Origin: Acidobacteriaceae bacterium
GTDB lineage: Bacteria > Acidobacteriota > Terriglobia > Terriglobales > Acidobacteriaceae
NCBI GenBank assembly: GCA_036510715.1
Contig: DATCDL010000362.1
Span: forward strand, 1 to 36,087
Direction of reading: 5' to 3'
Length of the DNA stretch: 36,087 bases
Positions 1 through 36,087 of this stretch are shown piece by piece (positions within the stretch are counted from its first letter, which is position 1; each line of letters opens with the position of its first letter). The notes under the pieces were generated by a model. It did not search any database. It was given only the letters and a program-made list of their open reading frames with translations, and was not told the origin of the DNA. A program made the position numbers and the translations under genes.

Positions 1-1
1 C

Positions 2-1780
2 TTCACCCTCGTGGGAGGCGCGTTGCCGGCGACGCTGAGCCCGAACCAGACTCTGACGCTGCAGGTGCAGTTCGATCCGACCACGGCAGCAGCGTTGACC
101 GGGAGTCTCACCATCAGCAGCAACTCGACTACGGGCAGCACTGCCCAGGTCGCTCTGAGTGGAACGGGGACGGCGGCGGCGAGACCGCAGTTGGCGGTGA
201 GCACGACGAGCCTGAACTTCGGCAGCGTTACGGTCAACACGGCGAAGACGCAGACCCTGACCCTGACTTCGACGGGGACGTCGGCGGTCACGGTGAACTC
301 AGCGACCATCACGGGTGCCGGCTTCACCCTCGTGGGAGGCGCGTTGCCGGCGACGCTGAGCCCGAATCAGACGCTGACGCTGCAGGTGCAGTTCGATCCG
401 ACCATGGCAGCAGCGTTGACCGGAAGCCTGACCATCAGCAGCAATTCGACTACGGGCGGCACTGCCCAGGTAGTTTTGAGTGGTACAGGCACGGCGGCAG
501 CGAGCCCGCAGTTGGCGGTAAGCACGACGAGCCTGAACTTCGGCAGTCAAACAGTCAACACGGCGAAGACGCAGACCCTGACCCTGACCTCGACGGGGAC
601 GTCGGCGGTCACGGTGAACTCAGCGACCATCACAGGTGCCGGCTTCACCCTCGTGGGAGGCGCGTTGCCGGCGACGCTGAGCCCGAACCAGACTCTGACG
701 CTGCAGGTGCAGTTCGATCCGACCACGGCCGCAGCGTTGACCGGAAGTCTCACCATCAGCAGCAATTCGACTACGGGCGGCACTGCCCAGGTCGCTCTGA
801 GTGGAACGGGGACGGCGGCGGCGAGCCCGCAGTTGGCGGTAAGCGCGACCAGCCTGAACTTCGGCAGCGACACGGTCAACACGGGGAAGACGCTGACGTT
901 GACCCTGACCTCGACGGGGACGCTGGCGGTGACGGTGAACTCAGGAGCCATCACGGGCTCGGGCTTCACCATCACCGGAGGCACGTTGCCTGCGACGCTG
1001 GCACCGAATCAAACGCTGACCCTGCAGGTGCAGTTCAAGCCGCCCACCACCGGAGCTCTAATAGGGCAACTTGCGATCAGCAGCAACTCGACTACGGGCA
1101 GCACTGCCCAGGTCGCTCTGAGTGGAACGGGGACGGCAGCAGCGAGCCCGCAGTTGGCGGTAAGCACCACGAGCCTGAACTTCGGCAGTCAAACGGTCAA
1201 CACGGCGAAGACGCAAACCCTAACCCTGACCTCGACGGGGACGTCGGCGGTGACGGTGAACTCGGCGGCCATCACGGGCGCTGGCTTCACCATCGTCGCT
1301 GCGAGCTTTCCGGTAACGCTAACCCCCGGCCAATCGTTGACGCTGCAGATCCAGTTCGATCCGGCCACGGCAGCAGCGTTGACGGGGACCCTCACGATCA
1401 GCAGCAACTCGACGACCGGGAGTACAGCCACGGTAGCTCTGAGTGGCACGGGCGCGGCGTCAACAGATCCCCAGCTGGCGGTGAGCACGACGACCTTGAA
1501 CTTCGGCAGTCAAACGGTCAACACAGCGAAGACCCTGACGCTGACGCTGACCTCGACCGGCACGTCGGCGGTGACGGTGAACTCAGCAGCCATCACAGGT
1601 GCCGGCTTCACCCTCGTCGGAGGCACGTTGCCGGCGACGCTGAGCCCGAACCAGACTCTGACGCTGCAGGTGCAGTTCGATCCGACCACGGCAGCAGCCC
1701 TAACCGGAACCCTCACCATTAGCAGCAACTCGACGACCGGGAGTACGGCCACGGTAGCACTGAGCGGTACGGGCACAGCA
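2..1780 (+). repeat. Intragenic tandem repeat, 321-bp (107-aa) unit, about 5.5 copies visible
   Basis: The TTCACC (FT) anchor recurs at 2, 323, 644, 965, 1286 and 1607, an exact 321-bp period. The first three units are nearly identical at DNA level. Confidence 0.95.
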
Positions 1781-2029
1781 GTCACGTATTCGGTCGACCT
1801 CAGTTGGACCGCACCCGTGAACTCGCCCGTACTGGTGATAGGCTACAACATCTATCGGATGATAAGTGGTGGGACTCTTGCGTTGCTGAACTCCTCGACG
1901 GATTCGGCGACCGACTATGTGGATAGCACAGTCGCGAATGGTACTACCTACAACTACGTAGTGAAAAGCGTCGATTCGGGCGGGGGAGAGAGCGTTGCGT
2001 CAAACGAGATCACAGTGGTCATTCCGTAA
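2..2029 (+). CDS. Large repetitive surface/secreted protein (5'-truncated) with tandem Ig-like choice-of-anchor-D/ASH-type domains and a C-terminal FN3-like domain
   Basis: The frame is open from the window edge. The Thr/Ser/Gly/Ala-rich unit PQLAVSTTSLNFGS...LTLTSTGTSAVTV...FDPT...LTISSN...VALSGTG recurs. The C-terminus VDLSWTAP...GYNIYR...YVDSTV.NGTTYNYVVKSVD...ES.ASN is a typical FN3 pattern. Confidence 0.85.
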   Translation, partial: FTLVGGALPATLSPNQTLTLQVQFDPTTAAALTGSLTISSNSTTGSTAQVALSGTGTAAARPQLAVSTTSLNFGSVTVNTAKTQTLTLTSTGTSAVTVNSATITGAGFTLVGGALPATLSPNQTLTLQVQFDPTMAAALTGSLTISSNSTTGGTAQVVLSGTGTAAASPQLAVSTTSLNFGSQTVNTAKTQTLTLTSTGTSAVTVNSATITGAGFTLVGGALPATLSPNQTLTLQVQFDPTTAAALTGSLTISSNSTTGGTAQVALSGTGTAAASPQLAVSATSLNFGSDTVNTGKTLTLTLTSTGTLAVTVNSGAITGSGFTITGGTLPATLAPNQTLTLQVQFKPPTTGALIGQLAISSNSTTGSTAQVALSGTGTAAASPQLAVSTTSLNFGSQTVNTAKTQTLTLTSTGTSAVTVNSAAITGAGFTIVAASFPVTLTPGQSLTLQIQFDPATAAALTGTLTISSNSTTGSTATVALSGTGAASTDPQLAVSTTTLNFGSQTVNTAKTLTLTLTSTGTSAVTVNSAAITGAGFTLVGGTLPATLSPNQTLTLQVQFDPTTAAALTGTLTISSNSTTGSTATVALSGTGTAVTYSVDLSWTAPVNSPVLVIGYNIYRMISGGTLALLNSSTDSATDYVDSTVANGTTYNYVVKSVDSGGGESVASNEITVVIP

Positions 2030-2468
2030 CTTCTGAAGCAATCTTGCGCCCGTGATCGGCTAGGACTGGCCGTCTCCAAACCATTGCAGCCTCCAGGGTT
2101 ACAACCTCCTGTCGAATCACGAAGAATGCCATCGCTGGTCCGGGTACTCTCGCCGAAAATGATGATCCGGCAGGTAACCAGAGCCTCGGTAGACCTGACC
2201 GCAGCCTGATCCAACTTAAGCCTATTTTCGACGGGTAGCCGACGGCCGATCCTCCTCCGCTCGTCCATCGCCGTGGCTCCACGGCACATCCCAAACTTCT
2301 CTACCTGAACGGCTCCTTTATGGCTCGGCAATCGGTTTGAAACCTTTGCTGGCCTGCTCGGCGTGGCGATTGAGTTGGGCGCAGCCATGTTCGTCAAAAC
2401 GGCAACTGAATCCTCCCCATCAGGCCTCATAGGATCCTCCAGAAATACTAAGTACTTAGCAAAAGGTA

Positions 2469-2496
2469 TGCAAGTCACTGTTACGTATGTATGCAA
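2469..2496 (+). promoter_or_regulatory. Putative upstream activator (enhancer) site, copy 1
   Basis: TGCAAGT-cac-TGTTAC-gta-TGTATGCAA matches 10603-10628 (TGCAAGT-tct-TGTTAC-t-TGTATGCAA). Both start 143 bp upstream of the GG of a -24/-12 motif. Confidence 0.55.
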
Positions 2497-2610
2497 TCCG
2501 CTGCCATTTTTGGAGCGAGAACGTACGACCAAAGTAATCACGGCTTGCAAATTTCCAAAGAAATGGTCAATAAGCCATACTAGCGGGACTTTTTGTTGAT
2601 TGCACCCAAT

Positions 2611-2626
2611 AGGCCCTTGTCGTGCA
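2611..2626 (+). promoter_or_regulatory. Putative sigma-54 (-24/-12) promoter of operon 1
   Basis: AGGC-CCTTGTC-GTGCA has GG-N10-GC spacing. It is a weaker match to TGGCAC-N5-TTGCW but is positionally equivalent to the better copy at 10745. Confidence 0.5.
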
Positions 2627-2663
2627 GCACATTAGGCAGGCAGATCCCAGAGTCGTTCGAAGA

Positions 2664-2711
2664 CTGAGTCGCCGAGAAAAAAGCGAGGGCTGTAGCCCAC
2701 AGGGCGAAGCT
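2664..2711 (+). promoter_or_regulatory. Conserved leader element with ops-like hairpin, copy 1 (candidate UpxY loading/pause site)
   Basis: 44/48 identical to 10797-10844, with the last 33 nt identical (AAAAGCGAGGGCTGTAGCCCACAGGGCGAAGCT). The core GGCTGTAG differs by one base from ops GGCGGTAG. It lies in the 5' UTR of the antiterminator gene. Confidence 0.75.
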
Positions 2712-2769
2712 GTGCCTTTCTATGGGTTTGTCGGAGATGTCGCCCTGTAATAAGGAGAGGTGAAGCAAA

Positions 2770-3396
2770 ATGCTGACTTCGCAGAGTATTGACGCCGGAA
2801 CGCACGATTCCTCAGACTGGTGGGCGCTCTACACTCGCCATCAGCACGAAAAGACGGTGGCGACGATGCTGTCGGCAAAGGGCTTCGAGGTGTTTCTGCC
2901 ACTCTACGAGTCAACGCGGCGCTGGAAAGACAGAAGTAAACTGATTACGCTTCCGCTGTTCCCCTGCTATGTATTTCTCCGGGGAGGGCTCGATCGCCGG
3001 CTGCAGGTCGTGACGACCCCAGGAGTTCACATGATCCTGCTCCGCGGCGAATGCGTCGCGGTCATCCCGGAAGCTGAGATTCAGGCAATTCGAAGGGCAG
3101 TTGAAGGGCCCTTCCGCATAGAACCACATCCCTTCCTGAAGTGTGGCGAGCGGGTTCGCGTCACTCGAGGCCCCCTCGAGGGCGTCGAAGGGATTCTGGT
3201 TCGCAAGAAAAATCTGTATCGCCTGGTCCTTTCTGTGGACATGATGGCGAAGTCCGTTGCGATGGAAATTGATGCCACCGATGTGGAACCTGTGACAGCG
3301 CAGGGCTTCGCAGACGCGTTCCCGCCCGTTCAAGCCACAGGAGCGGGAAGGTTTGGTGAAACGGTACTTCATAGCGGCCAGCAAATAGCTAACTAA
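2770..3396 (+). CDS. UpxY/RfaH-like NusG-paralog transcription antiterminator
   Basis: The NGN domain is WWALYTRHQHEK..FLPLY...RRWKDR....PLFPCYVF and the KOW domain is GERVRVTRGPLEGVEGILV. RBS AAGGAGAGG at 2752-2760. It is the first gene of a polysaccharide operon. Confidence 0.92.
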   Translation: MLTSQSIDAGTHDSSDWWALYTRHQHEKTVATMLSAKGFEVFLPLYESTRRWKDRSKLITLPLFPCYVFLRGGLDRRLQVVTTPGVHMILLRGECVAVIPEAEIQAIRRAVEGPFRIEPHPFLKCGERVRVTRGPLEGVEGILVRKKNLYRLVLSVDMMAKSVAMEIDATDVEPVTAQGFADAFPPVQATGAGRFGETVLHSGQQIAN

Positions 3397-3419
3397 CGTT
3401 CGATACGAGCCGATCAGGT

Positions 3420-4208
3420 TTGAATGAACCCGGCCAGAAAATTGCATTACTGTCGCAGACCAGGGTATCCAGGATGCACCCTCACCAATTCACATCTCGC
3501 ATCGTGGCATCCTGTTCTGACTCGCTCAGAACTTCGACAGGATTTGTTTTGAAAGGTAACGCAACTCGCCTAATCAAATCAGGACTCCTCTTGACTGTTC
3601 TTTCCGGTTCTCTGCTGGGACAAGTGGCTACCCACAGTAAGGCTACTCGCGGATTCCCGGTAGCTACGATGGCGGCCTCGGCCGCACAGCCACTCGCACA
3701 ATCGGGCAACAAGCCACATGACGATAGCTTCGTCATTGGTAATGATGACGTCCTGGCGATCAATGTCTGGAAGGAATCTGACATCTCTCGGTCGATTCAG
3801 GTGCGATCGGATGGGAAAATTTCGTTGCCCTTGGTAGGAGAGGTTCAGGCAGCCGGTCGAACCCCCTTGCAACTCGAGCAGGATATTGCTGCGAAACTCC
3901 GAAACTACATCACCAACCCAGTAGTTACGATCATGGTCGAGCAGATTAACAGCGAGAAATTCAACATCCTTGGACAGGTCGTAAAGCCGGGATCATACTC
4001 ACTTACGCTGGCGCCAACGGTTGTGGATGCAATTGCGATTGCCGGTGGTCCCCGAGATTTCGCCAAGCAAAAAAGTATTTACATCCTGCGACAGAATGTT
4101 GGCGGCGGTGAGTTCCGGATTGTCTTCAATTACAAGAACTTCATTAAAGGAAAGAATTCACAGCAGAACGTCCAGCTTAGGCCGCACGACACAGTCGTCG
4201 TACCTTGA
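3420..4208 (+). CDS. Polysaccharide export (OPX/Wza-family) protein, short form with Poly_export and one SLBB domain; start codon uncertain
   Basis: PES motif FVIGNDDVLAINVW...VRSDGKISLPLVGEVQAAGRT; SLBB ILGQVVKPGSY...DAIAIAGG. It ends at LRPHDTVVVP with no C-terminal amphipathic helix. Confidence 0.9.
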   Translation: MNEPGQKIALLSQTRVSRMHPHQFTSRIVASCSDSLRTSTGFVLKGNATRLIKSGLLLTVLSGSLLGQVATHSKATRGFPVATMAASAAQPLAQSGNKPHDDSFVIGNDDVLAINVWKESDISRSIQVRSDGKISLPLVGEVQAAGRTPLQLEQDIAAKLRNYITNPVVTIMVEQINSEKFNILGQVVKPGSYSLTLAPTVVDAIAIAGGPRDFAKQKSIYILRQNVGGGEFRIVFNYKNFIKGKNSQQNVQLRPHDTVVVP

Positions 4209-5548
4209 AGGCTTTCATGCTTAAATGTGTATGTCTTTTTCTCGCAATACTCGTGGCGACCCCGGTCTGGTCTCAGGCCACACCGGATGAGGAAACCCGA
4301 ATGCTGATACCCCCGCCTGTGAGCGCTGAAGCCTATCCGACAACGGTCGGAGATGAAGAACGGTCAAATTATCTGGCCACCGGTTTGATCCTCAATACCG
4401 CATACGATGACAATATCCTCGCAGGCGGAAGTACCAATCCGATTCATGACGTTACTTACTCAGTTTGGCCCACGTTTACGCTGAACCTGACAACCCCACG
4501 GCAAAAGCGGACGCTGACGTATAGTCCAGGCTTCACCTTCTATCAGCACACCACCGCTCTCAATGCAGCAGATCAGAATGCAGCACTGAATTTTCAATAC
4601 CGTCTGAGCCCATATACGACCTTAAACATAAACGACTCCTTTCAGAAGATCTCGAATGTGTTCAATCAGCCCAATCCTCTTTCTGGGGTCGCGATATCGG
4701 GTTCAGCGCAGGCTCAACCAACAGGGGTTGTCGCTCCTTTCGCTGAACAACTCAGTAATACCGCGAATATGGGACTAAGTTATCAATTCAGTATGAATAG
4801 CATGATGGGCTTTGGAGGGATTATCACTCAAAGTCATTACCCCAATCCAGCCGAAGCCTCAGGTCTCTACGACTCGAACTCGCGCGGAGGTTCGGTTTTC
4901 TACAGCCAACGTTTGTCCAGTACCCAGTATGTTGGTTTGACCTATCAGTATTTAGAAAGTCAGAGTAAGCCTGTAAACGCCCAGGCCAATCCAGCGAATT
5001 CACAGACTGAGGTGCAGACCCATACCCTGTTGCCTTTTTACACGGTCTATTTGAATCCAAGGCTTTCCTTCTCTTTCTCAGGTGGTCCGCAACACGTTGA
5101 CGCCACCCAATCTCTCTCGGCACCGTTCCGCTCGTGGATGCCCTCTGCGATGGCAAGCATCGGATGGCAAAGGAGCCATACAAATCTTGTGGCCAGTTAC
5201 TCGCGAACGGTTACTGGGAGCACGGGCCTGTCTGGGGCGTTCACTTCGAGTAGCGCAAATGCCTCTGTACGCTGGCAGATGACACGCGCCTGGATCATAG
5301 GGTCTGCGGCGAGTTATGTGATCAACAAGAACGTTATCCATTTGTTCTCTCCGTATCTTCCGGGGGGACACACTGTTTCAGGAGCCGTCTCTGCTGAGCA
5401 CTCGATAAGCGATCACTTCAAGGCAGAACTTGGCTACGTCCGACTGCACCAGAGTTATAGCCGCATTGCGGTGATTTCCAACTCTCCTGATAGCAATCGC
5501 GAGTTCATCTCCGTCTCCTACCAGTTCACAAGGCCATTAGGAAGATGA
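4205..5548 (+). CDS. Putative outer-membrane beta-barrel protein, probable partner of the short OPX protein
   Basis: Signal peptide (LFLAILVATPVWS-Q). Ser/Thr/Tyr-rich alternating strands, early YDDNI motif and terminal strand FISVSYQF. Overlaps the OPX gene and the co-polymerase gene. Confidence 0.7.
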   Translation: MKAFMLKCVCLFLAILVATPVWSQATPDEETRMLIPPPVSAEAYPTTVGDEERSNYLATGLILNTAYDDNILAGGSTNPIHDVTYSVWPTFTLNLTTPRQKRTLTYSPGFTFYQHTTALNAADQNAALNFQYRLSPYTTLNINDSFQKISNVFNQPNPLSGVAISGSAQAQPTGVVAPFAEQLSNTANMGLSYQFSMNSMMGFGGIITQSHYPNPAEASGLYDSNSRGGSVFYSQRLSSTQYVGLTYQYLESQSKPVNAQANPANSQTEVQTHTLLPFYTVYLNPRLSFSFSGGPQHVDATQSLSAPFRSWMPSAMASIGWQRSHTNLVASYSRTVTGSTGLSGAFTSSSANASVRWQMTRAWIIGSAASYVINKNVIHLFSPYLPGGHTVSGAVSAEHSISDHFKAELGYVRLHQSYSRIAVISNSPDSNREFISVSYQFTRPLGR

Positions 5549-7128
5549 TCATGGAAGAAACCTACGAGGAACAGAGCTCCGAAGGACTCGATATCCAGCG
5601 TTACCTACAGTTAGTCAAGCGCCACCATATCCACTTCCTGATACCGCTATTTCTGGGATGGCTTATGGTATGGGGTGCAAGCTGGGTTTTGCCGGCACGC
5701 TATAAGTCAAACACGCTGATCCTAGTGGAGCAGCCCACGATGCCGAAAAATTATGTCGAGTCAAATGTCAACGACGATTTGCAGAATCGACTTCAAAGTA
5801 TTACGCAACAGATTCTGAGCCGCACCCGCCTTCTTCTGATCATTGATAAGTTGCATCTCTACGGCGACAGTCGACGTCACCTCACTCCAGATGAAAAAGT
5901 CGAACTCATGCGCAAAGACATAGACATCGTGCTCGTGCGTGACTCTCACGATGACCAGATCACAGCATTCAAAATCAGCTATTCGACTCGTGATTCTCAT
6001 GTTGCTCAGCAGGTAACTCGCGAATTGTCGAGCCTGTTTATCACGGACAATTTGCAAGTACGCCAGCAACAGTCCGAAGCCACAACAAAGTTTCTCGAGA
6101 GCCAGTTGGAAGATGCGCGAGCGAGCCTTGCCGACCAGGAAGCGAAGGTTCGAGATTTCAAAGGGAAGCATGAAGGTGAATTGCCTTCTCAGGAAGCGAG
6201 CAACCTCCAAATTCTCAGCGGCCTTCAGGCGCAGCTACAGAACGAACAGGATACTCTCAACACCGCAAAACAGCAGCGGGTCTATCTCCAGACACTCATA
6301 GAGCAATACCGAACTCTCCATTCGAACCCTGGGAGTGCCGACAGTACGCCGACTGGCGATCAGAACATCGATCGACTAAAGTCAAAGCTCGCAGACCTTA
6401 GGTCTCGCTACACCGACAATTACCCGGAAGTCGAGAACCTGAAAGACGAGATAACCAAGGCCGAAAGGACGAGAGACACCATCAATGCTGAGCCGAAGAC
6501 ACTACGCAATGGTGTGAGACAGTTCGACGCAACAGATGCTTCAAAGAATTCGGCGGCCTTGCAACTGCAAGGCCAGTTACAAGCCAACCAGGTAGAGATT
6601 GCGAATCGCGGGCAAGCAATTACTGAGCTAAAAGCAAGAGTCAACGGCTATCAGGATCGCTTGAACACTGAACCGGCGAGCGAGGAGCAGTTAGCAGATC
6701 TGACCCGTGGCTATGATCAATCCAAGGCTAATTACGACGATCTGTTAAAGAAGGAAAACGAATCGGAGATGGCGACTAGCATGGAACAAATGCAGCAAGG
6801 TGAGCGGTTCAGCATCCTTGATCCACCTAGCTTACCGTTGAAGCCGGAATTTCCTAACCGTCTTAAATTCTGTGGCGCCGGGTTGGGTCTCGGCCTCGTT
6901 TTGGGCCTCATTGTGGCGGGTGGATTTGAATATATGGATGACCGTTTGCATAGTGAGAAGGAAATAAAGCTCCTGCTTCCAGTAGCGATCCTATCGGAAA
7001 TTCCTGAGATTGTGAGTCCATTGGATGAACGAATCAGTAAGAAAAGAATGGTCTTGGGATGGACCATGGCTGCATTAGCCTTCGCTGCCATTCTGGCTGG
7101 TTCTGCGGTCAGCTATCTACACGATTAG
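5545..7128 (+). CDS. Polysaccharide co-polymerase / chain-length determinant (GumC/Wzc N-terminal part)
   Basis: N-terminal TM, then LPARYKS..LILVE and ILSRTRL, a long coiled coil, the FSILDPPSLPLKPEFPNR motif and C-terminal TMs. Confidence 0.9.
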   Translation: MIMEETYEEQSSEGLDIQRYLQLVKRHHIHFLIPLFLGWLMVWGASWVLPARYKSNTLILVEQPTMPKNYVESNVNDDLQNRLQSITQQILSRTRLLLIIDKLHLYGDSRRHLTPDEKVELMRKDIDIVLVRDSHDDQITAFKISYSTRDSHVAQQVTRELSSLFITDNLQVRQQQSEATTKFLESQLEDARASLADQEAKVRDFKGKHEGELPSQEASNLQILSGLQAQLQNEQDTLNTAKQQRVYLQTLIEQYRTLHSNPGSADSTPTGDQNIDRLKSKLADLRSRYTDNYPEVENLKDEITKAERTRDTINAEPKTLRNGVRQFDATDASKNSAALQLQGQLQANQVEIANRGQAITELKARVNGYQDRLNTEPASEEQLADLTRGYDQSKANYDDLLKKENESEMATSMEQMQQGERFSILDPPSLPLKPEFPNRLKFCGAGLGLGLVLGLIVAGGFEYMDDRLHSEKEIKLLLPVAILSEIPEIVSPLDERISKKRMVLGWTMAALAFAAILAGSAVSYLHD

Positions 7129-7140
7129 GTTCAGCTCCCT

Positions 7141-8130
7141 ATGTACAAAGCATTCTTTAATCTAACGCGCAATCCATTCGAGCTCACACCTAATCCCACT
7201 TGCTTTGTCCCGACCAAGCGGCACAGCGAAGCGCTGACGGCGCTTTACTATGGCATACGGCAACACAAGGGTTTTGTTGTGTTGACTGGAGAGGTGGGCA
7301 CCGGAAAGACCCTTCTGCTCCGGTGTTTGCTCGCGCTCTTAAAGGAGAGCAAAGATATTGCCTACGCATATCTATTTAATGGGCGGCTTTCTCCTACTGA
7401 GTTCCTACAGTACATTGTCTCCGACTTCAGGCTTCCGGTTACCGGTAAAAACAAAAGCGATCTATTGTTTGATCTCGGTCAGTTCTTAGGCTCGCGAGGC
7501 TCACAGAAAATGACTACCGTGCTCATAGTAGATGAGGCACACCATTTGTCCGAGGACATTCTTGAGGAACTCCGTCTTCTATCGAACCTTGAAACAGACG
7601 ATGACAAATTGTTGCAGATTGTATTGGTGGGACAGCCCGAACTTGACGAGAAGCTGGATTCTGTCGGACTTAGACAACTCAAACAAAGAATCGCGGTTCG
7701 CACGCAGCTTGGTTCGCTGGATGCTGAGGAGACGAAGCGATACATCGAGCAGCGATTGCAGATTGCTGGAGCAGACTTATCCGCTGATCCACTATTCTCT
7801 GCTCAAACCATTACGGCAGTGCATCGCCATTCGAAAGGCCTGCCGCGCCTGATTAACACAATTTGCGACAATGCCCTGATGACCGCCTATGCGAGAGGAC
7901 TGCAAAGCGTCACTCCGGAAGTCATAGGAGATGTGGCAAAAGAGTTTCGCCTCGATATGGTTGGCCCGCCTGACGCTGCAAGAAGCAAGCTTTCCAGTGA
8001 GATGGATGTCCAACGGATCACAAACCTGCTGCTTGATTTGTACGCAGCCATGCGACGACCAATCGCAAGCGATACAGACTTGGGCGCATCTGCAGCCATC
8101 GAAGTGAGCAAACATGAGCCATATATTTGA
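7141..8130 (+). CDS. ExeA-family AAA ATPase (similar to the ATPase associated with EPS/PEP-CTERM loci)
   Basis: MYKAFFNLTRNPF start, Walker A GEVGTGKT, Walker B LIVDEAH, LVGQPEL, LRQLKQRI and GLPRLINTICDNAL. Confidence 0.92.
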   Translation: MYKAFFNLTRNPFELTPNPTCFVPTKRHSEALTALYYGIRQHKGFVVLTGEVGTGKTLLLRCLLALLKESKDIAYAYLFNGRLSPTEFLQYIVSDFRLPVTGKNKSDLLFDLGQFLGSRGSQKMTTVLIVDEAHHLSEDILEELRLLSNLETDDDKLLQIVLVGQPELDEKLDSVGLRQLKQRIAVRTQLGSLDAEETKRYIEQRLQIAGADLSADPLFSAQTITAVHRHSKGLPRLINTICDNALMTAYARGLQSVTPEVIGDVAKEFRLDMVGPPDAARSKLSSEMDVQRITNLLLDLYAAMRRPIASDTDLGASAAIEVSKHEPYI

Positions 8131-9112
8131 CGCACTACAAAGATCGGAAACTGAAAGCTCTGGTATAGACTTGTCGGCGCTGCCGGGAGTGACTGTGCTG
8201 CTGCAGCGCGTAGAACGTCAAGCAGCTTCGAAATGGGAAGCGGCGGCTCTGTCTAAGGAGTCTGGGGCGGCGGAAACCACAGAGACCGAGAAGCCATTCA
8301 GCTCAATAGCGGTGCAGCCAGTGGCGAAGGAACCTGAACATTCAGCCAGCGAGCTTTCTCAGCCCGATGAACAGTCCGCTCCGTTCGGCCAATTCGGGTC
8401 CCTGCAAGTCTCGCTCGATTCTCAGAGCCGGCTACTCAGTCTCACGGACAGCGATAGCCCAACAGCGGAAGCCTTCCGACTTCTAGGGGTGCGATTGCGA
8501 CATCTCCGTCGGCAGCGGTTGCTTAAGACGGTGCTGATAACGAGCACAATTCCGCAAGAAGGCAAGAGTCTAGTCGCTGCGAACCTGGCCTGCACTCTTG
8601 CCCTAAGAACTCATGAAAAAATCCTGCTGCTAGAAGGAGACCTGCGACGTCCGTCTCTATCGCAGAAGTTCGGGCTCGGGAGGAATCCTGGTCTCTGTGA
8701 ATGTCTGCAGGGCGCGGCCAGTCTAAGGGCTAATATCTACCAACTCGAAGGCCTGAACCTCTGGATTCTTCCGGCGGGAAGCACTCCGAGCAATGCGCAG
8801 GAACTCCTGCAATCAGGAAGACTGTCTGCGCTGATGGATGAGTTGGCCACATGGTTTGATTGGATCGTCATCGATTCTCCTCCCGTGTTGCCGTTGGCTG
8901 ACACAAGCGTCTGGATGCGGTTGGCCGATGGAGTCCTTCTCGTTACGAGGCAGGGAACTACGGAGAAGCGGCAGTTACAGAGGGGACTCGAAGCACTCGA
9001 CCATAAGAAACTGATCGGTGCGTTAGTGAATGGCTCCACGAATGCAGCTGACAGCAGCTACTACTACAGCCAAGCGCCTGCCCCGCAATCGGATGGGGTT
9101 TTAGCGAAATGA
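8114..9112 (+). CDS. CpsD/CapB-family bacterial tyrosine kinase
   Basis: AEAFRLL, Walker A TSTIPQEGKS, A' EGDLRRP, Walker B IVIDSPP and a C-terminal Tyr cluster SSYYYS. Confidence 0.92.
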   Translation: MSHIFDALQRSETESSGIDLSALPGVTVLLQRVERQAASKWEAAALSKESGAAETTETEKPFSSIAVQPVAKEPEHSASELSQPDEQSAPFGQFGSLQVSLDSQSRLLSLTDSDSPTAEAFRLLGVRLRHLRRQRLLKTVLITSTIPQEGKSLVAANLACTLALRTHEKILLLEGDLRRPSLSQKFGLGRNPGLCECLQGAASLRANIYQLEGLNLWILPAGSTPSNAQELLQSGRLSALMDELATWFDWIVIDSPPVLPLADTSVWMRLADGVLLVTRQGTTEKRQLQRGLEALDHKKLIGALVNGSTNAADSSYYYSQAPAPQSDGVLAK

Positions 9113-9304
9113 CTGACTTTGATTGGGAGCCTGTCTCTTATCGTCTAGTCTCCGAACTTGCGATTTGTAGATCCCTACCTACGCCACCCATCGCAATCAG
9201 ATGTTTAATGTTGCCTCAGAAATGATACGGACACAAGCAGGCCAGGAGCTGTTGTCATTAGTGGCCAGCGAATAGTGAAGTGACCGTCTCGAGAGGAGTT
9301 ATTT

Positions 9305-10459
9305 GTGACTATGTTACGTATAGATAAAGCTTCAAATTCAGCTGATCCTTTACTCGCGCAGTTAGGTGCTCAAGAGCGCGACATACTGAACCAAGAAACC
9401 TTTAAGCGCATGATTGCTGTCGAGCGCAAAAGGACGGAGCGTTCAAGAGAACCCTTCTTGCTTATGCTGCTGGAGCCAGGAAATCGTCAGGTTTCGGAAA
9501 AGAACGGGAAGGCTCTCGACAAGATGCTGTCTGTGCTGCTGCTATCCATCAGGGAGACAGACGTAATCGGTTGGTACAAAGACCAGGCAGTTGTTGGTGT
9601 GATATTTACAGGACTCGCGAGTGATGACAAGAACTCGATCCTCAGCGCTATCCTCAGCAGGGTCAGCAACGCGCTAAGAGATCGGTTGACACCGGACCAA
9701 TTCAATCAAGTCAGCATCTCCTTTCACTTCTTTCCCGATGACTGGGATCAAGATACCCCCGGGCGTCCAAGCAATTTGACTCTATATCCAGATCTCGTGA
9801 GCTCCGATAGGGGCAAATATTCCCTGTTGCGAATTAAGCAAGCGATAGATATTCTTGGCAGTTCGCTCATGCTGATCCTTTGCAGCCCTCTCTTTCTCGT
9901 GGTAGCACTAGCGATCAAAGCGTCATCCAAAGGCTCAGTGCTCTTTAGACAACAGCGGGTCGGACAGTACGGTCAAAGCTTTACATTTCTCAAATTTCGT
10001 TCGATGCATGTCGACAATGATGAAACCGTTCACAAAGAGTATGCAACGAAATTGATCGCTGGTGAGGCGGACGGTAGACACTCGGATAGGAATGGTGATC
10101 GCGTATTCAAGCTCACGAATGATACGAGGGTTACCCGAGTGGGGAAGTTTTTGCGACGAACCAGTCTGGATGAACTGCCGCAGCTAGTGAATGTTCTAAA
10201 AGGAGATATGTCACTCGTTGGCCCTCGGCCGGCGCTTCCGTACGAGGTGGCCGCTTACCAAACGTGGCACCGCCGTCGGTTATTACAGGTCAAGCCAGGC
10301 ATAACTGGCTTGTGGCAAGTGACTGGCCGAAGCAGGGTAAAGTTTGACGAAATGGTTCGGCTGGATCTGCAATATGCAACGTCGTGGTCTCCATTGCTGG
10401 ATATTAAGATCCTCATGCATACTCCTCGCGCGGTGATCCTAGGCGCAGGCGCCTATTGA
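9305..10459 (+). CDS. Priming phosphoglycosyltransferase (bacterial sugar transferase) with an N-terminal degenerate GGDEF-like domain
   Basis: C-terminal motifs [35 protein letters not shown] and [10 protein letters not shown]. The N-terminus follows the GGDEF pattern. RBS GAGGAG at 9293-9298. Confidence 0.9.
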
Positions 10460-10602
10460 ACTCACCGGGTGGACCTGCATTTTGGTCAATGCCAAATCCG
10501 TTCCCCGCTATGCTGGACGAGTCCCTCCCCTGGTAAGCGGTCATTCAAAGAGAGTTCTCAAACTGATGATGCGTGTGCGGACCGCAACATAGGCTTCAGA
10601 TG

Positions 10603-10628
10603 TGCAAGTTCTTGTTACTTGTATGCAA
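10603..10628 (+). promoter_or_regulatory. Putative upstream activator (enhancer) site, copy 2
   Basis: TGCAAGT-N7-ACTTGTA is an imperfect inverted repeat and matches 2469-2496 at offset 8134. Confidence 0.55.
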
Positions 10629-10744
10629 CACCTCCAATTCCAAAGGTGGGCTAGGGCAGGAATGTGCGGTGTCGAAAACCCGAGTTATCTGAGAGATGAG
10701 CGATAAATAGCCACTGCTGCCGGCGTTCGAAGGACCGTGCAGAA

Positions 10745-10760
10745 TGGCCATTGCCTTGCA
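10745..10760 (+). promoter_or_regulatory. Putative sigma-54 (-24/-12) promoter of operon 2
   Basis: TGGC-CATTGCC-TTGCA matches TGGC-N7-TTGCW with exact GG-N10-GC spacing, inside a 540-bp intergenic gap. Confidence 0.65.
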
Positions 10761-10796
10761 ACATCATGGTCTTTAGGTCCACGAGTTGACGCGAGT

Positions 10797-10844
10797 CTGA
10801 GCCGCAGAGTGAAAAGCGAGGGCTGTAGCCCACAGGGCGAAGCT
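10797..10844 (+). promoter_or_regulatory. Conserved leader element with ops-like hairpin, copy 2
   Basis: 44/48 identical to 2664-2711. It starts 38 nt after the -12 GC (39 nt in copy 1) and precedes a same-strand gene run of more than 25 kb. Confidence 0.75.
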
Positions 10845-10998
10845 ACGTCTTGTCGGATTATTATGGCAACGGCTGTTGAGCTAAAGAGCAAGGTGAGCAC
10901 GAAGCAGACGAAGCGGAAGTTCCTATTGCTGTATTGGACTCTTCTTTCTCCGACACGCATTCCCTTCATCCGCAATTGTGGAGATTGGTGAAAATATA

Positions 10999-11997
10999 AT
11001 GAATTTTGGTGTCATAGGCTATGGCTACTGGGGGCCAAATGTTGTGAGAAACCTCGCCAGTCTGGAGGACTCCCAGGTGCTCACAATAGCGGAGATGAGT
11101 CCCGTTGCGCGTGAGCGCGCACAGAAGGCTTATCCGGGAATCCATGTAACGCCAGATGCCTCAGACGTATTCTTGTCAACGGAAATAGACGCCGTCGCTG
11201 TCGTCACTCCGGTCTGGACGCACTATGAGCTGGCAAAAGCTGCATTGCAGAACGGCAAGCATGTGTTCGTTGAAAAGCCATTCACCAGCAATGTTGCCCA
11301 GGCTGAGGAATTGATCGACCTAGCCCAGAAGAAGAATCTCAAGATCATGGTGGATCACACGTTCTTATTTACAGGGGCCGTAAAGAAAATATGGAAATTG
11401 CTGGAGGAAGGGACTCTTGGCAAGCTCTATTACTACGATGCTACGCGCGTCAACCTAGGCCTTTTCCAGCACGACATCAATGTCCTATGGGATCTTGCAC
11501 CGCATGATCTCTCCATCATGGACTACCTCATCAAAGGAAGTCCCGAGGCGATCGTTGCGACCGGCCAAAAGCATCTGAATGGCCACGAAGATGTAGCTTA
11601 TATGACACTATATTTCCCGGAGAAGGTCATAGCTCATATCAATGTCAACTGGCTCTCTCCGGTCAAGGTCAGGACTACTCTCATCGGCGGAGAGAGACGA
11701 ATGCTGGTCTGGAATGATTTAGAAGCGGACGAAAAAGTAAAGGTGTATGACAGGGGAGTGGACATCTCCAGCCGCGAGGGCGTCTACGAGTTGTTAGTTA
11801 ACTACCGGTCTGGCGATATGTGGGCTCCACAACTGGAACAGACCGAGGCCCTGCGACAGGAACTCGCCTACTTCGTGGATTGCATCTCAAGTGGCGAGGA
11901 GCCGCTCAACAACGGATGCGCTGGCCTGAGGGTGATTAAGATGCTGGAAGCAGCCAGCGAGTCAATAAACAAGCGAGGAGCTCTGGTCTATCTATGA
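10999..11997 (+). CDS. Gfo/Idh/MocA oxidoreductase (WbpB/WlbA-like nucleotide-sugar 3-dehydrogenase)
   Basis: GVIGYGYWG, HVFVEKP and WDLAPHD motifs. ATG 10999 is preferred over GTG 10978. It is adjacent to an acetyltransferase and an aminotransferase. Confidence 0.88.
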   Translation: MNFGVIGYGYWGPNVVRNLASLEDSQVLTIAEMSPVARERAQKAYPGIHVTPDASDVFLSTEIDAVAVVTPVWTHYELAKAALQNGKHVFVEKPFTSNVAQAEELIDLAQKKNLKIMVDHTFLFTGAVKKIWKLLEEGTLGKLYYYDATRVNLGLFQHDINVLWDLAPHDLSIMDYLIKGSPEAIVATGQKHLNGHEDVAYMTLYFPEKVIAHINVNWLSPVKVRTTLIGGERRMLVWNDLEADEKVKVYDRGVDISSREGVYELLVNYRSGDMWAPQLEQTEALRQELAYFVDCISSGEEPLNNGCAGLRVIKMLEAASESINKRGALVYL

Positions 11998-12491
11998 ACC
12001 CCTACAACTGCATCTCGGACGACGTCAAGTTGGGCACAAACGTCCGATTATCAAAATTTATCAACCTGTACGGATGCGAGATTGGGGACGAGACGAGGAT
12101 TGGTGCATTCGTGGAAATTCAAAAGAATGCTATCGTCGGCAAATGTTGCAAGATCTCCAGTCACACATTTATCTGCGAGGGTGTTGTCATCGAGGATAAC
12201 GTATTTATCGGCCACGGAGTGACGTTCATTAATGATAGCTATCCGCGAGCAACGACTCTTGAAGGTAATCTACAAGCCGAGGCTGACTGGAAAGTCGAAC
12301 ATACAGTCATAAGGAAGGGTGCATCCATTGGCTCAGGTACTACGATTCTTTCCGAAACTGACATAGGCGAAAATGCCATTGTGGGTGCTGGCAGCGTTGT
12401 TACCAAAGATGTCCCACCCAATGCTATCGTGGCCGGCAATCCGGCTAGGGTCCTGCGTTACATCGAAGACGCTGCAAGAAGGTCACAATGA
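11994..12491 (+). CDS. Hexapeptide-repeat N-acetyltransferase (WbpD/WlbB-like)
   Basis: NLYGCEIG..TRIGAFVEIQK, CKISSHTFICEGV, FINDSYPRA and VGAGSVVTKDVP...VAGNPAR. Confidence 0.9.
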   Translation: MNPYNCISDDVKLGTNVRLSKFINLYGCEIGDETRIGAFVEIQKNAIVGKCCKISSHTFICEGVVIEDNVFIGHGVTFINDSYPRATTLEGNLQAEADWKVEHTVIRKGASIGSGTTILSETDIGENAIVGAGSVVTKDVPPNAIVAGNPARVLRYIEDAARRSQ

Positions 12492-13735
12492 ATATTTCCA
12501 ATAGCATTCCCTTTCTTGATCTAGTTACTCCGCATGTGGAGTTTGAACGAGAACTCACTGGAGTATTTCGTCGAGCTCTGCACACGGCCGATTTCGTCGG
12601 CGGTCGTGTGGTGGCAGAATTTGAGAAGGCATTCGCAACCTTCTGCAGTGCTAACCATGCGGTTGCAGTTAGCAGCGGCACGGATGCGCTACGCTTCGCC
12701 ATTGTGGCGTGCGGAATTCAACCGGGCGACGTAGTGGTGACTGTGCCGCACACCTTTATTGCCACCACGGAGGCTATTTCGCAAGCTAGTGCCGTCCCGG
12801 AATTCGTCGACATCGATGAGCATACCTACAACCTATCGGTCGATATGCTACAAAAGTTCCTTGAAAAACAGTGTACGCGAGATAAAGCAGGGAAGCTCAT
12901 CAGTCTTCGGAGTGGCCGGCCTGTAACCGCAGTTGTGCCAGTGCATCTCTATGGCCAAATGGCCGACATGGATTCGATCCTCAGTCTGGCTACCGAGTAT
13001 GGCCTTACCGTGATTGAGGATGCTTGTCAGGCTCACGGCGCGGAATACTTCTCGAGGAAACACGATTGTTGGATGAAGGCGGGATCGATGGGCAGGGCAG
13101 CCGCGTTCAGTTTCTACCCTGGCAAGAACCTGGGAGCATGTGGAGAGGGCGGTGCAGTAACCACTAACGATACCAATCTAGCTGAAAAAATCATGATGCT
13201 TCGTGATCATGGCCAGGTAAAAAAATACTATCACGAGGTGGAAGGCTACAACGGAAGATTAGACACGATACAAGCCGGTCTCTTGAATGTAAAGCTTCCT
13301 CATCTTAGAGATTGGAATGTGCAGCGTCGCGAACGGGCATGTGAATACAGCCGCCTTCTGTCAAGGAATGAAAGCCTCCGTCTGCCGTTTGAACCTTCCT
13401 GGTCTCGCGCTGTCTATCACCTCTATGTCATTCGAACTGAAGATCGTACGGGCTTGATGGAGCATTTGGGGAAAGCCGGCATCGGCACGGGAATACACTA
13501 TCCAGTTCCCCTGCACTTGCAGAAAGCCTATACGTCCCTGAACTACGGTCTGAGAGATTTCCCAGTTGCGGAACGTGTTGCCTCCGAAATTGTCTCTCTG
13601 CCGATGTTCCCGCATCTCACGTCAACACAGCAAGCCATTGTGGCCAACGAGATTCTCGCCTTCATTTCGAAGACTGGTCGTAAGCGGACGGAAAGGGCAG
13701 AGAACACGTTGGTCTCAGGGGAGAGAGTCGCATGA
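12488..13735 (+). CDS. DegT/DnrJ/EryC1/StrS aminotransferase (WbpE/WlbC-like)
   Basis: IPFLDL, SSGTDAL, PVHLYGQ, IEDACQAHGA and FSFYPGKNLGACGEGG (PLP lysine). Confidence 0.93.
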   Translation: MNISNSIPFLDLVTPHVEFERELTGVFRRALHTADFVGGRVVAEFEKAFATFCSANHAVAVSSGTDALRFAIVACGIQPGDVVVTVPHTFIATTEAISQASAVPEFVDIDEHTYNLSVDMLQKFLEKQCTRDKAGKLISLRSGRPVTAVVPVHLYGQMADMDSILSLATEYGLTVIEDACQAHGAEYFSRKHDCWMKAGSMGRAAAFSFYPGKNLGACGEGGAVTTNDTNLAEKIMMLRDHGQVKKYYHEVEGYNGRLDTIQAGLLNVKLPHLRDWNVQRRERACEYSRLLSRNESLRLPFEPSWSRAVYHLYVIRTEDRTGLMEHLGKAGIGTGIHYPVPLHLQKAYTSLNYGLRDFPVAERVASEIVSLPMFPHLTSTQQAIVANEILAFISKTGRKRTERAENTLVSGERVA

Positions 13736-13900
13736 GATAGTGCCCCTTTTGCGAGAGGAAGCAAGGTCTTGGCGCGCCAAAGATCGGATCGCAAGTGTCC
13801 TGGTAATGGAAAAGTGGCATCAACGCCCCGGCGCCATTTGAGGGTATTGTCCGCAAGGTTCGGTGTAGCTGATGGCCCCGGCAGAAATGGACGACAAGAC

Positions 13901-15127
13901 GTGAAGAAAAGAGTCGCCACTGGAGTCTGTATCGTTGTCGAAAACCTACCGGTACCTCTTGATAGGCGCGTATGGAAGGAGGCTTGCGCACTGCGTGATG
14001 CGGGGTATCGTGTATCTGTAATCTGTCCCAAAGGAAAGGGCTTCTCGGCAGGATACGAGGCTCTCGATGGAATCGATATCTACCGCCATCGCACATGGGA
14101 GGCTTCTAGCAAAGCCGAGTATATCTTGGAGTATGGTGTGGCTCTTGCAGCTGAGTTTTGTTTAGCATTGAAAGTCTTCGCGCGGACCAGATTCCGCATT
14201 CTGCAGGCATGCAACCCTCCAGACACAATTTTCCTGATAGGACTGCTTCTGAGGCCTCTCGGTGTCCGATTTATCTTCGACCAACACGACCTTGGTCCAG
14301 AGCTCTTCGAGGCAAAGTTCGGCAAACGCAGTGGCACGCTTCTTAGGCTAGTTCGATTGCTGGAGTTGTGCTCGTTCCGAGCGGCGAGCACCTGCATCGC
14401 GACAAATGAATCGTTCAAGGAGATTGCCATCACCCGAGGGGGCAAGCGCCCGGAAGTTGTCTTTGTTGTACGGAACTGTCCTGATCTAGCGACATTCCAG
14501 CGACCCCAGAGTCGAAACGGCAACGGATTCGGCAGATCGTACCTTGTAGTCTATGTGGGCTTCATGGGGACGCAAGATGGCCTGGATTTGTTGCTCGATG
14601 CTATCGAACACATTGTGAAACGCGAGAATCGGCAAGATACCCATTTTCTTCTCGTTGGGGGAGGAACCGTACTTCCCGAGTTGCGACAAGTGATTGCCAA
14701 GAAGGATTTGAGCCCCTTTGTTACACTCACCGGTCAGGTTTCCCATGACGAAGTTGTTGCCTTTCTCTCTGTCGCAGACGTGGGAGTGGCACCCGATCCC
14801 AAAAATGCGATGAATGATAACTCGTCGATGATCAAGATTTTTGAATACATGGCGTTCGGATTGCCGATTGTACTCTTCGACTTGAAGGAGGGACGGCGCA
14901 CCGCAGGAGCCGCAGCGCTTTACGCCGTTCCGAACGACCCCATCAATTTCGCTGACCAGATCGGTCGGTTGCTCAACTCCAGAGAACTCCGTGAAGAACT
15001 TGGTGAATGTGGCCGAAGGAGAATTGAAGAGAGCCTCAACTGGGATATAGAGAAAGCGTCACTGATTCGAGCATATGAAACAGCGCTCCAGTCTGGCCCG
15101 GTCTTGGGTGAAGCGGGGAGCCGCTAA
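13901..15127 (+). CDS. Glycosyltransferase family 4 (start probably GTG 13901; the ORF extends to 13769)
   Basis: IVVENLPVPLDRRVWKEA, ACNPPD, FDQHDL.PEL, YVGFMGTQDG and KIFEYMAFGLPIV. Confidence 0.9.
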   Translation: MKKRVATGVCIVVENLPVPLDRRVWKEACALRDAGYRVSVICPKGKGFSAGYEALDGIDIYRHRTWEASSKAEYILEYGVALAAEFCLALKVFARTRFRILQACNPPDTIFLIGLLLRPLGVRFIFDQHDLGPELFEAKFGKRSGTLLRLVRLLELCSFRAASTCIATNESFKEIAITRGGKRPEVVFVVRNCPDLATFQRPQSRNGNGFGRSYLVVYVGFMGTQDGLDLLLDAIEHIVKRENRQDTHFLLVGGGTVLPELRQVIAKKDLSPFVTLTGQVSHDEVVAFLSVADVGVAPDPKNAMNDNSSMIKIFEYMAFGLPIVLFDLKEGRRTAGAAALYAVPNDPINFADQIGRLLNSRELREELGECGRRRIEESLNWDIEKASLIRAYETALQSGPVLGEAGSR

Positions 15128-17280
15128 TGCCCACCAGCGATTTCCATATCCACCTGTTCACGGATAACTCGCGATCAGAACCATCTCGAGGATGGCGTAG
15201 TCTCAACGAACATGCGAGAGGTGCCGATGCCGCAAAATATCGCCGGATCATAAATCTGTACAGATTTTTCGTATGGGCCGTTCTCTTTTTTACCCTGACG
15301 TTTTCTGTGAGGTGCTATTCGGCGGAGATCGTCTTTATTCATTCAGGTGGTAGTCCTTCCCCTGAGGAGCACGAACTTGAACTCGCGACCCAGTTTTATG
15401 GATTGAGTCTGAAGACCGTCACAGCCAGCACCGAACAAATCGCCCTCGCGTTTGGAGCCATTCAGACGGATACAACTCTGGCGGTCGCAATTGAGGCAGA
15501 CACACTAGCCAAAGTTAATCAAAAGGCACTGCTGCGAGCCCTGCGTCGAGGGAGTGAGAGCAGTGTGCCTTTGCTGATTCTTGGAGTGACACCAGAGACG
15601 GACCAAACTCTCCTAAGCGCATGGTCAGGAAGTACTGTAATCGGGGCCGGGTCTCTACGTAGCTCATCGGGGCTGCGTTACTCAGTTGGCAACGAGTCAG
15701 CAGTGACGCGACAACTAACCGGCATCCAATTCCCCTTCCCGGGTGATAAAAGCTTCTATCTTCACATCGAGAATCAAAGCAATTCTAAAGCAATCATGGC
15801 TGTCTGGAAGGATCATCAATCCTTTCCAATCTTCATTGAGACGGATGTCCACGGACAAAAGATTTTTTTGCTTTGCAGGACGCTCTTTCCAGTAAACAAC
15901 ACAGCTAATTGGACGGCCGACAACACAGAGGACGCATTTGAGAAGATCGTCCCGGTGATGATGTTCACAAAGTATTCTGCGGGCGAACGAGGTTGGCACG
16001 CTCTCCATCATTACGCAAACCTAACCATCGACGATCCATGGCTCCGCGAGCCCTACGGAAGCCTCAGCTATCAGGGTCTCCTCAAGGAGATGGAGAAACA
16101 CAATTTCCACACGACCATCGCCTTTATACCCTGGAATTTCGATCGGAGCCAACCTGGCGTTGTTTCTCTCGTGCGCAACCATCCTGACAGATTCTCGATC
16201 TGCATTCATGGAGACACTCATGCGCACAAGGAGTTTACAGACTACGGAAGCAAGCCGTTGAATGTTCAAGTGGCAGCTCTTAAGCAATCAGTGGCCAGAA
16301 TGGAGAAATTTCAAGCGTATTCAGGAATTCCTTACGATAGGGTGATGGTCTTTCCCCACAGCATCGCACCAGAACAAACACTCGAAGCTCTGAAGGCCAA
16401 TGGTTACCTCGCTACTATCAATTCTCAGAATGTTCCTATGGACTCAGTTAAGCCCACGGACCTCCTGTTTGCCATGCGATCCACCACGCTTTTGTTTGGC
16501 AATTTTCCGAGTATTATTCGCTATCCAGCCGCACTACCGACTCACGGCTATGCTGTAGCGATTGAAGATTTTCTTGATAACCCATTGTTCTATTACGCGC
16601 ATCAGGACTTCTTCGCAAAGGGCATCGAAGCATTCGACGGATTGGCAGATGAAGTGAACAGTGTTGAGCCGGACACTAAATGGTCTAGCCTTGGCGACAT
16701 AGTGAAGCATCTGTACTTGTTGAGACTGAGAGAAGATTCAAACTATGATGTGCTTGCGTTGTCGAGCAGCCTACTTCTGGATAACACCTTCGGACGCGGT
16801 GTGGCCTTTTATATCAAGAGAGCAGAATCCAGCCCGACGGCCATCATTTCGGTGAGCGTGGACGGTCGACATATTCCCTTCCAACTACACGAGGGATATC
16901 TGAGCCTTAACGTGTTCGTCCCAGCGGGTGAGACTCGTAGCATTGTGATCCAGGATGGGAACACCACGGACTTTTCCTCAATAAGCACCTCGAAGAAATC
17001 TCTGTATGTTTATGTTCTCCGAAGGATCTCCGACTTCAGAGATATAACGTTATCAAGAGTCCAAGTCGGGCGAGCGTTTACAGCTTTGTATTACACCCAT
17101 AGAGGGTCCGCTGAGCTGCTGATTCTGGGTGGGCTCGGACTCATAGTGTTCGGTACATTTGGAGGCTGGAGGCTGTTTGTGATGGTAAGAAGAAAGAACG
17201 TCGTCCAGATAGCCCACAAACACTCTTCTGATCGACAACCTCGCGACGGAGGGGAAATGATTAGCCAGTCCCCCAAGTGA
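15127..17280 (+). CDS. Membrane-anchored periplasmic protein with a polysaccharide-deacetylase-like (NodB-type) domain
   Basis: Hydrophobic segments near both ends. The motifs LTIDDP, ICIHGDTH and VFPH parallel the CE4 motifs TFDDG, H(S/T)xxH and RxPY. Confidence 0.6.
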   Translation: MPTSDFHIHLFTDNSRSEPSRGWRSLNEHARGADAAKYRRIINLYRFFVWAVLFFTLTFSVRCYSAEIVFIHSGGSPSPEEHELELATQFYGLSLKTVTASTEQIALAFGAIQTDTTLAVAIEADTLAKVNQKALLRALRRGSESSVPLLILGVTPETDQTLLSAWSGSTVIGAGSLRSSSGLRYSVGNESAVTRQLTGIQFPFPGDKSFYLHIENQSNSKAIMAVWKDHQSFPIFIETDVHGQKIFLLCRTLFPVNNTANWTADNTEDAFEKIVPVMMFTKYSAGERGWHALHHYANLTIDDPWLREPYGSLSYQGLLKEMEKHNFHTTIAFIPWNFDRSQPGVVSLVRNHPDRFSICIHGDTHAHKEFTDYGSKPLNVQVAALKQSVARMEKFQAYSGIPYDRVMVFPHSIAPEQTLEALKANGYLATINSQNVPMDSVKPTDLLFAMRSTTLLFGNFPSIIRYPAALPTHGYAVAIEDFLDNPLFYYAHQDFFAKGIEAFDGLADEVNSVEPDTKWSSLGDIVKHLYLLRLREDSNYDVLALSSSLLLDNTFGRGVAFYIKRAESSPTAIISVSVDGRHIPFQLHEGYLSLNVFVPAGETRSIVIQDGNTTDFSSISTSKKSLYVYVLRRISDFRDITLSRVQVGRAFTALYYTHRGSAELLILGGLGLIVFGTFGGWRLFVMVRRKNVVQIAHKHSSDRQPRDGGEMISQSPK

Positions 17281-17585
17281 TGTTATTAAACTGATAATCC
17301 AATTCTAGGCCGAACTTTTCGGTTCGGAGTGACTTCGCTCAGAAGCGGGCTGCCAACGCCGTTGTGCTCTCAGGAAGCTCTTCGAAGTCACGACTTTCGC
17401 TCCGATGTTGGTCGCAGAAGTAGCCCTTCAATATGTTCTTTTCGACATCACCATGAAACCATGGCAAGCTCCTAGAGATGAGCAAGCTCCAATTGTGATC
17501 TCGATCGTTGGGTGAACATCTCATTAACTGCATGATTCTCCAATAGCCCCAAAAAGTGGCCTCACCATCCTGCCGGATTTCCATT

Positions 17586-18461
17586 ATGCCAACCCAGCTG
17601 ACGAGCTATGTCGTGATTACGCCTGTGAGGGACGAGGAGAAGCACCTTCAGGCAACGATCGAGAGCATGATTCAACAGACTGCATTGCCGAAACAATGGG
17701 TAATCGTGAATGACGGATCGAAGGATGCTACAGGACAGGTCATCGACGATTATGCGAAGCGTTACCCATGGATAAGAGCCGTCCACCGCCAGGACCGCGG
17801 ATTTCGCAAAGCAGGTGGCGGCGTTGTGGACGCATTCAATGACGGATGTCGGGCGTTGACATGTAGTGATTGGGATTTCATCGTCAAATTCGACGGTGAC
17901 CTAATCTTTGACGCCAATTATTTTGATAGATGTTTCGACGAGTTCCAGTGCGATAGCAAACTTGGGGTCGGAGGTGGAGTAATCTGCTATGTCGTCGCCG
18001 GAGAGAAAAGCTTCGAAGATGCACCAGCATTCCATGTTAGAGGAGCAACAAAAATTTACCGTAGGGCCTGTTGGAATACCATAGGAGGGCTTTTGCCGGT
18101 GCCGGGTTGGGACACAATGGATGAGGTGAAAGCCAATAGTCGCGGCTGGACCACAAGAAGCTTTCCGCATCTGCACCTTATTCACCAACGGGACACAGGT
18201 TCAGCGGACGGCCTCTGGCCGACACTTATTAAGTATGGTCGTGCCAACTACATCTGCGGGTATCATCCTCTCTTTATGATCGGAAAATGCTTGAAGCGTC
18301 TAGCACGAAGGCCTTACTTCATTGGCTCCGTTGGACTCGCGTACGGATTTGTCTCCGGATATCTGATGAAAGTTCCACAAGTTGATGACTCTGTGGCTGT
18401 TGAGTATCTTCGTCGTCAGCAAATCAGGCGAATTCTCGGGAAAGAAACGATGTGGAGATAG
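17586..18461 (+). CDS. Glycosyltransferase family 2
   Basis: YVVITPVRDEE, WVIVNDGSKD, KFDGD and GWDTMDE. ATG 17586 is the preferred start. Confidence 0.9.
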   Translation: MPTQLTSYVVITPVRDEEKHLQATIESMIQQTALPKQWVIVNDGSKDATGQVIDDYAKRYPWIRAVHRQDRGFRKAGGGVVDAFNDGCRALTCSDWDFIVKFDGDLIFDANYFDRCFDEFQCDSKLGVGGGVICYVVAGEKSFEDAPAFHVRGATKIYRRACWNTIGGLLPVPGWDTMDEVKANSRGWTTRSFPHLHLIHQRDTGSADGLWPTLIKYGRANYICGYHPLFMIGKCLKRLARRPYFIGSVGLAYGFVSGYLMKVPQVDDSVAVEYLRRQQIRRILGKETMWR

Positions 18462-18560
18462 AGGCGGGTTCTCCATGAGCTTCTCGAATCGAAAGGATTA
18501 GTTGACAGAGAGTCTGCTGACGCAGCGCGCTCGGTTGACATCATAATCTCTCTTCACATA

Positions 18561-19316
18561 ATGAACGTGGCAGGATTAGGTCCCATGACATCGAAAACCG
18601 AACAGGTAAGATCGTTGTTTGAGATTCCTCAAAAGTATCTCGACCCGAGACAGTACGACATTAGAATTCGGGTTGAGACTGTGCAGCAGTTCACTGATGC
18701 GTCGAAGTTCGAACGTGTATTGGATATTGGTTGTGGGGATGGCTCGATCTCTTTGCCCCTGCTGCCGTGCTGTAGCAAGCTCACGCTGCTGGACCTTTCC
18801 ACAAACATGCTCGATCTTGCATCTAAGCGTATCCCATCTGGTCGCGTGAACGATGTCGAACTGATAAGCGGGGATTTCATGGGTGCCAACTTTGAGCCTC
18901 AATCATTTGATCTCATTCTCTGCATTGGCGTTCTTGCACATGTGGATTCTCCGGCCGCCGTCATTGAGAGGGTGGCCCGGCTAGCAAAGCCAGGTGCTTG
19001 GGTGATTCTAGAGTTCACCGATAGCTTCCATTTGTGGGGTGTACCTGTCGTTCTGTATCAAAAGTCATTGGCGCTGCTTCGACCTGAACCGTACAAGCTA
19101 AATCGTCTTAAGAAACGTCAGGTGCTAGGCTTGTGTAGCTCTAATGGCCTCGGGGTATCAGCGGTCTACCGATATGGGTTACCGCCTCTCGGGTCTCACA
19201 AGCTTCTCAATCAGAGAAAGATGTACAGGTTGACTCGGTATTTGTTCGGCACTTCTGCCCGAAGCCAAAATGGCTGGATGGGGAACCAATTCATTTATCA
19301 GTTCAAGAAGTCGTAG
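18561..19316 (+). CDS. Class I SAM-dependent methyltransferase
   Basis: VLDIGCGDG, LDLSTNML, FDLILCIGVLAHV and LAKPGA. Confidence 0.9.
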   Translation: MNVAGLGPMTSKTEQVRSLFEIPQKYLDPRQYDIRIRVETVQQFTDASKFERVLDIGCGDGSISLPLLPCCSKLTLLDLSTNMLDLASKRIPSGRVNDVELISGDFMGANFEPQSFDLILCIGVLAHVDSPAAVIERVARLAKPGAWVILEFTDSFHLWGVPVVLYQKSLALLRPEPYKLNRLKKRQVLGLCSSNGLGVSAVYRYGLPPLGSHKLLNQRKMYRLTRYLFGTSARSQNGWMGNQFIYQFKKS

Positions 19317-19362
19317 CTAGTCTCTTCAACCACGTGAAGTCGAGCATACCTGGAGTTCACGA

Positions 19363-21168
19363 ATGTATGAAACCGAAGCAAATCGCAGGACTGAGTCAGA
19401 CCACGAGATCCCGCGAGATGTCTTGCGCAAATTTGGGGAACTGAGGAGAATCGGTCTGGAGCGCACGACCCTTCCCTGGAGCGAACACTGCACGGAGTGT
19501 GTTTGGCCTATCTGCTATTCGACCTGTGACCTTTATAGTCCACGCGAGGACCTCAAGTGCCGTCGCTTCGTCGAAGGAATGGTTAGAGTAGAGTGCTCCG
19601 ACGCGGTTAACTCATATCTGTTGAAGATCCAATTCAAGCGCTGGGGTAAACTACTGTCGCCAGGAAACGTGCACCTCCATTCAATCACACAGGCCGAACG
19701 AAGAGAACGACGGGATTACCAGATTGGGACGGTCCTGTATCAACTGCCCGTACCTCCGGGAATAAAGAGAGCAGTGACGGGTAAGAGATATAGCTTCAAG
19801 AAGAAGCTTGCCAGTCGGCCGGCAGGCGGTGGCCGTTTACCATCATCATTCCTGCTCGAGTGTTATAACCCTCAGTCGTATAGCATTCGACTCTCGCTAA
19901 CGATGAGGCCTGTTAACGAAGAAGATAAGGTACCGTTTCAGAAACTCATTGAGCTCACACCTGGCTATCATCAGGTGCGCGTGCCGATGAACGAAATCCA
20001 GCAAGTTCTGAACGTCCTTAATCCCTTCAATATAGAACTGATTCCTAATGATGTTGAGGATGGTACAACTCTTTATTTTGGCCTAATGGAGTTCGTACGG
20101 GAGGGTGGGCAGCTAGCAGACGAATTGAGAGGAATAAAATGCATAGTTTGGGACTTAGATAATACCCTTTGGGACGGCATTCTCGTTGAAGATGGTCCGC
20201 GCAATCTCAAGCTGAAACCCGAGATCACCGAGGTCATTCGGGAGCTAGATTCGAGAGGAATCTTGCACTCCGTCGCAAGTAAGAACGACCGGGACGACGC
20301 CATGCAAGTTCTCAAACAGTTCGAACTCGATGAATATTTCCTTTGCCCACAGATTTCGTGGGGGCCGAAGAGCGAAGGTATCAATGCAATCGCACGACAG
20401 TTGAACATTGGTAGAGACGCTCTCGCTTTTATAGATGATTCGCAATTTGAGTTAGAAGAAGTCAAGACCGTCTATCCTGAAGTTCGCGTTCTCAACGCGC
20501 TTCAATATCGATCTTTGCCCGAGATGAAGGAGTGCCAAGCGCCAGTTACTGCCGAGAGCAAGGAAAGACGGAAGTTGTATCAGGTTGAGGTGGAGCGGCA
20601 GAACCTTGGGGAAAGCTTCGGAAGCAATTACATCGCCTTCTTACGCCACTGCCAGATCAAGCTCACAATTGGCCCCATGACACAGAACAATATGGAGCGG
20701 GTGCATGAGCTAACTCAACGGACCAACCAAATGAATTTCTCTGGCAACCGCTACAATCGCCACGTTTTAGAAACCATACTCGCAACTCCGCATTTGGAGA
20801 CATGCGTCATCAACTGCGAGGATCTATTCGGCTCATATGGGATTGTCGGTTTTAGCATTATTGACATAAGAGAGCCTCGGATGACCGATTTGATGTTTAG
20901 TTGCCGGGTTCAGTCGAAACGGGTAGAGCACGCATTTCTCGGGCATATTATCCGGAAGTGTATTCGCGAGTCGGGCAGAGACTTCTTTGCGGACTTCCGC
21001 AAGACCTCGAGGAACGCTCCTTCCAGCAAAGTATTTGCCGACCTTGGGATGGAGGAGATAGGAGAATCGGAGGGCGTAAAATCGTTAGTGTTTCGTAAGA
21101 ACAAGCAGCTTAACGATGACGGAATAATCAGGATTATTGCGCAGGAATCTTCCTTGCGCGCGAATTAG
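19363..21168 (+). CDS. FkbH-like HAD-IIIC glyceryl-transferase/phosphatase with a Cys-rich N-terminal extension
   Basis: KCIVWDLDNTLWDG, SKND, ISWGPKS, FIDDSQFE, RVHELTQRTNQMN, FGSYGIVG and MFSCRV. Confidence 0.9.
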   Translation: MYETEANRRTESDHEIPRDVLRKFGELRRIGLERTTLPWSEHCTECVWPICYSTCDLYSPREDLKCRRFVEGMVRVECSDAVNSYLLKIQFKRWGKLLSPGNVHLHSITQAERRERRDYQIGTVLYQLPVPPGIKRAVTGKRYSFKKKLASRPAGGGRLPSSFLLECYNPQSYSIRLSLTMRPVNEEDKVPFQKLIELTPGYHQVRVPMNEIQQVLNVLNPFNIELIPNDVEDGTTLYFGLMEFVREGGQLADELRGIKCIVWDLDNTLWDGILVEDGPRNLKLKPEITEVIRELDSRGILHSVASKNDRDDAMQVLKQFELDEYFLCPQISWGPKSEGINAIARQLNIGRDALAFIDDSQFELEEVKTVYPEVRVLNALQYRSLPEMKECQAPVTAESKERRKLYQVEVERQNLGESFGSNYIAFLRHCQIKLTIGPMTQNNMERVHELTQRTNQMNFSGNRYNRHVLETILATPHLETCVINCEDLFGSYGIVGFSIIDIREPRMTDLMFSCRVQSKRVEHAFLGHIIRKCIRESGRDFFADFRKTSRNAPSSKVFADLGMEEIGESEGVKSLVFRKNKQLNDDGIIRIIAQESSLRAN

Positions 21169-21174
21169 ACCAAA

Positions 21175-21957
21175 ATGATGAGAGAAGAACTTGGGCTAAT
21201 TCGAAGGAAAGTGTTGTCATCAGTGTACCCGCGTCATGCTGCGTTGGGAACTCGCGGACCAATCATATCGTTTACCTTCGACGACTTCCCTCGGTCGGCC
21301 TTGACAGTTGGTGGACGCATACTTAACTCCTACGGACTTTGCGGCACTTACTATGCTTCTATTGGTCTGATGGATGGCGTAAATCATTTGGGTGATCAGT
21401 TTCGGCGCAAAGACCTAGACATCCTTCTGCGTGACGGCCACGAACTGGCAAGCCATACGTTCGCGCATATCTCATGTCGCAAGGTCTCGTGTTCTACATA
21501 CAGAGAAGACGTGAAAGAAGGCAGAAGAGCTATAGAAAGGATAACTGGGCGGCCGGATTTCGGTAATTTTGCATTTCCATTTGGGGCGGTCACGTTGAAT
21601 GCCAAGAGGTTGATCGGACAGGACGTGGTCAGTTCCAGGAGCATCTGGAGTGGTTGGAATGGTCCGCAGGTTGACCTCAATTTGCTGCGGGCCAACAGCC
21701 TATACGGTAATAGCGACAAATGCGCTCAAGTGAAGGAACTGATTCTGGAGAATGAGCGGCAAAAGAGTTGGCTCATTTTCTATTCTCATGATGTGTGTCC
21801 TGCACCGTCTCGATTTGGTTGTACGCCTGAGCTATTGCAATTCGCGATTTCGTTCGCATCAAGGCGGTGTGCGCGAATTGCGACGATAGCCGAGGTTGTA
21901 ACTGAATTAATTGCAAGCCCCCTAGACGAGGCTCGTGTTGCGGAAGCTTCGGCCTAA
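21175..21957 (+). CDS. Polysaccharide deacetylase (CE4/NodB family)
   Basis: ISFTFDDFP, GHELASHTFAH, FAFPFG and LIFYSHDV. Confidence 0.88.
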   Translation: MMREELGLIRRKVLSSVYPRHAALGTRGPIISFTFDDFPRSALTVGGRILNSYGLCGTYYASIGLMDGVNHLGDQFRRKDLDILLRDGHELASHTFAHISCRKVSCSTYREDVKEGRRAIERITGRPDFGNFAFPFGAVTLNAKRLIGQDVVSSRSIWSGWNGPQVDLNLLRANSLYGNSDKCAQVKELILENERQKSWLIFYSHDVCPAPSRFGCTPELLQFAISFASRRCARIATIAEVVTELIASPLDEARVAEASA

Positions 21958-22136
21958 TGTGAATTACTCAGAGCAGTTCTGGTGGGTCTTTAATTGGGCG
22001 GGTACAATTTTTTCTAGCTGTGCGATGAGACGCGCCCAAGTGCTTGTTCAAAGCGTATCTTTCGCTAAGTAGAAAGTTAGTTACTTACATTGACGGTCCA
22101 GGGTAGGGGCTGAGCGCGATCGCGGCACCGGAAGGA

Positions 22137-23123
22137 ATGTATAAAGTGAAATTGTCTATCGTGATTCTATGTTGGAACGATCACAGGGTCATAGTTGAGT
22201 GCTTACGTTCTATCTGCTCGCGAACCCATTCAATCGAGTTCGAGGTCATTGTTTCCGACAACGGATCAACTGATGGATCTCCGGAGCTCATAAGGGACGC
22301 GTTTCCTCAAATTCGCGTTATCAAGAACAACGCAAACCTGAGGTTTTCAAAGGGCAATAACGTTGGCATCCAGGCGAGCATAGGTGAATATATCTTGATC
22401 TTGAATCCGGACACGATTATCCACGAAGGCTCTTTAGATCGGTGGATTGAATTTGCCGAGCGGCATCCTGAAGCCGGAGGGTTTGGCTGTCGGGTCTTGA
22501 ATCTTGACGGGTCCTATCAGAGTTCGGCGCGACCGTTCCCAACGATCTGGCGCGGGTGGCTGGCAGCCCTCCGATTAGGAATTCTCGGTTATGTCTCCGA
22601 CGCTTTTATTTCCGAGGAATACATTCAATGGAAGGGCGACACCGAACGACTGATCGACTGGCACTCCGGATGTTGCCTGATGGTGCGTTCTGATCTGCTT
22701 AAGAGGTTAGGCGGCTTTGACGAGCAATTTCAATATTATTATGAAGACGTCGATCTGTGTCACCGTATCTGGGATGCTAACTACCCAATTGTCTTCACTC
22801 CCGAAGTGACCATCACGCATCTGGGGGGGCAGTCAACGATTGAACGATTTCCGATCGCATTTGAGCTGGACAAATACCGTAACCGCTACCGCTATTTTTA
22901 TAAGTATTTTGGCAGAAAAGGAGTTCGTCATTGTCGCCGATATTCGCTAGTGCGAATCTGGATTCGTCAGGTCGGATATCGACTCCTCTCGCTTGTGGAG
23001 CGTTCGGATCGACTCAGAAAGCGCCTCGATTTGTACAATGCTGCGATTGATTGGAACAGGCGCGTTGACCCGGTTCAGCTTGTGGAGAAGGGAGAGGAGC
23101 CCGAGTTGCAAAACGTTGCTTGA
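22137..23123 (+). CDS. Glycosyltransferase family 2 (WbbL/rhamnosyltransferase-like)
   Basis: SIVILCWN, VSDNGSTDGS, ILNPDT, SGCCLMVR and GGFDEQF..YYEDVDLC. Confidence 0.9.
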   Translation: MYKVKLSIVILCWNDHRVIVECLRSICSRTHSIEFEVIVSDNGSTDGSPELIRDAFPQIRVIKNNANLRFSKGNNVGIQASIGEYILILNPDTIIHEGSLDRWIEFAERHPEAGGFGCRVLNLDGSYQSSARPFPTIWRGWLAALRLGILGYVSDAFISEEYIQWKGDTERLIDWHSGCCLMVRSDLLKRLGGFDEQFQYYYEDVDLCHRIWDANYPIVFTPEVTITHLGGQSTIERFPIAFELDKYRNRYRYFYKYFGRKGVRHCRRYSLVRIWIRQVGYRLLSLVERSDRLRKRLDLYNAAIDWNRRVDPVQLVEKGEEPELQNVA

Positions 23124-23434
23124 TTAGCGAGTCAATCTCTGATACCGTAAGGGTAGCGTCGGAGATATGACCGATTCGATTTGGTATCCTTTTTGTGTGA
23201 TAGCTTCACCCGGCAGTATGTGTCAGTTGGAACGAGTGGTGGGTGGGCGTGAGACATTCGGTTCTTCCTATGCGGACGCCTTGAAAGCCGTATTCGTCTC
23301 CTGTGGAATTGTTGATTTTGTACGACGTTGAAAGTGCGACCTTTCCAACTCATGGACAGGGTAGGCCTGGATCATCTGCCTGCATGCGACGCCCCCATGC
23401 GAATCGAGCGGGATGCACTCGTACAAAATAGCCA

Positions 23435-25060
23435 ATGCCGCCCTTTTCGCTCTGTTTTTTACGCACGTTTCATTACACGTCTCAAGAGGTGATGTTTGTG
23501 TTCTCGAAAATGCCTGCTTTTGCTTCCCCCGGCCCGATTGTCTCAACGTCTTCTTATGCTTCCGAAGTTAGCATTCGATCGCAATTCCTTAGATACCTGA
23601 TCCTAATGATTGTTGCTTGCCTGTCGATTTCTCAGGCCTTTGCGGCATGCCATGCAGTTAGTCCCGCTGGTTCAGGTTCAAAGACCGGAGCCGATTGGAA
23701 TAACGCCCTCGCAGGTTTGCCTGGAACCCTGACGCGAGGCGACATCTACTACCTAGCTGATGGGGTCTACGGGAATCATCTCTCCATCACCGCGGGCCTG
23801 TCCGGAACGACCACAATTGAACTTCGAAAGGCTCAATCGTACGACAATGGATCCGCCTGTACGACATCAATTGCTGCGGGTTGGAATGCGTCGACAATGG
23901 GTTCGGCACAGGCCATCTGGCGCTCTACCGGATCGGGTGGGATTGTCAGTCTTGGTACCAGTGGTGGCTACCTGATTTTCAACGGGAATGGCAACAACGC
24001 AGGCACTAATGAAGTCGGTTGTGGTGGAGTTCAGGCGAATCCGCCATCAACAATGAAGGGAGCTTCCCCCACTCCCTCTGCCTGCGGAATTCTGATTGAT
24101 AACTCTACCTGCACTAGCACCGCGACCGATGGCTGCGATGGCGGGAGTGGCGTCATCAATGGCGGTGGAAGCGGGATCGTCTGGGAGTCAGTTGAATGGA
24201 AAGGTCAGGGACTCAACTCGAACGGTAATAACAATTCCGAAACATACTTCTGGTTTGCCAGCGGTGGGAGCCTCTCCGGTGTCAGAATTTCTCACAGCTA
24301 TTTGCACAATGCCAGCACGACCTACTTCACGGTCGTAAGTGGCGGCTGGAACGCGGGTAGTTTCGATCACAACTATGGATGGGGCATATTTGATGGCTCA
24401 GTCAACCATGGTGAGGCGGTGCAGCTTCAAGGATCGAATGGGCAGACAACCAAGGATGTCATTCATCACAACATCTTTCGCGACCAGCAGACCAACGGGG
24501 ACGTTGTAGCAGTGATTACGGGAACCGAGACCTACGACTTCTACGACAATGTAGACGTTTGTTCTGCGGGTGGTACGTCAACAACTTGTCGCCACAATGA
24601 TGGCGTAATTGGCTGCTTCAATAGTCAGACGTGTTCGGGAGTCAATGTCTTCAACAATACCTTTAGCGAACCCAGCAATTGCGGCTGGAACGTCACCGGC
24701 GGACCAAGTACGATGACGGTGAAGAATAATATATTCTTCAACTGCGGATCGGTGGGGATGTCTGGCGGAACGAACACAGTTGACTACAATTCCTACTTGA
24801 ACTCTAACCAGGGGACCGTCGGAGCACATGACGTGTCGATTGCAAGCGGCGCAACAAACCCATTTATTTCATTGGGCGTCGGCAATGTTCGACTCAATGT
24901 AGATGGGTCAAACTACAACAACCGCGCCAGCCTTGGCAGTCCCTATGACACCCTCGACCTCTATGGGAGCGCTTTCACGACTGACCGTGGCGCGGCGCAA
25001 ATCGGAGGTGCAACCCCAGCTCCTGCGACCAATTTGATCTACACGACTGTACCTCAGTAG
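23435..25060 (+). CDS. Secreted Gly/Asn/Ser/Thr/Cys-rich protein, probable right-handed beta-helix (pectate-lyase-like); true start probably downstream of 23435
   Basis: Signal-like LILMIVACLSISQAFA-A. GSGSKTGADWNNA and RGDIYYLADGVY are typical beta-helix N-caps. Asn-ladder motifs IHHNIF, VFNNTF, VKNNIF and DYNSY; DLYG...DRGA near the end. Confidence 0.65.
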   Translation: MPPFSLCFLRTFHYTSQEVMFVFSKMPAFASPGPIVSTSSYASEVSIRSQFLRYLILMIVACLSISQAFAACHAVSPAGSGSKTGADWNNALAGLPGTLTRGDIYYLADGVYGNHLSITAGLSGTTTIELRKAQSYDNGSACTTSIAAGWNASTMGSAQAIWRSTGSGGIVSLGTSGGYLIFNGNGNNAGTNEVGCGGVQANPPSTMKGASPTPSACGILIDNSTCTSTATDGCDGGSGVINGGGSGIVWESVEWKGQGLNSNGNNNSETYFWFASGGSLSGVRISHSYLHNASTTYFTVVSGGWNAGSFDHNYGWGIFDGSVNHGEAVQLQGSNGQTTKDVIHHNIFRDQQTNGDVVAVITGTETYDFYDNVDVCSAGGTSTTCRHNDGVIGCFNSQTCSGVNVFNNTFSEPSNCGWNVTGGPSTMTVKNNIFFNCGSVGMSGGTNTVDYNSYLNSNQGTVGAHDVSIASGATNPFISLGVGNVRLNVDGSNYNNRASLGSPYDTLDLYGSAFTTDRGAAQIGGATPAPATNLIYTTVPQ

Positions 25061-25150
25061 GTAGAACTTTTTTTCAGGAATCTCAGATGAATCCTCTCGA
25101 TTTGGTATCCCGTGTCAATGGTTATCGTACCGAGAGTATGTCGTGACGTC

Positions 25151-25190
25151 GGGCTAAGTTAAGCTCTGCGGCCAGCGCTTAACTTAGCCC
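25151..25190. other. Perfect 14-bp intergenic inverted repeat (stem-loop)
   Basis: GGGCTAAGTTAAGC (25151-25164) pairs with GCTTAACTTAGCCC (25177-25190), with a further CTG/CAG pair in the loop. There is no U-tract on either strand. Confidence 0.8.
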
Positions 25191-25342
25191 ACCATGACTG
25201 AATATGACATTTGAGGTTATTCATTCAGCTTTCCTTTCCGCTGGGCGTCTTACGTCGCCTCCCTTGATCAGGGAAAAGATCTTACGGCTAACTGGTTTTG
25301 GTCAGTAACGAAGGCTGGCCGTTTATACGATGGACAAATCAT

Positions 25343-26722
25343 ATGGAACCCGATCACTACCGCTTCGGAGGTGGCTCAGCTACCACCGTGCTTCATCCCA
25401 TAGTGGCGGTGGCGATGCTGCTTGCGATCATCCTTATTCTGCGCCTGCCACTCAAGAGGGTATTAGCACCACTGCTGCTTGCGATCTTCCTTATTCCAAA
25501 AGGGCAAGTTATAGTTCTGGCCGGCATACACTTAAATGCTTATCGAGTCATCCTGCTGGCGGGACTGGCTCGATGGGCAATCTCGAGACGATCGTCTCCA
25601 CTGGCTGGCGGGTTCAATTCCATTGACTGGTTGTTCACTTTGGCGGCCGTCTCTTTCTTCATCATTTTCTCACTCCAGTACATGGCGACACAGGCACTGA
25701 TTAAGGCTCTCGGGGATCTACTGGATGCGATGGCCGGCTATTTTGTCCTACGATTCCTGATCCGCGACCGGGAGAGTATCCGAGAAACAGTCAGAGTCTT
25801 TGCGCTCATTGCCATTATCGTAGGAATCTGCATGCTCAATGAGCAACGCACGGGGGTGAATGTCTTCGGGCTGCTTGGCGGCACTCTAAGCATCTCCGAA
25901 ACGCGGAACGGAGCCATTCGGTCGATGGGCCCGTTTTTACATTCGATACCCGCCGGAGCGTTTGGGGCAACACTTGTCCCATTGCTCATCTGGCTTTGGT
26001 CGGATGGGAAATTCCGAATATTAGCTGCACTCGGATTACTTGGGGCAACGGCCATGGCCGTCACTTGCCACTCCTCTACCGTGCTTGGTTGCTATGTTGC
26101 GGGTATTTTTGGCCTTTGCATGTGGCCTCTCCGTAACCAGATGCGCGTAATCCGATATGGACTTTTAATAGTGGTAATAGGCCTGCACTTGATCATGAAA
26201 GGCCCCGTCTGGTCGCTCCTGGAGCACATAGATTTGACAGGTTCATCGGAGAGTTTTCATCGTTATCAGCTCGTCGATACCTTCATTAGACATTTTAATG
26301 AGTGGTGGTTGTTGGGCACTCAGAACAATGGTTCCTGGGGTTGGGAAATGGCTGATACTTCCAATGAGTATGTGACATATGGCGTGGAGGGTGGGCTGCT
26401 AACTCTTGTTCTATTCATAGCTCTCATTTCGAAGTGCCTTGGAAAGCTTGGGACTAAACGAAAAATCGTCGCGGGCCACCGCGGTGAGGAATGGCTCTTC
26501 TGGTGCCTTGGGACTGCTATGTTTGCGCACTTGGTGGTCTTCATTGGAATTGATTATTTTGACCAAATGCTATTTGCTTGGTTTGCATTGTTGGCCATAA
26601 TCGCCACGGGCGTCTCTATACCCACAAAGGGGGGGAGACCAAGACTGATTACCCGAGGAGACCGTGACAGCCAGTTTGCCAACCACGAGTTCGACGAAGC
26701 ACTCCAAGTGTCCGGGTCTTGA
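25343..26722 (+). CDS. Wzy polymerase / O-antigen-ligase-like polytopic membrane protein
   Basis: About 11-12 hydrophobic segments; periplasmic motifs RNGAIRSMGPFLHSI, SSESFHRYQL, WWLLG and NEYV.YGVEGGL. ATG 25343 is the preferred start. Confidence 0.75.
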   Translation: MEPDHYRFGGGSATTVLHPIVAVAMLLAIILILRLPLKRVLAPLLLAIFLIPKGQVIVLAGIHLNAYRVILLAGLARWAISRRSSPLAGGFNSIDWLFTLAAVSFFIIFSLQYMATQALIKALGDLLDAMAGYFVLRFLIRDRESIRETVRVFALIAIIVGICMLNEQRTGVNVFGLLGGTLSISETRNGAIRSMGPFLHSIPAGAFGATLVPLLIWLWSDGKFRILAALGLLGATAMAVTCHSSTVLGCYVAGIFGLCMWPLRNQMRVIRYGLLIVVIGLHLIMKGPVWSLLEHIDLTGSSESFHRYQLVDTFIRHFNEWWLLGTQNNGSWGWEMADTSNEYVTYGVEGGLLTLVLFIALISKCLGKLGTKRKIVAGHRGEEWLFWCLGTAMFAHLVVFIGIDYFDQMLFAWFALLAIIATGVSIPTKGGRPRLITRGDRDSQFANHEFDEALQVSGS

Positions 26723-26951
26723 CCTCGATTATCCGCAATGATGTCTCCTCTGCCAACGCTTCAGCCAACTGTTCGGATGACTGAGTTGGCACAGTCGCAC
26801 GGCCCTCAATCGAGGGCCGGAGTAGCATTGCAGAAAAAAAGGCAATAGAAAAAGTAGAAGTCGAGCGACGCCTCCACGGTAACAATGGCTATGAAATCTC
26901 TGATCAGATTCTCCTGACAAGGTTTGTATTTCTTGAAGGCGGACAAATTTT

Positions 26952-27992
26952 ATGGCAAATACTATGACGAATGTGGGATCGACCGTTGATGAAAGAATCG
27001 TCCGGAGCAGGGGTTGTCCGTGCTGCGGTCAGTCTAGCTTCACACGCTGGATGCAGGTTCCCGAAAGGTCCCAGGCTGGAGCTAGCGGCTACGAACTGCT
27101 CCGTTGCCCCTCGTGCTCACACACTTGGCTGGACAATCCGCCAATTCCAGAGGAAATGAGCTATTACTACGGACCTAATTACCATCGAGCTATCAGCCAC
27201 GCCGGAGAATCATCAAACAAGCGCTGGATACGGCAGCTACGGGTTATATCTAAGTACAAGGTTGACGGGTGCATCCTCGACATCGGGTGTAGCTCCGGCG
27301 CATTCCTCGGATACCTTCGGGGCGGTCCTTGGAAGCTCCACGGGATCGAGCCGAGTCTAAAAACAGCAGAAAGAGCCCGTGCAATGACGGGTGCAGATAT
27401 TTTCGCGGGGGAGGTGGAAAATGCAACCTTCGCACCTAATAGCTTTGATGTCATCACTTGTTCCGATGTCATGGAACACCTCTACGAACCAAGCGAGGTG
27501 TTTCGCAAGGTTCAAAGCTGGCTAAAGCCAGGCGGTATCTTCTATGTATTTGTACCCAACATCAAGTCTTGGGAAGCGCGAATCTTCCGTTCGTATTGGT
27601 ACGGGCTAGATTCGCCCCGGCACCTTCATCATTATTCGGCAGAATCGCTAGCCGGTCTTGCTAGGTCTGTAGGTCTTCGCCAGGTGCGTATGGTCACCCC
27701 GCCTGGACGTTATGTAGAACAGAGTACTTGGATATTGCTGGATGGCTTGGCTAGCAGAGCCGGTGTAAGTTGGACGCCATCGAATTTGACCGCCGAGCCC
27801 GGGATAGTTTGGAAAGTATTGCGGAAAGCACAACGGCTTAGTGTTGGGGCGTTATATAGCGCGGTAGCTTCGTACTGTGGAGCCGGCCCCAGCCTTCAGG
27901 CAGTGTTTCAAAAGACCGCTGCGCCTGATGTCGAACAAGAGAAGCCTGTGGGTCTGCAAGATCTGACCAAGCTGGTGAAGGTGTCCGCGTAG
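26952..27992 (+). CDS. Class I SAM-dependent methyltransferase with an N-terminal zinc ribbon
   Basis: CPCC...CPSC, ILDIGCSSG, FDVIT..DVMEH, LKPGG.FYVFVPN and PRHLHHYS. Confidence 0.9.
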   Translation: MANTMTNVGSTVDERIVRSRGCPCCGQSSFTRWMQVPERSQAGASGYELLRCPSCSHTWLDNPPIPEEMSYYYGPNYHRAISHAGESSNKRWIRQLRVISKYKVDGCILDIGCSSGAFLGYLRGGPWKLHGIEPSLKTAERARAMTGADIFAGEVENATFAPNSFDVITCSDVMEHLYEPSEVFRKVQSWLKPGGIFYVFVPNIKSWEARIFRSYWYGLDSPRHLHHYSAESLAGLARSVGLRQVRMVTPPGRYVEQSTWILLDGLASRAGVSWTPSNLTAEPGIVWKVLRKAQRLSVGALYSAVASYCGAGPSLQAVFQKTAAPDVEQEKPVGLQDLTKLVKVSA

Positions 27993-28104
27993 GCTGAACT
28001 TGTCTCCCTGCAGGGAAGCCTACGCAGACGACGAGCTTCTCGAATTGTAGTACGCACGTTGACGACGTTTACCAACAGATTACAAGAGGAGCCGGATCGT
28101 CTTT

Positions 28105-29571
28105 GTGAGCGTCTCCCACCGACTTAAAATTGTGGCCAACCGCGTCTTACAGGGCGAGAGCCTTAGGGCCAAAGCGGCGCGTGGCGGCGCGTGGCTGGGA
28201 AGCGGCAGCTTTGCTGAGCAGGTGAGCCGCTTTGCCCGGAACATGTTGCTGACTCGGTTGCTGGCTCCAAGCGCATTTGGCGCCATGGCGATTGTATTGT
28301 CCTCGTCTTCCCTTGTATCGTCCTTTTCCGATGTTGGGCTCTGGCCAGCGGTGATTCGGAACCCGCGCGGAGGAGACGACGCGTACCTCAATGCTGCGTG
28401 GTGGCTGGGCATCGGACGTGCGATTGGCATCTATGCTTTGATCTTTGCAGCGGCCCCTTTGGTCTCCCGCTTTTACGGAATGCCAGACCTGTCCATGTTG
28501 CTCCGAGTGGCTTTATTGAGCATCGTCCTCGATGGCATGATAAGTCCCCGTTCCAAACTTGCGCAAAAGGAGATGAAGTTCGGGAAATGGGCATTCATCA
28601 GCAATGGCGGCGGAATTTGCGGCGTAGTCCTAACAGTAATTCTCAGCTTTGTTCTTCGAGATGTGAGGGCGCTCGCGATCGGTTATTGCTGCGAGAATGC
28701 ATTTCGGTGTCTATTCTCTTATATTCTGTTCCCTGGTTTGCCGTCTCTCAAGTGGGACAGCCACGCTATTGGTGACCTTCTAACATTTTCAAAAGGGATG
28801 CTCGGTTTATCTTTTCTCAACTTGATTTTTGCGCGCGCCGACATCTTTGTGTTGGGGAAACTATATTCCCCTGAAGCATTGGGAATTTACACGATGGCTG
28901 TGTACCTGGTTCAGACCCCCTCGAGCTTCCTGATTAACATACTCGGTGTAACTCTCTTACCTGCATTCTCGCATGTCCGGGAGGACACCGAGCGCGGTAA
29001 CCGCATCCTTTCGGAGGTAACGTCCTGGATTATCCTTCTTGGGTTGCCGGCGGTGGTGATGATTTGGCAATGTGGGTCGTCTCTCCTGACGGTCACTTAT
29101 GGGGCTCGCTATGCCGCGGCTGCCGGGGCGCTAGCCGTTGCGGCAGGGGTGGCCCTCCTAAATACACTAAACTCCCTGGTGACCAATCTGTTTTACGCCG
29201 CCGGGCGCCCTGCACTTCATCGCCGCGCCGTAGGCGCATCTGCAGTTGTCATGATGATCGCGATTTATCCCGCCTGTAAATACATGGGATCGGTAGGAGG
29301 CCAATTCGCAGCGCTCCTCGCGATCTCTGCCAGCTATGCCCTTCAGATTGTGAGAGCGCGTAGTATCACGGGCTTATCTGTTCTTCAATACGGAAGGGCC
29401 GTTGTGCCAGCCATGCTGGTAACTGCAGTGATTCTTATCGTCGGAGTTGGCGAGCGTTTTCTAGGATTGGCAACCAGGCCGCTAGCTAACATTGCCGTTG
29501 CCGCTGCCGCCTGCCTGGTAGCTTATGCCCTGAGCGTGCCGGCTTTCATGAGAATTAGGGAGATCGCATAA
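28105..29571 (+). CDS. wzx: Wzx-type oligosaccharide flippase
   Basis: LLTRLLAPSAFG, FSDVGL..AVI and ADIFVLGKL....LGIYTMA motifs, with about 12-14 TM segments. Confidence 0.88.
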   Translation: MSVSHRLKIVANRVLQGESLRAKAARGGAWLGSGSFAEQVSRFARNMLLTRLLAPSAFGAMAIVLSSSSLVSSFSDVGLWPAVIRNPRGGDDAYLNAAWWLGIGRAIGIYALIFAAAPLVSRFYGMPDLSMLLRVALLSIVLDGMISPRSKLAQKEMKFGKWAFISNGGGICGVVLTVILSFVLRDVRALAIGYCCENAFRCLFSYILFPGLPSLKWDSHAIGDLLTFSKGMLGLSFLNLIFARADIFVLGKLYSPEALGIYTMAVYLVQTPSSFLINILGVTLLPAFSHVREDTERGNRILSEVTSWIILLGLPAVVMIWQCGSSLLTVTYGARYAAAAGALAVAAGVALLNTLNSLVTNLFYAAGRPALHRRAVGASAVVMMIAIYPACKYMGSVGGQFAALLAISASYALQIVRARSITGLSVLQYGRAVVPAMLVTAVILIVGVGERFLGLATRPLANIAVAAAACLVAYALSVPAFMRIREIA

Positions 29572-29667
29572 GGGATTGAAACTCGTCGGGTCGTATCCTC
29601 GTCCCGGATGAATCGCCTTCAGTCGTCTGTACTTCTTACTCTGTAGCACCGGAAAGAAGATTCAACT

Positions 29668-30357
29668 ATGCAGTCACTTTCAAATAAGCCTGGAGCTCAT
29701 TTTGAAGACCCGCTATCGTATTTCTTCAGAGCCAGAACGAAGATATATACCCTGTGGCTCAGAGCGATCTATCCATTTGTCTCAATAGGGCGTAACCTGT
29801 CGATCCATTACGCCATTAAACTAAGCAGGTGTGTGGCCCACCAAATCAAGCTGGGCAACTCTGTGATCATTTGGGAAGATGTGTGGCTCTATGTCCTTCC
29901 CGATCTCGGGAACAATGTAAAGATCGTCATCGACGATAACTGTTCTATAGGTGCCAGGAGCACAATATCTGCGAAGAACTCTATTCATTTGGAAGAGAAC
30001 GTCATAATGGCAACCTCCGTACTTATCCAAGACCATAATCACGCCTACGAGGACATTAACCGCCCAATCCGGGACCAGGGTGTTACAGCCGGAGGCCGAA
30101 TTCGGATAGAGAGAGGATGCTGGATTGGTCAGGGAACAGCAATAGTGTGCAATGAGGGCGAAGTAGTGATCGGTCGCAATAGCGTCATTGGTGCGAACGC
30201 CCTTGTTACAAGGAGTTGCCCTCCGTATTCCGTGATTGTGGGTAACCCCGGCAGGGTTGCAAAGCGATTCGATGCAGCAAGAGGTTCCTGGGTTGGCGGA
30301 GAAACTGGTCGTCCCATGCTCTCGGAATTTGTCCGTCAGGATCTTCGGCAGCTTTAG
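29668..30357 (+). CDS. Hexapeptide-repeat (LbH) O-acyltransferase, paralog 1
   Basis: IQDHNHAYED, CWIG and IGRNSVIGANALVT...PPYSVIVGNPGR. Confidence 0.88.
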   Translation: MQSLSNKPGAHFEDPLSYFFRARTKIYTLWLRAIYPFVSIGRNLSIHYAIKLSRCVAHQIKLGNSVIIWEDVWLYVLPDLGNNVKIVIDDNCSIGARSTISAKNSIHLEENVIMATSVLIQDHNHAYEDINRPIRDQGVTAGGRIRIERGCWIGQGTAIVCNEGEVVIGRNSVIGANALVTRSCPPYSVIVGNPGRVAKRFDAARGSWVGGETGRPMLSEFVRQDLRQL

Positions 30358-30381
30358 ACCCCAGAGGAAGAGACAACTAGA

Positions 30382-31161
30382 ATGATGCAGCCCGGCCGCG
30401 GATCGCCCGCTCGATTCGAAGACCCAATCAATACTATTCTTCGATGTGTCAACAAGCTCTACAGCATGTGGCTGCAGGCGACATATCCTTTTGCGGGTAG
30501 CGGTCGCAAACTTTCCATCCATTACCCCTGTGAAATGAGCAGGCGGGTCGCGCACCAGATCAAGCTAGGCAACTTTGTGCTCATCTGGAAAGACACGTGG
30601 CTGAATATTGTGCCCGGGCCTGATAATGAGTTGAAGATTATCATCGACGACAACTGCGTTATCGGTCGCCGAAACTCGATTTCGGCCAAAAACTCAATTC
30701 ACATAGAGCGTGACGTAATACTCTCAAGCTCAGTGCTAATCCACGACCACGCGCATGCTTACGAAGACATAAACCTCCCGATCCGCGCTCAAGGTGTTAC
30801 TCCAGGAGGAAAAATTCGAATAGAGCAGGGGTGTTGGATTGGCAATGGTTCATCAATTATGTGCAACGGTGGAGAACTGGTGATCGGTCGCAATAGCGTC
30901 ATTGGTGCTGATGCAGTGATTACTAAAAGCGTTCCCCCCTATTCGGTGGTTGTGGGAAACCCTGGCAGAGTTGTTAAGCATTTCGATCTGAATACGCAAG
31001 TCTGGGTTGAGGCTCCAGTTCGTTCGATGGGAGCGGAACTCCCAAGACACGTCCCGGGCAAGACAGATCTGGTGGACCCGCCACACTGCGCGATTCTTCG
31101 TCAAGAGCCGGAAGCACATTCTAGGTGGTCTGTGGATACGAAGGAGGCAACAAATGGATGA
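30382..31161 (+). CDS. Hexapeptide-repeat (LbH) O-acyltransferase, paralog 2
   Basis: IHDHAHAYED, CWIG and IGRNSVIGADAVIT...PPYSVVVGNPGR; colinear with paralog 1. Confidence 0.88.
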   Translation: MMQPGRGSPARFEDPINTILRCVNKLYSMWLQATYPFAGSGRKLSIHYPCEMSRRVAHQIKLGNFVLIWKDTWLNIVPGPDNELKIIIDDNCVIGRRNSISAKNSIHIERDVILSSSVLIHDHAHAYEDINLPIRAQGVTPGGKIRIEQGCWIGNGSSIMCNGGELVIGRNSVIGADAVITKSVPPYSVVVGNPGRVVKHFDLNTQVWVEAPVRSMGAELPRHVPGKTDLVDPPHCAILRQEPEAHSRWSVDTKEATNG

Positions 31162-31420
31162 GCAGCAAACGCGTCTCGCGGGATGTTTCTTGGCGGTTTT
31201 CCCCGAACTAAGCTCCGACAGAATTATGGAGGCCAGCTCGATCTCTGTGCAGAACTGGGATTCTGTGGCGGGTGTTACCCTTCTCACGGTTGTCGAAGAA
31301 GAGTTCGGGATCGATATCGAAGACGACGACTTGGCCAGGTTCAATTCGTTCAAGGGATTTCTGAGCTACCTGCAAGAGACAGAGAACGGTGGACAATCCT
31401 CTGGTGACCGAGACGCGTAA
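31154..31420 (+). CDS. Acyl carrier protein (WDS type), 88 aa
   Basis: ATG 31154 follows RBS AAGGAGG (31141-31147). The sequence NWDSVAGVTLLTVVEEEFGIDI carries the phosphopantetheine serine motif. It is the 3' part of the track ORF 31007..31420. Confidence 0.88.
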   Translation: MDEQQTRLAGCFLAVFPELSSDRIMEASSISVQNWDSVAGVTLLTVVEEEFGIDIEDDDLARFNSFKGFLSYLQETENGGQSSGDRDA

Positions 31421-31938
31421 GAACCATGGTCTCTCGCAAGTCGAAGGGAACGAAATGATGTCAACGGTCGAGCGAAGTGGTGTATGACGTTGCAGCACGG
31501 AGCGGTATCTGCGTGGCTTAAACGTTGAGAGACGCCACGATTCGACTGAGGCGTTTATCCCATAGGTGTTCTGGCCGAATGGAGATGCTGAGGATGAAAT
31601 TGAGAACAGTGGCTGTTCTATGTGTTTTATCCCCACACCATTGACAGAAATGAGGTCGACTTGTCGCGACCTTATATTGGAAACGCCCATTTTGCATTGA
31701 AGTGGTGAGCACAGTCTTCACTGAACTGACCGAAAGACACGACGGAATCACTCGCATTCGTGAGAGGCGAATTAAGGCCCTTTTGACACCACCGATCAGC
31801 GGGCGCTTCGTGTTAGGGCACTTCGCCATGGCGTTCCCTGGACCAGAATTCTTCGCGCAAGCGGCATCGGCTGAACCGCAAGCGGCTCCGCAGCCCGGCG
31901 CCTAACCCATAACCCCTAACCCTGAAGGAAGGTAAATC

Positions 31939-32616
31939 ATGAACACGACGCTACTTATCCCGCAACAGCCGCAGAACCACGCACTGGACTCTTCGATCAA
32001 ACAACAGATCAACAATATGATCGATGATCTTATGGCTTCATTGCCTGATATCAAAGATCTGACGAGTGCCGAGCGGCGAGGGATCATTGCACGTTATACC
32101 GCTGTGTTGGAGGGTAATTTCATCTACTGGATGACCGCGACTCTTCTCGCTGTTAAGTCAGAAGAGGCGCGCCCGATTCTCCTGGATAATCTACACGAGG
32201 AGGTGCGTGATGCCCATCCGGCAATGATGCGAAGATTTGCGATGGCCGCACACGCTTTCCCAACAGACGCGGACGCGATCGACGTCCATGACGATATGAC
32301 CAACGTTCGCCTGTTTCTAGGTAAGCTCTCGGGAGTGCAATCAGTCCTTACAATGGCCTTCTTCGAAGGGTTCATACAGAGGTTCATGGGCTATTTGGCG
32401 GCCCTTGCCAAAGCACAGGGCTCGGATGATATGGAATACACGGATGTGCATGGCGTCTGCGATATTGCGCACACAGACGGCCTCTTCTGCGCGCTTTCCG
32501 TTGAGATGGGAATCAATCCCCTTGATCCTGAGATGGATCTGTTTGAAGGCGTCTATCTCCTTCGCACCCTGATCGAGAATATCGTCTTCAACCGCGTTGA
32601 AGCACTTTCAGCCTAA
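31939..32616 (+). CDS. Heme-oxygenase-like diiron enzyme (HDO; CADD/PqqC-like iron-containing redox enzyme)
   Basis: Predicted helical protein with candidate ligands NLHEEVRDAH, FFEG and HGVCDIAH, matching the E..H / E / HxxxDxxH set of CADD-type proteins. RBS GAAGGAAGG. Confidence 0.72.
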   Translation: MNTTLLIPQQPQNHALDSSIKQQINNMIDDLMASLPDIKDLTSAERRGIIARYTAVLEGNFIYWMTATLLAVKSEEARPILLDNLHEEVRDAHPAMMRRFAMAAHAFPTDADAIDVHDDMTNVRLFLGKLSGVQSVLTMAFFEGFIQRFMGYLAALAKAQGSDDMEYTDVHGVCDIAHTDGLFCALSVEMGINPLDPEMDLFEGVYLLRTLIENIVFNRVEALSA

Positions 32617-32637
32617 GCATCCAGAGGAGGAAACGCG

Positions 32638-33456
32638 TTGCGGACTCAGTCTCAAATCAAAGCTAAAGTGCCGGAGCATGCCAGATACTTTCCGGTTCCT
32701 GGTGCGCACCTTTACACCGTGCTGCACCAGGTGCGGGATCCGGTTGCTCGTGTTCTCCTGGTCGGAGCATTTGCGTCGGAACGGCATTTTTCTTACTCGC
32801 CATGGGTCCGGTGGGCTCGATATTTGGCCGCAAGACAGATTGAAGTTCTTCGCTATGATTATCGCGGTCTGGGTGAGAGCACGGGCATTTTCGAAGAGAT
32901 GAGTTTTGACACTTGGAGTGAGGACGTCCAACTTCTAGCCAAATGGTTTGTGGGTAGTTCGTCTAGCGTGCCTCTCCTGCTTCACGGACTCGAGATCGGC
33001 GCCATCCTCGCCGGTAGGAGTTTCCATGAGGGAACAGGCGACGCGCTGCTCCTGTGGTCGCCTCCCGCTAACGCAAATCAGGCGCTCCGCTCGAGCCTTC
33101 TACACTGGGCGGGCTTGGGACAACTGAATGATTCTCCCGAGAACCGGAAGACCGCCTCTGAATATATCCAGCAGCTAGAGCAAGGTTCCCTTATCGAAGT
33201 GCAAGGATATCAATGGTCGAGCCGTCTCTGGCGTGACTCTTTTCATTTCAACCTGCCGGACACCCTGCATACCGAAGACTCCTCCTGCGAGTCACAAAAG
33301 AAGCCAGTCAAGATAGTGAAGCTTGGAAAGGAGGCGACCCCTCTAGTTAAACCGCACTTTGGGAATGACGAAGCTAGGGACTTTAGCTGGTTGTACTCAT
33401 ATCATTACGATTGGGTCGTCGAGGCCTTAGCCCTCCCGAACCGGAGGGAACAATGA
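32638..33456 (+). CDS. Alpha/beta-hydrolase-fold protein lacking the nucleophile (resembles exosortase-system-associated hydrolase 2)
   Basis: GAFASER, LRYDYRGLGESTG, elbow LHGLEIGA, LLLWSP and IEVQGY. Confidence 0.75.
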   Translation: MRTQSQIKAKVPEHARYFPVPGAHLYTVLHQVRDPVARVLLVGAFASERHFSYSPWVRWARYLAARQIEVLRYDYRGLGESTGIFEEMSFDTWSEDVQLLAKWFVGSSSSVPLLLHGLEIGAILAGRSFHEGTGDALLLWSPPANANQALRSSLLHWAGLGQLNDSPENRKTASEYIQQLEQGSLIEVQGYQWSSRLWRDSFHFNLPDTLHTEDSSCESQKKPVKIVKLGKEATPLVKPHFGNDEARDFSWLYSYHYDWVVEALALPNRREQ

Positions 33457-34439
33457 CGGAGTCAATTGAAAGACGTGAGTTGTTTGTGTTGGATGGCTCT
33501 GATGTTCTTATCCGGGGCACCTATCATAAGGCTTGCGAAGACAACTCAGATGTACGCCCAAACCTGATTGCAGAAGATCGCATTGGCGTCGTATTTCTGA
33601 ATTCCACGTCTCCGACACGAGCAGCGAATGGCGATACGGCGGTCTATTTGGCAGAGTCGTTTGCAGAATGCGGCTATCCGACGTTTCGACTTGATCTGCC
33701 TGGATTCGGAGACTCAGAGGGAGACCATCCAGAAGATTTGATTGGTTTCATCAGCCGAGGAGGGTATGCAACCATAGCCTCCTCCAAAGTTAAAGAGCTC
33801 GTCGCACGATTCAATCTGTCCGGAGTAGTCATAGTGGGACACTGCGCTGGCTCAGTATCCGCACTCTACACAGCGGCTATCAGCAGAGAGTGCAGGGGCA
33901 TCGTCTTAATAGGTCCCTTCTTCCACTTGACGCGGCCAATACGACCCACGAAGATTCGGCGAAATCTGAAACTCTGGGCACTCCACAGCCGGCTCGGGAG
34001 TGTTTTCAGTAGGATCTTTGAGGTTCTGAATGAGGTTCGCCTGCCCGTCCGCGCAAGAGGTCTCCCGAAGAATGCGAATCGCCCACTTCTTCGTTGCTGG
34101 AAGAAGATGGCTCCCGCAGGTCTGCCTATCCTAATTCTCAAGGGACCCGACAGGAGGACTTCCGGCATGAAACCAGTGGACCGTGAATTCGACTACCTGA
34201 AGTATCTTCTACGGGTGGCAGGTCGCGGGAGTCAGGTTGTCGTGAAAGTTACGGACGGCGCCAATAATGCCTTCGCGAACCGAAAGGGCCGAGCGGCGGT
34301 CCAGCAGCATACTCAACAATGGCTAAATGCTTGTTTCCCGTTAATGAAACATGAAGTGGATGTTGTAGGAACCTTGGGTTCCGAACGCGGAGAAAGTAGA
34401 AAGCACAATAAACTCCACGAGAGTTACTTGCACGAATAG
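33453..34439 (+). CDS. Alpha/beta-hydrolase-fold protein with Cys at the nucleophile elbow (resembles exosortase-system-associated hydrolase 1)
   Basis: ATG 33453 overlaps the upstream stop (ATGA) after GGAGGG. Motifs FRLDLPGFGDSEG, elbow VGHCAGS and late DGANNAF. Confidence 0.75.
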   Translation: MTESIERRELFVLDGSDVLIRGTYHKACEDNSDVRPNLIAEDRIGVVFLNSTSPTRAANGDTAVYLAESFAECGYPTFRLDLPGFGDSEGDHPEDLIGFISRGGYATIASSKVKELVARFNLSGVVIVGHCAGSVSALYTAAISRECRGIVLIGPFFHLTRPIRPTKIRRNLKLWALHSRLGSVFSRIFEVLNEVRLPVRARGLPKNANRPLLRCWKKMAPAGLPILILKGPDRRTSGMKPVDREFDYLKYLLRVAGRGSQVVVKVTDGANNAFANRKGRAAVQQHTQQWLNACFPLMKHEVDVVGTLGSERGESRKHNKLHESYLHE

Positions 34440-34470
34440 CATTCTCCACGGAAAGTAGGCAATCACTCAT

Positions 34471-34716
34471 ATGAACATTCGATCAGAGATCATAAACCAA
34501 TTCACCCAGGTGGCCCAAGGTCAAGGCTTACCCCTGGCGCCACTAACCGACGATCTGGAACTTCTGGATTCCGGTCTCGACTCACTATGCTTTGCAATCG
34601 TCGTTGCCCGGCTTGAGGGATCGATTGGAGTAGATCCCTTCACAGCCTCCGAGGATGCTCACTTCCCTATAACCTTTGGCGAGTTTGTCACCTTTTATGA
34701 AAATGCCGCAAACTAA
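34471..34716 (+). CDS. Acyl carrier protein (GLDS type)
   Basis: 81 aa, acidic, with LLDSGLDSLCFAIVVARLE. Confidence 0.9.
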   Translation: MNIRSEIINQFTQVAQGQGLPLAPLTDDLELLDSGLDSLCFAIVVARLEGSIGVDPFTASEDAHFPITFGEFVTFYENAAN

Positions 34717-36087
34717 TTGGATTTCACTTTCGAACGCACTGAGCGTCGCCGGCGATTTGTCCGGTCGCTCTGTGTTCGGTGCGGAAGCGAGCATAGCCCT
34801 CAGCGACCTGGTCGACGGAACCGCTCTGTATGGTCGAGGTGACGAGCTTTGCGGACGATCTGTGCTCGTTGCAACGACGAGTCAGTTCACTACAGCGTCG
34901 GCTCTGATCGAGCTAGATGGTTTAGCACGCAGAATTATTCTTTGTCCCCCTGATTTGCCTCTCGAGCATCTTCCTTTCGTCATCGACACCGCCGCGGTAG
35001 ATGCAGTTGTCTCCGATCGGAAGAAGTTACTTGAACTGGACAATCACCACTCTGTATATTTCAGCCCTTGCAGCCGAAATATTGTGCCCCGAAACTATGA
35101 TTGGAACGCACAGTACCAAACGGAATGGATACTTCTCACCTCCGGGACAACGGGACGGCCGAAGCTGGTTGTGCACACCTTAGAGAGCTTGGCTGGCGCA
35201 ATTCAGCGCTCGCACACTCTAGCAGAACCGGTCATTTGGAGTACCTTCTACGACATTCGCCGTTATGGTGGACTCCAGATATTTCTTCGCTCCATTCTCA
35301 CCGGAAAATCGCTGGTGCTCTCGAATTCACAAGAGTCGATGGCGGACTTCCTTGCTCGGGCCGCCTCACACGGAGTCACTCACATTTCCGGAACTCCTTC
35401 CCAGTGGCGTCGCGCGTTGATGAGCCCTGCAGCTCACGCTATTACCCCCGAATATGTTCGACTGTCTGGAGAAGTTGCCGATCAGGCAATTCTGAACCAG
35501 CTTCAATGCTTCTATCCGCACGCTAGAGTCGCGCACGCTTTTGCCTCGACGGAGGCCGGTGTTGCATTTGAGGTAAACGATGGCGTCGCTGGTTTTCCTG
35601 CCAGCGCGATCGAGCAAACCCAGAATGTCGACATGAAGGTCGAGGATCATACGCTGCGGATCCGATCAGCCCGCGCCGCTAGTTGCTATCTGGGAGACCA
35701 AGCTCCGGTTCTGAAGGGCGCGGATGGCTTTGTAGACACTGGCGACATGGTCGAATTGCGAGATGGTCGCTATCACTTCGTCGGTCGCCGCGACGGAATT
35801 ATCAACGTCGGCGGTCTCAAGGTATACCCCGAAGAAATCGAAGCAGTTATCAATCGCCACCCTGAGGTGCAGATGTCGCTTGTCCACGCGAAGAAGAATC
35901 CAATGACAGGGGCTCTGGTCGTCGCAGATGTTGTCCTAACATCAGAGGCGTTACCCACCAGCCGCGATGTTCGTGCGCTGCAGAACGACATCCTGCTGCT
36001 TTGTCGCGAAGCACTCTCCACTTACAAGGTCCCGGCGCTCATCAATTTTGTCCCCGCCCTGGCAGTCGCTGAATCAGGAAAGATGAT
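34703..36087 (+). CDS. AMP-dependent synthetase/ligase (ANL family), 3'-truncated; absent from the ORF track because its stop is outside the window
   Basis: Manual translation MPQTNWISLS... gives the P-loop LLTSGTTGRPKLVVH, then RLSGE, FASTEAG, VDTGD, GRRDGIINVGGLKVYPEEIE and YKVP...ESGK. An alternative in-frame ATG lies at 34697. Confidence 0.9.
   Translation, partial: MPQTNWISLSNALSVAGDLSGRSVFGAEASIALSDLVDGTALYGRGDELCGRSVLVATTSQFTTASALIELDGLARRIILCPPDLPLEHLPFVIDTAAVDAVVSDRKKLLELDNHHSVYFSPCSRNIVPRNYDWNAQYQTEWILLTSGTTGRPKLVVHTLESLAGAIQRSHTLAEPVIWSTFYDIRRYGGLQIFLRSILTGKSLVLSNSQESMADFLARAASHGVTHISGTPSQWRRALMSPAAHAITPEYVRLSGEVADQAILNQLQCFYPHARVAHAFASTEAGVAFEVNDGVAGFPASAIEQTQNVDMKVEDHTLRIRSARAASCYLGDQAPVLKGADGFVDTGDMVELRDGRYHFVGRRDGIINVGGLKVYPEEIEAVINRHPEVQMSLVHAKKNPMTGALVVADVVLTSEALPTSRDVRALQNDILLLCREALSTYKVPALINFVPALAVAESGKM

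Follow-up and report, generated by a model that had tools for sequence, protein, structure and literature searches.

Two copies of a control block with a probable sigma-54 promoter and a predicted UpxY-loading pause site in an acidobacterial polysaccharide gene cluster

A control block of about 250 bases occurs twice within one long polysaccharide (slime) gene cluster of an Acidobacteriaceae soil bacterium, whose genome (G000) carries rpoN. The window analysed here is the whole 36,087-nucleotide stretch of contig DATCDL010000362.1. Judging from comparisons of sequence, each block probably combines a sigma-54 promoter, which a single enhancer-binding protein (EBP) would activate, with a predicted pause site for the loading of a UpxY-type protein. 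The second block probably serves for restarting and reloading within the operon, rather than heading an operon of its own; lying mid-cluster, it would allow transcription to start anew and to be re-equipped with the cluster's own anti-stalling protein. All parts of the module are of known kinds. The features of the window are the following.

2469–2482, + strand: module 1 enhancer site 1, a degenerate TGCA-N6-TGCA palindrome, with a layout like that of the E. coli AtoC sites
2492–2505, + strand: module 1 enhancer site 2, 23 bp past site 1 and 120 bp 5′ of GG
2560–2574, + strand: module 1 A-rich element, a weak candidate for an IHF or bending site
2612–2625, + strand: module 1 −24/−12 (GG-N10-GC) sigma-54-type promoter, predicted start at about 2636–2637
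2679–2714, + strand: module 1 predicted ops-like pause/loading site, with an A-run, an RNA hairpin (2687–2698), an invariant TGT (2691–2693) and a GCG-AGC stem (2704–2710); predicted pause 3′ end 2713
2770–3396, + strand: UpxY-family NusG paralog of 208 aa, the first gene of the cluster (Pfam NusG; NF033644)
3420–10459, + strand: export and priming block (Wza-like, an ORF without family match, Wzz-like, AAA ATPase, tyrosine-kinase-like, WbaP-like sugar transferase)
10603–10616, + strand: module 2 enhancer site 1
10624–10637, + strand: module 2 enhancer site 2, 21 bp past site 1, with a decayed right half
10693–10707, + strand: module 2 A-rich element
10746–10759, + strand: module 2 −24/−12 promoter, predicted start at about 10770–10771
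10812–10847, + strand: module 2 predicted ops-like pause/loading site, predicted pause 3′ end 10846
11009–36087, + strand: biosynthesis block (Gfo oxidoreductase, acetyltransferases, DegT aminotransferase, glycosyltransferases, methyltransferases, flippase and others), with its main ORFs on this strand until the contig end

The original prediction had described three motifs recurring at nearly the same offset, and all three were found at their places: the activator box starting at 2469 and 10603 (+8134), GG-N10-GC at 2612–2625 and 10746–10759 (+8134), and the leader at 2664–2711 and 10797–10844 (+8133). Ungapped identities between the copies were 18/31 for the box, 12/16 for the promoter and 47/54 for the leader, values as high as these appearing in 0 of 500 shuffles in each case. 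The leaders share an identical core of 33 nt (2679–2711 and 10812–10844), a 30-nt part of which has just two copies in the 4.3-Mb assembly with up to seven mismatches allowed. The spacers had been called diverged. The two upstream ones are at chance identity (11/47, p=0.54; 10/35, p=0.31), and the promoter-to-leader spacer keeps a weak likeness (12/34, p=0.016). The stretch 3′ of the leader is also weakly alike (25/76, p=0.008), and such residual likeness is expected from an old duplication. A fourth, A-rich element, which the prediction had missed, lies about 52 bp 5′ of GG and recurs across related loci (17 bits); its two window copies, compared alone, show no significant identity (5/17, p=0.23).

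Comparative tests also back the identities proposed for the three motifs, namely an enhancer, a sigma-54 promoter and an ops-like loading site for UpxY. The activator box resolves into two tandem TGCA-N6-TGCA palindromes, and most modules carry two palindromic sites 20–24 bp apart, at about −170 to −130. Readings of the box as a direct repeat or as an IHF site were dropped, since the alignment gives two palindromes, which are perfect in other loci. The sigma-54 consensus places GG and GC exactly 10 bases apart (−24/−12), with transcription beginning about 12 nt past GC, and the 10-base spacing is exact in both window copies. Up to 2.1 kb upstream of orthologous nusG-paralog genes the palindromes are about ten times denser than elsewhere (47 in 149 kb versus 20 in 629 kb). 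GG-N10-GC lies downstream of 36 of these 47 at the tested distances, against 0, 1, 0 and 0 for the spacings N8, N9, N11 and N12 and 4 on the mirror side, the distance windows and the leader pattern having been derived from these same loci, among which kin are not independent. The palindrome accompanies the promoter across three gene layouts. In a second lineage, it stands 65 bp upstream of a near-canonical sigma-54 site (6/7 positions).

A four-part module model, built from 21 modules of other organisms, gave the window copies 57.7 and 54.2 bits and a site heading a paralogous polysaccharide cluster (contig C533) 31.1 bits; the next of 208 candidates scored −1.2, and only these three sites stand out in the genome. 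By the promoter part alone, each window copy is outscored by many unrelated sites. The window promoters are non-canonical, matching 4 and 5 of the 7 scored sigma-54 positions, and are absent from the 13 canonical-pattern sigma-54 sites of the genome. Many orthologous loci show no module within the sequence covered. The rpoN gene was also found in 5/5 relatives tested. An IHF site between enhancer and sigma-54 promoter is common but not universal; the A-rich element occupies this position and fits just the first half of the IHF consensus, and IHF-like genes of the genome score below the cut-off. Taken by sequence, the −24/−12 element with its tandem upstream sites is likely a sigma-54 promoter with an EBP enhancer.

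The non-canonical flanks and the extra conserved bases of the −24/−12 region would also suit another arrangement, in which UpxY does load at the leader but the upstream motifs are a promoter of the sigma-70 or ECF type whose activator binds TGCA, for example the VpsR-like EBP encoded on contig C533. This protein shares the recognition helix of the candidate activator and is without GAFTGA, a motif kept in just 3/15 of its kind, and VpsR itself is described as an EBP homologue without residues needed for sigma-54 activation (PMC6158489). We regard this arrangement as very unlikely, given the strict N10 spacing (36 versus 0–1) and the near-canonical site of the second lineage under the same palindrome. 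It is further opposed by the enhancer-promoter distance of 120–145 bp, which in some loci changes in steps of about 10 bp, and by a sigma-70-type promoter search with no match at either module.

On the sigma-54 reading, the activator has to be sought among the EBPs of the genome, which has eight strong matches. The activator of both modules is most likely the GAFTGA-intact EBP on contig C460, with its AtoC-like recognition helix; EBPs of the C460 type keep GAFTGA in 24/24 cases. Among the 30 loci with at least 4 kb of upstream sequence, a C460-type gene lies upstream of the nusG paralog in 11, three of which share one sequence, and the upstream stretch of the other 19 has none. In genome G012, an orthologue 80% identical to the C460 EBP is on the same contig as the polysaccharide cluster. 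The recognition-helix pattern is common to the EBPs of contigs C460, C35 and C533. Choosing the activator by likeness of the whole HTH to AtoC did not single out one protein, as the EBP of contig C189 (74) scores above that of C460 (64).

The leader is likely an ops-like pause and the predicted loading site for the UpxY-type protein. It is located 5′ of 82 of the 85 orthologous UpxY-type genes, and all four NusG paralogs of the genome have a GGCGAAGC element upstream. In 401 genomes, 20 of 30 loci with the leader pattern have a nusG-paralog gene within 300 nt, and the reversed pattern, used as control, gave 9 matches. Of the positions that the search pattern left free, −1 holds a pyrimidine in 86/86 leaders, and +1 holds G in 68/86 and A in the remaining 18. 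In 64/86 leaders, versus 50.7 (sd 2.9, maximum 59) in 1000 swaps, at least 4 pairs can form a stem ending at −16; the stem is short, the count is inflated by kin, and a 4-pair stem ending there can form in both window leaders. This stem is better supported than a TGT/ACA pause hairpin ending at −13, which was rejected; as the latter has just 3–4 pairs and no covariation, TGT is read as sequence-specific. The non-template GCG-AGC stem is matched by sequence only. GNA mini-hairpins of this sort have special stability, and ViennaRNA with DNA parameters gave no fold for the stem. A known RNA family for the leaders was also rejected: in an Rfam scan of 2000–11100 they had no family match at E up to 5, JUMPstart included, and the scan gave just a weak and irrelevant snoRNA match at 4283.

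The NusG paralog exceeds the UpxY HMM cut-off (NF033644, 119.2 bits; cut-off 100) and is far under that of RfaH (TIGR01955, 72.9 bits; cut-off 144.5). A single AlphaFold model has NGN and KOW domains, with the KOW beta-folded at a pLDDT of about 62–77; this C-terminal domain may have a second fold besides, as in the fold-switching, autoinhibited domain of RfaH. None of the 28 window proteins matches UpxZ, and the second gene is Wza-like. By sequence, the system is taken to work like opsX but is not classed as a Bacteroides Y-Z system.

The two modules had been taken to head two EPS operons, a view which the gene order does not sustain. In 33 of 38 distinct loci, including the paralogous cluster of this same genome, wbaP and gfo are 67–241 nt apart with no second module, whereas the window gap is 549 nt and contains a full promoter module. 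These data are better read as a derived insertion, which would have placed an internal promoter and reload site in one ancestral operon. Two separate operons, with copy-1 transcription stopping after wbaP (for example, by Rho) and copy 2 as the sole start for the downstream block, would account for the long gap and its complete module. A scan from the wbaP end (10459) to the copy-2 promoter (10746) found no intrinsic terminator, while a Rho-dependent stop would escape such a scan. We consider separate operons unlikely, since so many loci have the short gap without a module and a UpxY-loaded polymerase is expected to be Rho-resistant, as is established for RfaH (PMC7593976).

Copy 2, as a derived insertion, is whole in five loci of one clade, though copies 1 and 2 are just about 50–60% alike, and is absent from 3/8 clade loci, so it is dispensable. 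In the module tree, the five copy-2 modules fall in three groups (supports 0.95, 0.94 and 0.93), and the ancestral wbaP-gfo spacer aligns, weakly (z mostly below 3.6), on different sides of the insert; copy 2 may have a single origin with later losses. Its absence from these three loci would also suit a decaying by-product of local duplication, and the 5-pair hairpin that leader 1 can form 5′ of a short U-rich run would suit a structured RNA or attenuator instead of a DNA-level loading site. Both ideas are highly improbable, considering that all four elements persist in the five loci between spacers at chance identity, and that the leaders lack Rfam matches, have fixed and not covarying core bases and are tied to nusG-paralog genes.

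For the insertion reading, we propose the following order of events. An EBP whose recognition helix resembles that of AtoC, most likely the C460 protein, would bind both TGCA-N6-TGCA sites about 170–130 bp before the start, and its contact with the sigma-54 polymerase at GG-N10-GC may be assisted by DNA bending around the A-rich element. About 77 nt past the start, polymerase would halt at the consensus pause, aided by the short RNA hairpin, and UpxY would recognise the GCG-AGC stem on the exposed non-template strand and, in the duplex upstream, TGT at −23 to −21 and the A-run at −35 to −32, remaining on polymerase and suppressing polarity. The gene order shows copy 2 in the wbaP-gfo spacer of one clade, where duplication would have brought it. 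The biosynthesis block of at least 25 kb would thereby gain a start of its own, controlled by the same activator, and another loading site, which polymerases reading through from copy 1 would cross as well. Copy 1 is the only source of UpxY, so copy 2 would reach full expression only if copy 1 had fired.

A wider reading, tentative and rather doubtful, is that of a portable start-and-load cassette in Acidobacteria, with a sigma-54 promoter hard-wired to a UpxY pause, pasted more than once independently into the same wbaP-gfo junction of one lineage because one loading cannot serve at least 33 kb. It would set a feed-forward order, with the export machinery and UpxY before biosynthesis, and the brake would be the GAFTGA-less activator paralog, controlled by the same enhancer and sharing the recognition helix.

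Among known systems, the Bacteroides opsX sites carry GCG-AGC stems together with hairpins that end at −9 to −16, and UpxY contacts them at −21 to −24 and −31 to −34 (PMC11685472, Saba et al. 2024). As in Bacteroides, the NusG paralog here is the first gene of a polysaccharide operon, and the leader, by sequence, is a pause with consensus ends, a candidate RNA hairpin, a GCG-AGC stem and conserved duplex bases where UpxY protects. The differences are a sigma-54/EBP-type promoter in place of invertible promoters, a Wza-like second gene without UpxZ, a site nearly invariant across genera where opsX is locus-specific, and a second full site within the cluster. With E. coli RfaH/ops (JUMPstart, Rfam RF01707) it shares the non-template GCG-AGC stem at the pause and the long polysaccharide operons served; unlike there, the nusG-paralog gene is inside its own target and the conserved site is about 35 bp versus 12.

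At the sigma-54 promoter of atoDAEB, E. coli AtoC occupies a pair of TGCA-N6-TGC(A/G) sites that lie 21 bp apart between −184 and −144 (PMC3118216, Table 5), and the site given in that table was checked against sequence. The paired palindromes 140–185 bp before a sigma-54 start and the similar recognition helix of the candidate activator are alike. On the other hand, this EBP scores 294 bits against the AtoC cut-off of 714 and falls in a separate clade, so that just site shape and recognition helix are in common, and the target here is polysaccharide synthesis behind non-canonical promoter flanks.

A sigma-54 circuit with a NusG paralog, of which the prediction knew no described case, has precedent at cluster level. 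The Myxococcus xanthus myxovirescin (TA) cluster is reported to be sigma-54/EBP-controlled (PMC6971385, PMC4902038) and activated by the NusG paralog TaA, by a mechanism called unknown in a review (PMC7819879), and so combines, on one long cluster, initiation control of the sigma-54 type with a NusG paralog of its own. It makes a polyketide and not a polysaccharide, and the available text of these sources describes no loading site or duplicated module; at cis-element level, no precedent was found. EBP and sigma-54 also turn on a matrix polysaccharide in the Burkholderia RpoN-BerB system (PMC5552954), and sigma-54 promoters are located within long Myxococcus clusters (PMC7910581), in both cases with no NusG-paralog loading site joined to the promoter in the text available (NusG has 0 occurrences in that of PMC7910581). 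Full-text searches of mostly open-access literature gave no paper pairing Acidobacteria with a NusG paralog and none combining RfaH, sigma-54 and antitermination, and no title or abstract among the results listed describes the circuit of the module.

According to one review, it is largely open how NusG paralogs beyond RfaH and the UpxY of Bacteroides recognise their targets (PMC7593976). The locus offers a precise candidate loading site, kept across genera of an abundant soil phylum, which agrees in position with the opsX contacts that have been mapped. For slime production in acidobacteria it further provides a putative sigma-54 enhancer, a candidate activator and a putative regulon of three promoters, and the clade pairs with and without copy 2 are a natural test of how far polymerase reaches after one antiterminator loading.

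Both copies of the control module contain the three motifs that had been predicted, an enhancer box, a GG-N10-GC promoter and an ops-like leader, at the positions proposed. Identity between the copies is 58% for the box, 75% for the promoter and 87% for the leader, whose cores show no difference over 33 nt. The two upstream spacers are no more alike than expected by chance. On sequence comparison, this likeness of the motifs beside chance-level spacers argues for an old duplication whose motifs are kept by selection, as had been supposed. The whole assembly holds no third copy of the 30-nt leader-core part at up to 7 mismatches, and the same leader was also found in two Acidobacteriaceae records. 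The window is contig C362 of a genome of 70% completeness, with the following features.

Features of the window
1-2029: 3′ portion of a gene whose six 321-bp repeats code for Ig-like (ASH/Cep192-type) domains; contig C536 probably carries the 5′ portion, and many related loci have genes of this kind ahead of the cluster
2469-2714 (approximate): copy 1, ahead of the UpxY-type gene and then export and priming genes
2770..3396 (+): UpxY-type NusG paralog
5545-9112: Wzz-like, ATPase and kinase genes; best models XrtA/PEP-CTERM-associated, none reaching cut-off (in the related genome G012, a PEP-CTERM gene is found upstream of the cluster, L146:10140-11048)
9305-10459: WbaP-like protein with a long N-terminal extension carrying an RxxD motif
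10603-10847 (approximate): copy 2, between the WbaP-like gene and the Gfo oxidoreductase gene, ahead of biosynthesis genes that extend for at least 25 kb on the same strand
18535-18562: 11/12 sigma-70-type match, perhaps one more internal promoter, directly ahead of the methyltransferase gene at 18561; such matches are overall no more numerous than in shuffles
25416-25439 and 25473-25496: 24-nt direct repeat, 96% identical, 57 nt apart, within an ORF without family hit

The NusG paralog after copy 1 scores 119 with the UpxY-family model (NF033644, cut-off 100) and passes neither the RfaH nor the LoaP model. The genome encodes rpoN, eight strong matches to sigma-54 enhancer-binding proteins (EBPs), and nusG plus four NusG paralogs.

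Orthologous loci came from two sources: 401 genomes of the family, of which 18 matched at E ≤ 1e-60, and metagenomes, from which the best 80 of 421 were used. The predicted conservation of the leader upstream of orthologous upxY genes was observed: TGT-N5-ACAG(G/A)GCG(A/G)AGC precedes 82 of the 85 distinct orthologues with 250 nt upstream, a count that is not independent because the pattern was derived from the same loci. Positions outside the pattern are independent, and the third base after it is a pyrimidine in 86/86 non-redundant leaders; the base that follows is G in 68 of them and A in the other 18. Together with the G bases at -11 and -10, this corresponds to the elemental-pause form. 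Counting from the predicted pause, a GCG-AGC stem occupies -10 to -4, the fixed TGT lies at -23 to -21 and an A-run spans -35 to -32. An RNA stem with its end at -16 occurs in 64/86 leaders, versus 50.7 (sd 2.9) in a swap control. Saba et al. (PMC11685472) describe comparable features for opsX, the site at which UpxY loads in Bacteroides: GCG-AGC stems, hairpins with ends from -9 to -16, and contacts made by UpxY around -21 to -24 and -31 to -34. A pattern search of the 401 genomes gave matches in 35 (the reversed-pattern control gave 9 hits), with a NusG paralog at most 300 nt away in 20 of the 30 loci listed. Against a loading site count the lack of a DNA stem predicted at the leader by the folding program, the lack of an Rfam match to it, and the complete absence of the element in two orthologues.

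Other leaders vary. L096 and L128 have orthologous nusG-paralog genes (68-71% identity) without the upstream motif, and L128 has no downstream match to the cluster genes of the window. Good-looking leaders without a NusG paralog found downstream occur in L165 (a kinase-like gene lies 733 nt on) and L171, possibly as targets served in trans. Two more UpxY-type genes of the window's genome (G000) score above the cut-off; these, near 3035 on contig C488 and 13771 on C146, have variant leaders: that of C146 retains TGT at -23 with ACA altered, and that of C488 only the GGCGAAGC part, a difference that may confer paralog specificity. In a second family of the order (L003-L006), more distant paralogs (42-46% identity) share a GGGCG(A/G)AGC end, and the upstream stem differs and is longer (GTCAC...GTGAC).

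When the nearest relatives were aligned, the box resolved into a pair of TGCA-N6-TGCA palindromes, spaced 20-24 bp in most modules. A fourth element, rich in A, became apparent about 52 bp ahead of the GG. Starting from the palindrome alone, GG-N10-GC was found at the tested distances for 36 of 47 upstream palindromes, versus 0, 1, 0 and 0 for N8, N9, N11 and N12, the distance windows having been chosen after seeing these loci. The pair occurs in three layouts.

Layouts of palindrome and promoter
Layout 1: module immediately ahead of the nusG paralog
Layout 2: module ahead of an EBP gene, which itself precedes the nusG paralog
Layout 3: 65-bp gap between palindrome and a near-canonical -24/-12 site, about 175 nt ahead of the leader (L032, L033, L075, L080, L084, L099, L105, L106, L125)

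L032 and L033 also carry an additional GGCGAAGC about 60 nt ahead of the main one. A model was built from 21 modules of other organisms, leaving out the two copies themselves, a near-identical module, a duplicate and a module of another type. It gave the window copies 57.7 and 54.2 bits and a site on contig C533 31.1 bits, and the next best of 208 candidates reached -1.2; the C533 site is its independent hit. That site heads a paralogous polysaccharide cluster of the same gene order (G000:C533:26362 (-); L148), where this third enhancer and -24/-12 module precedes a GAFTGA-less EBP gene, the ops-like leader follows that gene, and the wbaP-gfo junction has no second module. Against sigma-54 control, the promoters depart from the canonical form and are weak when taken by themselves, and in many orthologous loci the module was not seen in the DNA examined.

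EBPs of two types are associated with these clusters and have in common a recognition helix like that of AtoC. In the C460 type, which has a receiver-like domain, GAFTGA is retained in 24/24; the C533 type is without a receiver domain and retains it in 3/15. Of 30 long loci, 11 have a C460-type gene upstream, and G012 has an 80%-identical orthologue on the cluster's own contig, 53 kb downstream. From these associations, the C460-type EBP is likely the activator; whole-HTH scores do not single it out, and the recognition-helix pattern is also in the C35 EBP.

The comparisons speak against the two separate operons of the original prediction. Among 38 distinct loci (40 rows less 2 duplicates), the wbaP-gfo gap measures 67-241 nt without a module in 33, the five with copy 2 all belong to one clade of eight (support 1.0), and no intrinsic terminator was found ahead of copy 2. 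Copy 2 is accordingly read as a derived insert in what was ancestrally one operon. There are hints of more than one insertion in the module tree and in the mapping of the spacers.

The pairing of sigma-54 and a NusG paralog, for which the original prediction knew of no described circuit, has precedent in the Myxococcus TA cluster, where reviews place sigma-54/EBP control and a NusG paralog together (PMC6971385, PMC4902038, PMC7819879). The literature search, which covered main texts, found no paper describing the present circuit. 'Acidobacter' is absent from the main text of PMC7819879, PMC7593976 and PMC11685472, and in PMC2864571 JUMPstart is listed for gamma-Proteobacteria.

The control module is real and conserved, and every part has a named counterpart: opsX/UpxY for the leader; for the box, the E. 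coli AtoC enhancer, with sites of the same shape and spacing (PMC3118216), a layout confirmed on the K-12 sequence; and, in addition, exopolysaccharide under sigma-54 control (PMC5552954) and sigma-54 promoters at internal positions (PMC7910581). Sequence, conservation, gene order and the presence of rpoN and EBPs were observed directly. As a whole, we consider it probable that an EBP would bind the enhancer sites, sigma-54 transcription would start near 2637 and 10771, polymerase would pause at 2713 and 10846, UpxY would load at these pauses, and copy 2 would serve as a restart and reload point.

Follow-up and report, generated by a model that had tools for sequence, protein, structure and literature searches.

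The two copies of a 48-nt repeat in the window (the whole 36,087-nt stretch of Acidobacteriaceae DNA analyzed here) are quite probably opsX-type pause-and-loading sites for the UpxY-type NusG paralog of the polysaccharide cluster in which they lie, serving transcription from predicted sigma-54 promoters. The copies (Table 1) are identical at 44 of 48 positions and share an exact 33-nt run (2679-2711) at an offset of 8133 nt, confirming the two near-identical 5' leader segments about 8.1 kb apart that a sequence-only reading of this DNA had described. A repeat search of the window extended the match to 77 nt at 78% identity; the runner-up ungapped 48-mer in the window matched at 27 of 48 positions, and the repeat had a BLAST E-value of 5e-13 against its own genome. 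The two copies lie between genes, on the + strand. They precede the NusG-paralog gene and a Gfo/Idh/MocA gene, respectively, the second lying in the 518-nt gap between the latter and the priming sugar transferase gene. A search with the 29-nt core and up to 7 substitutions found no copy beyond these two in the genome (4.3 Mb, completeness about 70%). The case that would have spoken against the earlier reading, a dispersed genomic repeat unrelated to polysaccharide operons, is excluded by this restriction of full copies to two leaders and by the link of the element to polysaccharide leaders headed by NusG paralogs. Concerted evolution of the two copies was considered and rejected because identity within genomes was not consistently higher than identity between genomes. 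A small ORF overlapping copy 2 (10737-10991) had no Pfam match, and the sequences after the second copies were dissimilar among relatives when compared by eye; the ORF was therefore treated as spurious.

Table 1. Coordinates of the repeat, its conserved parts, the predicted promoter elements and the cluster genes in the window.
Feature	Position	Strand	Basis or remark
Candidate enhancer motif TGCAAG..TGTTAC..TATGCA, presumed target of a sigma-54 activator	2469..2495	+	ends 117 nt before the -24 GG
Sigma-54-type -24/-12 site, unit 1	2610..2626	+	GG 2612-2613, GC 2624-2625; predicted start near 2637
48-nt repeat, copy 1	2664..2711	+	repeat search, BLAST
Conserved upstream box TGTAGCCCACAG	2691..2702	+	spans -23 to -12 relative to the presumed pause; probably recognized as duplex DNA
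ops-equivalent 12-mer GGCGAAGCTGTG	2703..2714	+	GCGAAGC mini-hairpin 2704-2710; inferred pause T2713
UpxY-type NusG paralog (NGN and predicted beta-barrel KOW) that heads the cluster	2770..3396	+	NCBIfam NF033644, AlphaFold2
Unit 1: Wza-like export protein, unannotated ORF, chain-length determinant, AAA ATPase, tyrosine autokinase, priming sugar transferase	3420..10459	+	
Candidate enhancer motif, second copy	10603..10627	+	ends 119 nt before the second -24 GG
Sigma-54-type -24/-12 site, unit 2	10744..10760	+	GG 10746-10747, GC 10758-10759
48-nt repeat, copy 2	10797..10844	+	repeat search, BLAST
Second box and ops-equivalent 12-mer GGCGAAGCTACG (10836-10847)	10824..10847	+	inferred pause C10846
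Unit 2: Gfo/Idh/MocA oxidoreductase (likely start ATG 10999), hexapeptide transferases, DegT aminotransferase, glycosyltransferases, methyltransferases, flippase, others	10978..31161	+	

The first gene of the cluster matched the NCBIfam UpxY model NF033644 with 119.2 bits (cut-off, 100) and was below the cut-offs for the RfaH (TIGR01955, 72.9 versus 144.5 bits), LoaP and NusG models. Its best AlphaFold2 model combines an NGN domain with an all-beta C-terminal domain, whereas RfaH has an autoinhibitory alpha-helical one; this is a single prediction and is compatible with fold switching. The genes of unit 2 are all co-directional over about 20 kb, and the cluster runs to at least 31161. Same-strand export or assembly genes were found in 72 of 75 homologous loci having more than 3 kb downstream. 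For four cluster proteins the best NCBIfam matches were PEP-CTERM-system families, all below cut-off, and the large ORFs 4205-5548, 15127-17280, 23435-25060 and 25298-26722 had no Pfam or NCBIfam match. The cluster is immediately preceded (1-2029) by a gene for a choice-of-anchor D/Ig-like repeat protein, built of six tandem repeats of 321 nt whose identity to the first is 64-94%; several homologous loci also have a gene of this kind at their flank. Beyond the polysaccharide genes, the + strand goes on to encode (31939-35526) a heme-oxygenase-like iron redox enzyme and two alpha/beta hydrolases.

The conserved element proved to be TGTRRCYCACAG-GGCGRAGCT-N-Y-R (2691-2714), which was present no more than 200 nt upstream of the paralog gene in 78 of 80 homologous leaders, these being the best 80 of 248 confirmed homologous loci, picked by protein alone. 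The count was made with a search pattern that had two variable positions and the fixed letters ACAG, GCG and AGC; the two exceptions (L066 and L102) had no element within the 200 nt. The exact GGCGAAGC was found within 300 nt upstream in 67 of the 80 loci. Outside the search pattern, among the 78 leaders, positions -23 to -21 were T (77), G (78) and T (78), position -3 was always T, position -1 was always T or C, and position +1 was G (56) or A (22), while position -2 was variable (D in the consensus). Two relatives retrieved by DNA search (G012 and G035) have the same sequences as two of the 80 loci and added nothing to the counts. Copy-1 and copy-2 12-mers both match the consensus-pause pattern G-10, Y-1, G+1 in the presumed register. 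Conservation was strong out to -23 and weak to about -36, with boxes that differed among paralog clades. Nearest-neighbour DNA folding of the 12-mer gave no structure; models of this type do not account for the mini-hairpin motif, and GCGNAGC and GCGNNAGC are described as very stable DNA mini-hairpins (PMC13037366). In four leaders (L053, L061, L062 and L190) a second GCGRAGC core stands 57-90 nt upstream of the main element, which suggests tandem pause sites.

These comparisons support the idea, advanced in the sequence-only reading, of an ops-like element for a UpxY-type factor, since the element is tied to the leaders of UpxY-type NusG paralogs heading polysaccharide clusters, and they move its position. 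The proposed cognate ops variant, GGCTGTAG, was present in only 17 of 79 distinct homologous leaders. GGGC-TGTA-GCCC, which had been taken as the core, exists at 2687-2698 and has all four pairs intact in only 20 of the 79. The end at 2711 was set too early, as the ops equivalent extends 3 nt further, to 2714. Conservation well beyond 12 nt was borne out; of the additional RNA or DNA recognition that had been proposed from it, recognition of duplex DNA looks right and recognition of RNA structure does not. Finally, that reading overlooked the sigma-54-type promoter ahead of each copy.

In both window leaders, the GC of a GG-N10-GC site lies 77-78 nt ahead of the 12-mer, and the candidate enhancer motif, a similar form of which occurs in many sister leaders, lies further upstream. 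As both copies stand at this distance behind their own sigma-54-type site and share the motif, the duplicated unit is the whole promoter-leader module, and the arrangement makes it likely that one factor serves two transcription units. A sigma-70 scan found no site in either leader, and the genome encodes rpoN and 8 strong sigma-54 activator matches. With a scoring rule whose consensus was taken from general knowledge, sigma-54-type sites were detected 55-115 nt upstream in 27 of 91 leaders, as against 1 in antisense, 0 in coding and 1 in far-upstream controls; because most homologous leaders have no such site at that distance, sigma-54 control is a subclade feature. At the junction between the sugar transferase and gfo genes, 12 of 63 loci had both a second element and a second promoter, none had the element only, 1 had a promoter-like site only, and 50 had neither. 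The 12 double-positive loci belong mostly to one subclade, and the tree indicates about 1-2 gains and one joint loss (L052/L055/L057); they thus represent few events rather than 12, and a Fisher P for co-occurrence is not meaningful. A sigma-54 activator gene stands just upstream of the UpxY-type gene on another contig of the same genome (G000:C533:25281-26318) and in 37 of 80 homologous loci. Loci of the subclade to which the window belongs mostly lack such a gene.

Within the genome, a profile score above 6 was reached at only four sites, namely the two copies and the leaders of paralogs on contigs C533 and C146. A fourth paralog, on C488, has the core behind a different upstream box. All of these paralogs head polysaccharide clusters, and no core precedes the housekeeping-type nusG match on C522. 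On its own, the 12-mer has 93 genomic occurrences, 84 of which fall within ORFs; the upstream box must therefore supply the specificity. In a reverse test, metagenomes were scanned with a 21-nt motif ending at -3; at least 120 stretches matched, and 80 were analyzed. Among the matches listed, a NusG paralog lay downstream on the sense strand in 57 of the 76 loci with at least 150 nt of downstream sequence and on the antisense strand in none; the other 19 included 8 that precede polysaccharide-locus families, 1 that precedes a PilZ gene and 10 without a Pfam match. Outside the motif, all 80 of these motif-selected matches had Y-1, and 78 had R+1. One exact 21-nt motif (L253:901-921) stands before a Poly_export gene on a contig of 33% GC, far from the acidobacterial value; the element may cross phyla.

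A UpxY-family match was found in 98 of 151 genomes of the class. In a class-level set of 98 leaders (the 90 top-ranked non-self matches of 167, and 8 genus-level loci), GCGNAGC occurred on the sense strand in 61 and on the antisense strand in 5, with 13.9 expected, and the full element was called in 59. The core was conserved across several families and with proteins down to about 35% identity. Among the same 98, no element could be called for 39 paralogs, among them entire clades of families f99-f101, indicating that the element is not universal to the family. For 20 loci of f99-f101, 1.5 kb of upstream sequence was available and contained no convincing site. Many of the UpxY-family genes without a nearby element in these families (L133-L152, L155, L161, L165 and L166) lie directly behind another gene; such genes may have their site where the operon begins, or none. 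Upstream boxes varied by protein clade as taken from a quick tree (for example TGTAAGTCACAG, TGKGACTSARAG and CCRAGT/CCGACT types), and because kin share labels, this agreement is no proof of co-evolution. A strict 20-nt pattern was matched in 2 of 401 phylum-wide genomes, the window's own genome included; the exact signature is thus clade-restricted, and a looser pattern is required. The nearest homologous loci are almost all from Acidobacteriaceae.

The closest counterpart is found in Bacteroides, where UpxY is reported to read, across some 40 bp, a YGCGNAGCR non-template hairpin and the duplex DNA upstream of it (Saba et al. 2024, PMC11685472). The same GCGNAGC non-template core is present here, and GCGAAGC is identical to that of the B. 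fragilis class-1 site opsE (CTGCGAAGCATA; PMC11685472). As described there, opsX sites likewise lie in the leader of a UpxY-family gene heading a polysaccharide cluster (start codon at +57 here, at +41/+42 in class 1), show conservation into the upstream DNA, and occur with several paralogs per genome with differing boxes. However, the flanking pair is R:Y here and Y:R in Bacteroides (GT 43, GC 9 and AT 4 of 56 leaders, with a purine at -11 preselected). The presumed pause is one base further from the hairpin than in opsX; the variable loop base stands at -7 here and the key hairpin position at -6 in the Bacteroides paper (PMC11685472), so that the pause could be one base off. In the Bacteroides account, moreover, opsX sites have an RNA pause hairpin ending at -9 to -16, for which we found no support. 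UpxZ, the adjacent anti-factor in Bacteroides, had no PF06603 match in this genome (70% complete), and the gene after the paralog is Wza-like. The promoters are of sigma-54 type here and invertible in Bacteroides, and two sites accompany one factor gene, in a different phylum.

The element also resembles the E. coli ops12 (GGCGGTAGCGTG), described as a consensus pause with TG at positions 11-12 and a hairpin whose G5 and T6 are contacted by RfaH (Zuber et al. 2018, PMC5995543). Both are 12-nt elements with GG at 1-2 and YG at 11-12 in the consensus-pause register, both contain a GCG..AGC mini-hairpin, and in both cases one factor would serve more than one leader. The loop has one base here and two in E. 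coli, and it is without the G5 and T6 read by RfaH; instead of the ops 12-mer GGCGGTAGnnTG, the window has GGCGAAGCTGTG and GGCGAAGCTACG. Unlike E. coli ops, the element has an extra conserved box 12 nt further upstream and its leaders match no Rfam leader model; unlike RfaH, the factor is encoded inside its target cluster and scores below the RfaH cut-off. By its sequence, the 12-mer combines the ops register (GG ... YG) with the one-base loop of opsX, and we infer that it works like opsX and ops. It is a strict member of neither class, since it departs from the ops sequence, from the Y:R flank and from the association with UpxZ. Three homologous leaders (L197, L213 and L216) have a GCGGTAGC core of E. 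coli ops type behind the same kind of box (TGGGACT) and are, as judged from these letters, natural intermediates from ops to opsX. A third system has a similar layout: in PEP-CTERM/PrsR, an activator motif and a sigma-54 site with -24 (GG) and -12 (GC) precede exopolysaccharide-associated and PEP-CTERM genes (Haft et al. 2006, PMC1569441). The likeness is one of layout; the motif spacing is about 118 nt here, as against a mean of 63 in that system, and the available text of that paper mentions no ops-like element.

The near-palindromic TGT-N5-ACA might instead be a duplex-DNA operator to which a regulator (repressor or activator) binds; alternatively, an ECF promoter might have the box as its -35 element and the YRTC 16 nt further on as its -10 element. 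TGT-N5-ACA is near-invariant in the close set of homologous leaders, and the spacing from a TGTAAC/TGTAGC box to YRTC resembles that of ECF promoters. We consider this explanation unlikely, however, because the most highly conserved bases form the would-be spacer GGCGRAGC, the element is strictly sense-oriented, E. coli-type ops cores substitute for the core at the same place, and the nearest relatives have a separate sigma-54-type promoter 64-78 nt upstream of the element. In the class-wide set, the palindrome is often broken (pair -22:-14 kept in 30 of 56) and the upstream letters are still conserved, which fits reading as duplex DNA. It is similarly improbable that the leader acts as a structured RNA, either a LoaP-type hairpin or an attenuator, bound as RNA by the NusG paralog. 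GGGC-UGUA-GCCC and a terminator-like stem (2698-2714) are possible folds of copy 1, and some two-sided changes are seen in a weak GCUC/GAGC stem near -55; the named helix scores were reached by 13-16 of 500 shuffles on three measures, by 57 and 186 on the other two, and lie within the range that the tool reports for unstructured related sequences. Against this, the 91-nt leaders had no folding advantage over shuffled sequences (z -0.02 and +0.77), RNAalifold applied to 26 leaders of the sigma-54 subclade gave -1.13 kcal/mol with no compensatory pair and no consensus of note, and the GGGC-UGUA-GCCC hairpin is broken in most leaders, as counted above. For the long-range pause hairpin, the leaders' own arms did slightly better than shuffled arms (48 of 79 cases) and had no advantage over swapped arms (42 of 79, P 0.86). 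We did not adopt the terminator-like stem, which needs bases -2 to +1 that vary in homologs; neither the stem near -55 nor the long-range hairpin was established. The sequence-only reading had pointed to an Rfam/Infernal search and to structure conserved among homologous leaders; the latter gave only the marginal scores above, and the former returned no match, neither for the window at the gathering threshold nor for 2500-2800 at E up to 10. A conserved RNA pause hairpin is not supported.

That the repeat is a functionless leftover of a recent duplication of the promoter region seems very improbable. Promoter, upstream motif and spacing are common to both leaders, which do therefore descend from a duplication. 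Twelve relatives nevertheless keep both copies despite diverged flanks, the 33-mer is exact in two other genomes, and the conservation of the core across families contradicts a leftover.

Under the preferred reading, an opsX-type loading site, a sigma-54 promoter would be fired by an enhancer-binding activator, and about 75 nt further on polymerase would pause at G-11 G-10 ... Y-1 R+1 (T2713 or C10846). The exposed non-template strand would then form the GCGAAGC mini-hairpin, and the NGN domain would read this hairpin and the duplex box TGTRRCYCACAG, so that the factor-modified polymerase could cross the 7.7-kb and 20-kb-plus units without premature termination. With two promoters in the cluster, each leader has a loading site to itself, and the one upxY-like gene would serve both the unit to which it belongs and, in trans, unit 2. 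A broader proposal, which we regard as plausible but tentative, is that enhancer, sigma-54 promoter and opsX-type site form a cassette copied or lost as a unit, that one UpxY-type factor licenses several units in trans, and that, in the absence of UpxZ, paralogs share a GCGRAGC mini-hairpin and owe their specificity to the 12-bp duplex box upstream of it. If true, this would place the system between UpxY of Bacteroides, with a single operon per factor, and RfaH, with many operons per factor, and enhancer-dependent initiation would be coupled to specialized antitermination.

The mechanism class itself is already known from Bacteroides and E. coli. In the literature that our search reached, which lay outside subscription journals, figures and bioRxiv supplements, there was no ops-like site in Acidobacteria and none paired with a sigma-54 promoter, and the available text of two NusG-family papers (PMC7819879 and PMC7593976) does not mention one in Acidobacteria. 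Recruitment signals are known for few specialized NusG paralogs, and the present element adds a candidate at base resolution from Acidobacteria, a group abundant in soil for which the control of exopolysaccharides has been little studied. It makes testable how co-resident paralogs tell their sites apart without UpxZ and whether sigma-54 units use such antiterminators, and it offers predicted pause positions and natural one-base and two-base loop variants bridging opsX and ops. Cultured strains are also at hand, as both copies are present in Tunturiibacter lichenicola MP8S11 and T. psychrotolerans X4BP1 (L047 and L058).

Follow-up and report, generated by a model that had tools for sequence, protein, structure and literature searches.

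The window, by which we mean the whole 36,087-nucleotide stretch of Acidobacteriaceae DNA that was analysed, carries a polysaccharide cluster in which one open reading frame joins a predicted degenerate GGDEF domain to a monotopic phosphoglycosyl transferase (PGT). The features on which the analysis draws are as follows, in window coordinates.

2770..9112, + strand: export and assembly genes upstream of the fusion gene (Pfam and NCBIfam, several of the NCBIfam matches lying below cut-off).
9295..9298, + strand: GGAG, resembling a ribosome-binding site, 6 nt before the GTG of the fusion gene (sequence read directly).
9305..10459, + strand: fusion gene, degenerate GGDEF domain plus monotopic PGT (open reading frame of 384 amino acids with a GTG start).
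9380..9799, + strand: predicted degenerate GGDEF-fold domain, residues about 26-165 (structure searches and profile comparisons).
9422..9445, + strand: E40-RKR43-TER46-S47, end of the first helix (structural offsets and sequence alignment).
9551..9562, + strand: R83-E-T-D86, RxxD motif of the putative primary I-site (AGGGAGACAGAC; RxxD present in 128 of 133 representatives).
9572..9592, + strand: W90-Y91, with Trp where cyclases have Arg, followed by K92-D-Q-A-V96, a variable remnant of the GGDEF motif.
9659..9661, + strand: R119, candidate third arginine of the primary I-site (register uncertain by one helical turn).
9836..10438, + strand: monotopic PGT catalytic domain (Bac_transf, PF02397, residues 178-378, E 2.6e-67).
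10978..13735, + strand: dehydrogenase, acetyltransferase and DegT aminotransferase genes directly downstream of the fusion gene (Pfam and NCBIfam).
25298..26722, + strand: candidate Wzy polymerase gene (10 hydrophobic segments; no Pfam match of its own).
28105..29571, + strand: Wzx-type flippase gene (Polysacc_synt_3, E 1.9e-56; MOP flippase models).

The genes at 2770-9112 encode a UpxY/NusG-like antiterminator, a Wza-type exporter, a 447-aa protein, a chain-length co-polymerase, an XrtA-type AAA ATPase and a tyrosine autokinase. This setting recurs among 57 related loci, with a co-polymerase (48/57), an AAA ATPase (43/57) and a tyrosine kinase (48/57) upstream, and a dehydrogenase (49/57), an acetyltransferase (39/57) and a DegT aminotransferase (46/57) downstream. 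The trio at 10978-13735 likely makes an amino-sugar nucleotide and may supply the substrate of the PGT; by comparison with WbpB/D/E, we take it to resemble pathways for 3-amino or 2,3-diacetamido sugars. An earlier, sequence-only reading of this DNA had assigned the locus to a Wzx/Wzy pathway. Wzx, Wza, co-polymerase and tyrosine kinase bear this out, while Wzy is represented by the candidate at 25298-26722, which is probably a divergent Wzy: single homologs out of 37 weakly matched O-antigen_lig (E 0.0019) and Wzy_C (E 0.093), and the product itself matched no solved structure. The candidate belongs to a polytopic membrane family of at least 670 sequences with many invariant residues, and none of the 120 matches listed for it carries a Pfam annotation.

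Several other genes accompany the cluster. Upstream of it, positions 11-2029 encode a large Thr/Ser-rich protein with six choice-of-anchor D Ig-like repeats. Inside it, the segments 19363-21168 and 31939-34439 hold genes for an FkbH-domain protein, a heme-oxygenase-like protein and two exosortase-A-associated hydrolase-like products, hinting at acyl decoration of the polymer. Long open reading frames at 4205-5548, 15127-17280 and 23435-25060 matched neither Pfam nor NCBIfam; the first of them is flanked by Wza and the co-polymerase in 38/57 related loci and, as a guess, may encode an outer-membrane barrel. A search of the window and six loci yielded no Rfam family, c-di-GMP riboswitches included, and no ordinary cyclase gene lies within ~6 kb of the fusion in the 57 related loci; both results weigh against the c-di-GMP reading set out below.

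The reading frame at 9305-10459 contains the peptides quoted in the sequence-only reading, and its start position is occupied by V or M in 101 of 120 close homologs. No sigma-70-like promoter was found between 9050 and 11000. A structural model of the full-length protein (pLDDT 81.7, pTM 0.74) matched PglC (E 6e-14) and WbaP (E 1e-10) over one part and GGDEF domains over the other. The fusion architecture is real, conserved and without existing annotation.

The C-terminal domain retains the residues of a PGT: the D182-X12-P195 re-entrant helix motif, K230, R284, the D289-E290 dyad (10169-10174), R308 and D366, following the motif definitions (DX12P, K/R/R, Asp-Glu dyad) in section 8 of PMC12802240. 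The dyad and R308 are present in 79/79 homologs, and the other catalytic residues are invariant or nearly so. A fusion to a priming transferase, as the sequence-only reading had proposed, is thus upheld by the intact catalytic residues and the strong Bac_transf match; its term 'priming glycosyltransferase' was right as to the step and wrong as to the class, the enzyme being a phosphoglycosyl transferase and not a Leloir glycosyltransferase. The fusion protein has a single hydrophobic segment, residues 186-204, which lies within the PGT; the four-helix membrane bundle of large PGTs (WbaP, WcaJ, EpsZ) is absent, and NCBIfam large-PGT models matched only residues 175-384, below cut-off. Campylobacter PglC (8e37/8g1n) shares the catalytic core and all listed residues, with one re-entrant helix and no four-helix bundle. 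Judged by these sequence features, the enzyme is a monotopic PGT of the small type to which a further domain is fused.

The N-terminal region required structural and profile comparisons for its recognition. With the single sequence, no Pfam or NCBIfam model named the N-terminal 175 residues or reported a GGDEF match there, and a PDB search returned no GGDEF chain; FimF (E 0.0045) and other weak matches from that search were taken as chance given the structural searches. The query does not reach the gathering cut-off of PF00990, and 22 of the 113 alignment members match that model at E<=1 (best 0.003). A profile that included the PGT columns retrieved only PGT structures from the PDB. Residues 23-170 were modelled with AlphaFold2 from a 113-sequence alignment (mean pLDDT 83.8), and the model gave 41 Foldseek matches at E<=1e-3, every listed row of which is a GGDEF protein. 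In a wide structure search with VIA, the top 34 rows (Z 8.6-13.4) were all GGDEF proteins, the best with Z 13.4 and an rmsd of 2.4 over 117 aligned residues and PleD at Z 10.6, and the first unrelated fold appeared at Z 7.2. An Atlas structure search likewise returned GGDEF clusters (TM 0.76). Comparison of profiles by hhalign aligned the domain with ordinary GGDEF domains at probabilities of 92.6-96.5% (E 4.5e-7 and 8.8e-10), and a 38-row domain profile recovered GcbC (E 1.2e-5) and DosC (E 2.6e-5) among solved structures. The resemblance to GGDEF domains exceeds chance, and the domain is predicted to have the GGDEF fold. The pattern that the sequence-only reading had picked out by eye is therefore borne out by Foldseek, VIA and the profile comparisons, within the limits of a predicted model; it had placed the domain at 9305-9750, or residues 25-145, and its presence there holds, while its end moves to about 9800 (residues 26-165).

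The cyclase site itself has been lost. KDQAV (K92-V96) occupies the position of GG(D/E)EF, five residues (VIGWY) after RETD, exactly as had been read from the sequence, and the spacing from R83xxD86 to the motif is, in the alignment, that of WspR R242xxD245...GGEEF. Positions 92-96 vary freely across the domain family. The DxDxFKxxND...GHxxGD segment that binds GTP is replaced by a shorter, variable stretch at residues 58-70, and an acidic residue persists at the first metal-ligand position, 57, in 94/112 members but varies in distant ones. No GG(D/E)E-type or FKxxND motif occurs in any of 188 aligned rows, in agreement with the dead catalytic site proposed earlier; by sequence, the domain lacks what defines an active diguanylate cyclase.

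A further question is whether the allosteric I-site has been kept. In PleD this site comprises R359, D362 and R390 together with R313 of a partner domain (PMC7288161), and in WspR R242 and D245 together with partner-domain R198 (PMC2270323). R83 and D86 match PleD R359/D362 and WspR R242/D245. Structural offsets, on the assumption of no gap in the helix, align R43 with PleD R313 and R46 with WspR R198, and the sequence alignment agrees. The third primary arginine is placed less firmly: R119 falls on the PleD R390/PelD R402 column in both hhalign runs, HMMER alignments put it one turn later, and ungapped scores tie positions 119 and 123 for the R390 column.

These residues are strongly conserved. 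Among the 133 of 150 representatives that have residues at all four counted positions, R43 is kept in 131, R46 in 129 and RxxD in 128; R or K occupies position 119 in 130/131. The full set of five (R43, R46, R83, D86, R/K119) is found in 123/131 representatives, compared with 9/41 ordinary GGDEF domains in a background set drawn from two related genomes (G119, with all 27 of its GGDEF matches, and G169, with 14 of its 15 domains). Taken singly, RxxD is present in 33, R46 in 32, R/K119 in 24 and R43 in 19 of these 41 domains. RxxD alone is thus weak evidence in this lineage, and since RxxD and R46 are near-consensus in ordinary GGDEF domains, part of their conservation may be structural; the informative part lies in R43 and R/K119, which are variable in cyclases and near-fixed here. 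The sequence-only reading had rested its receptor proposal on RxxD: the motif is indeed conserved among homologs, its weight is reduced by the ordinary domains that also have it, and the larger residue set carries the case.

The alignments differ in composition, A1 holding 112 of the 150 representatives, chosen for coverage, and A3 holding 37 of 51 distant locus matches. The family derives from one ancestor and was collected by similarity, which favours conservation of these residues; mean pairwise identity in the 113-row family alignment is 39%. Across 38 domains taken from genomes, the most distant with 22% identity to the query, R43 is present in 37 and R46, R83 and D86 in all 38. The only invariant columns there are E40, R46, R83, D86 and W90, three of the five being I-site positions. 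All six arginine codons are used at R83 across loci, which indicates that selection acts on the protein. Five of the 133 representatives have lost RxxD. Two of these (P0144 and P0193) look like local frameshift errors yet were counted as losses, and in P0159 and P0220, which are 64% identical and probably reflect one event, R46 and RxxD were lost together. P0159, P0220 and P0198 are members in which part of RxxD is gone. F33, G98, P144, G89 and W90 are as conserved as the I-site residues and have no known ligand role; Y91 is conserved in 100/112 and Y161 in 72/95.

A near search returned 3494 proteins, and a representative search 1731 clusters at 50% identity, many of them fragments and with distant GGDEF matches also counted; family members are currently labelled just 'sugar transferase'. 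Within Acidobacteriota the domain is patchily distributed: of 401 genomes sampled from this phylum, 22 have it at E<=1e-13 and 27 at a looser cut. Named relatives belong to Acidobacteriaceae and other Acidobacteriota, and close homologs are present in the isolates Tunturiibacter psychrotolerans X4BP1 and T. lichenicola MP8S11. A plasmid search for the domain gave no match. Two records titled as other taxa were rejected as evidence of a wider range. For L047, titled Verrucomicrobiia, the phylum sample consists of the same genomes as that of the window's phylum, and the locus nests among Acidobacteriaceae rows in the domain tree; L058, titled Alphaproteobacteria, is a 1985-base contig, and none of 300 other genomes of its phylum matched. 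Both titles overstate the taxonomic range. The record title of L045 names a beta-proteobacterium, and an Atlas feature match to a Nitrospirota-led cluster (score 0.87) serves as a lead only.

Further copies of the domain occur in several arrangements. Another fused copy (L002, G000:C533:16312-19746), with a domain 52% identical and an RDTD motif, lies in a second, similarly ordered polysaccharide cluster of the genome from which the window comes; the open reading frame preceding that fusion presumably encodes a sigma-54-type AAA activator. In P0121, P0178 and P0189, two degenerate GGDEF domains stand in tandem before one PGT, and both copies have RxxD. Free-standing copies were found at L056:2306-2896, L059:2408-2968, L086:1438-2010, L087:1944-2303, L093:1300-1986, L094:1369-1896 and L094:534-986; most share a cluster with a fused copy, and several lie directly upstream of the fused gene or directly after the kinase gene. 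All seven keep the five I-site residues, and packing against a covalently attached PGT is therefore no explanation for their conservation. The free-standing copies fall in several places in the domain tree, whose deep branching is poorly resolved (18 of its 51 inner branches are starred) and which gives no order of events.

Some loci carry altered reading frames. A 905-aa open frame in L056:4363-7077 and in P0145 combines an amino-acid kinase with ACT domains, a degenerate GGDEF domain and a PGT; the L056 frame may be a real triple fusion or reflect a lost stop. In L059:4324-7062, three bases separate the end of a kinase-like open reading frame from the fusion frame. Split versions of the fusion gene occur in L014, L015, L039, L045 and L088, probably owing to sequencing frameshifts rather than real fission, and L039 and L045 have many split neighbours.

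A source of the proposed ligand appears to be available to these organisms. Each of the 22 fusion-bearing genomes examined for cyclases encodes PF00990 domains (these 22 being what remained of 26 other genomes once four weak matches were dropped), the best locus matching the strict catalytic pattern in 21 of the 22, and the window's own genome has six PF00990 matches. GGDEF genes are common, occurring also in 8 of 14 control genomes, and this co-occurrence is accordingly a necessary condition only.

Several characterised systems resemble parts of the fusion. The active cyclases PleD and WspR (1w25, 2wb4, 3bre, 3i5c) share the fold (Z 10.3-10.9) and the matching I-site residues, but use the site for product inhibition, whereas GG(D/E)EF and FKxxND are lost here. 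PelD (4dmz) is another parallel, having a dead GGDEF fold (Z 9.3, rmsd 3.7, 117 aligned), being encoded in a polysaccharide cluster and being missed by standard annotation; the spacing from RxxD to the later arginine is 36 residues here and 32 and 35 in two PelDs, the protein being known from Pseudomonas aeruginosa and Bacillus cereus. PelD from B. cereus binds c-di-GMP with a KD of 103 nM through R363, D366 and R395 (10.1101/768473). PelD differs in forming a subunit of its own, a membrane-anchored GAF-GGDEF protein that serves a synthase pathway, whereas the putative receptor described here lacks GAF and is fused to the priming PGT of a flippase pathway. The possibility that the fusion is a PelD orthologue was rejected because the protein has one hydrophobic segment only, in the PGT, and no matches to GAF or pel families. 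The GIL/GGDEF* region of E. coli BcsE is also a degenerate GGDEF domain, with a weaker structural match (Z 7.2-7.4). BcsE is an I-site receptor that boosts polysaccharide output, in this case cellulose secretion (PMC8892547), but is a soluble accessory subunit of a synthase complex, fused to no enzyme.

Direct control of initiating enzymes also has precedents. Regulatory fusions of PGTs are known, including receiver domains (cited second-hand in PMC12802240), and post-translational regulation of PGTs through other inputs is on record (PMC12802240, PMC10942596). In M. xanthus, the signalling module EpsW acts directly on EpsZ, the initiating PGT of a Wzx/Wzy exopolysaccharide pathway, and S. aureus CapM is an initiating PGT under direct control (both PMC12802240). 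EpsW-EpsZ pairs a phosphorylated free receiver domain with a large PGT, in contrast to the fused, putative second-messenger domain considered here. Both building blocks are thus of known kinds, and it is their combination that is new, not the category. The sequence-only reading had described this architecture as one not known to be characterised; in the literature covered, which lies outside the survey of monoPGT fusions (PMC7848588) that could already list it, we found no description of a GGDEF-PGT fusion. The Caulobacter holdfast pathway, which we take to be of Wzx/Wzy type, offers a further comparison. Its c-di-GMP effector HfsK acts post-translationally and is controlled by relocalisation (PMC5362036), but it is an acyltransferase working on the polymer rather than at the initiating step, with another binding site and no GGDEF domain.

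From the residue conservation, the predicted fold and the analogy with these receptors, we consider it slightly better than an even bet that c-di-GMP is bound at the I-site of the domain, which thereby controls the transferase fused to it. By this scheme, which follows PleD and WspR, a c-di-GMP dimer would bind R83, D86 and R119 of one domain, while R43 and R46 from another would complete the site. That both partner arginines are kept, and that tandem and free-standing copies exist, suggests such a cross-linked pair. Binding could either hold two transferase molecules together or turn the domain relative to the catalytic core, and would thereby govern the step at which sugar-1-phosphate is passed to undecaprenyl phosphate and exopolysaccharide synthesis begins. 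The partner surface could be supplied in trans by free-standing copies or in cis by tandem ones. Activation of the PGT would be likelier than inhibition, because c-di-GMP generally promotes exopolysaccharide. A fuller version, in which the priming PGT is itself the receptor, the messenger cross-links two dead GGDEF domains by way of the primary and the partner-arginine sites alike, so dimerising an otherwise monomeric small PGT and committing undecaprenyl phosphate to exopolysaccharide, and free-standing copies tune the response in trans, is offered tentatively and is a good deal less probable than the general proposal; small PGTs are described as functional monomers (PMC12802240).

Conservation of the same residues could arise in other ways. 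The arginines and aspartate might be retained because the fold or a protein partner needs them, in a ligand-free structural or interaction module with no role for c-di-GMP. The frequency of RxxD (33/41) and R46 (32/41) in ordinary GGDEF domains fits this idea, as do degenerate GGDEF domains with other roles, such as those of the FimX complex and YybT (PMC7288161); the fairly conserved tyrosines Y91 and Y161 are compatible with it too, given that the kinase CapB1 regulates a small PGT through phosphorylation (PMC12802240). But R43 and R/K119, near-fixed here, are kept in only 19/41 and 24/41 of the ordinary domains, and RxxD occurs in only 44-57% of GGDEF domains across Pfam (PMC3974145) and so is not needed for the fold. 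We regard a ligand-free module as unlikely, roughly on a par with, though a little ahead of, the idea that the domain binds c-di-GMP without changing catalysis and serves to dock or localise the PGT at the co-polymerase, kinase or AAA ATPase. Docking would suit the frequency of these three genes directly upstream in related loci and the free-standing copies that adjoin the kinase gene or precede the fused gene, and HfsK shows that c-di-GMP can act by relocalisation (PMC5362036). It is harder to reconcile with loci such as L034, L035, L049, L051 and L054, which lack these neighbours in range and yet keep the motif.

Lastly, the basic patch might bind another nucleotide (UMP, a UDP-sugar, cGAMP or ppGpp) and give feedback from product or substrate, in the manner of the accessory domain found in large PGTs. 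The accessory domain of WbaP has been assigned a role in nucleotide sensing, and WbaP is inhibited by UMP (PMC10942596); in the family described here, the acidic position 57, partly kept (94/112), lies beside the invariant W90. But distant members vary at position 57, the segment that binds GTP is gone and the conserved set coincides with the positions of a c-di-GMP I-site, and we hold this explanation to be quite improbable, well behind both of the preceding ones. Binding of c-di-GMP at the I-site with control of the attached PGT is therefore the reading that we prefer, with the modest confidence expressed above.

Post-translational control of Wzx/Wzy pathways is incompletely understood (PMC12802240, 2025), in contrast to synthase pathways, for which control by c-di-GMP is well described. 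Because the initiating PGT draws on limited supplies of undecaprenyl phosphate and nucleotide sugars, it is the natural control point. The analysis defines a domain family of thousands of sequences that had hitherto been without annotation. The 148-residue domain is predicted to be soluble, and its presence with the transferase in a single two-domain protein makes the question of c-di-GMP gating directly testable. Under the fuller version of the proposal, these Acidobacteriota would carry a second-messenger switch as part of the initiating enzyme itself, the first of its kind for a flippase-type pathway.

Follow-up and report, generated by a model that had tools for sequence, protein, structure and literature searches.

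How might a polysaccharide locus that carries an FkbH protein, two different carrier proteins and an AMP-forming ligase use them, when no PKS or NRPS is seen in the window or in its 13-kb continuation? The window is the whole stretch of 36,087 nucleotides analysed here, a contig (DATCDL010000362.1) of a 70%-complete Acidobacteriaceae genome, and all 33 open reading frames taken as genes lie co-oriented on the + strand. The original prediction had drawn two tethered routes, one from glyceryl-ACP1 to a pair of LbH acyltransferases and one from a ligase and ACP2 through a diiron enzyme to a Cys-hydrolase transferase. The genes it listed are all real, on the + strand and where it placed them, and the two carrier systems exist; the wiring as drawn does not stand. 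With moderate confidence, we favour a Wzx/Wzy-type polysaccharide locus with two separable modules, A and B, that likely add non-acetyl acyl groups to the repeat unit.

The glycan genes include a GT2 glycosyltransferase (22137..23123) and a Wzx flippase (28105..29571; PF13440, 192 bits). A multi-pass membrane protein (25298..26722) has no family match in Pfam or NCBIfam; its hydrophobicity and its position, which in syntenic loci is likewise between MT2 and GT2, suggest a putative Wzy polymerase. A Gly/Asn/Ser-rich protein of 541 aa (23435..25060), also without a Pfam or NCBIfam match, has homologues in syntenic loci and is probably secreted. Both predicted class I SAM methyltransferases exist: MT2 (26952..27992; Pfam Methyltransf_23) has a CxxC N-terminus, and MT1 (18561..19316; Pfam Methyltransf_11), directly 5' of FkbH, lies just outside the start of the stretch to which it had been assigned.

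Module A centres on FkbH (19363..21168), of a subfamily with an N-terminal CBM-like beta-sandwich followed by HAD-IIIC and C-terminal domains. It scores 240 bits against TIGR01686 (cut-off 147) and has DLDN and FSCR motifs, the latter present as FSCR or MSCR in 109/109 full-length rows. The N-domain has 1,279 homologues, no Pfam match and five invariant cysteines (C43, 46, 51, 55, 66); in the predicted structure (pLDDT 82.7) it resembles CBM11/CBM30 at a middling Z of about 9, and such a fold would not imply function. What accompanies this FkbH elsewhere? A deacetylase follows the ortholog on the 3' side in 12/12 loci, and the 5' neighbour is MT1 in six of these and AsnB in the other six. Here the deacetylase is an HfsH-like CE4 enzyme (21175..21957; Pfam PF01522) with TFDD, SHTFAH, FAFPFG and YSHD motifs, which at 157 bits falls below the NF050820 cut-off of 400.

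The protein is like the FkbH/OzmB enzymes that load glyceryl onto ACP in tetronate and methoxymalonyl-ACP pathways (PMC7489565) in its TIGR01686 match above cut-off, in the HAD DLDN and C-terminal SCR motifs and in having a standalone ACP in the locus. It differs in the extra five-Cys N-domain, in a setting without PKS, FabH or the two methoxymalonyl-synthesis dehydrogenases, and in the fixed CE4 pairing, while a WDS-type ACP was not found in the sequence retrieved around 10 of the 12 loci; these last two points argue against the glyceryl-ACP1 route. In Campylobacter jejuni NCTC 11168 a di-O-methylglyceroyl-pseudaminic acid is described in connection with Cj1295, and the authors propose N-acetyl removal followed by substitution (PMC3068675). 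The likeness to our proposal is an O-methylated glyceroyl on an amino sugar, but there the glycan is on flagellin and the enzyme aminopeptidase-like, whereas here we find a Wzx/Wzy polymer and a CE4 deacetylase; the pertinent passages of that paper name neither FkbH nor an ACP.

From the genes, motifs, folds, synteny and co-occurrence observed, we infer the chemical steps of both modules, their order and the glycan as acceptor. In module A, the deacetylase would strip N-acetyl from an amino sugar, and from 1,3-bisphosphoglycerate FkbH would form a glyceryl thioester that ends as N-glyceroyl, perhaps O-methylated by MT1, a candidate for this role; ACP1 would be a plausible but dispensable acceptor. 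An upstream Gfo/LbH0/DegT trio resembles the 2,3-diamino-sugar pathway.

Module B starts, after a 518-nt gap, with a heme-oxygenase-like dimetal enzyme (HDO, 31939..32616), whose 26.9 bits against PF14518 are just under the 28.9 cut-off; the fold confirms the assignment. Its ligands (E88, H93, E143, H171, D175, H178) are invariant in 78/78 rows (the best of 276) and in 60-66 of 68 distant rows. The protein has no PDB sequence match, but its predicted structure (pLDDT 90.4) is like CADD (8va9; Z 19.1, rmsd 2.7, 198 aligned), with Npun_F6505 (3b5p; Z 18.4) and HrmI (9n1a; Z 18.1) tied. It shares the full 3-His/3-carboxylate ligand set with all three, at 10-17% identity, and differs in its carrier-protein cassette context; we predict a two-iron oxidase of an uncharacterised type. 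Two alpha/beta-hydrolase-fold proteins follow. HydA (32638..33456) has Glu at the nucleophile elbow (GLExG), as do 44/46 relatives, and is predicted to be a non-catalytic partner, and HydB (33453..34439) has Cys131. The GLDS-type carrier ACP2 (34471..34716; Ser38 in 72/72) overlaps the AMP-forming ligase, as had been noted, by 14-20 nt (in-frame ATG at 34697/34703).

The ligase (34697..36087) runs off the end of the window and is completed on contig G000:C419 through a 141-nt overlap, a join bridged by one 4,456-nt contig of another sample (run X2). The SDR anticipated downstream is there, and beyond it stand a long-chain acyl-CoA synthetase (NF006134 above cut-off), a PLP decarboxylase, MetY and MetA, then RmlC, an epimerase, RmlD, LhgO and ALDH. 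A second route made of ligase, ACP2, HDO and hydrolases alone is therefore incomplete. The catalytic residues of MetA, decarboxylase and HDO are invariant. Of five genomes checked, two have a housekeeping metY-metX pair in addition to the cassette MetY, and in two the cassette copy is the only one above cut-off.

HDO-[HydA-HydB]-ACP2-ligase-SDR-acyl-CoA ligase-PLP decarboxylase-MetY-MetA is a conserved ten-gene cassette, which no paper found in a literature search describes. In 58 full-flank loci, drawn from 78 HDO loci that are the best 78 of 276, ACP2 occurs in 57, the ligase in 53, MetA in 52, the acyl-CoA ligase in 49, SDR and decarboxylase in 48 each and MetY in 46, with all eight core genes in 42. 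Is the cassette usually found apart from polysaccharide genes, a pattern that would speak against the original prediction? It is instead strongly enriched beside them: glycan markers adjoin it in 51/58 near relatives versus 1/40 control windows, a contrast inflated because the markers were taken from HDO loci themselves (self-hits removed, kin kept) and the loci are the best of a larger set.

The cassette's product could nevertheless be a non-glycan metabolite. Module B, though often regulated together with polysaccharide genes, would then yield a metabolite or lipid in its own right that is not attached to the glycan; an acyl-amide built from a non-standard amino acid that MetY makes and that is then decarboxylated would be one example. 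Under even taxonomic draws, glycan markers lie near only nine of 15 cassettes; four, including one that has the Hyd pair, lack any such marker across some 27 kb to either side (about 55 kb in all). The long-chain acyl-CoA synthetase and amine-forming decarboxylase fit an acyl-amide lipid equally well, and P450, flavin monooxygenase, 2OG oxygenase, class III aminotransferase and NRPS genes are inserted in some loci. MetY-type enzymes also serve natural-product pathways, as RtxA does in that of rhizobitoxine. FUB7, with O-acetylhomoserine as native substrate (bioRxiv 10.64898/2026.10.15.759323), is among the PDB matches. We still consider such a product somewhat unlikely: the enrichment beside glycan genes holds in the even draws too, at 9/15 genomes against 1/40 control windows, themselves narrower than the flanks of these 15, and the cassette has no conserved gene for a dedicated exporter. 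Moreover, ACP2 is 33-51% identical to ACPs of acyltransferase/hydrolase-ACP-ligase-SDR units on three plasmids, which adjoin glycan genes without the amino-acid genes, one in a pseI-flagellin locus.

If the acyl groups do reach the glycan, as we favour, by which transferase? The original wiring has FkbH load ACP1, LbH1 and LbH2 pass glyceryl to the glycan, and HydB move an HDO-oxidised acyl from ACP2. LbH1 (29668..30357; hexapeptide MAT/GAT/WbbJ type, DHNH motif) and its paralogue LbH2 (30382..31161; DHAH) are 60% identical and both WbbJ-like, and the end of LbH2 overlaps by 8 nt the start of ACP1 (31154..31420; PF00550), a WDS-type carrier with homologues only in L005, L052, L125, L126, L166 and L187. 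WDS-type ACPs directly adjoin canonical FkbH in five other loci, three times with an LbH alongside (L052, L125, L166), and L005, the other locus with ACP1 upstream of HDO, also has the FkbH subfamily and LbH1. FkbH is the sole FkbH match in this incomplete genome, and FkbH-to-ACP loading is an established activity (PMC7489565). Against these points stand the FkbH loci where a WDS ACP was not found, and LbH1/2-clade genes lie directly 5' of ACP2 in L006, L026 and L033 and also occur in carrier-free loci (L142, L143), so that the pair is not tied to ACP1. HydB here retains its Cys but has Asn272 for the family His and Gly154 for a conserved Asp, both with codons that recur in contigs from runs X2, X4 and X6; the His, present in 44/45 genome relatives and 114/125 rows overall, aligns with GxxH(T/S)F of solved hydrolases. 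HydB is thus a doubtful transferase in this genome, and the original wiring as a whole appears unlikely.

Ordinary tailoring is improbable. Under it, LbH1/2 would be O-acetyltransferases that use acetyl-CoA, MetA/MetY would serve only to raise the methionine/SAM supply of the methyltransferases, and the carriers would deal with an everyday short acyl group, 3-hydroxybutyryl for instance. In its favour, both MetY and MetA exceed the NCBIfam cut-offs of the standard families, LbH1 is closest to acetyl-CoA-using MAT/GAT/CAT enzymes, and glycosylation islands commonly hold FAS-like ACP, ligase and FabG genes (PMC4875605). Against it, within 10 kb of HDO MT1 homologues occur in 0/58 loci and MT2 in 7/58 against 52/58 for MetA, which stays with HDO-Hyd-ACP2 in nine loci where MetY was not found, FabH is absent from the cassette, and HDO and the decarboxylase would go unexplained.

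Known systems resemble module B in part. In EPS loci, the exosortase A (XrtA)-associated set (TIGR03100, 03101, 03098, 03099) comprises hydrolases 1 and 2, a ligase and a decarboxylase; no paper naming these models was found in a literature search, and to our knowledge the set is uncharacterised. Like module B, it combines ACP, ligase and decarboxylase with two alpha/beta-fold proteins, one of Cys type and one that lacks the nucleophile, and the best matches of HydB and HydA are TIGR03100 and TIGR03101, although scores lie far below cut-offs (HydB 44/168, HydA 64/203, ligase 71/592); here the decarboxylase is of group II, and HDO, MetY and MetA are added. V. cholerae O1 uses RfbK/L/M/N/O as a tetronate route, and the present locus differs from it in having no LuxC/LuxE. 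Enterobacterial flagellin glycosylation islands hold ACP/ligase/FabG sets, according to sections of PMC4875605. Like our locus, both place a separate ACP, an AMP ligase, a reductase and an acyltransferase among glycan genes with no PKS; HDO, the group II PLP decarboxylase, MetY, MetA and the long-chain acyl-CoA synthetase set our locus apart from them.

In module B, homoserine would be channelled by MetA and MetY towards a C4 precursor of the O-acyl-homoserine/homocysteine type. From this, decarboxylase and HDO would produce a short acid that may contain sulfur; after the ligase had loaded it on ACP2, SDR would reduce the acyl group, and a transferase, normally HydA/HydB or an LbH, would pass it on to the glycan. 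Among 68 loci with ACP2 and ligase, the Hyd pair lies in the HDO-ligase interval or at its side in 44, an LbH inside the interval in 10, neither in 14 and both in none, counts that include kin and depend on the interval chosen; LbH1 stands directly 5' of an intact Hyd pair in L011, L012 and L032. L155 has three HydA-HydB pairs in one cassette of one genome, as expected of acceptor-specific transferases. LbH1 or LbH2 would be the likelier exit in this genome, where HydB is without its His. FkbH is a module separate from the HDO cassette, and both also occur apart: an even draw of 300 family genomes gave HDO in eight, the FkbH subfamily in four and both in none. Yet the FkbH subfamily shares the locus in 8/50 HDO-carrying genomes, above the 4/300 baseline, and the two modules are thus linked in this lineage.

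The gene for the heme-oxygenase-like dimetal enzyme HDO (31939..32616, + strand) heads one conserved cassette, in which it is followed by a pair of alpha/beta-hydrolase-fold proteins (HydA and HydB), a GLDS-type carrier (ACP2), a ligase, an SDR, an acyl-CoA ligase, a PLP decarboxylase, MetY and MetA. The genome collection holds 276 confirmed HDO relatives, and the loci of the best 78 of the 276 were examined (L numbers below denote retrieved loci of relatives). Among the 58 with full flanks, ACP2 is present in 57, the ligase in 53, MetA in 52, the acyl-CoA ligase in 49, the SDR and the decarboxylase in 48 each, MetY in 46 and the Hyd pair in 44; by contrast, FkbH is present in 5 and the WDS-type carrier ACP1 in 2. 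All eight core cassette genes occur in 42 of these 58 loci. The order is kept in members with 51-60% HDO identity, as well as in 80 metagenome loci (the best 80 of 432, found with HydB). The cassette continues on a second contig of the same assembly, C419, where the ligase is completed and an SDR, a group II PLP decarboxylase, a long-chain acyl-CoA synthetase (NF006134, 748 bits vs a cut-off of 625), MetY and MetA are added, together with RmlC, an epimerase, RmlD, LhgO and an aldehyde dehydrogenase. The last 141 nt of the window overlap C419, and the join is real because a 4,456-nt contig of metagenome run X2 (window 33717-36087 plus C419 10802-13027) and a 613-nt contig of run X4 both cross it. 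RmlC, an NAD epimerase, RmlD and an L-2-hydroxyglutarate oxidase come after MetA in L001 (2490-6263, minus strand), and likewise in several syntenic loci. A 518-nt gap separates ACP1 from HDO (31421-31938) and holds a 67-codon open reading frame of no family; the junction carries variable inserts in relatives. A promoter in this gap is without support, because a promoter and terminator scan of window 29400-36087 gave chance levels (5 vs 4.6; 6 vs 6.0). No PPTase gene lies in the locus; one ACPS-family gene is found on contig C482.

HDO is predicted to be a diiron, O2-activating enzyme. The model (pLDDT 90.4) has a heme-oxygenase-like helical fold, and the top structural rows are CADD, HrmI, UndA, BesC and RohS; the CADD alignment (Z 19.1, rmsd 2.7, 198 aligned) is tied with those of 3b5p and HrmI. 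The ligands of the E-x4-H, E, H-x3-D-x2-H pattern (E88, H93, E143, H171, D175 and H178) are invariant in 78/78. HDO has 5,137 homologues; it gave no PDB sequence match, no plasmid match and no Foldseek match at E<=0.001, and an even phylum draw of 400 genomes, searched with the single protein, contained none. MetY (TIGR01326, 603 bits vs a cut-off of 495) and MetA (NF003776, 396 vs 358) both score above their family thresholds. MetA retains the catalytic C147, H239 and E241 (51/51), as well as the positions that line up with the homoserine-binding site in solved MetA; no plasmid match to MetA was found at 1e-30. Five genomes were checked for MetY: the cassette copy is a second one, beside an adjacent metY-metX pair, in two; it is the sole copy above cut-off in two others, one of which is this incomplete assembly; and the remaining one has the housekeeping metY-metX pair only. 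Cassette MetY (49 rows) is distinguished from housekeeping MetY (3 rows) at 62 positions, but these may reflect ancestry and are not taken as a sign that the substrate is new. The decarboxylase is not read as an aldehyde synthase, since its loop Tyr is kept in 54/54.

Several cassettes are reduced (L035, L042, L043, L045, L050, L054, L061, L008 and L202). These retain HDO-HydA-HydB-(ACP2)-MetA and have lost most of the segment from ligase to MetY (ligase-SDR-acyl-CoA ligase-decarboxylase-MetY); complementation in trans is possible, since several genomes hold two cassette copies. The persistence of MetA with ACP2 in the reduced forms hints that MetA may use acyl-ACP2. Other loci are expanded. 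L155 is a single cassette that carries two HDO genes as well as three tandem HydA-HydB pairs, beside a UpxY-Wza locus (L156), and the syntenic L015 has two tandem HDO genes with a 394-aa open reading frame between them. Accessory oxidative or assembly genes lie in or beside the cassette in L006, L005, L028, L020, L071 and L059, e.g. a P450, a luciferase-like monooxygenase, a 2OG-Fe(II) oxygenase, a flavin oxidoreductase with an ATP-grasp gene, and an NRPS.

On what would the cassette act? The window is the entire contig C362 of a 4.3 Mb, 70% complete assembly, whose nearest named relatives, judged by the HDO gene, are Acidobacteriaceae; near-identical DNA is present in peat and soil metagenome runs, and no RNA run is among the listed sources of such DNA. 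A co-oriented Wzx/Wzy-type locus starts at 2770 and encodes an UpxY-like antiterminator, Wza, Wzz, an ATPase, a tyrosine kinase, an initiating transferase, a GT4, GT2s, a deacetylase and a flippase. Family searches found the markers of a Wzx/Wzy-dependent locus (Bac_transf, Polysacc_synt_3, Poly_export, tyrosine kinase, GT2 and GT4), and a putative Wzy is assigned from position and hydrophobicity. A trio of Gfo/Idh/MocA dehydrogenase, LbH protein and DegT aminotransferase (10978-13735) resembles the WbpB/D/E route, suggesting that the repeat unit contains a 2,3-diamino sugar; the best match of the Gfo protein is UDP-GlcNAc 3-dehydrogenase, with a score under the cut-off. A 717-aa protein at 15127-17280, with hydrophobic ends and CE4-like motifs (LTIDDPW and HGDTHAH), has no Pfam or NCBIfam match; it is kept (42-65%) between the GT4 and a GT2 in six syntenic loci, and distant relatives come after FkbH-ACP-LbH units (L052, L125, L166). 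The window opens at 1-2029 with an open-ended repeat protein carrying choice-of-anchor D domains (NF012200), at 62-66% GC vs about 51% in the polysaccharide locus. All the genes named in the original prediction were found, as was the lack of a PKS that it had claimed: neither the window nor C419 has the PKS, FabH-like enzyme or acyl-ACP dehydrogenase pair of a methoxymalonyl-ACP or tetronate (PKS) pathway.

The proposed tie of the HDO cassette to polysaccharide genes held up. Glycan markers, which derive from the window as well as the HDO loci (self-hits removed), flank HDO in 51/58 near-relative loci vs 1/40 control windows (evenly spaced 20-kb windows from two of the HDO-locus genomes), so the cassette is not usually found without polysaccharide genes. 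The link is not obligatory. Even taxonomic draws, which partly overlap the 78 loci, found HDO in 8/300 family genomes and 7/400 further genomes of one class; of these 15 cassettes, six show a marker within the 20-kb stretch and nine with wider flanks; four lack any marker over about 55 kb, and two have none but end at contig edges. Our preferred reading, with about an even chance, is that two tailoring modules modify the polysaccharide: this cassette, and a module of methyltransferase MT1, FkbH and a CE4 deacetylase. The estimates for this reading and its rivals overlap in part. That the cassette makes a stand-alone metabolite is a lesser possibility, with the marker-free even-draw loci on its side and the enrichment beside glycan genes, which persists in the even draws, against it. 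Relatives of the ACP2-ligase-SDR core are found on plasmids of Qingshengfaniella, Haematobacter and Azospirillum, next to glycan genes (3 of 14 matches inspected; ACP 33-51%, SDR 43-51% identity), with an LbH or hydrolase gene before them. The Azospirillum brasilense Sp7 plasmid locus (L082:6545-14937) has pseI, a hydrolase, ACP, ligase, SDR, FabH and flagellin, and is a tractable model for the chemistry of the core. The comparison suggests that ACP2-ligase-SDR is an acyl-donor core of general use, whose precursor genes can be exchanged.

The first module centres on FkbH (19363..21168, +; TIGR01686, 240 bits vs a cut-off of 146.65), with the HAD-IIIC motif WDLDNT at 263 and the C-terminal Cys motif FSCRV at 512; SCR is kept in 109/109 and DLDN in 104/109 full-length rows. 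It aligns with BF1531 (3slr), and glyceryl transfer from 1,3-bisphosphoglycerate is predicted. Its N-terminal domain (250 residues, 1,279 homologues, five invariant Cys) has no Pfam match; a CBM11/CBM30-like beta-sandwich is predicted (Z 8.8, rmsd 3.8, 141-148 aligned; Foldseek E 4.5e-4), the top structural row being a non-CBM chain (Z 9.2) and the five-Cys loop having pLDDT under 50. Full-length orthologues occur in 8/50 HDO-carrying genomes, each in the cassette's locus, and in 4/300 family genomes, where 0/4 carry HDO, a zero overlap that is the chance expectation at such rates. The deacetylase is the next gene after FkbH in 12/12 loci, and the gene before is MT1 in six and asparagine-synthase-like in six. 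Loading of an ACP by FkbH is described in one paper (PMC7489565).

The original prediction had FkbH load ACP1 (31154..31420, +) for the twin hexapeptide acyltransferases LbH1 and LbH2 (29668..31161, +), and the ligase load ACP2 for HDO and a HydB Cys-hydrolase transferase. This exact wiring is unlikely, a little more so than the metabolite reading. ACP1 is a plausible acceptor here, as WDS ACPs directly adjoin canonical FkbH in L052, L125, L126, L166 and L187, but it lies 10 kb from FkbH and is not a fixed part of this FkbH subfamily, because a WDS ACP was found in 2/12 other loci (L005 and L026, the latter beside a second, canonical FkbH). ACP2 is present in eight of 12 loci with this subfamily. 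The retrieved stretches around the four HDO-less FkbH loci, some short on one side, hold no standalone ACP, and two of these loci have NRPS genes. As to HydB, a Cys at the nucleophile elbow (GHCAG, 45/45) and a family His (44/45; 114/125 across all HydB rows) that aligns with GxxH(T/S)F of solved hydrolases make a transferase plausible for the family. It is doubtful in this genome: HydB has the elbow Cys of SyrC/CmaE-like acyl shuttles but lacks the catalytic His, with Asn272 in its place near the C-terminus, and Gly154 replaces an Asp kept in 40/45. Sequencing error is ruled out by the same codons in contigs of X2, X4 and X6, and recent pseudogenization is unlikely, as the reading frame stays open and the same change is found in relatives at 57-82% identity; the window HydB belongs to a 10-member clade (FastTree support 0.96), 8/10 of which lack the His. 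Of 10 listed HydB sites that vary between samples, five are non-synonymous, variation too sparse for a test of selection. In HydA, the nucleophile elbow carries Glu in 44/46. The pair falls below the cut-offs for XrtA hydrolases 1 and 2 (TIGR03100, 44 vs 168 bits; TIGR03101, 64 vs 203), as do the intact L012 relatives.

Which protein might then release the acyl group from ACP2? Of the 68 loci that contain both ACP2 and the ligase, the Hyd pair is present in 44, an LbH gene lies between HDO and ligase in 10, 14 have neither and none has both (Fisher 7e-6, kinship ignored). This exclusivity depends on the interval, because L011, L012 and L032 carry LbH1 immediately before an intact Hyd pair. LbH1/2 are candidates for the exit, since genes of their clade directly precede ACP2 in L006, L026 and L033 (the LbH tree has long-branch warnings, and only its starred sets were used). 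They are nearest to acetyl-CoA enzymes, and LbH genes occur also in loci without any carrier (L142, L143). Ordinary acetylation with methionine supply is an improbable rival reading.

The chemistry of the two tailoring modules is predicted from family knowledge and gene order. HDO may oxidize the amine from the decarboxylase towards a carrier-bound acid, a step considered because the N-oxygenases HrmI and RohS are near in fold; alternatively, an aminotransferase and an aldehyde dehydrogenase, often found after MetA, could make this conversion. In a joint reading, FkbH with its five-Cys CBM-like domain would be a self-contained, carrier-free N-glyceroyl transferase on the deacetylated amino sugar, and the cassette would add a homocysteine-derived, sulfur-bearing acyl group to the same polysaccharide via diiron chemistry with the substrate bound to a carrier. 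This is tentative and rather improbable as a whole, but if true, both the glycan substituent and the HDO chemistry would be without prior description in the papers searched. For Campylobacter jejuni, one paper offers a structural precedent and the authors' hypothesis for deacetylation, glyceroylation and O-methylation (PMC3068675).

Acylation of glycans by carrier and ligase is of an already known kind. V. cholerae O1 is one case. Another is described in PMC4875605. The cassette gene set and the FkbH architecture were not found described in literature searches, most subscription journals being outside their coverage. Acidobacterial exopolysaccharides are barely characterized; one paper used FTIR and NMR to report their monosaccharides as well as pyruvate and methoxyl groups (PMC5259719). 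The FkbH-deacetylase pair is a testable route to N-glyceroyl sugars, and both modules can be tested directly in Tunturiibacter lichenicola MP8S11, a cultured strain with a syntenic locus. For a large orphan family of HDO enzymes, the cassette provides defined partner enzymes and a short list of candidate substrates.
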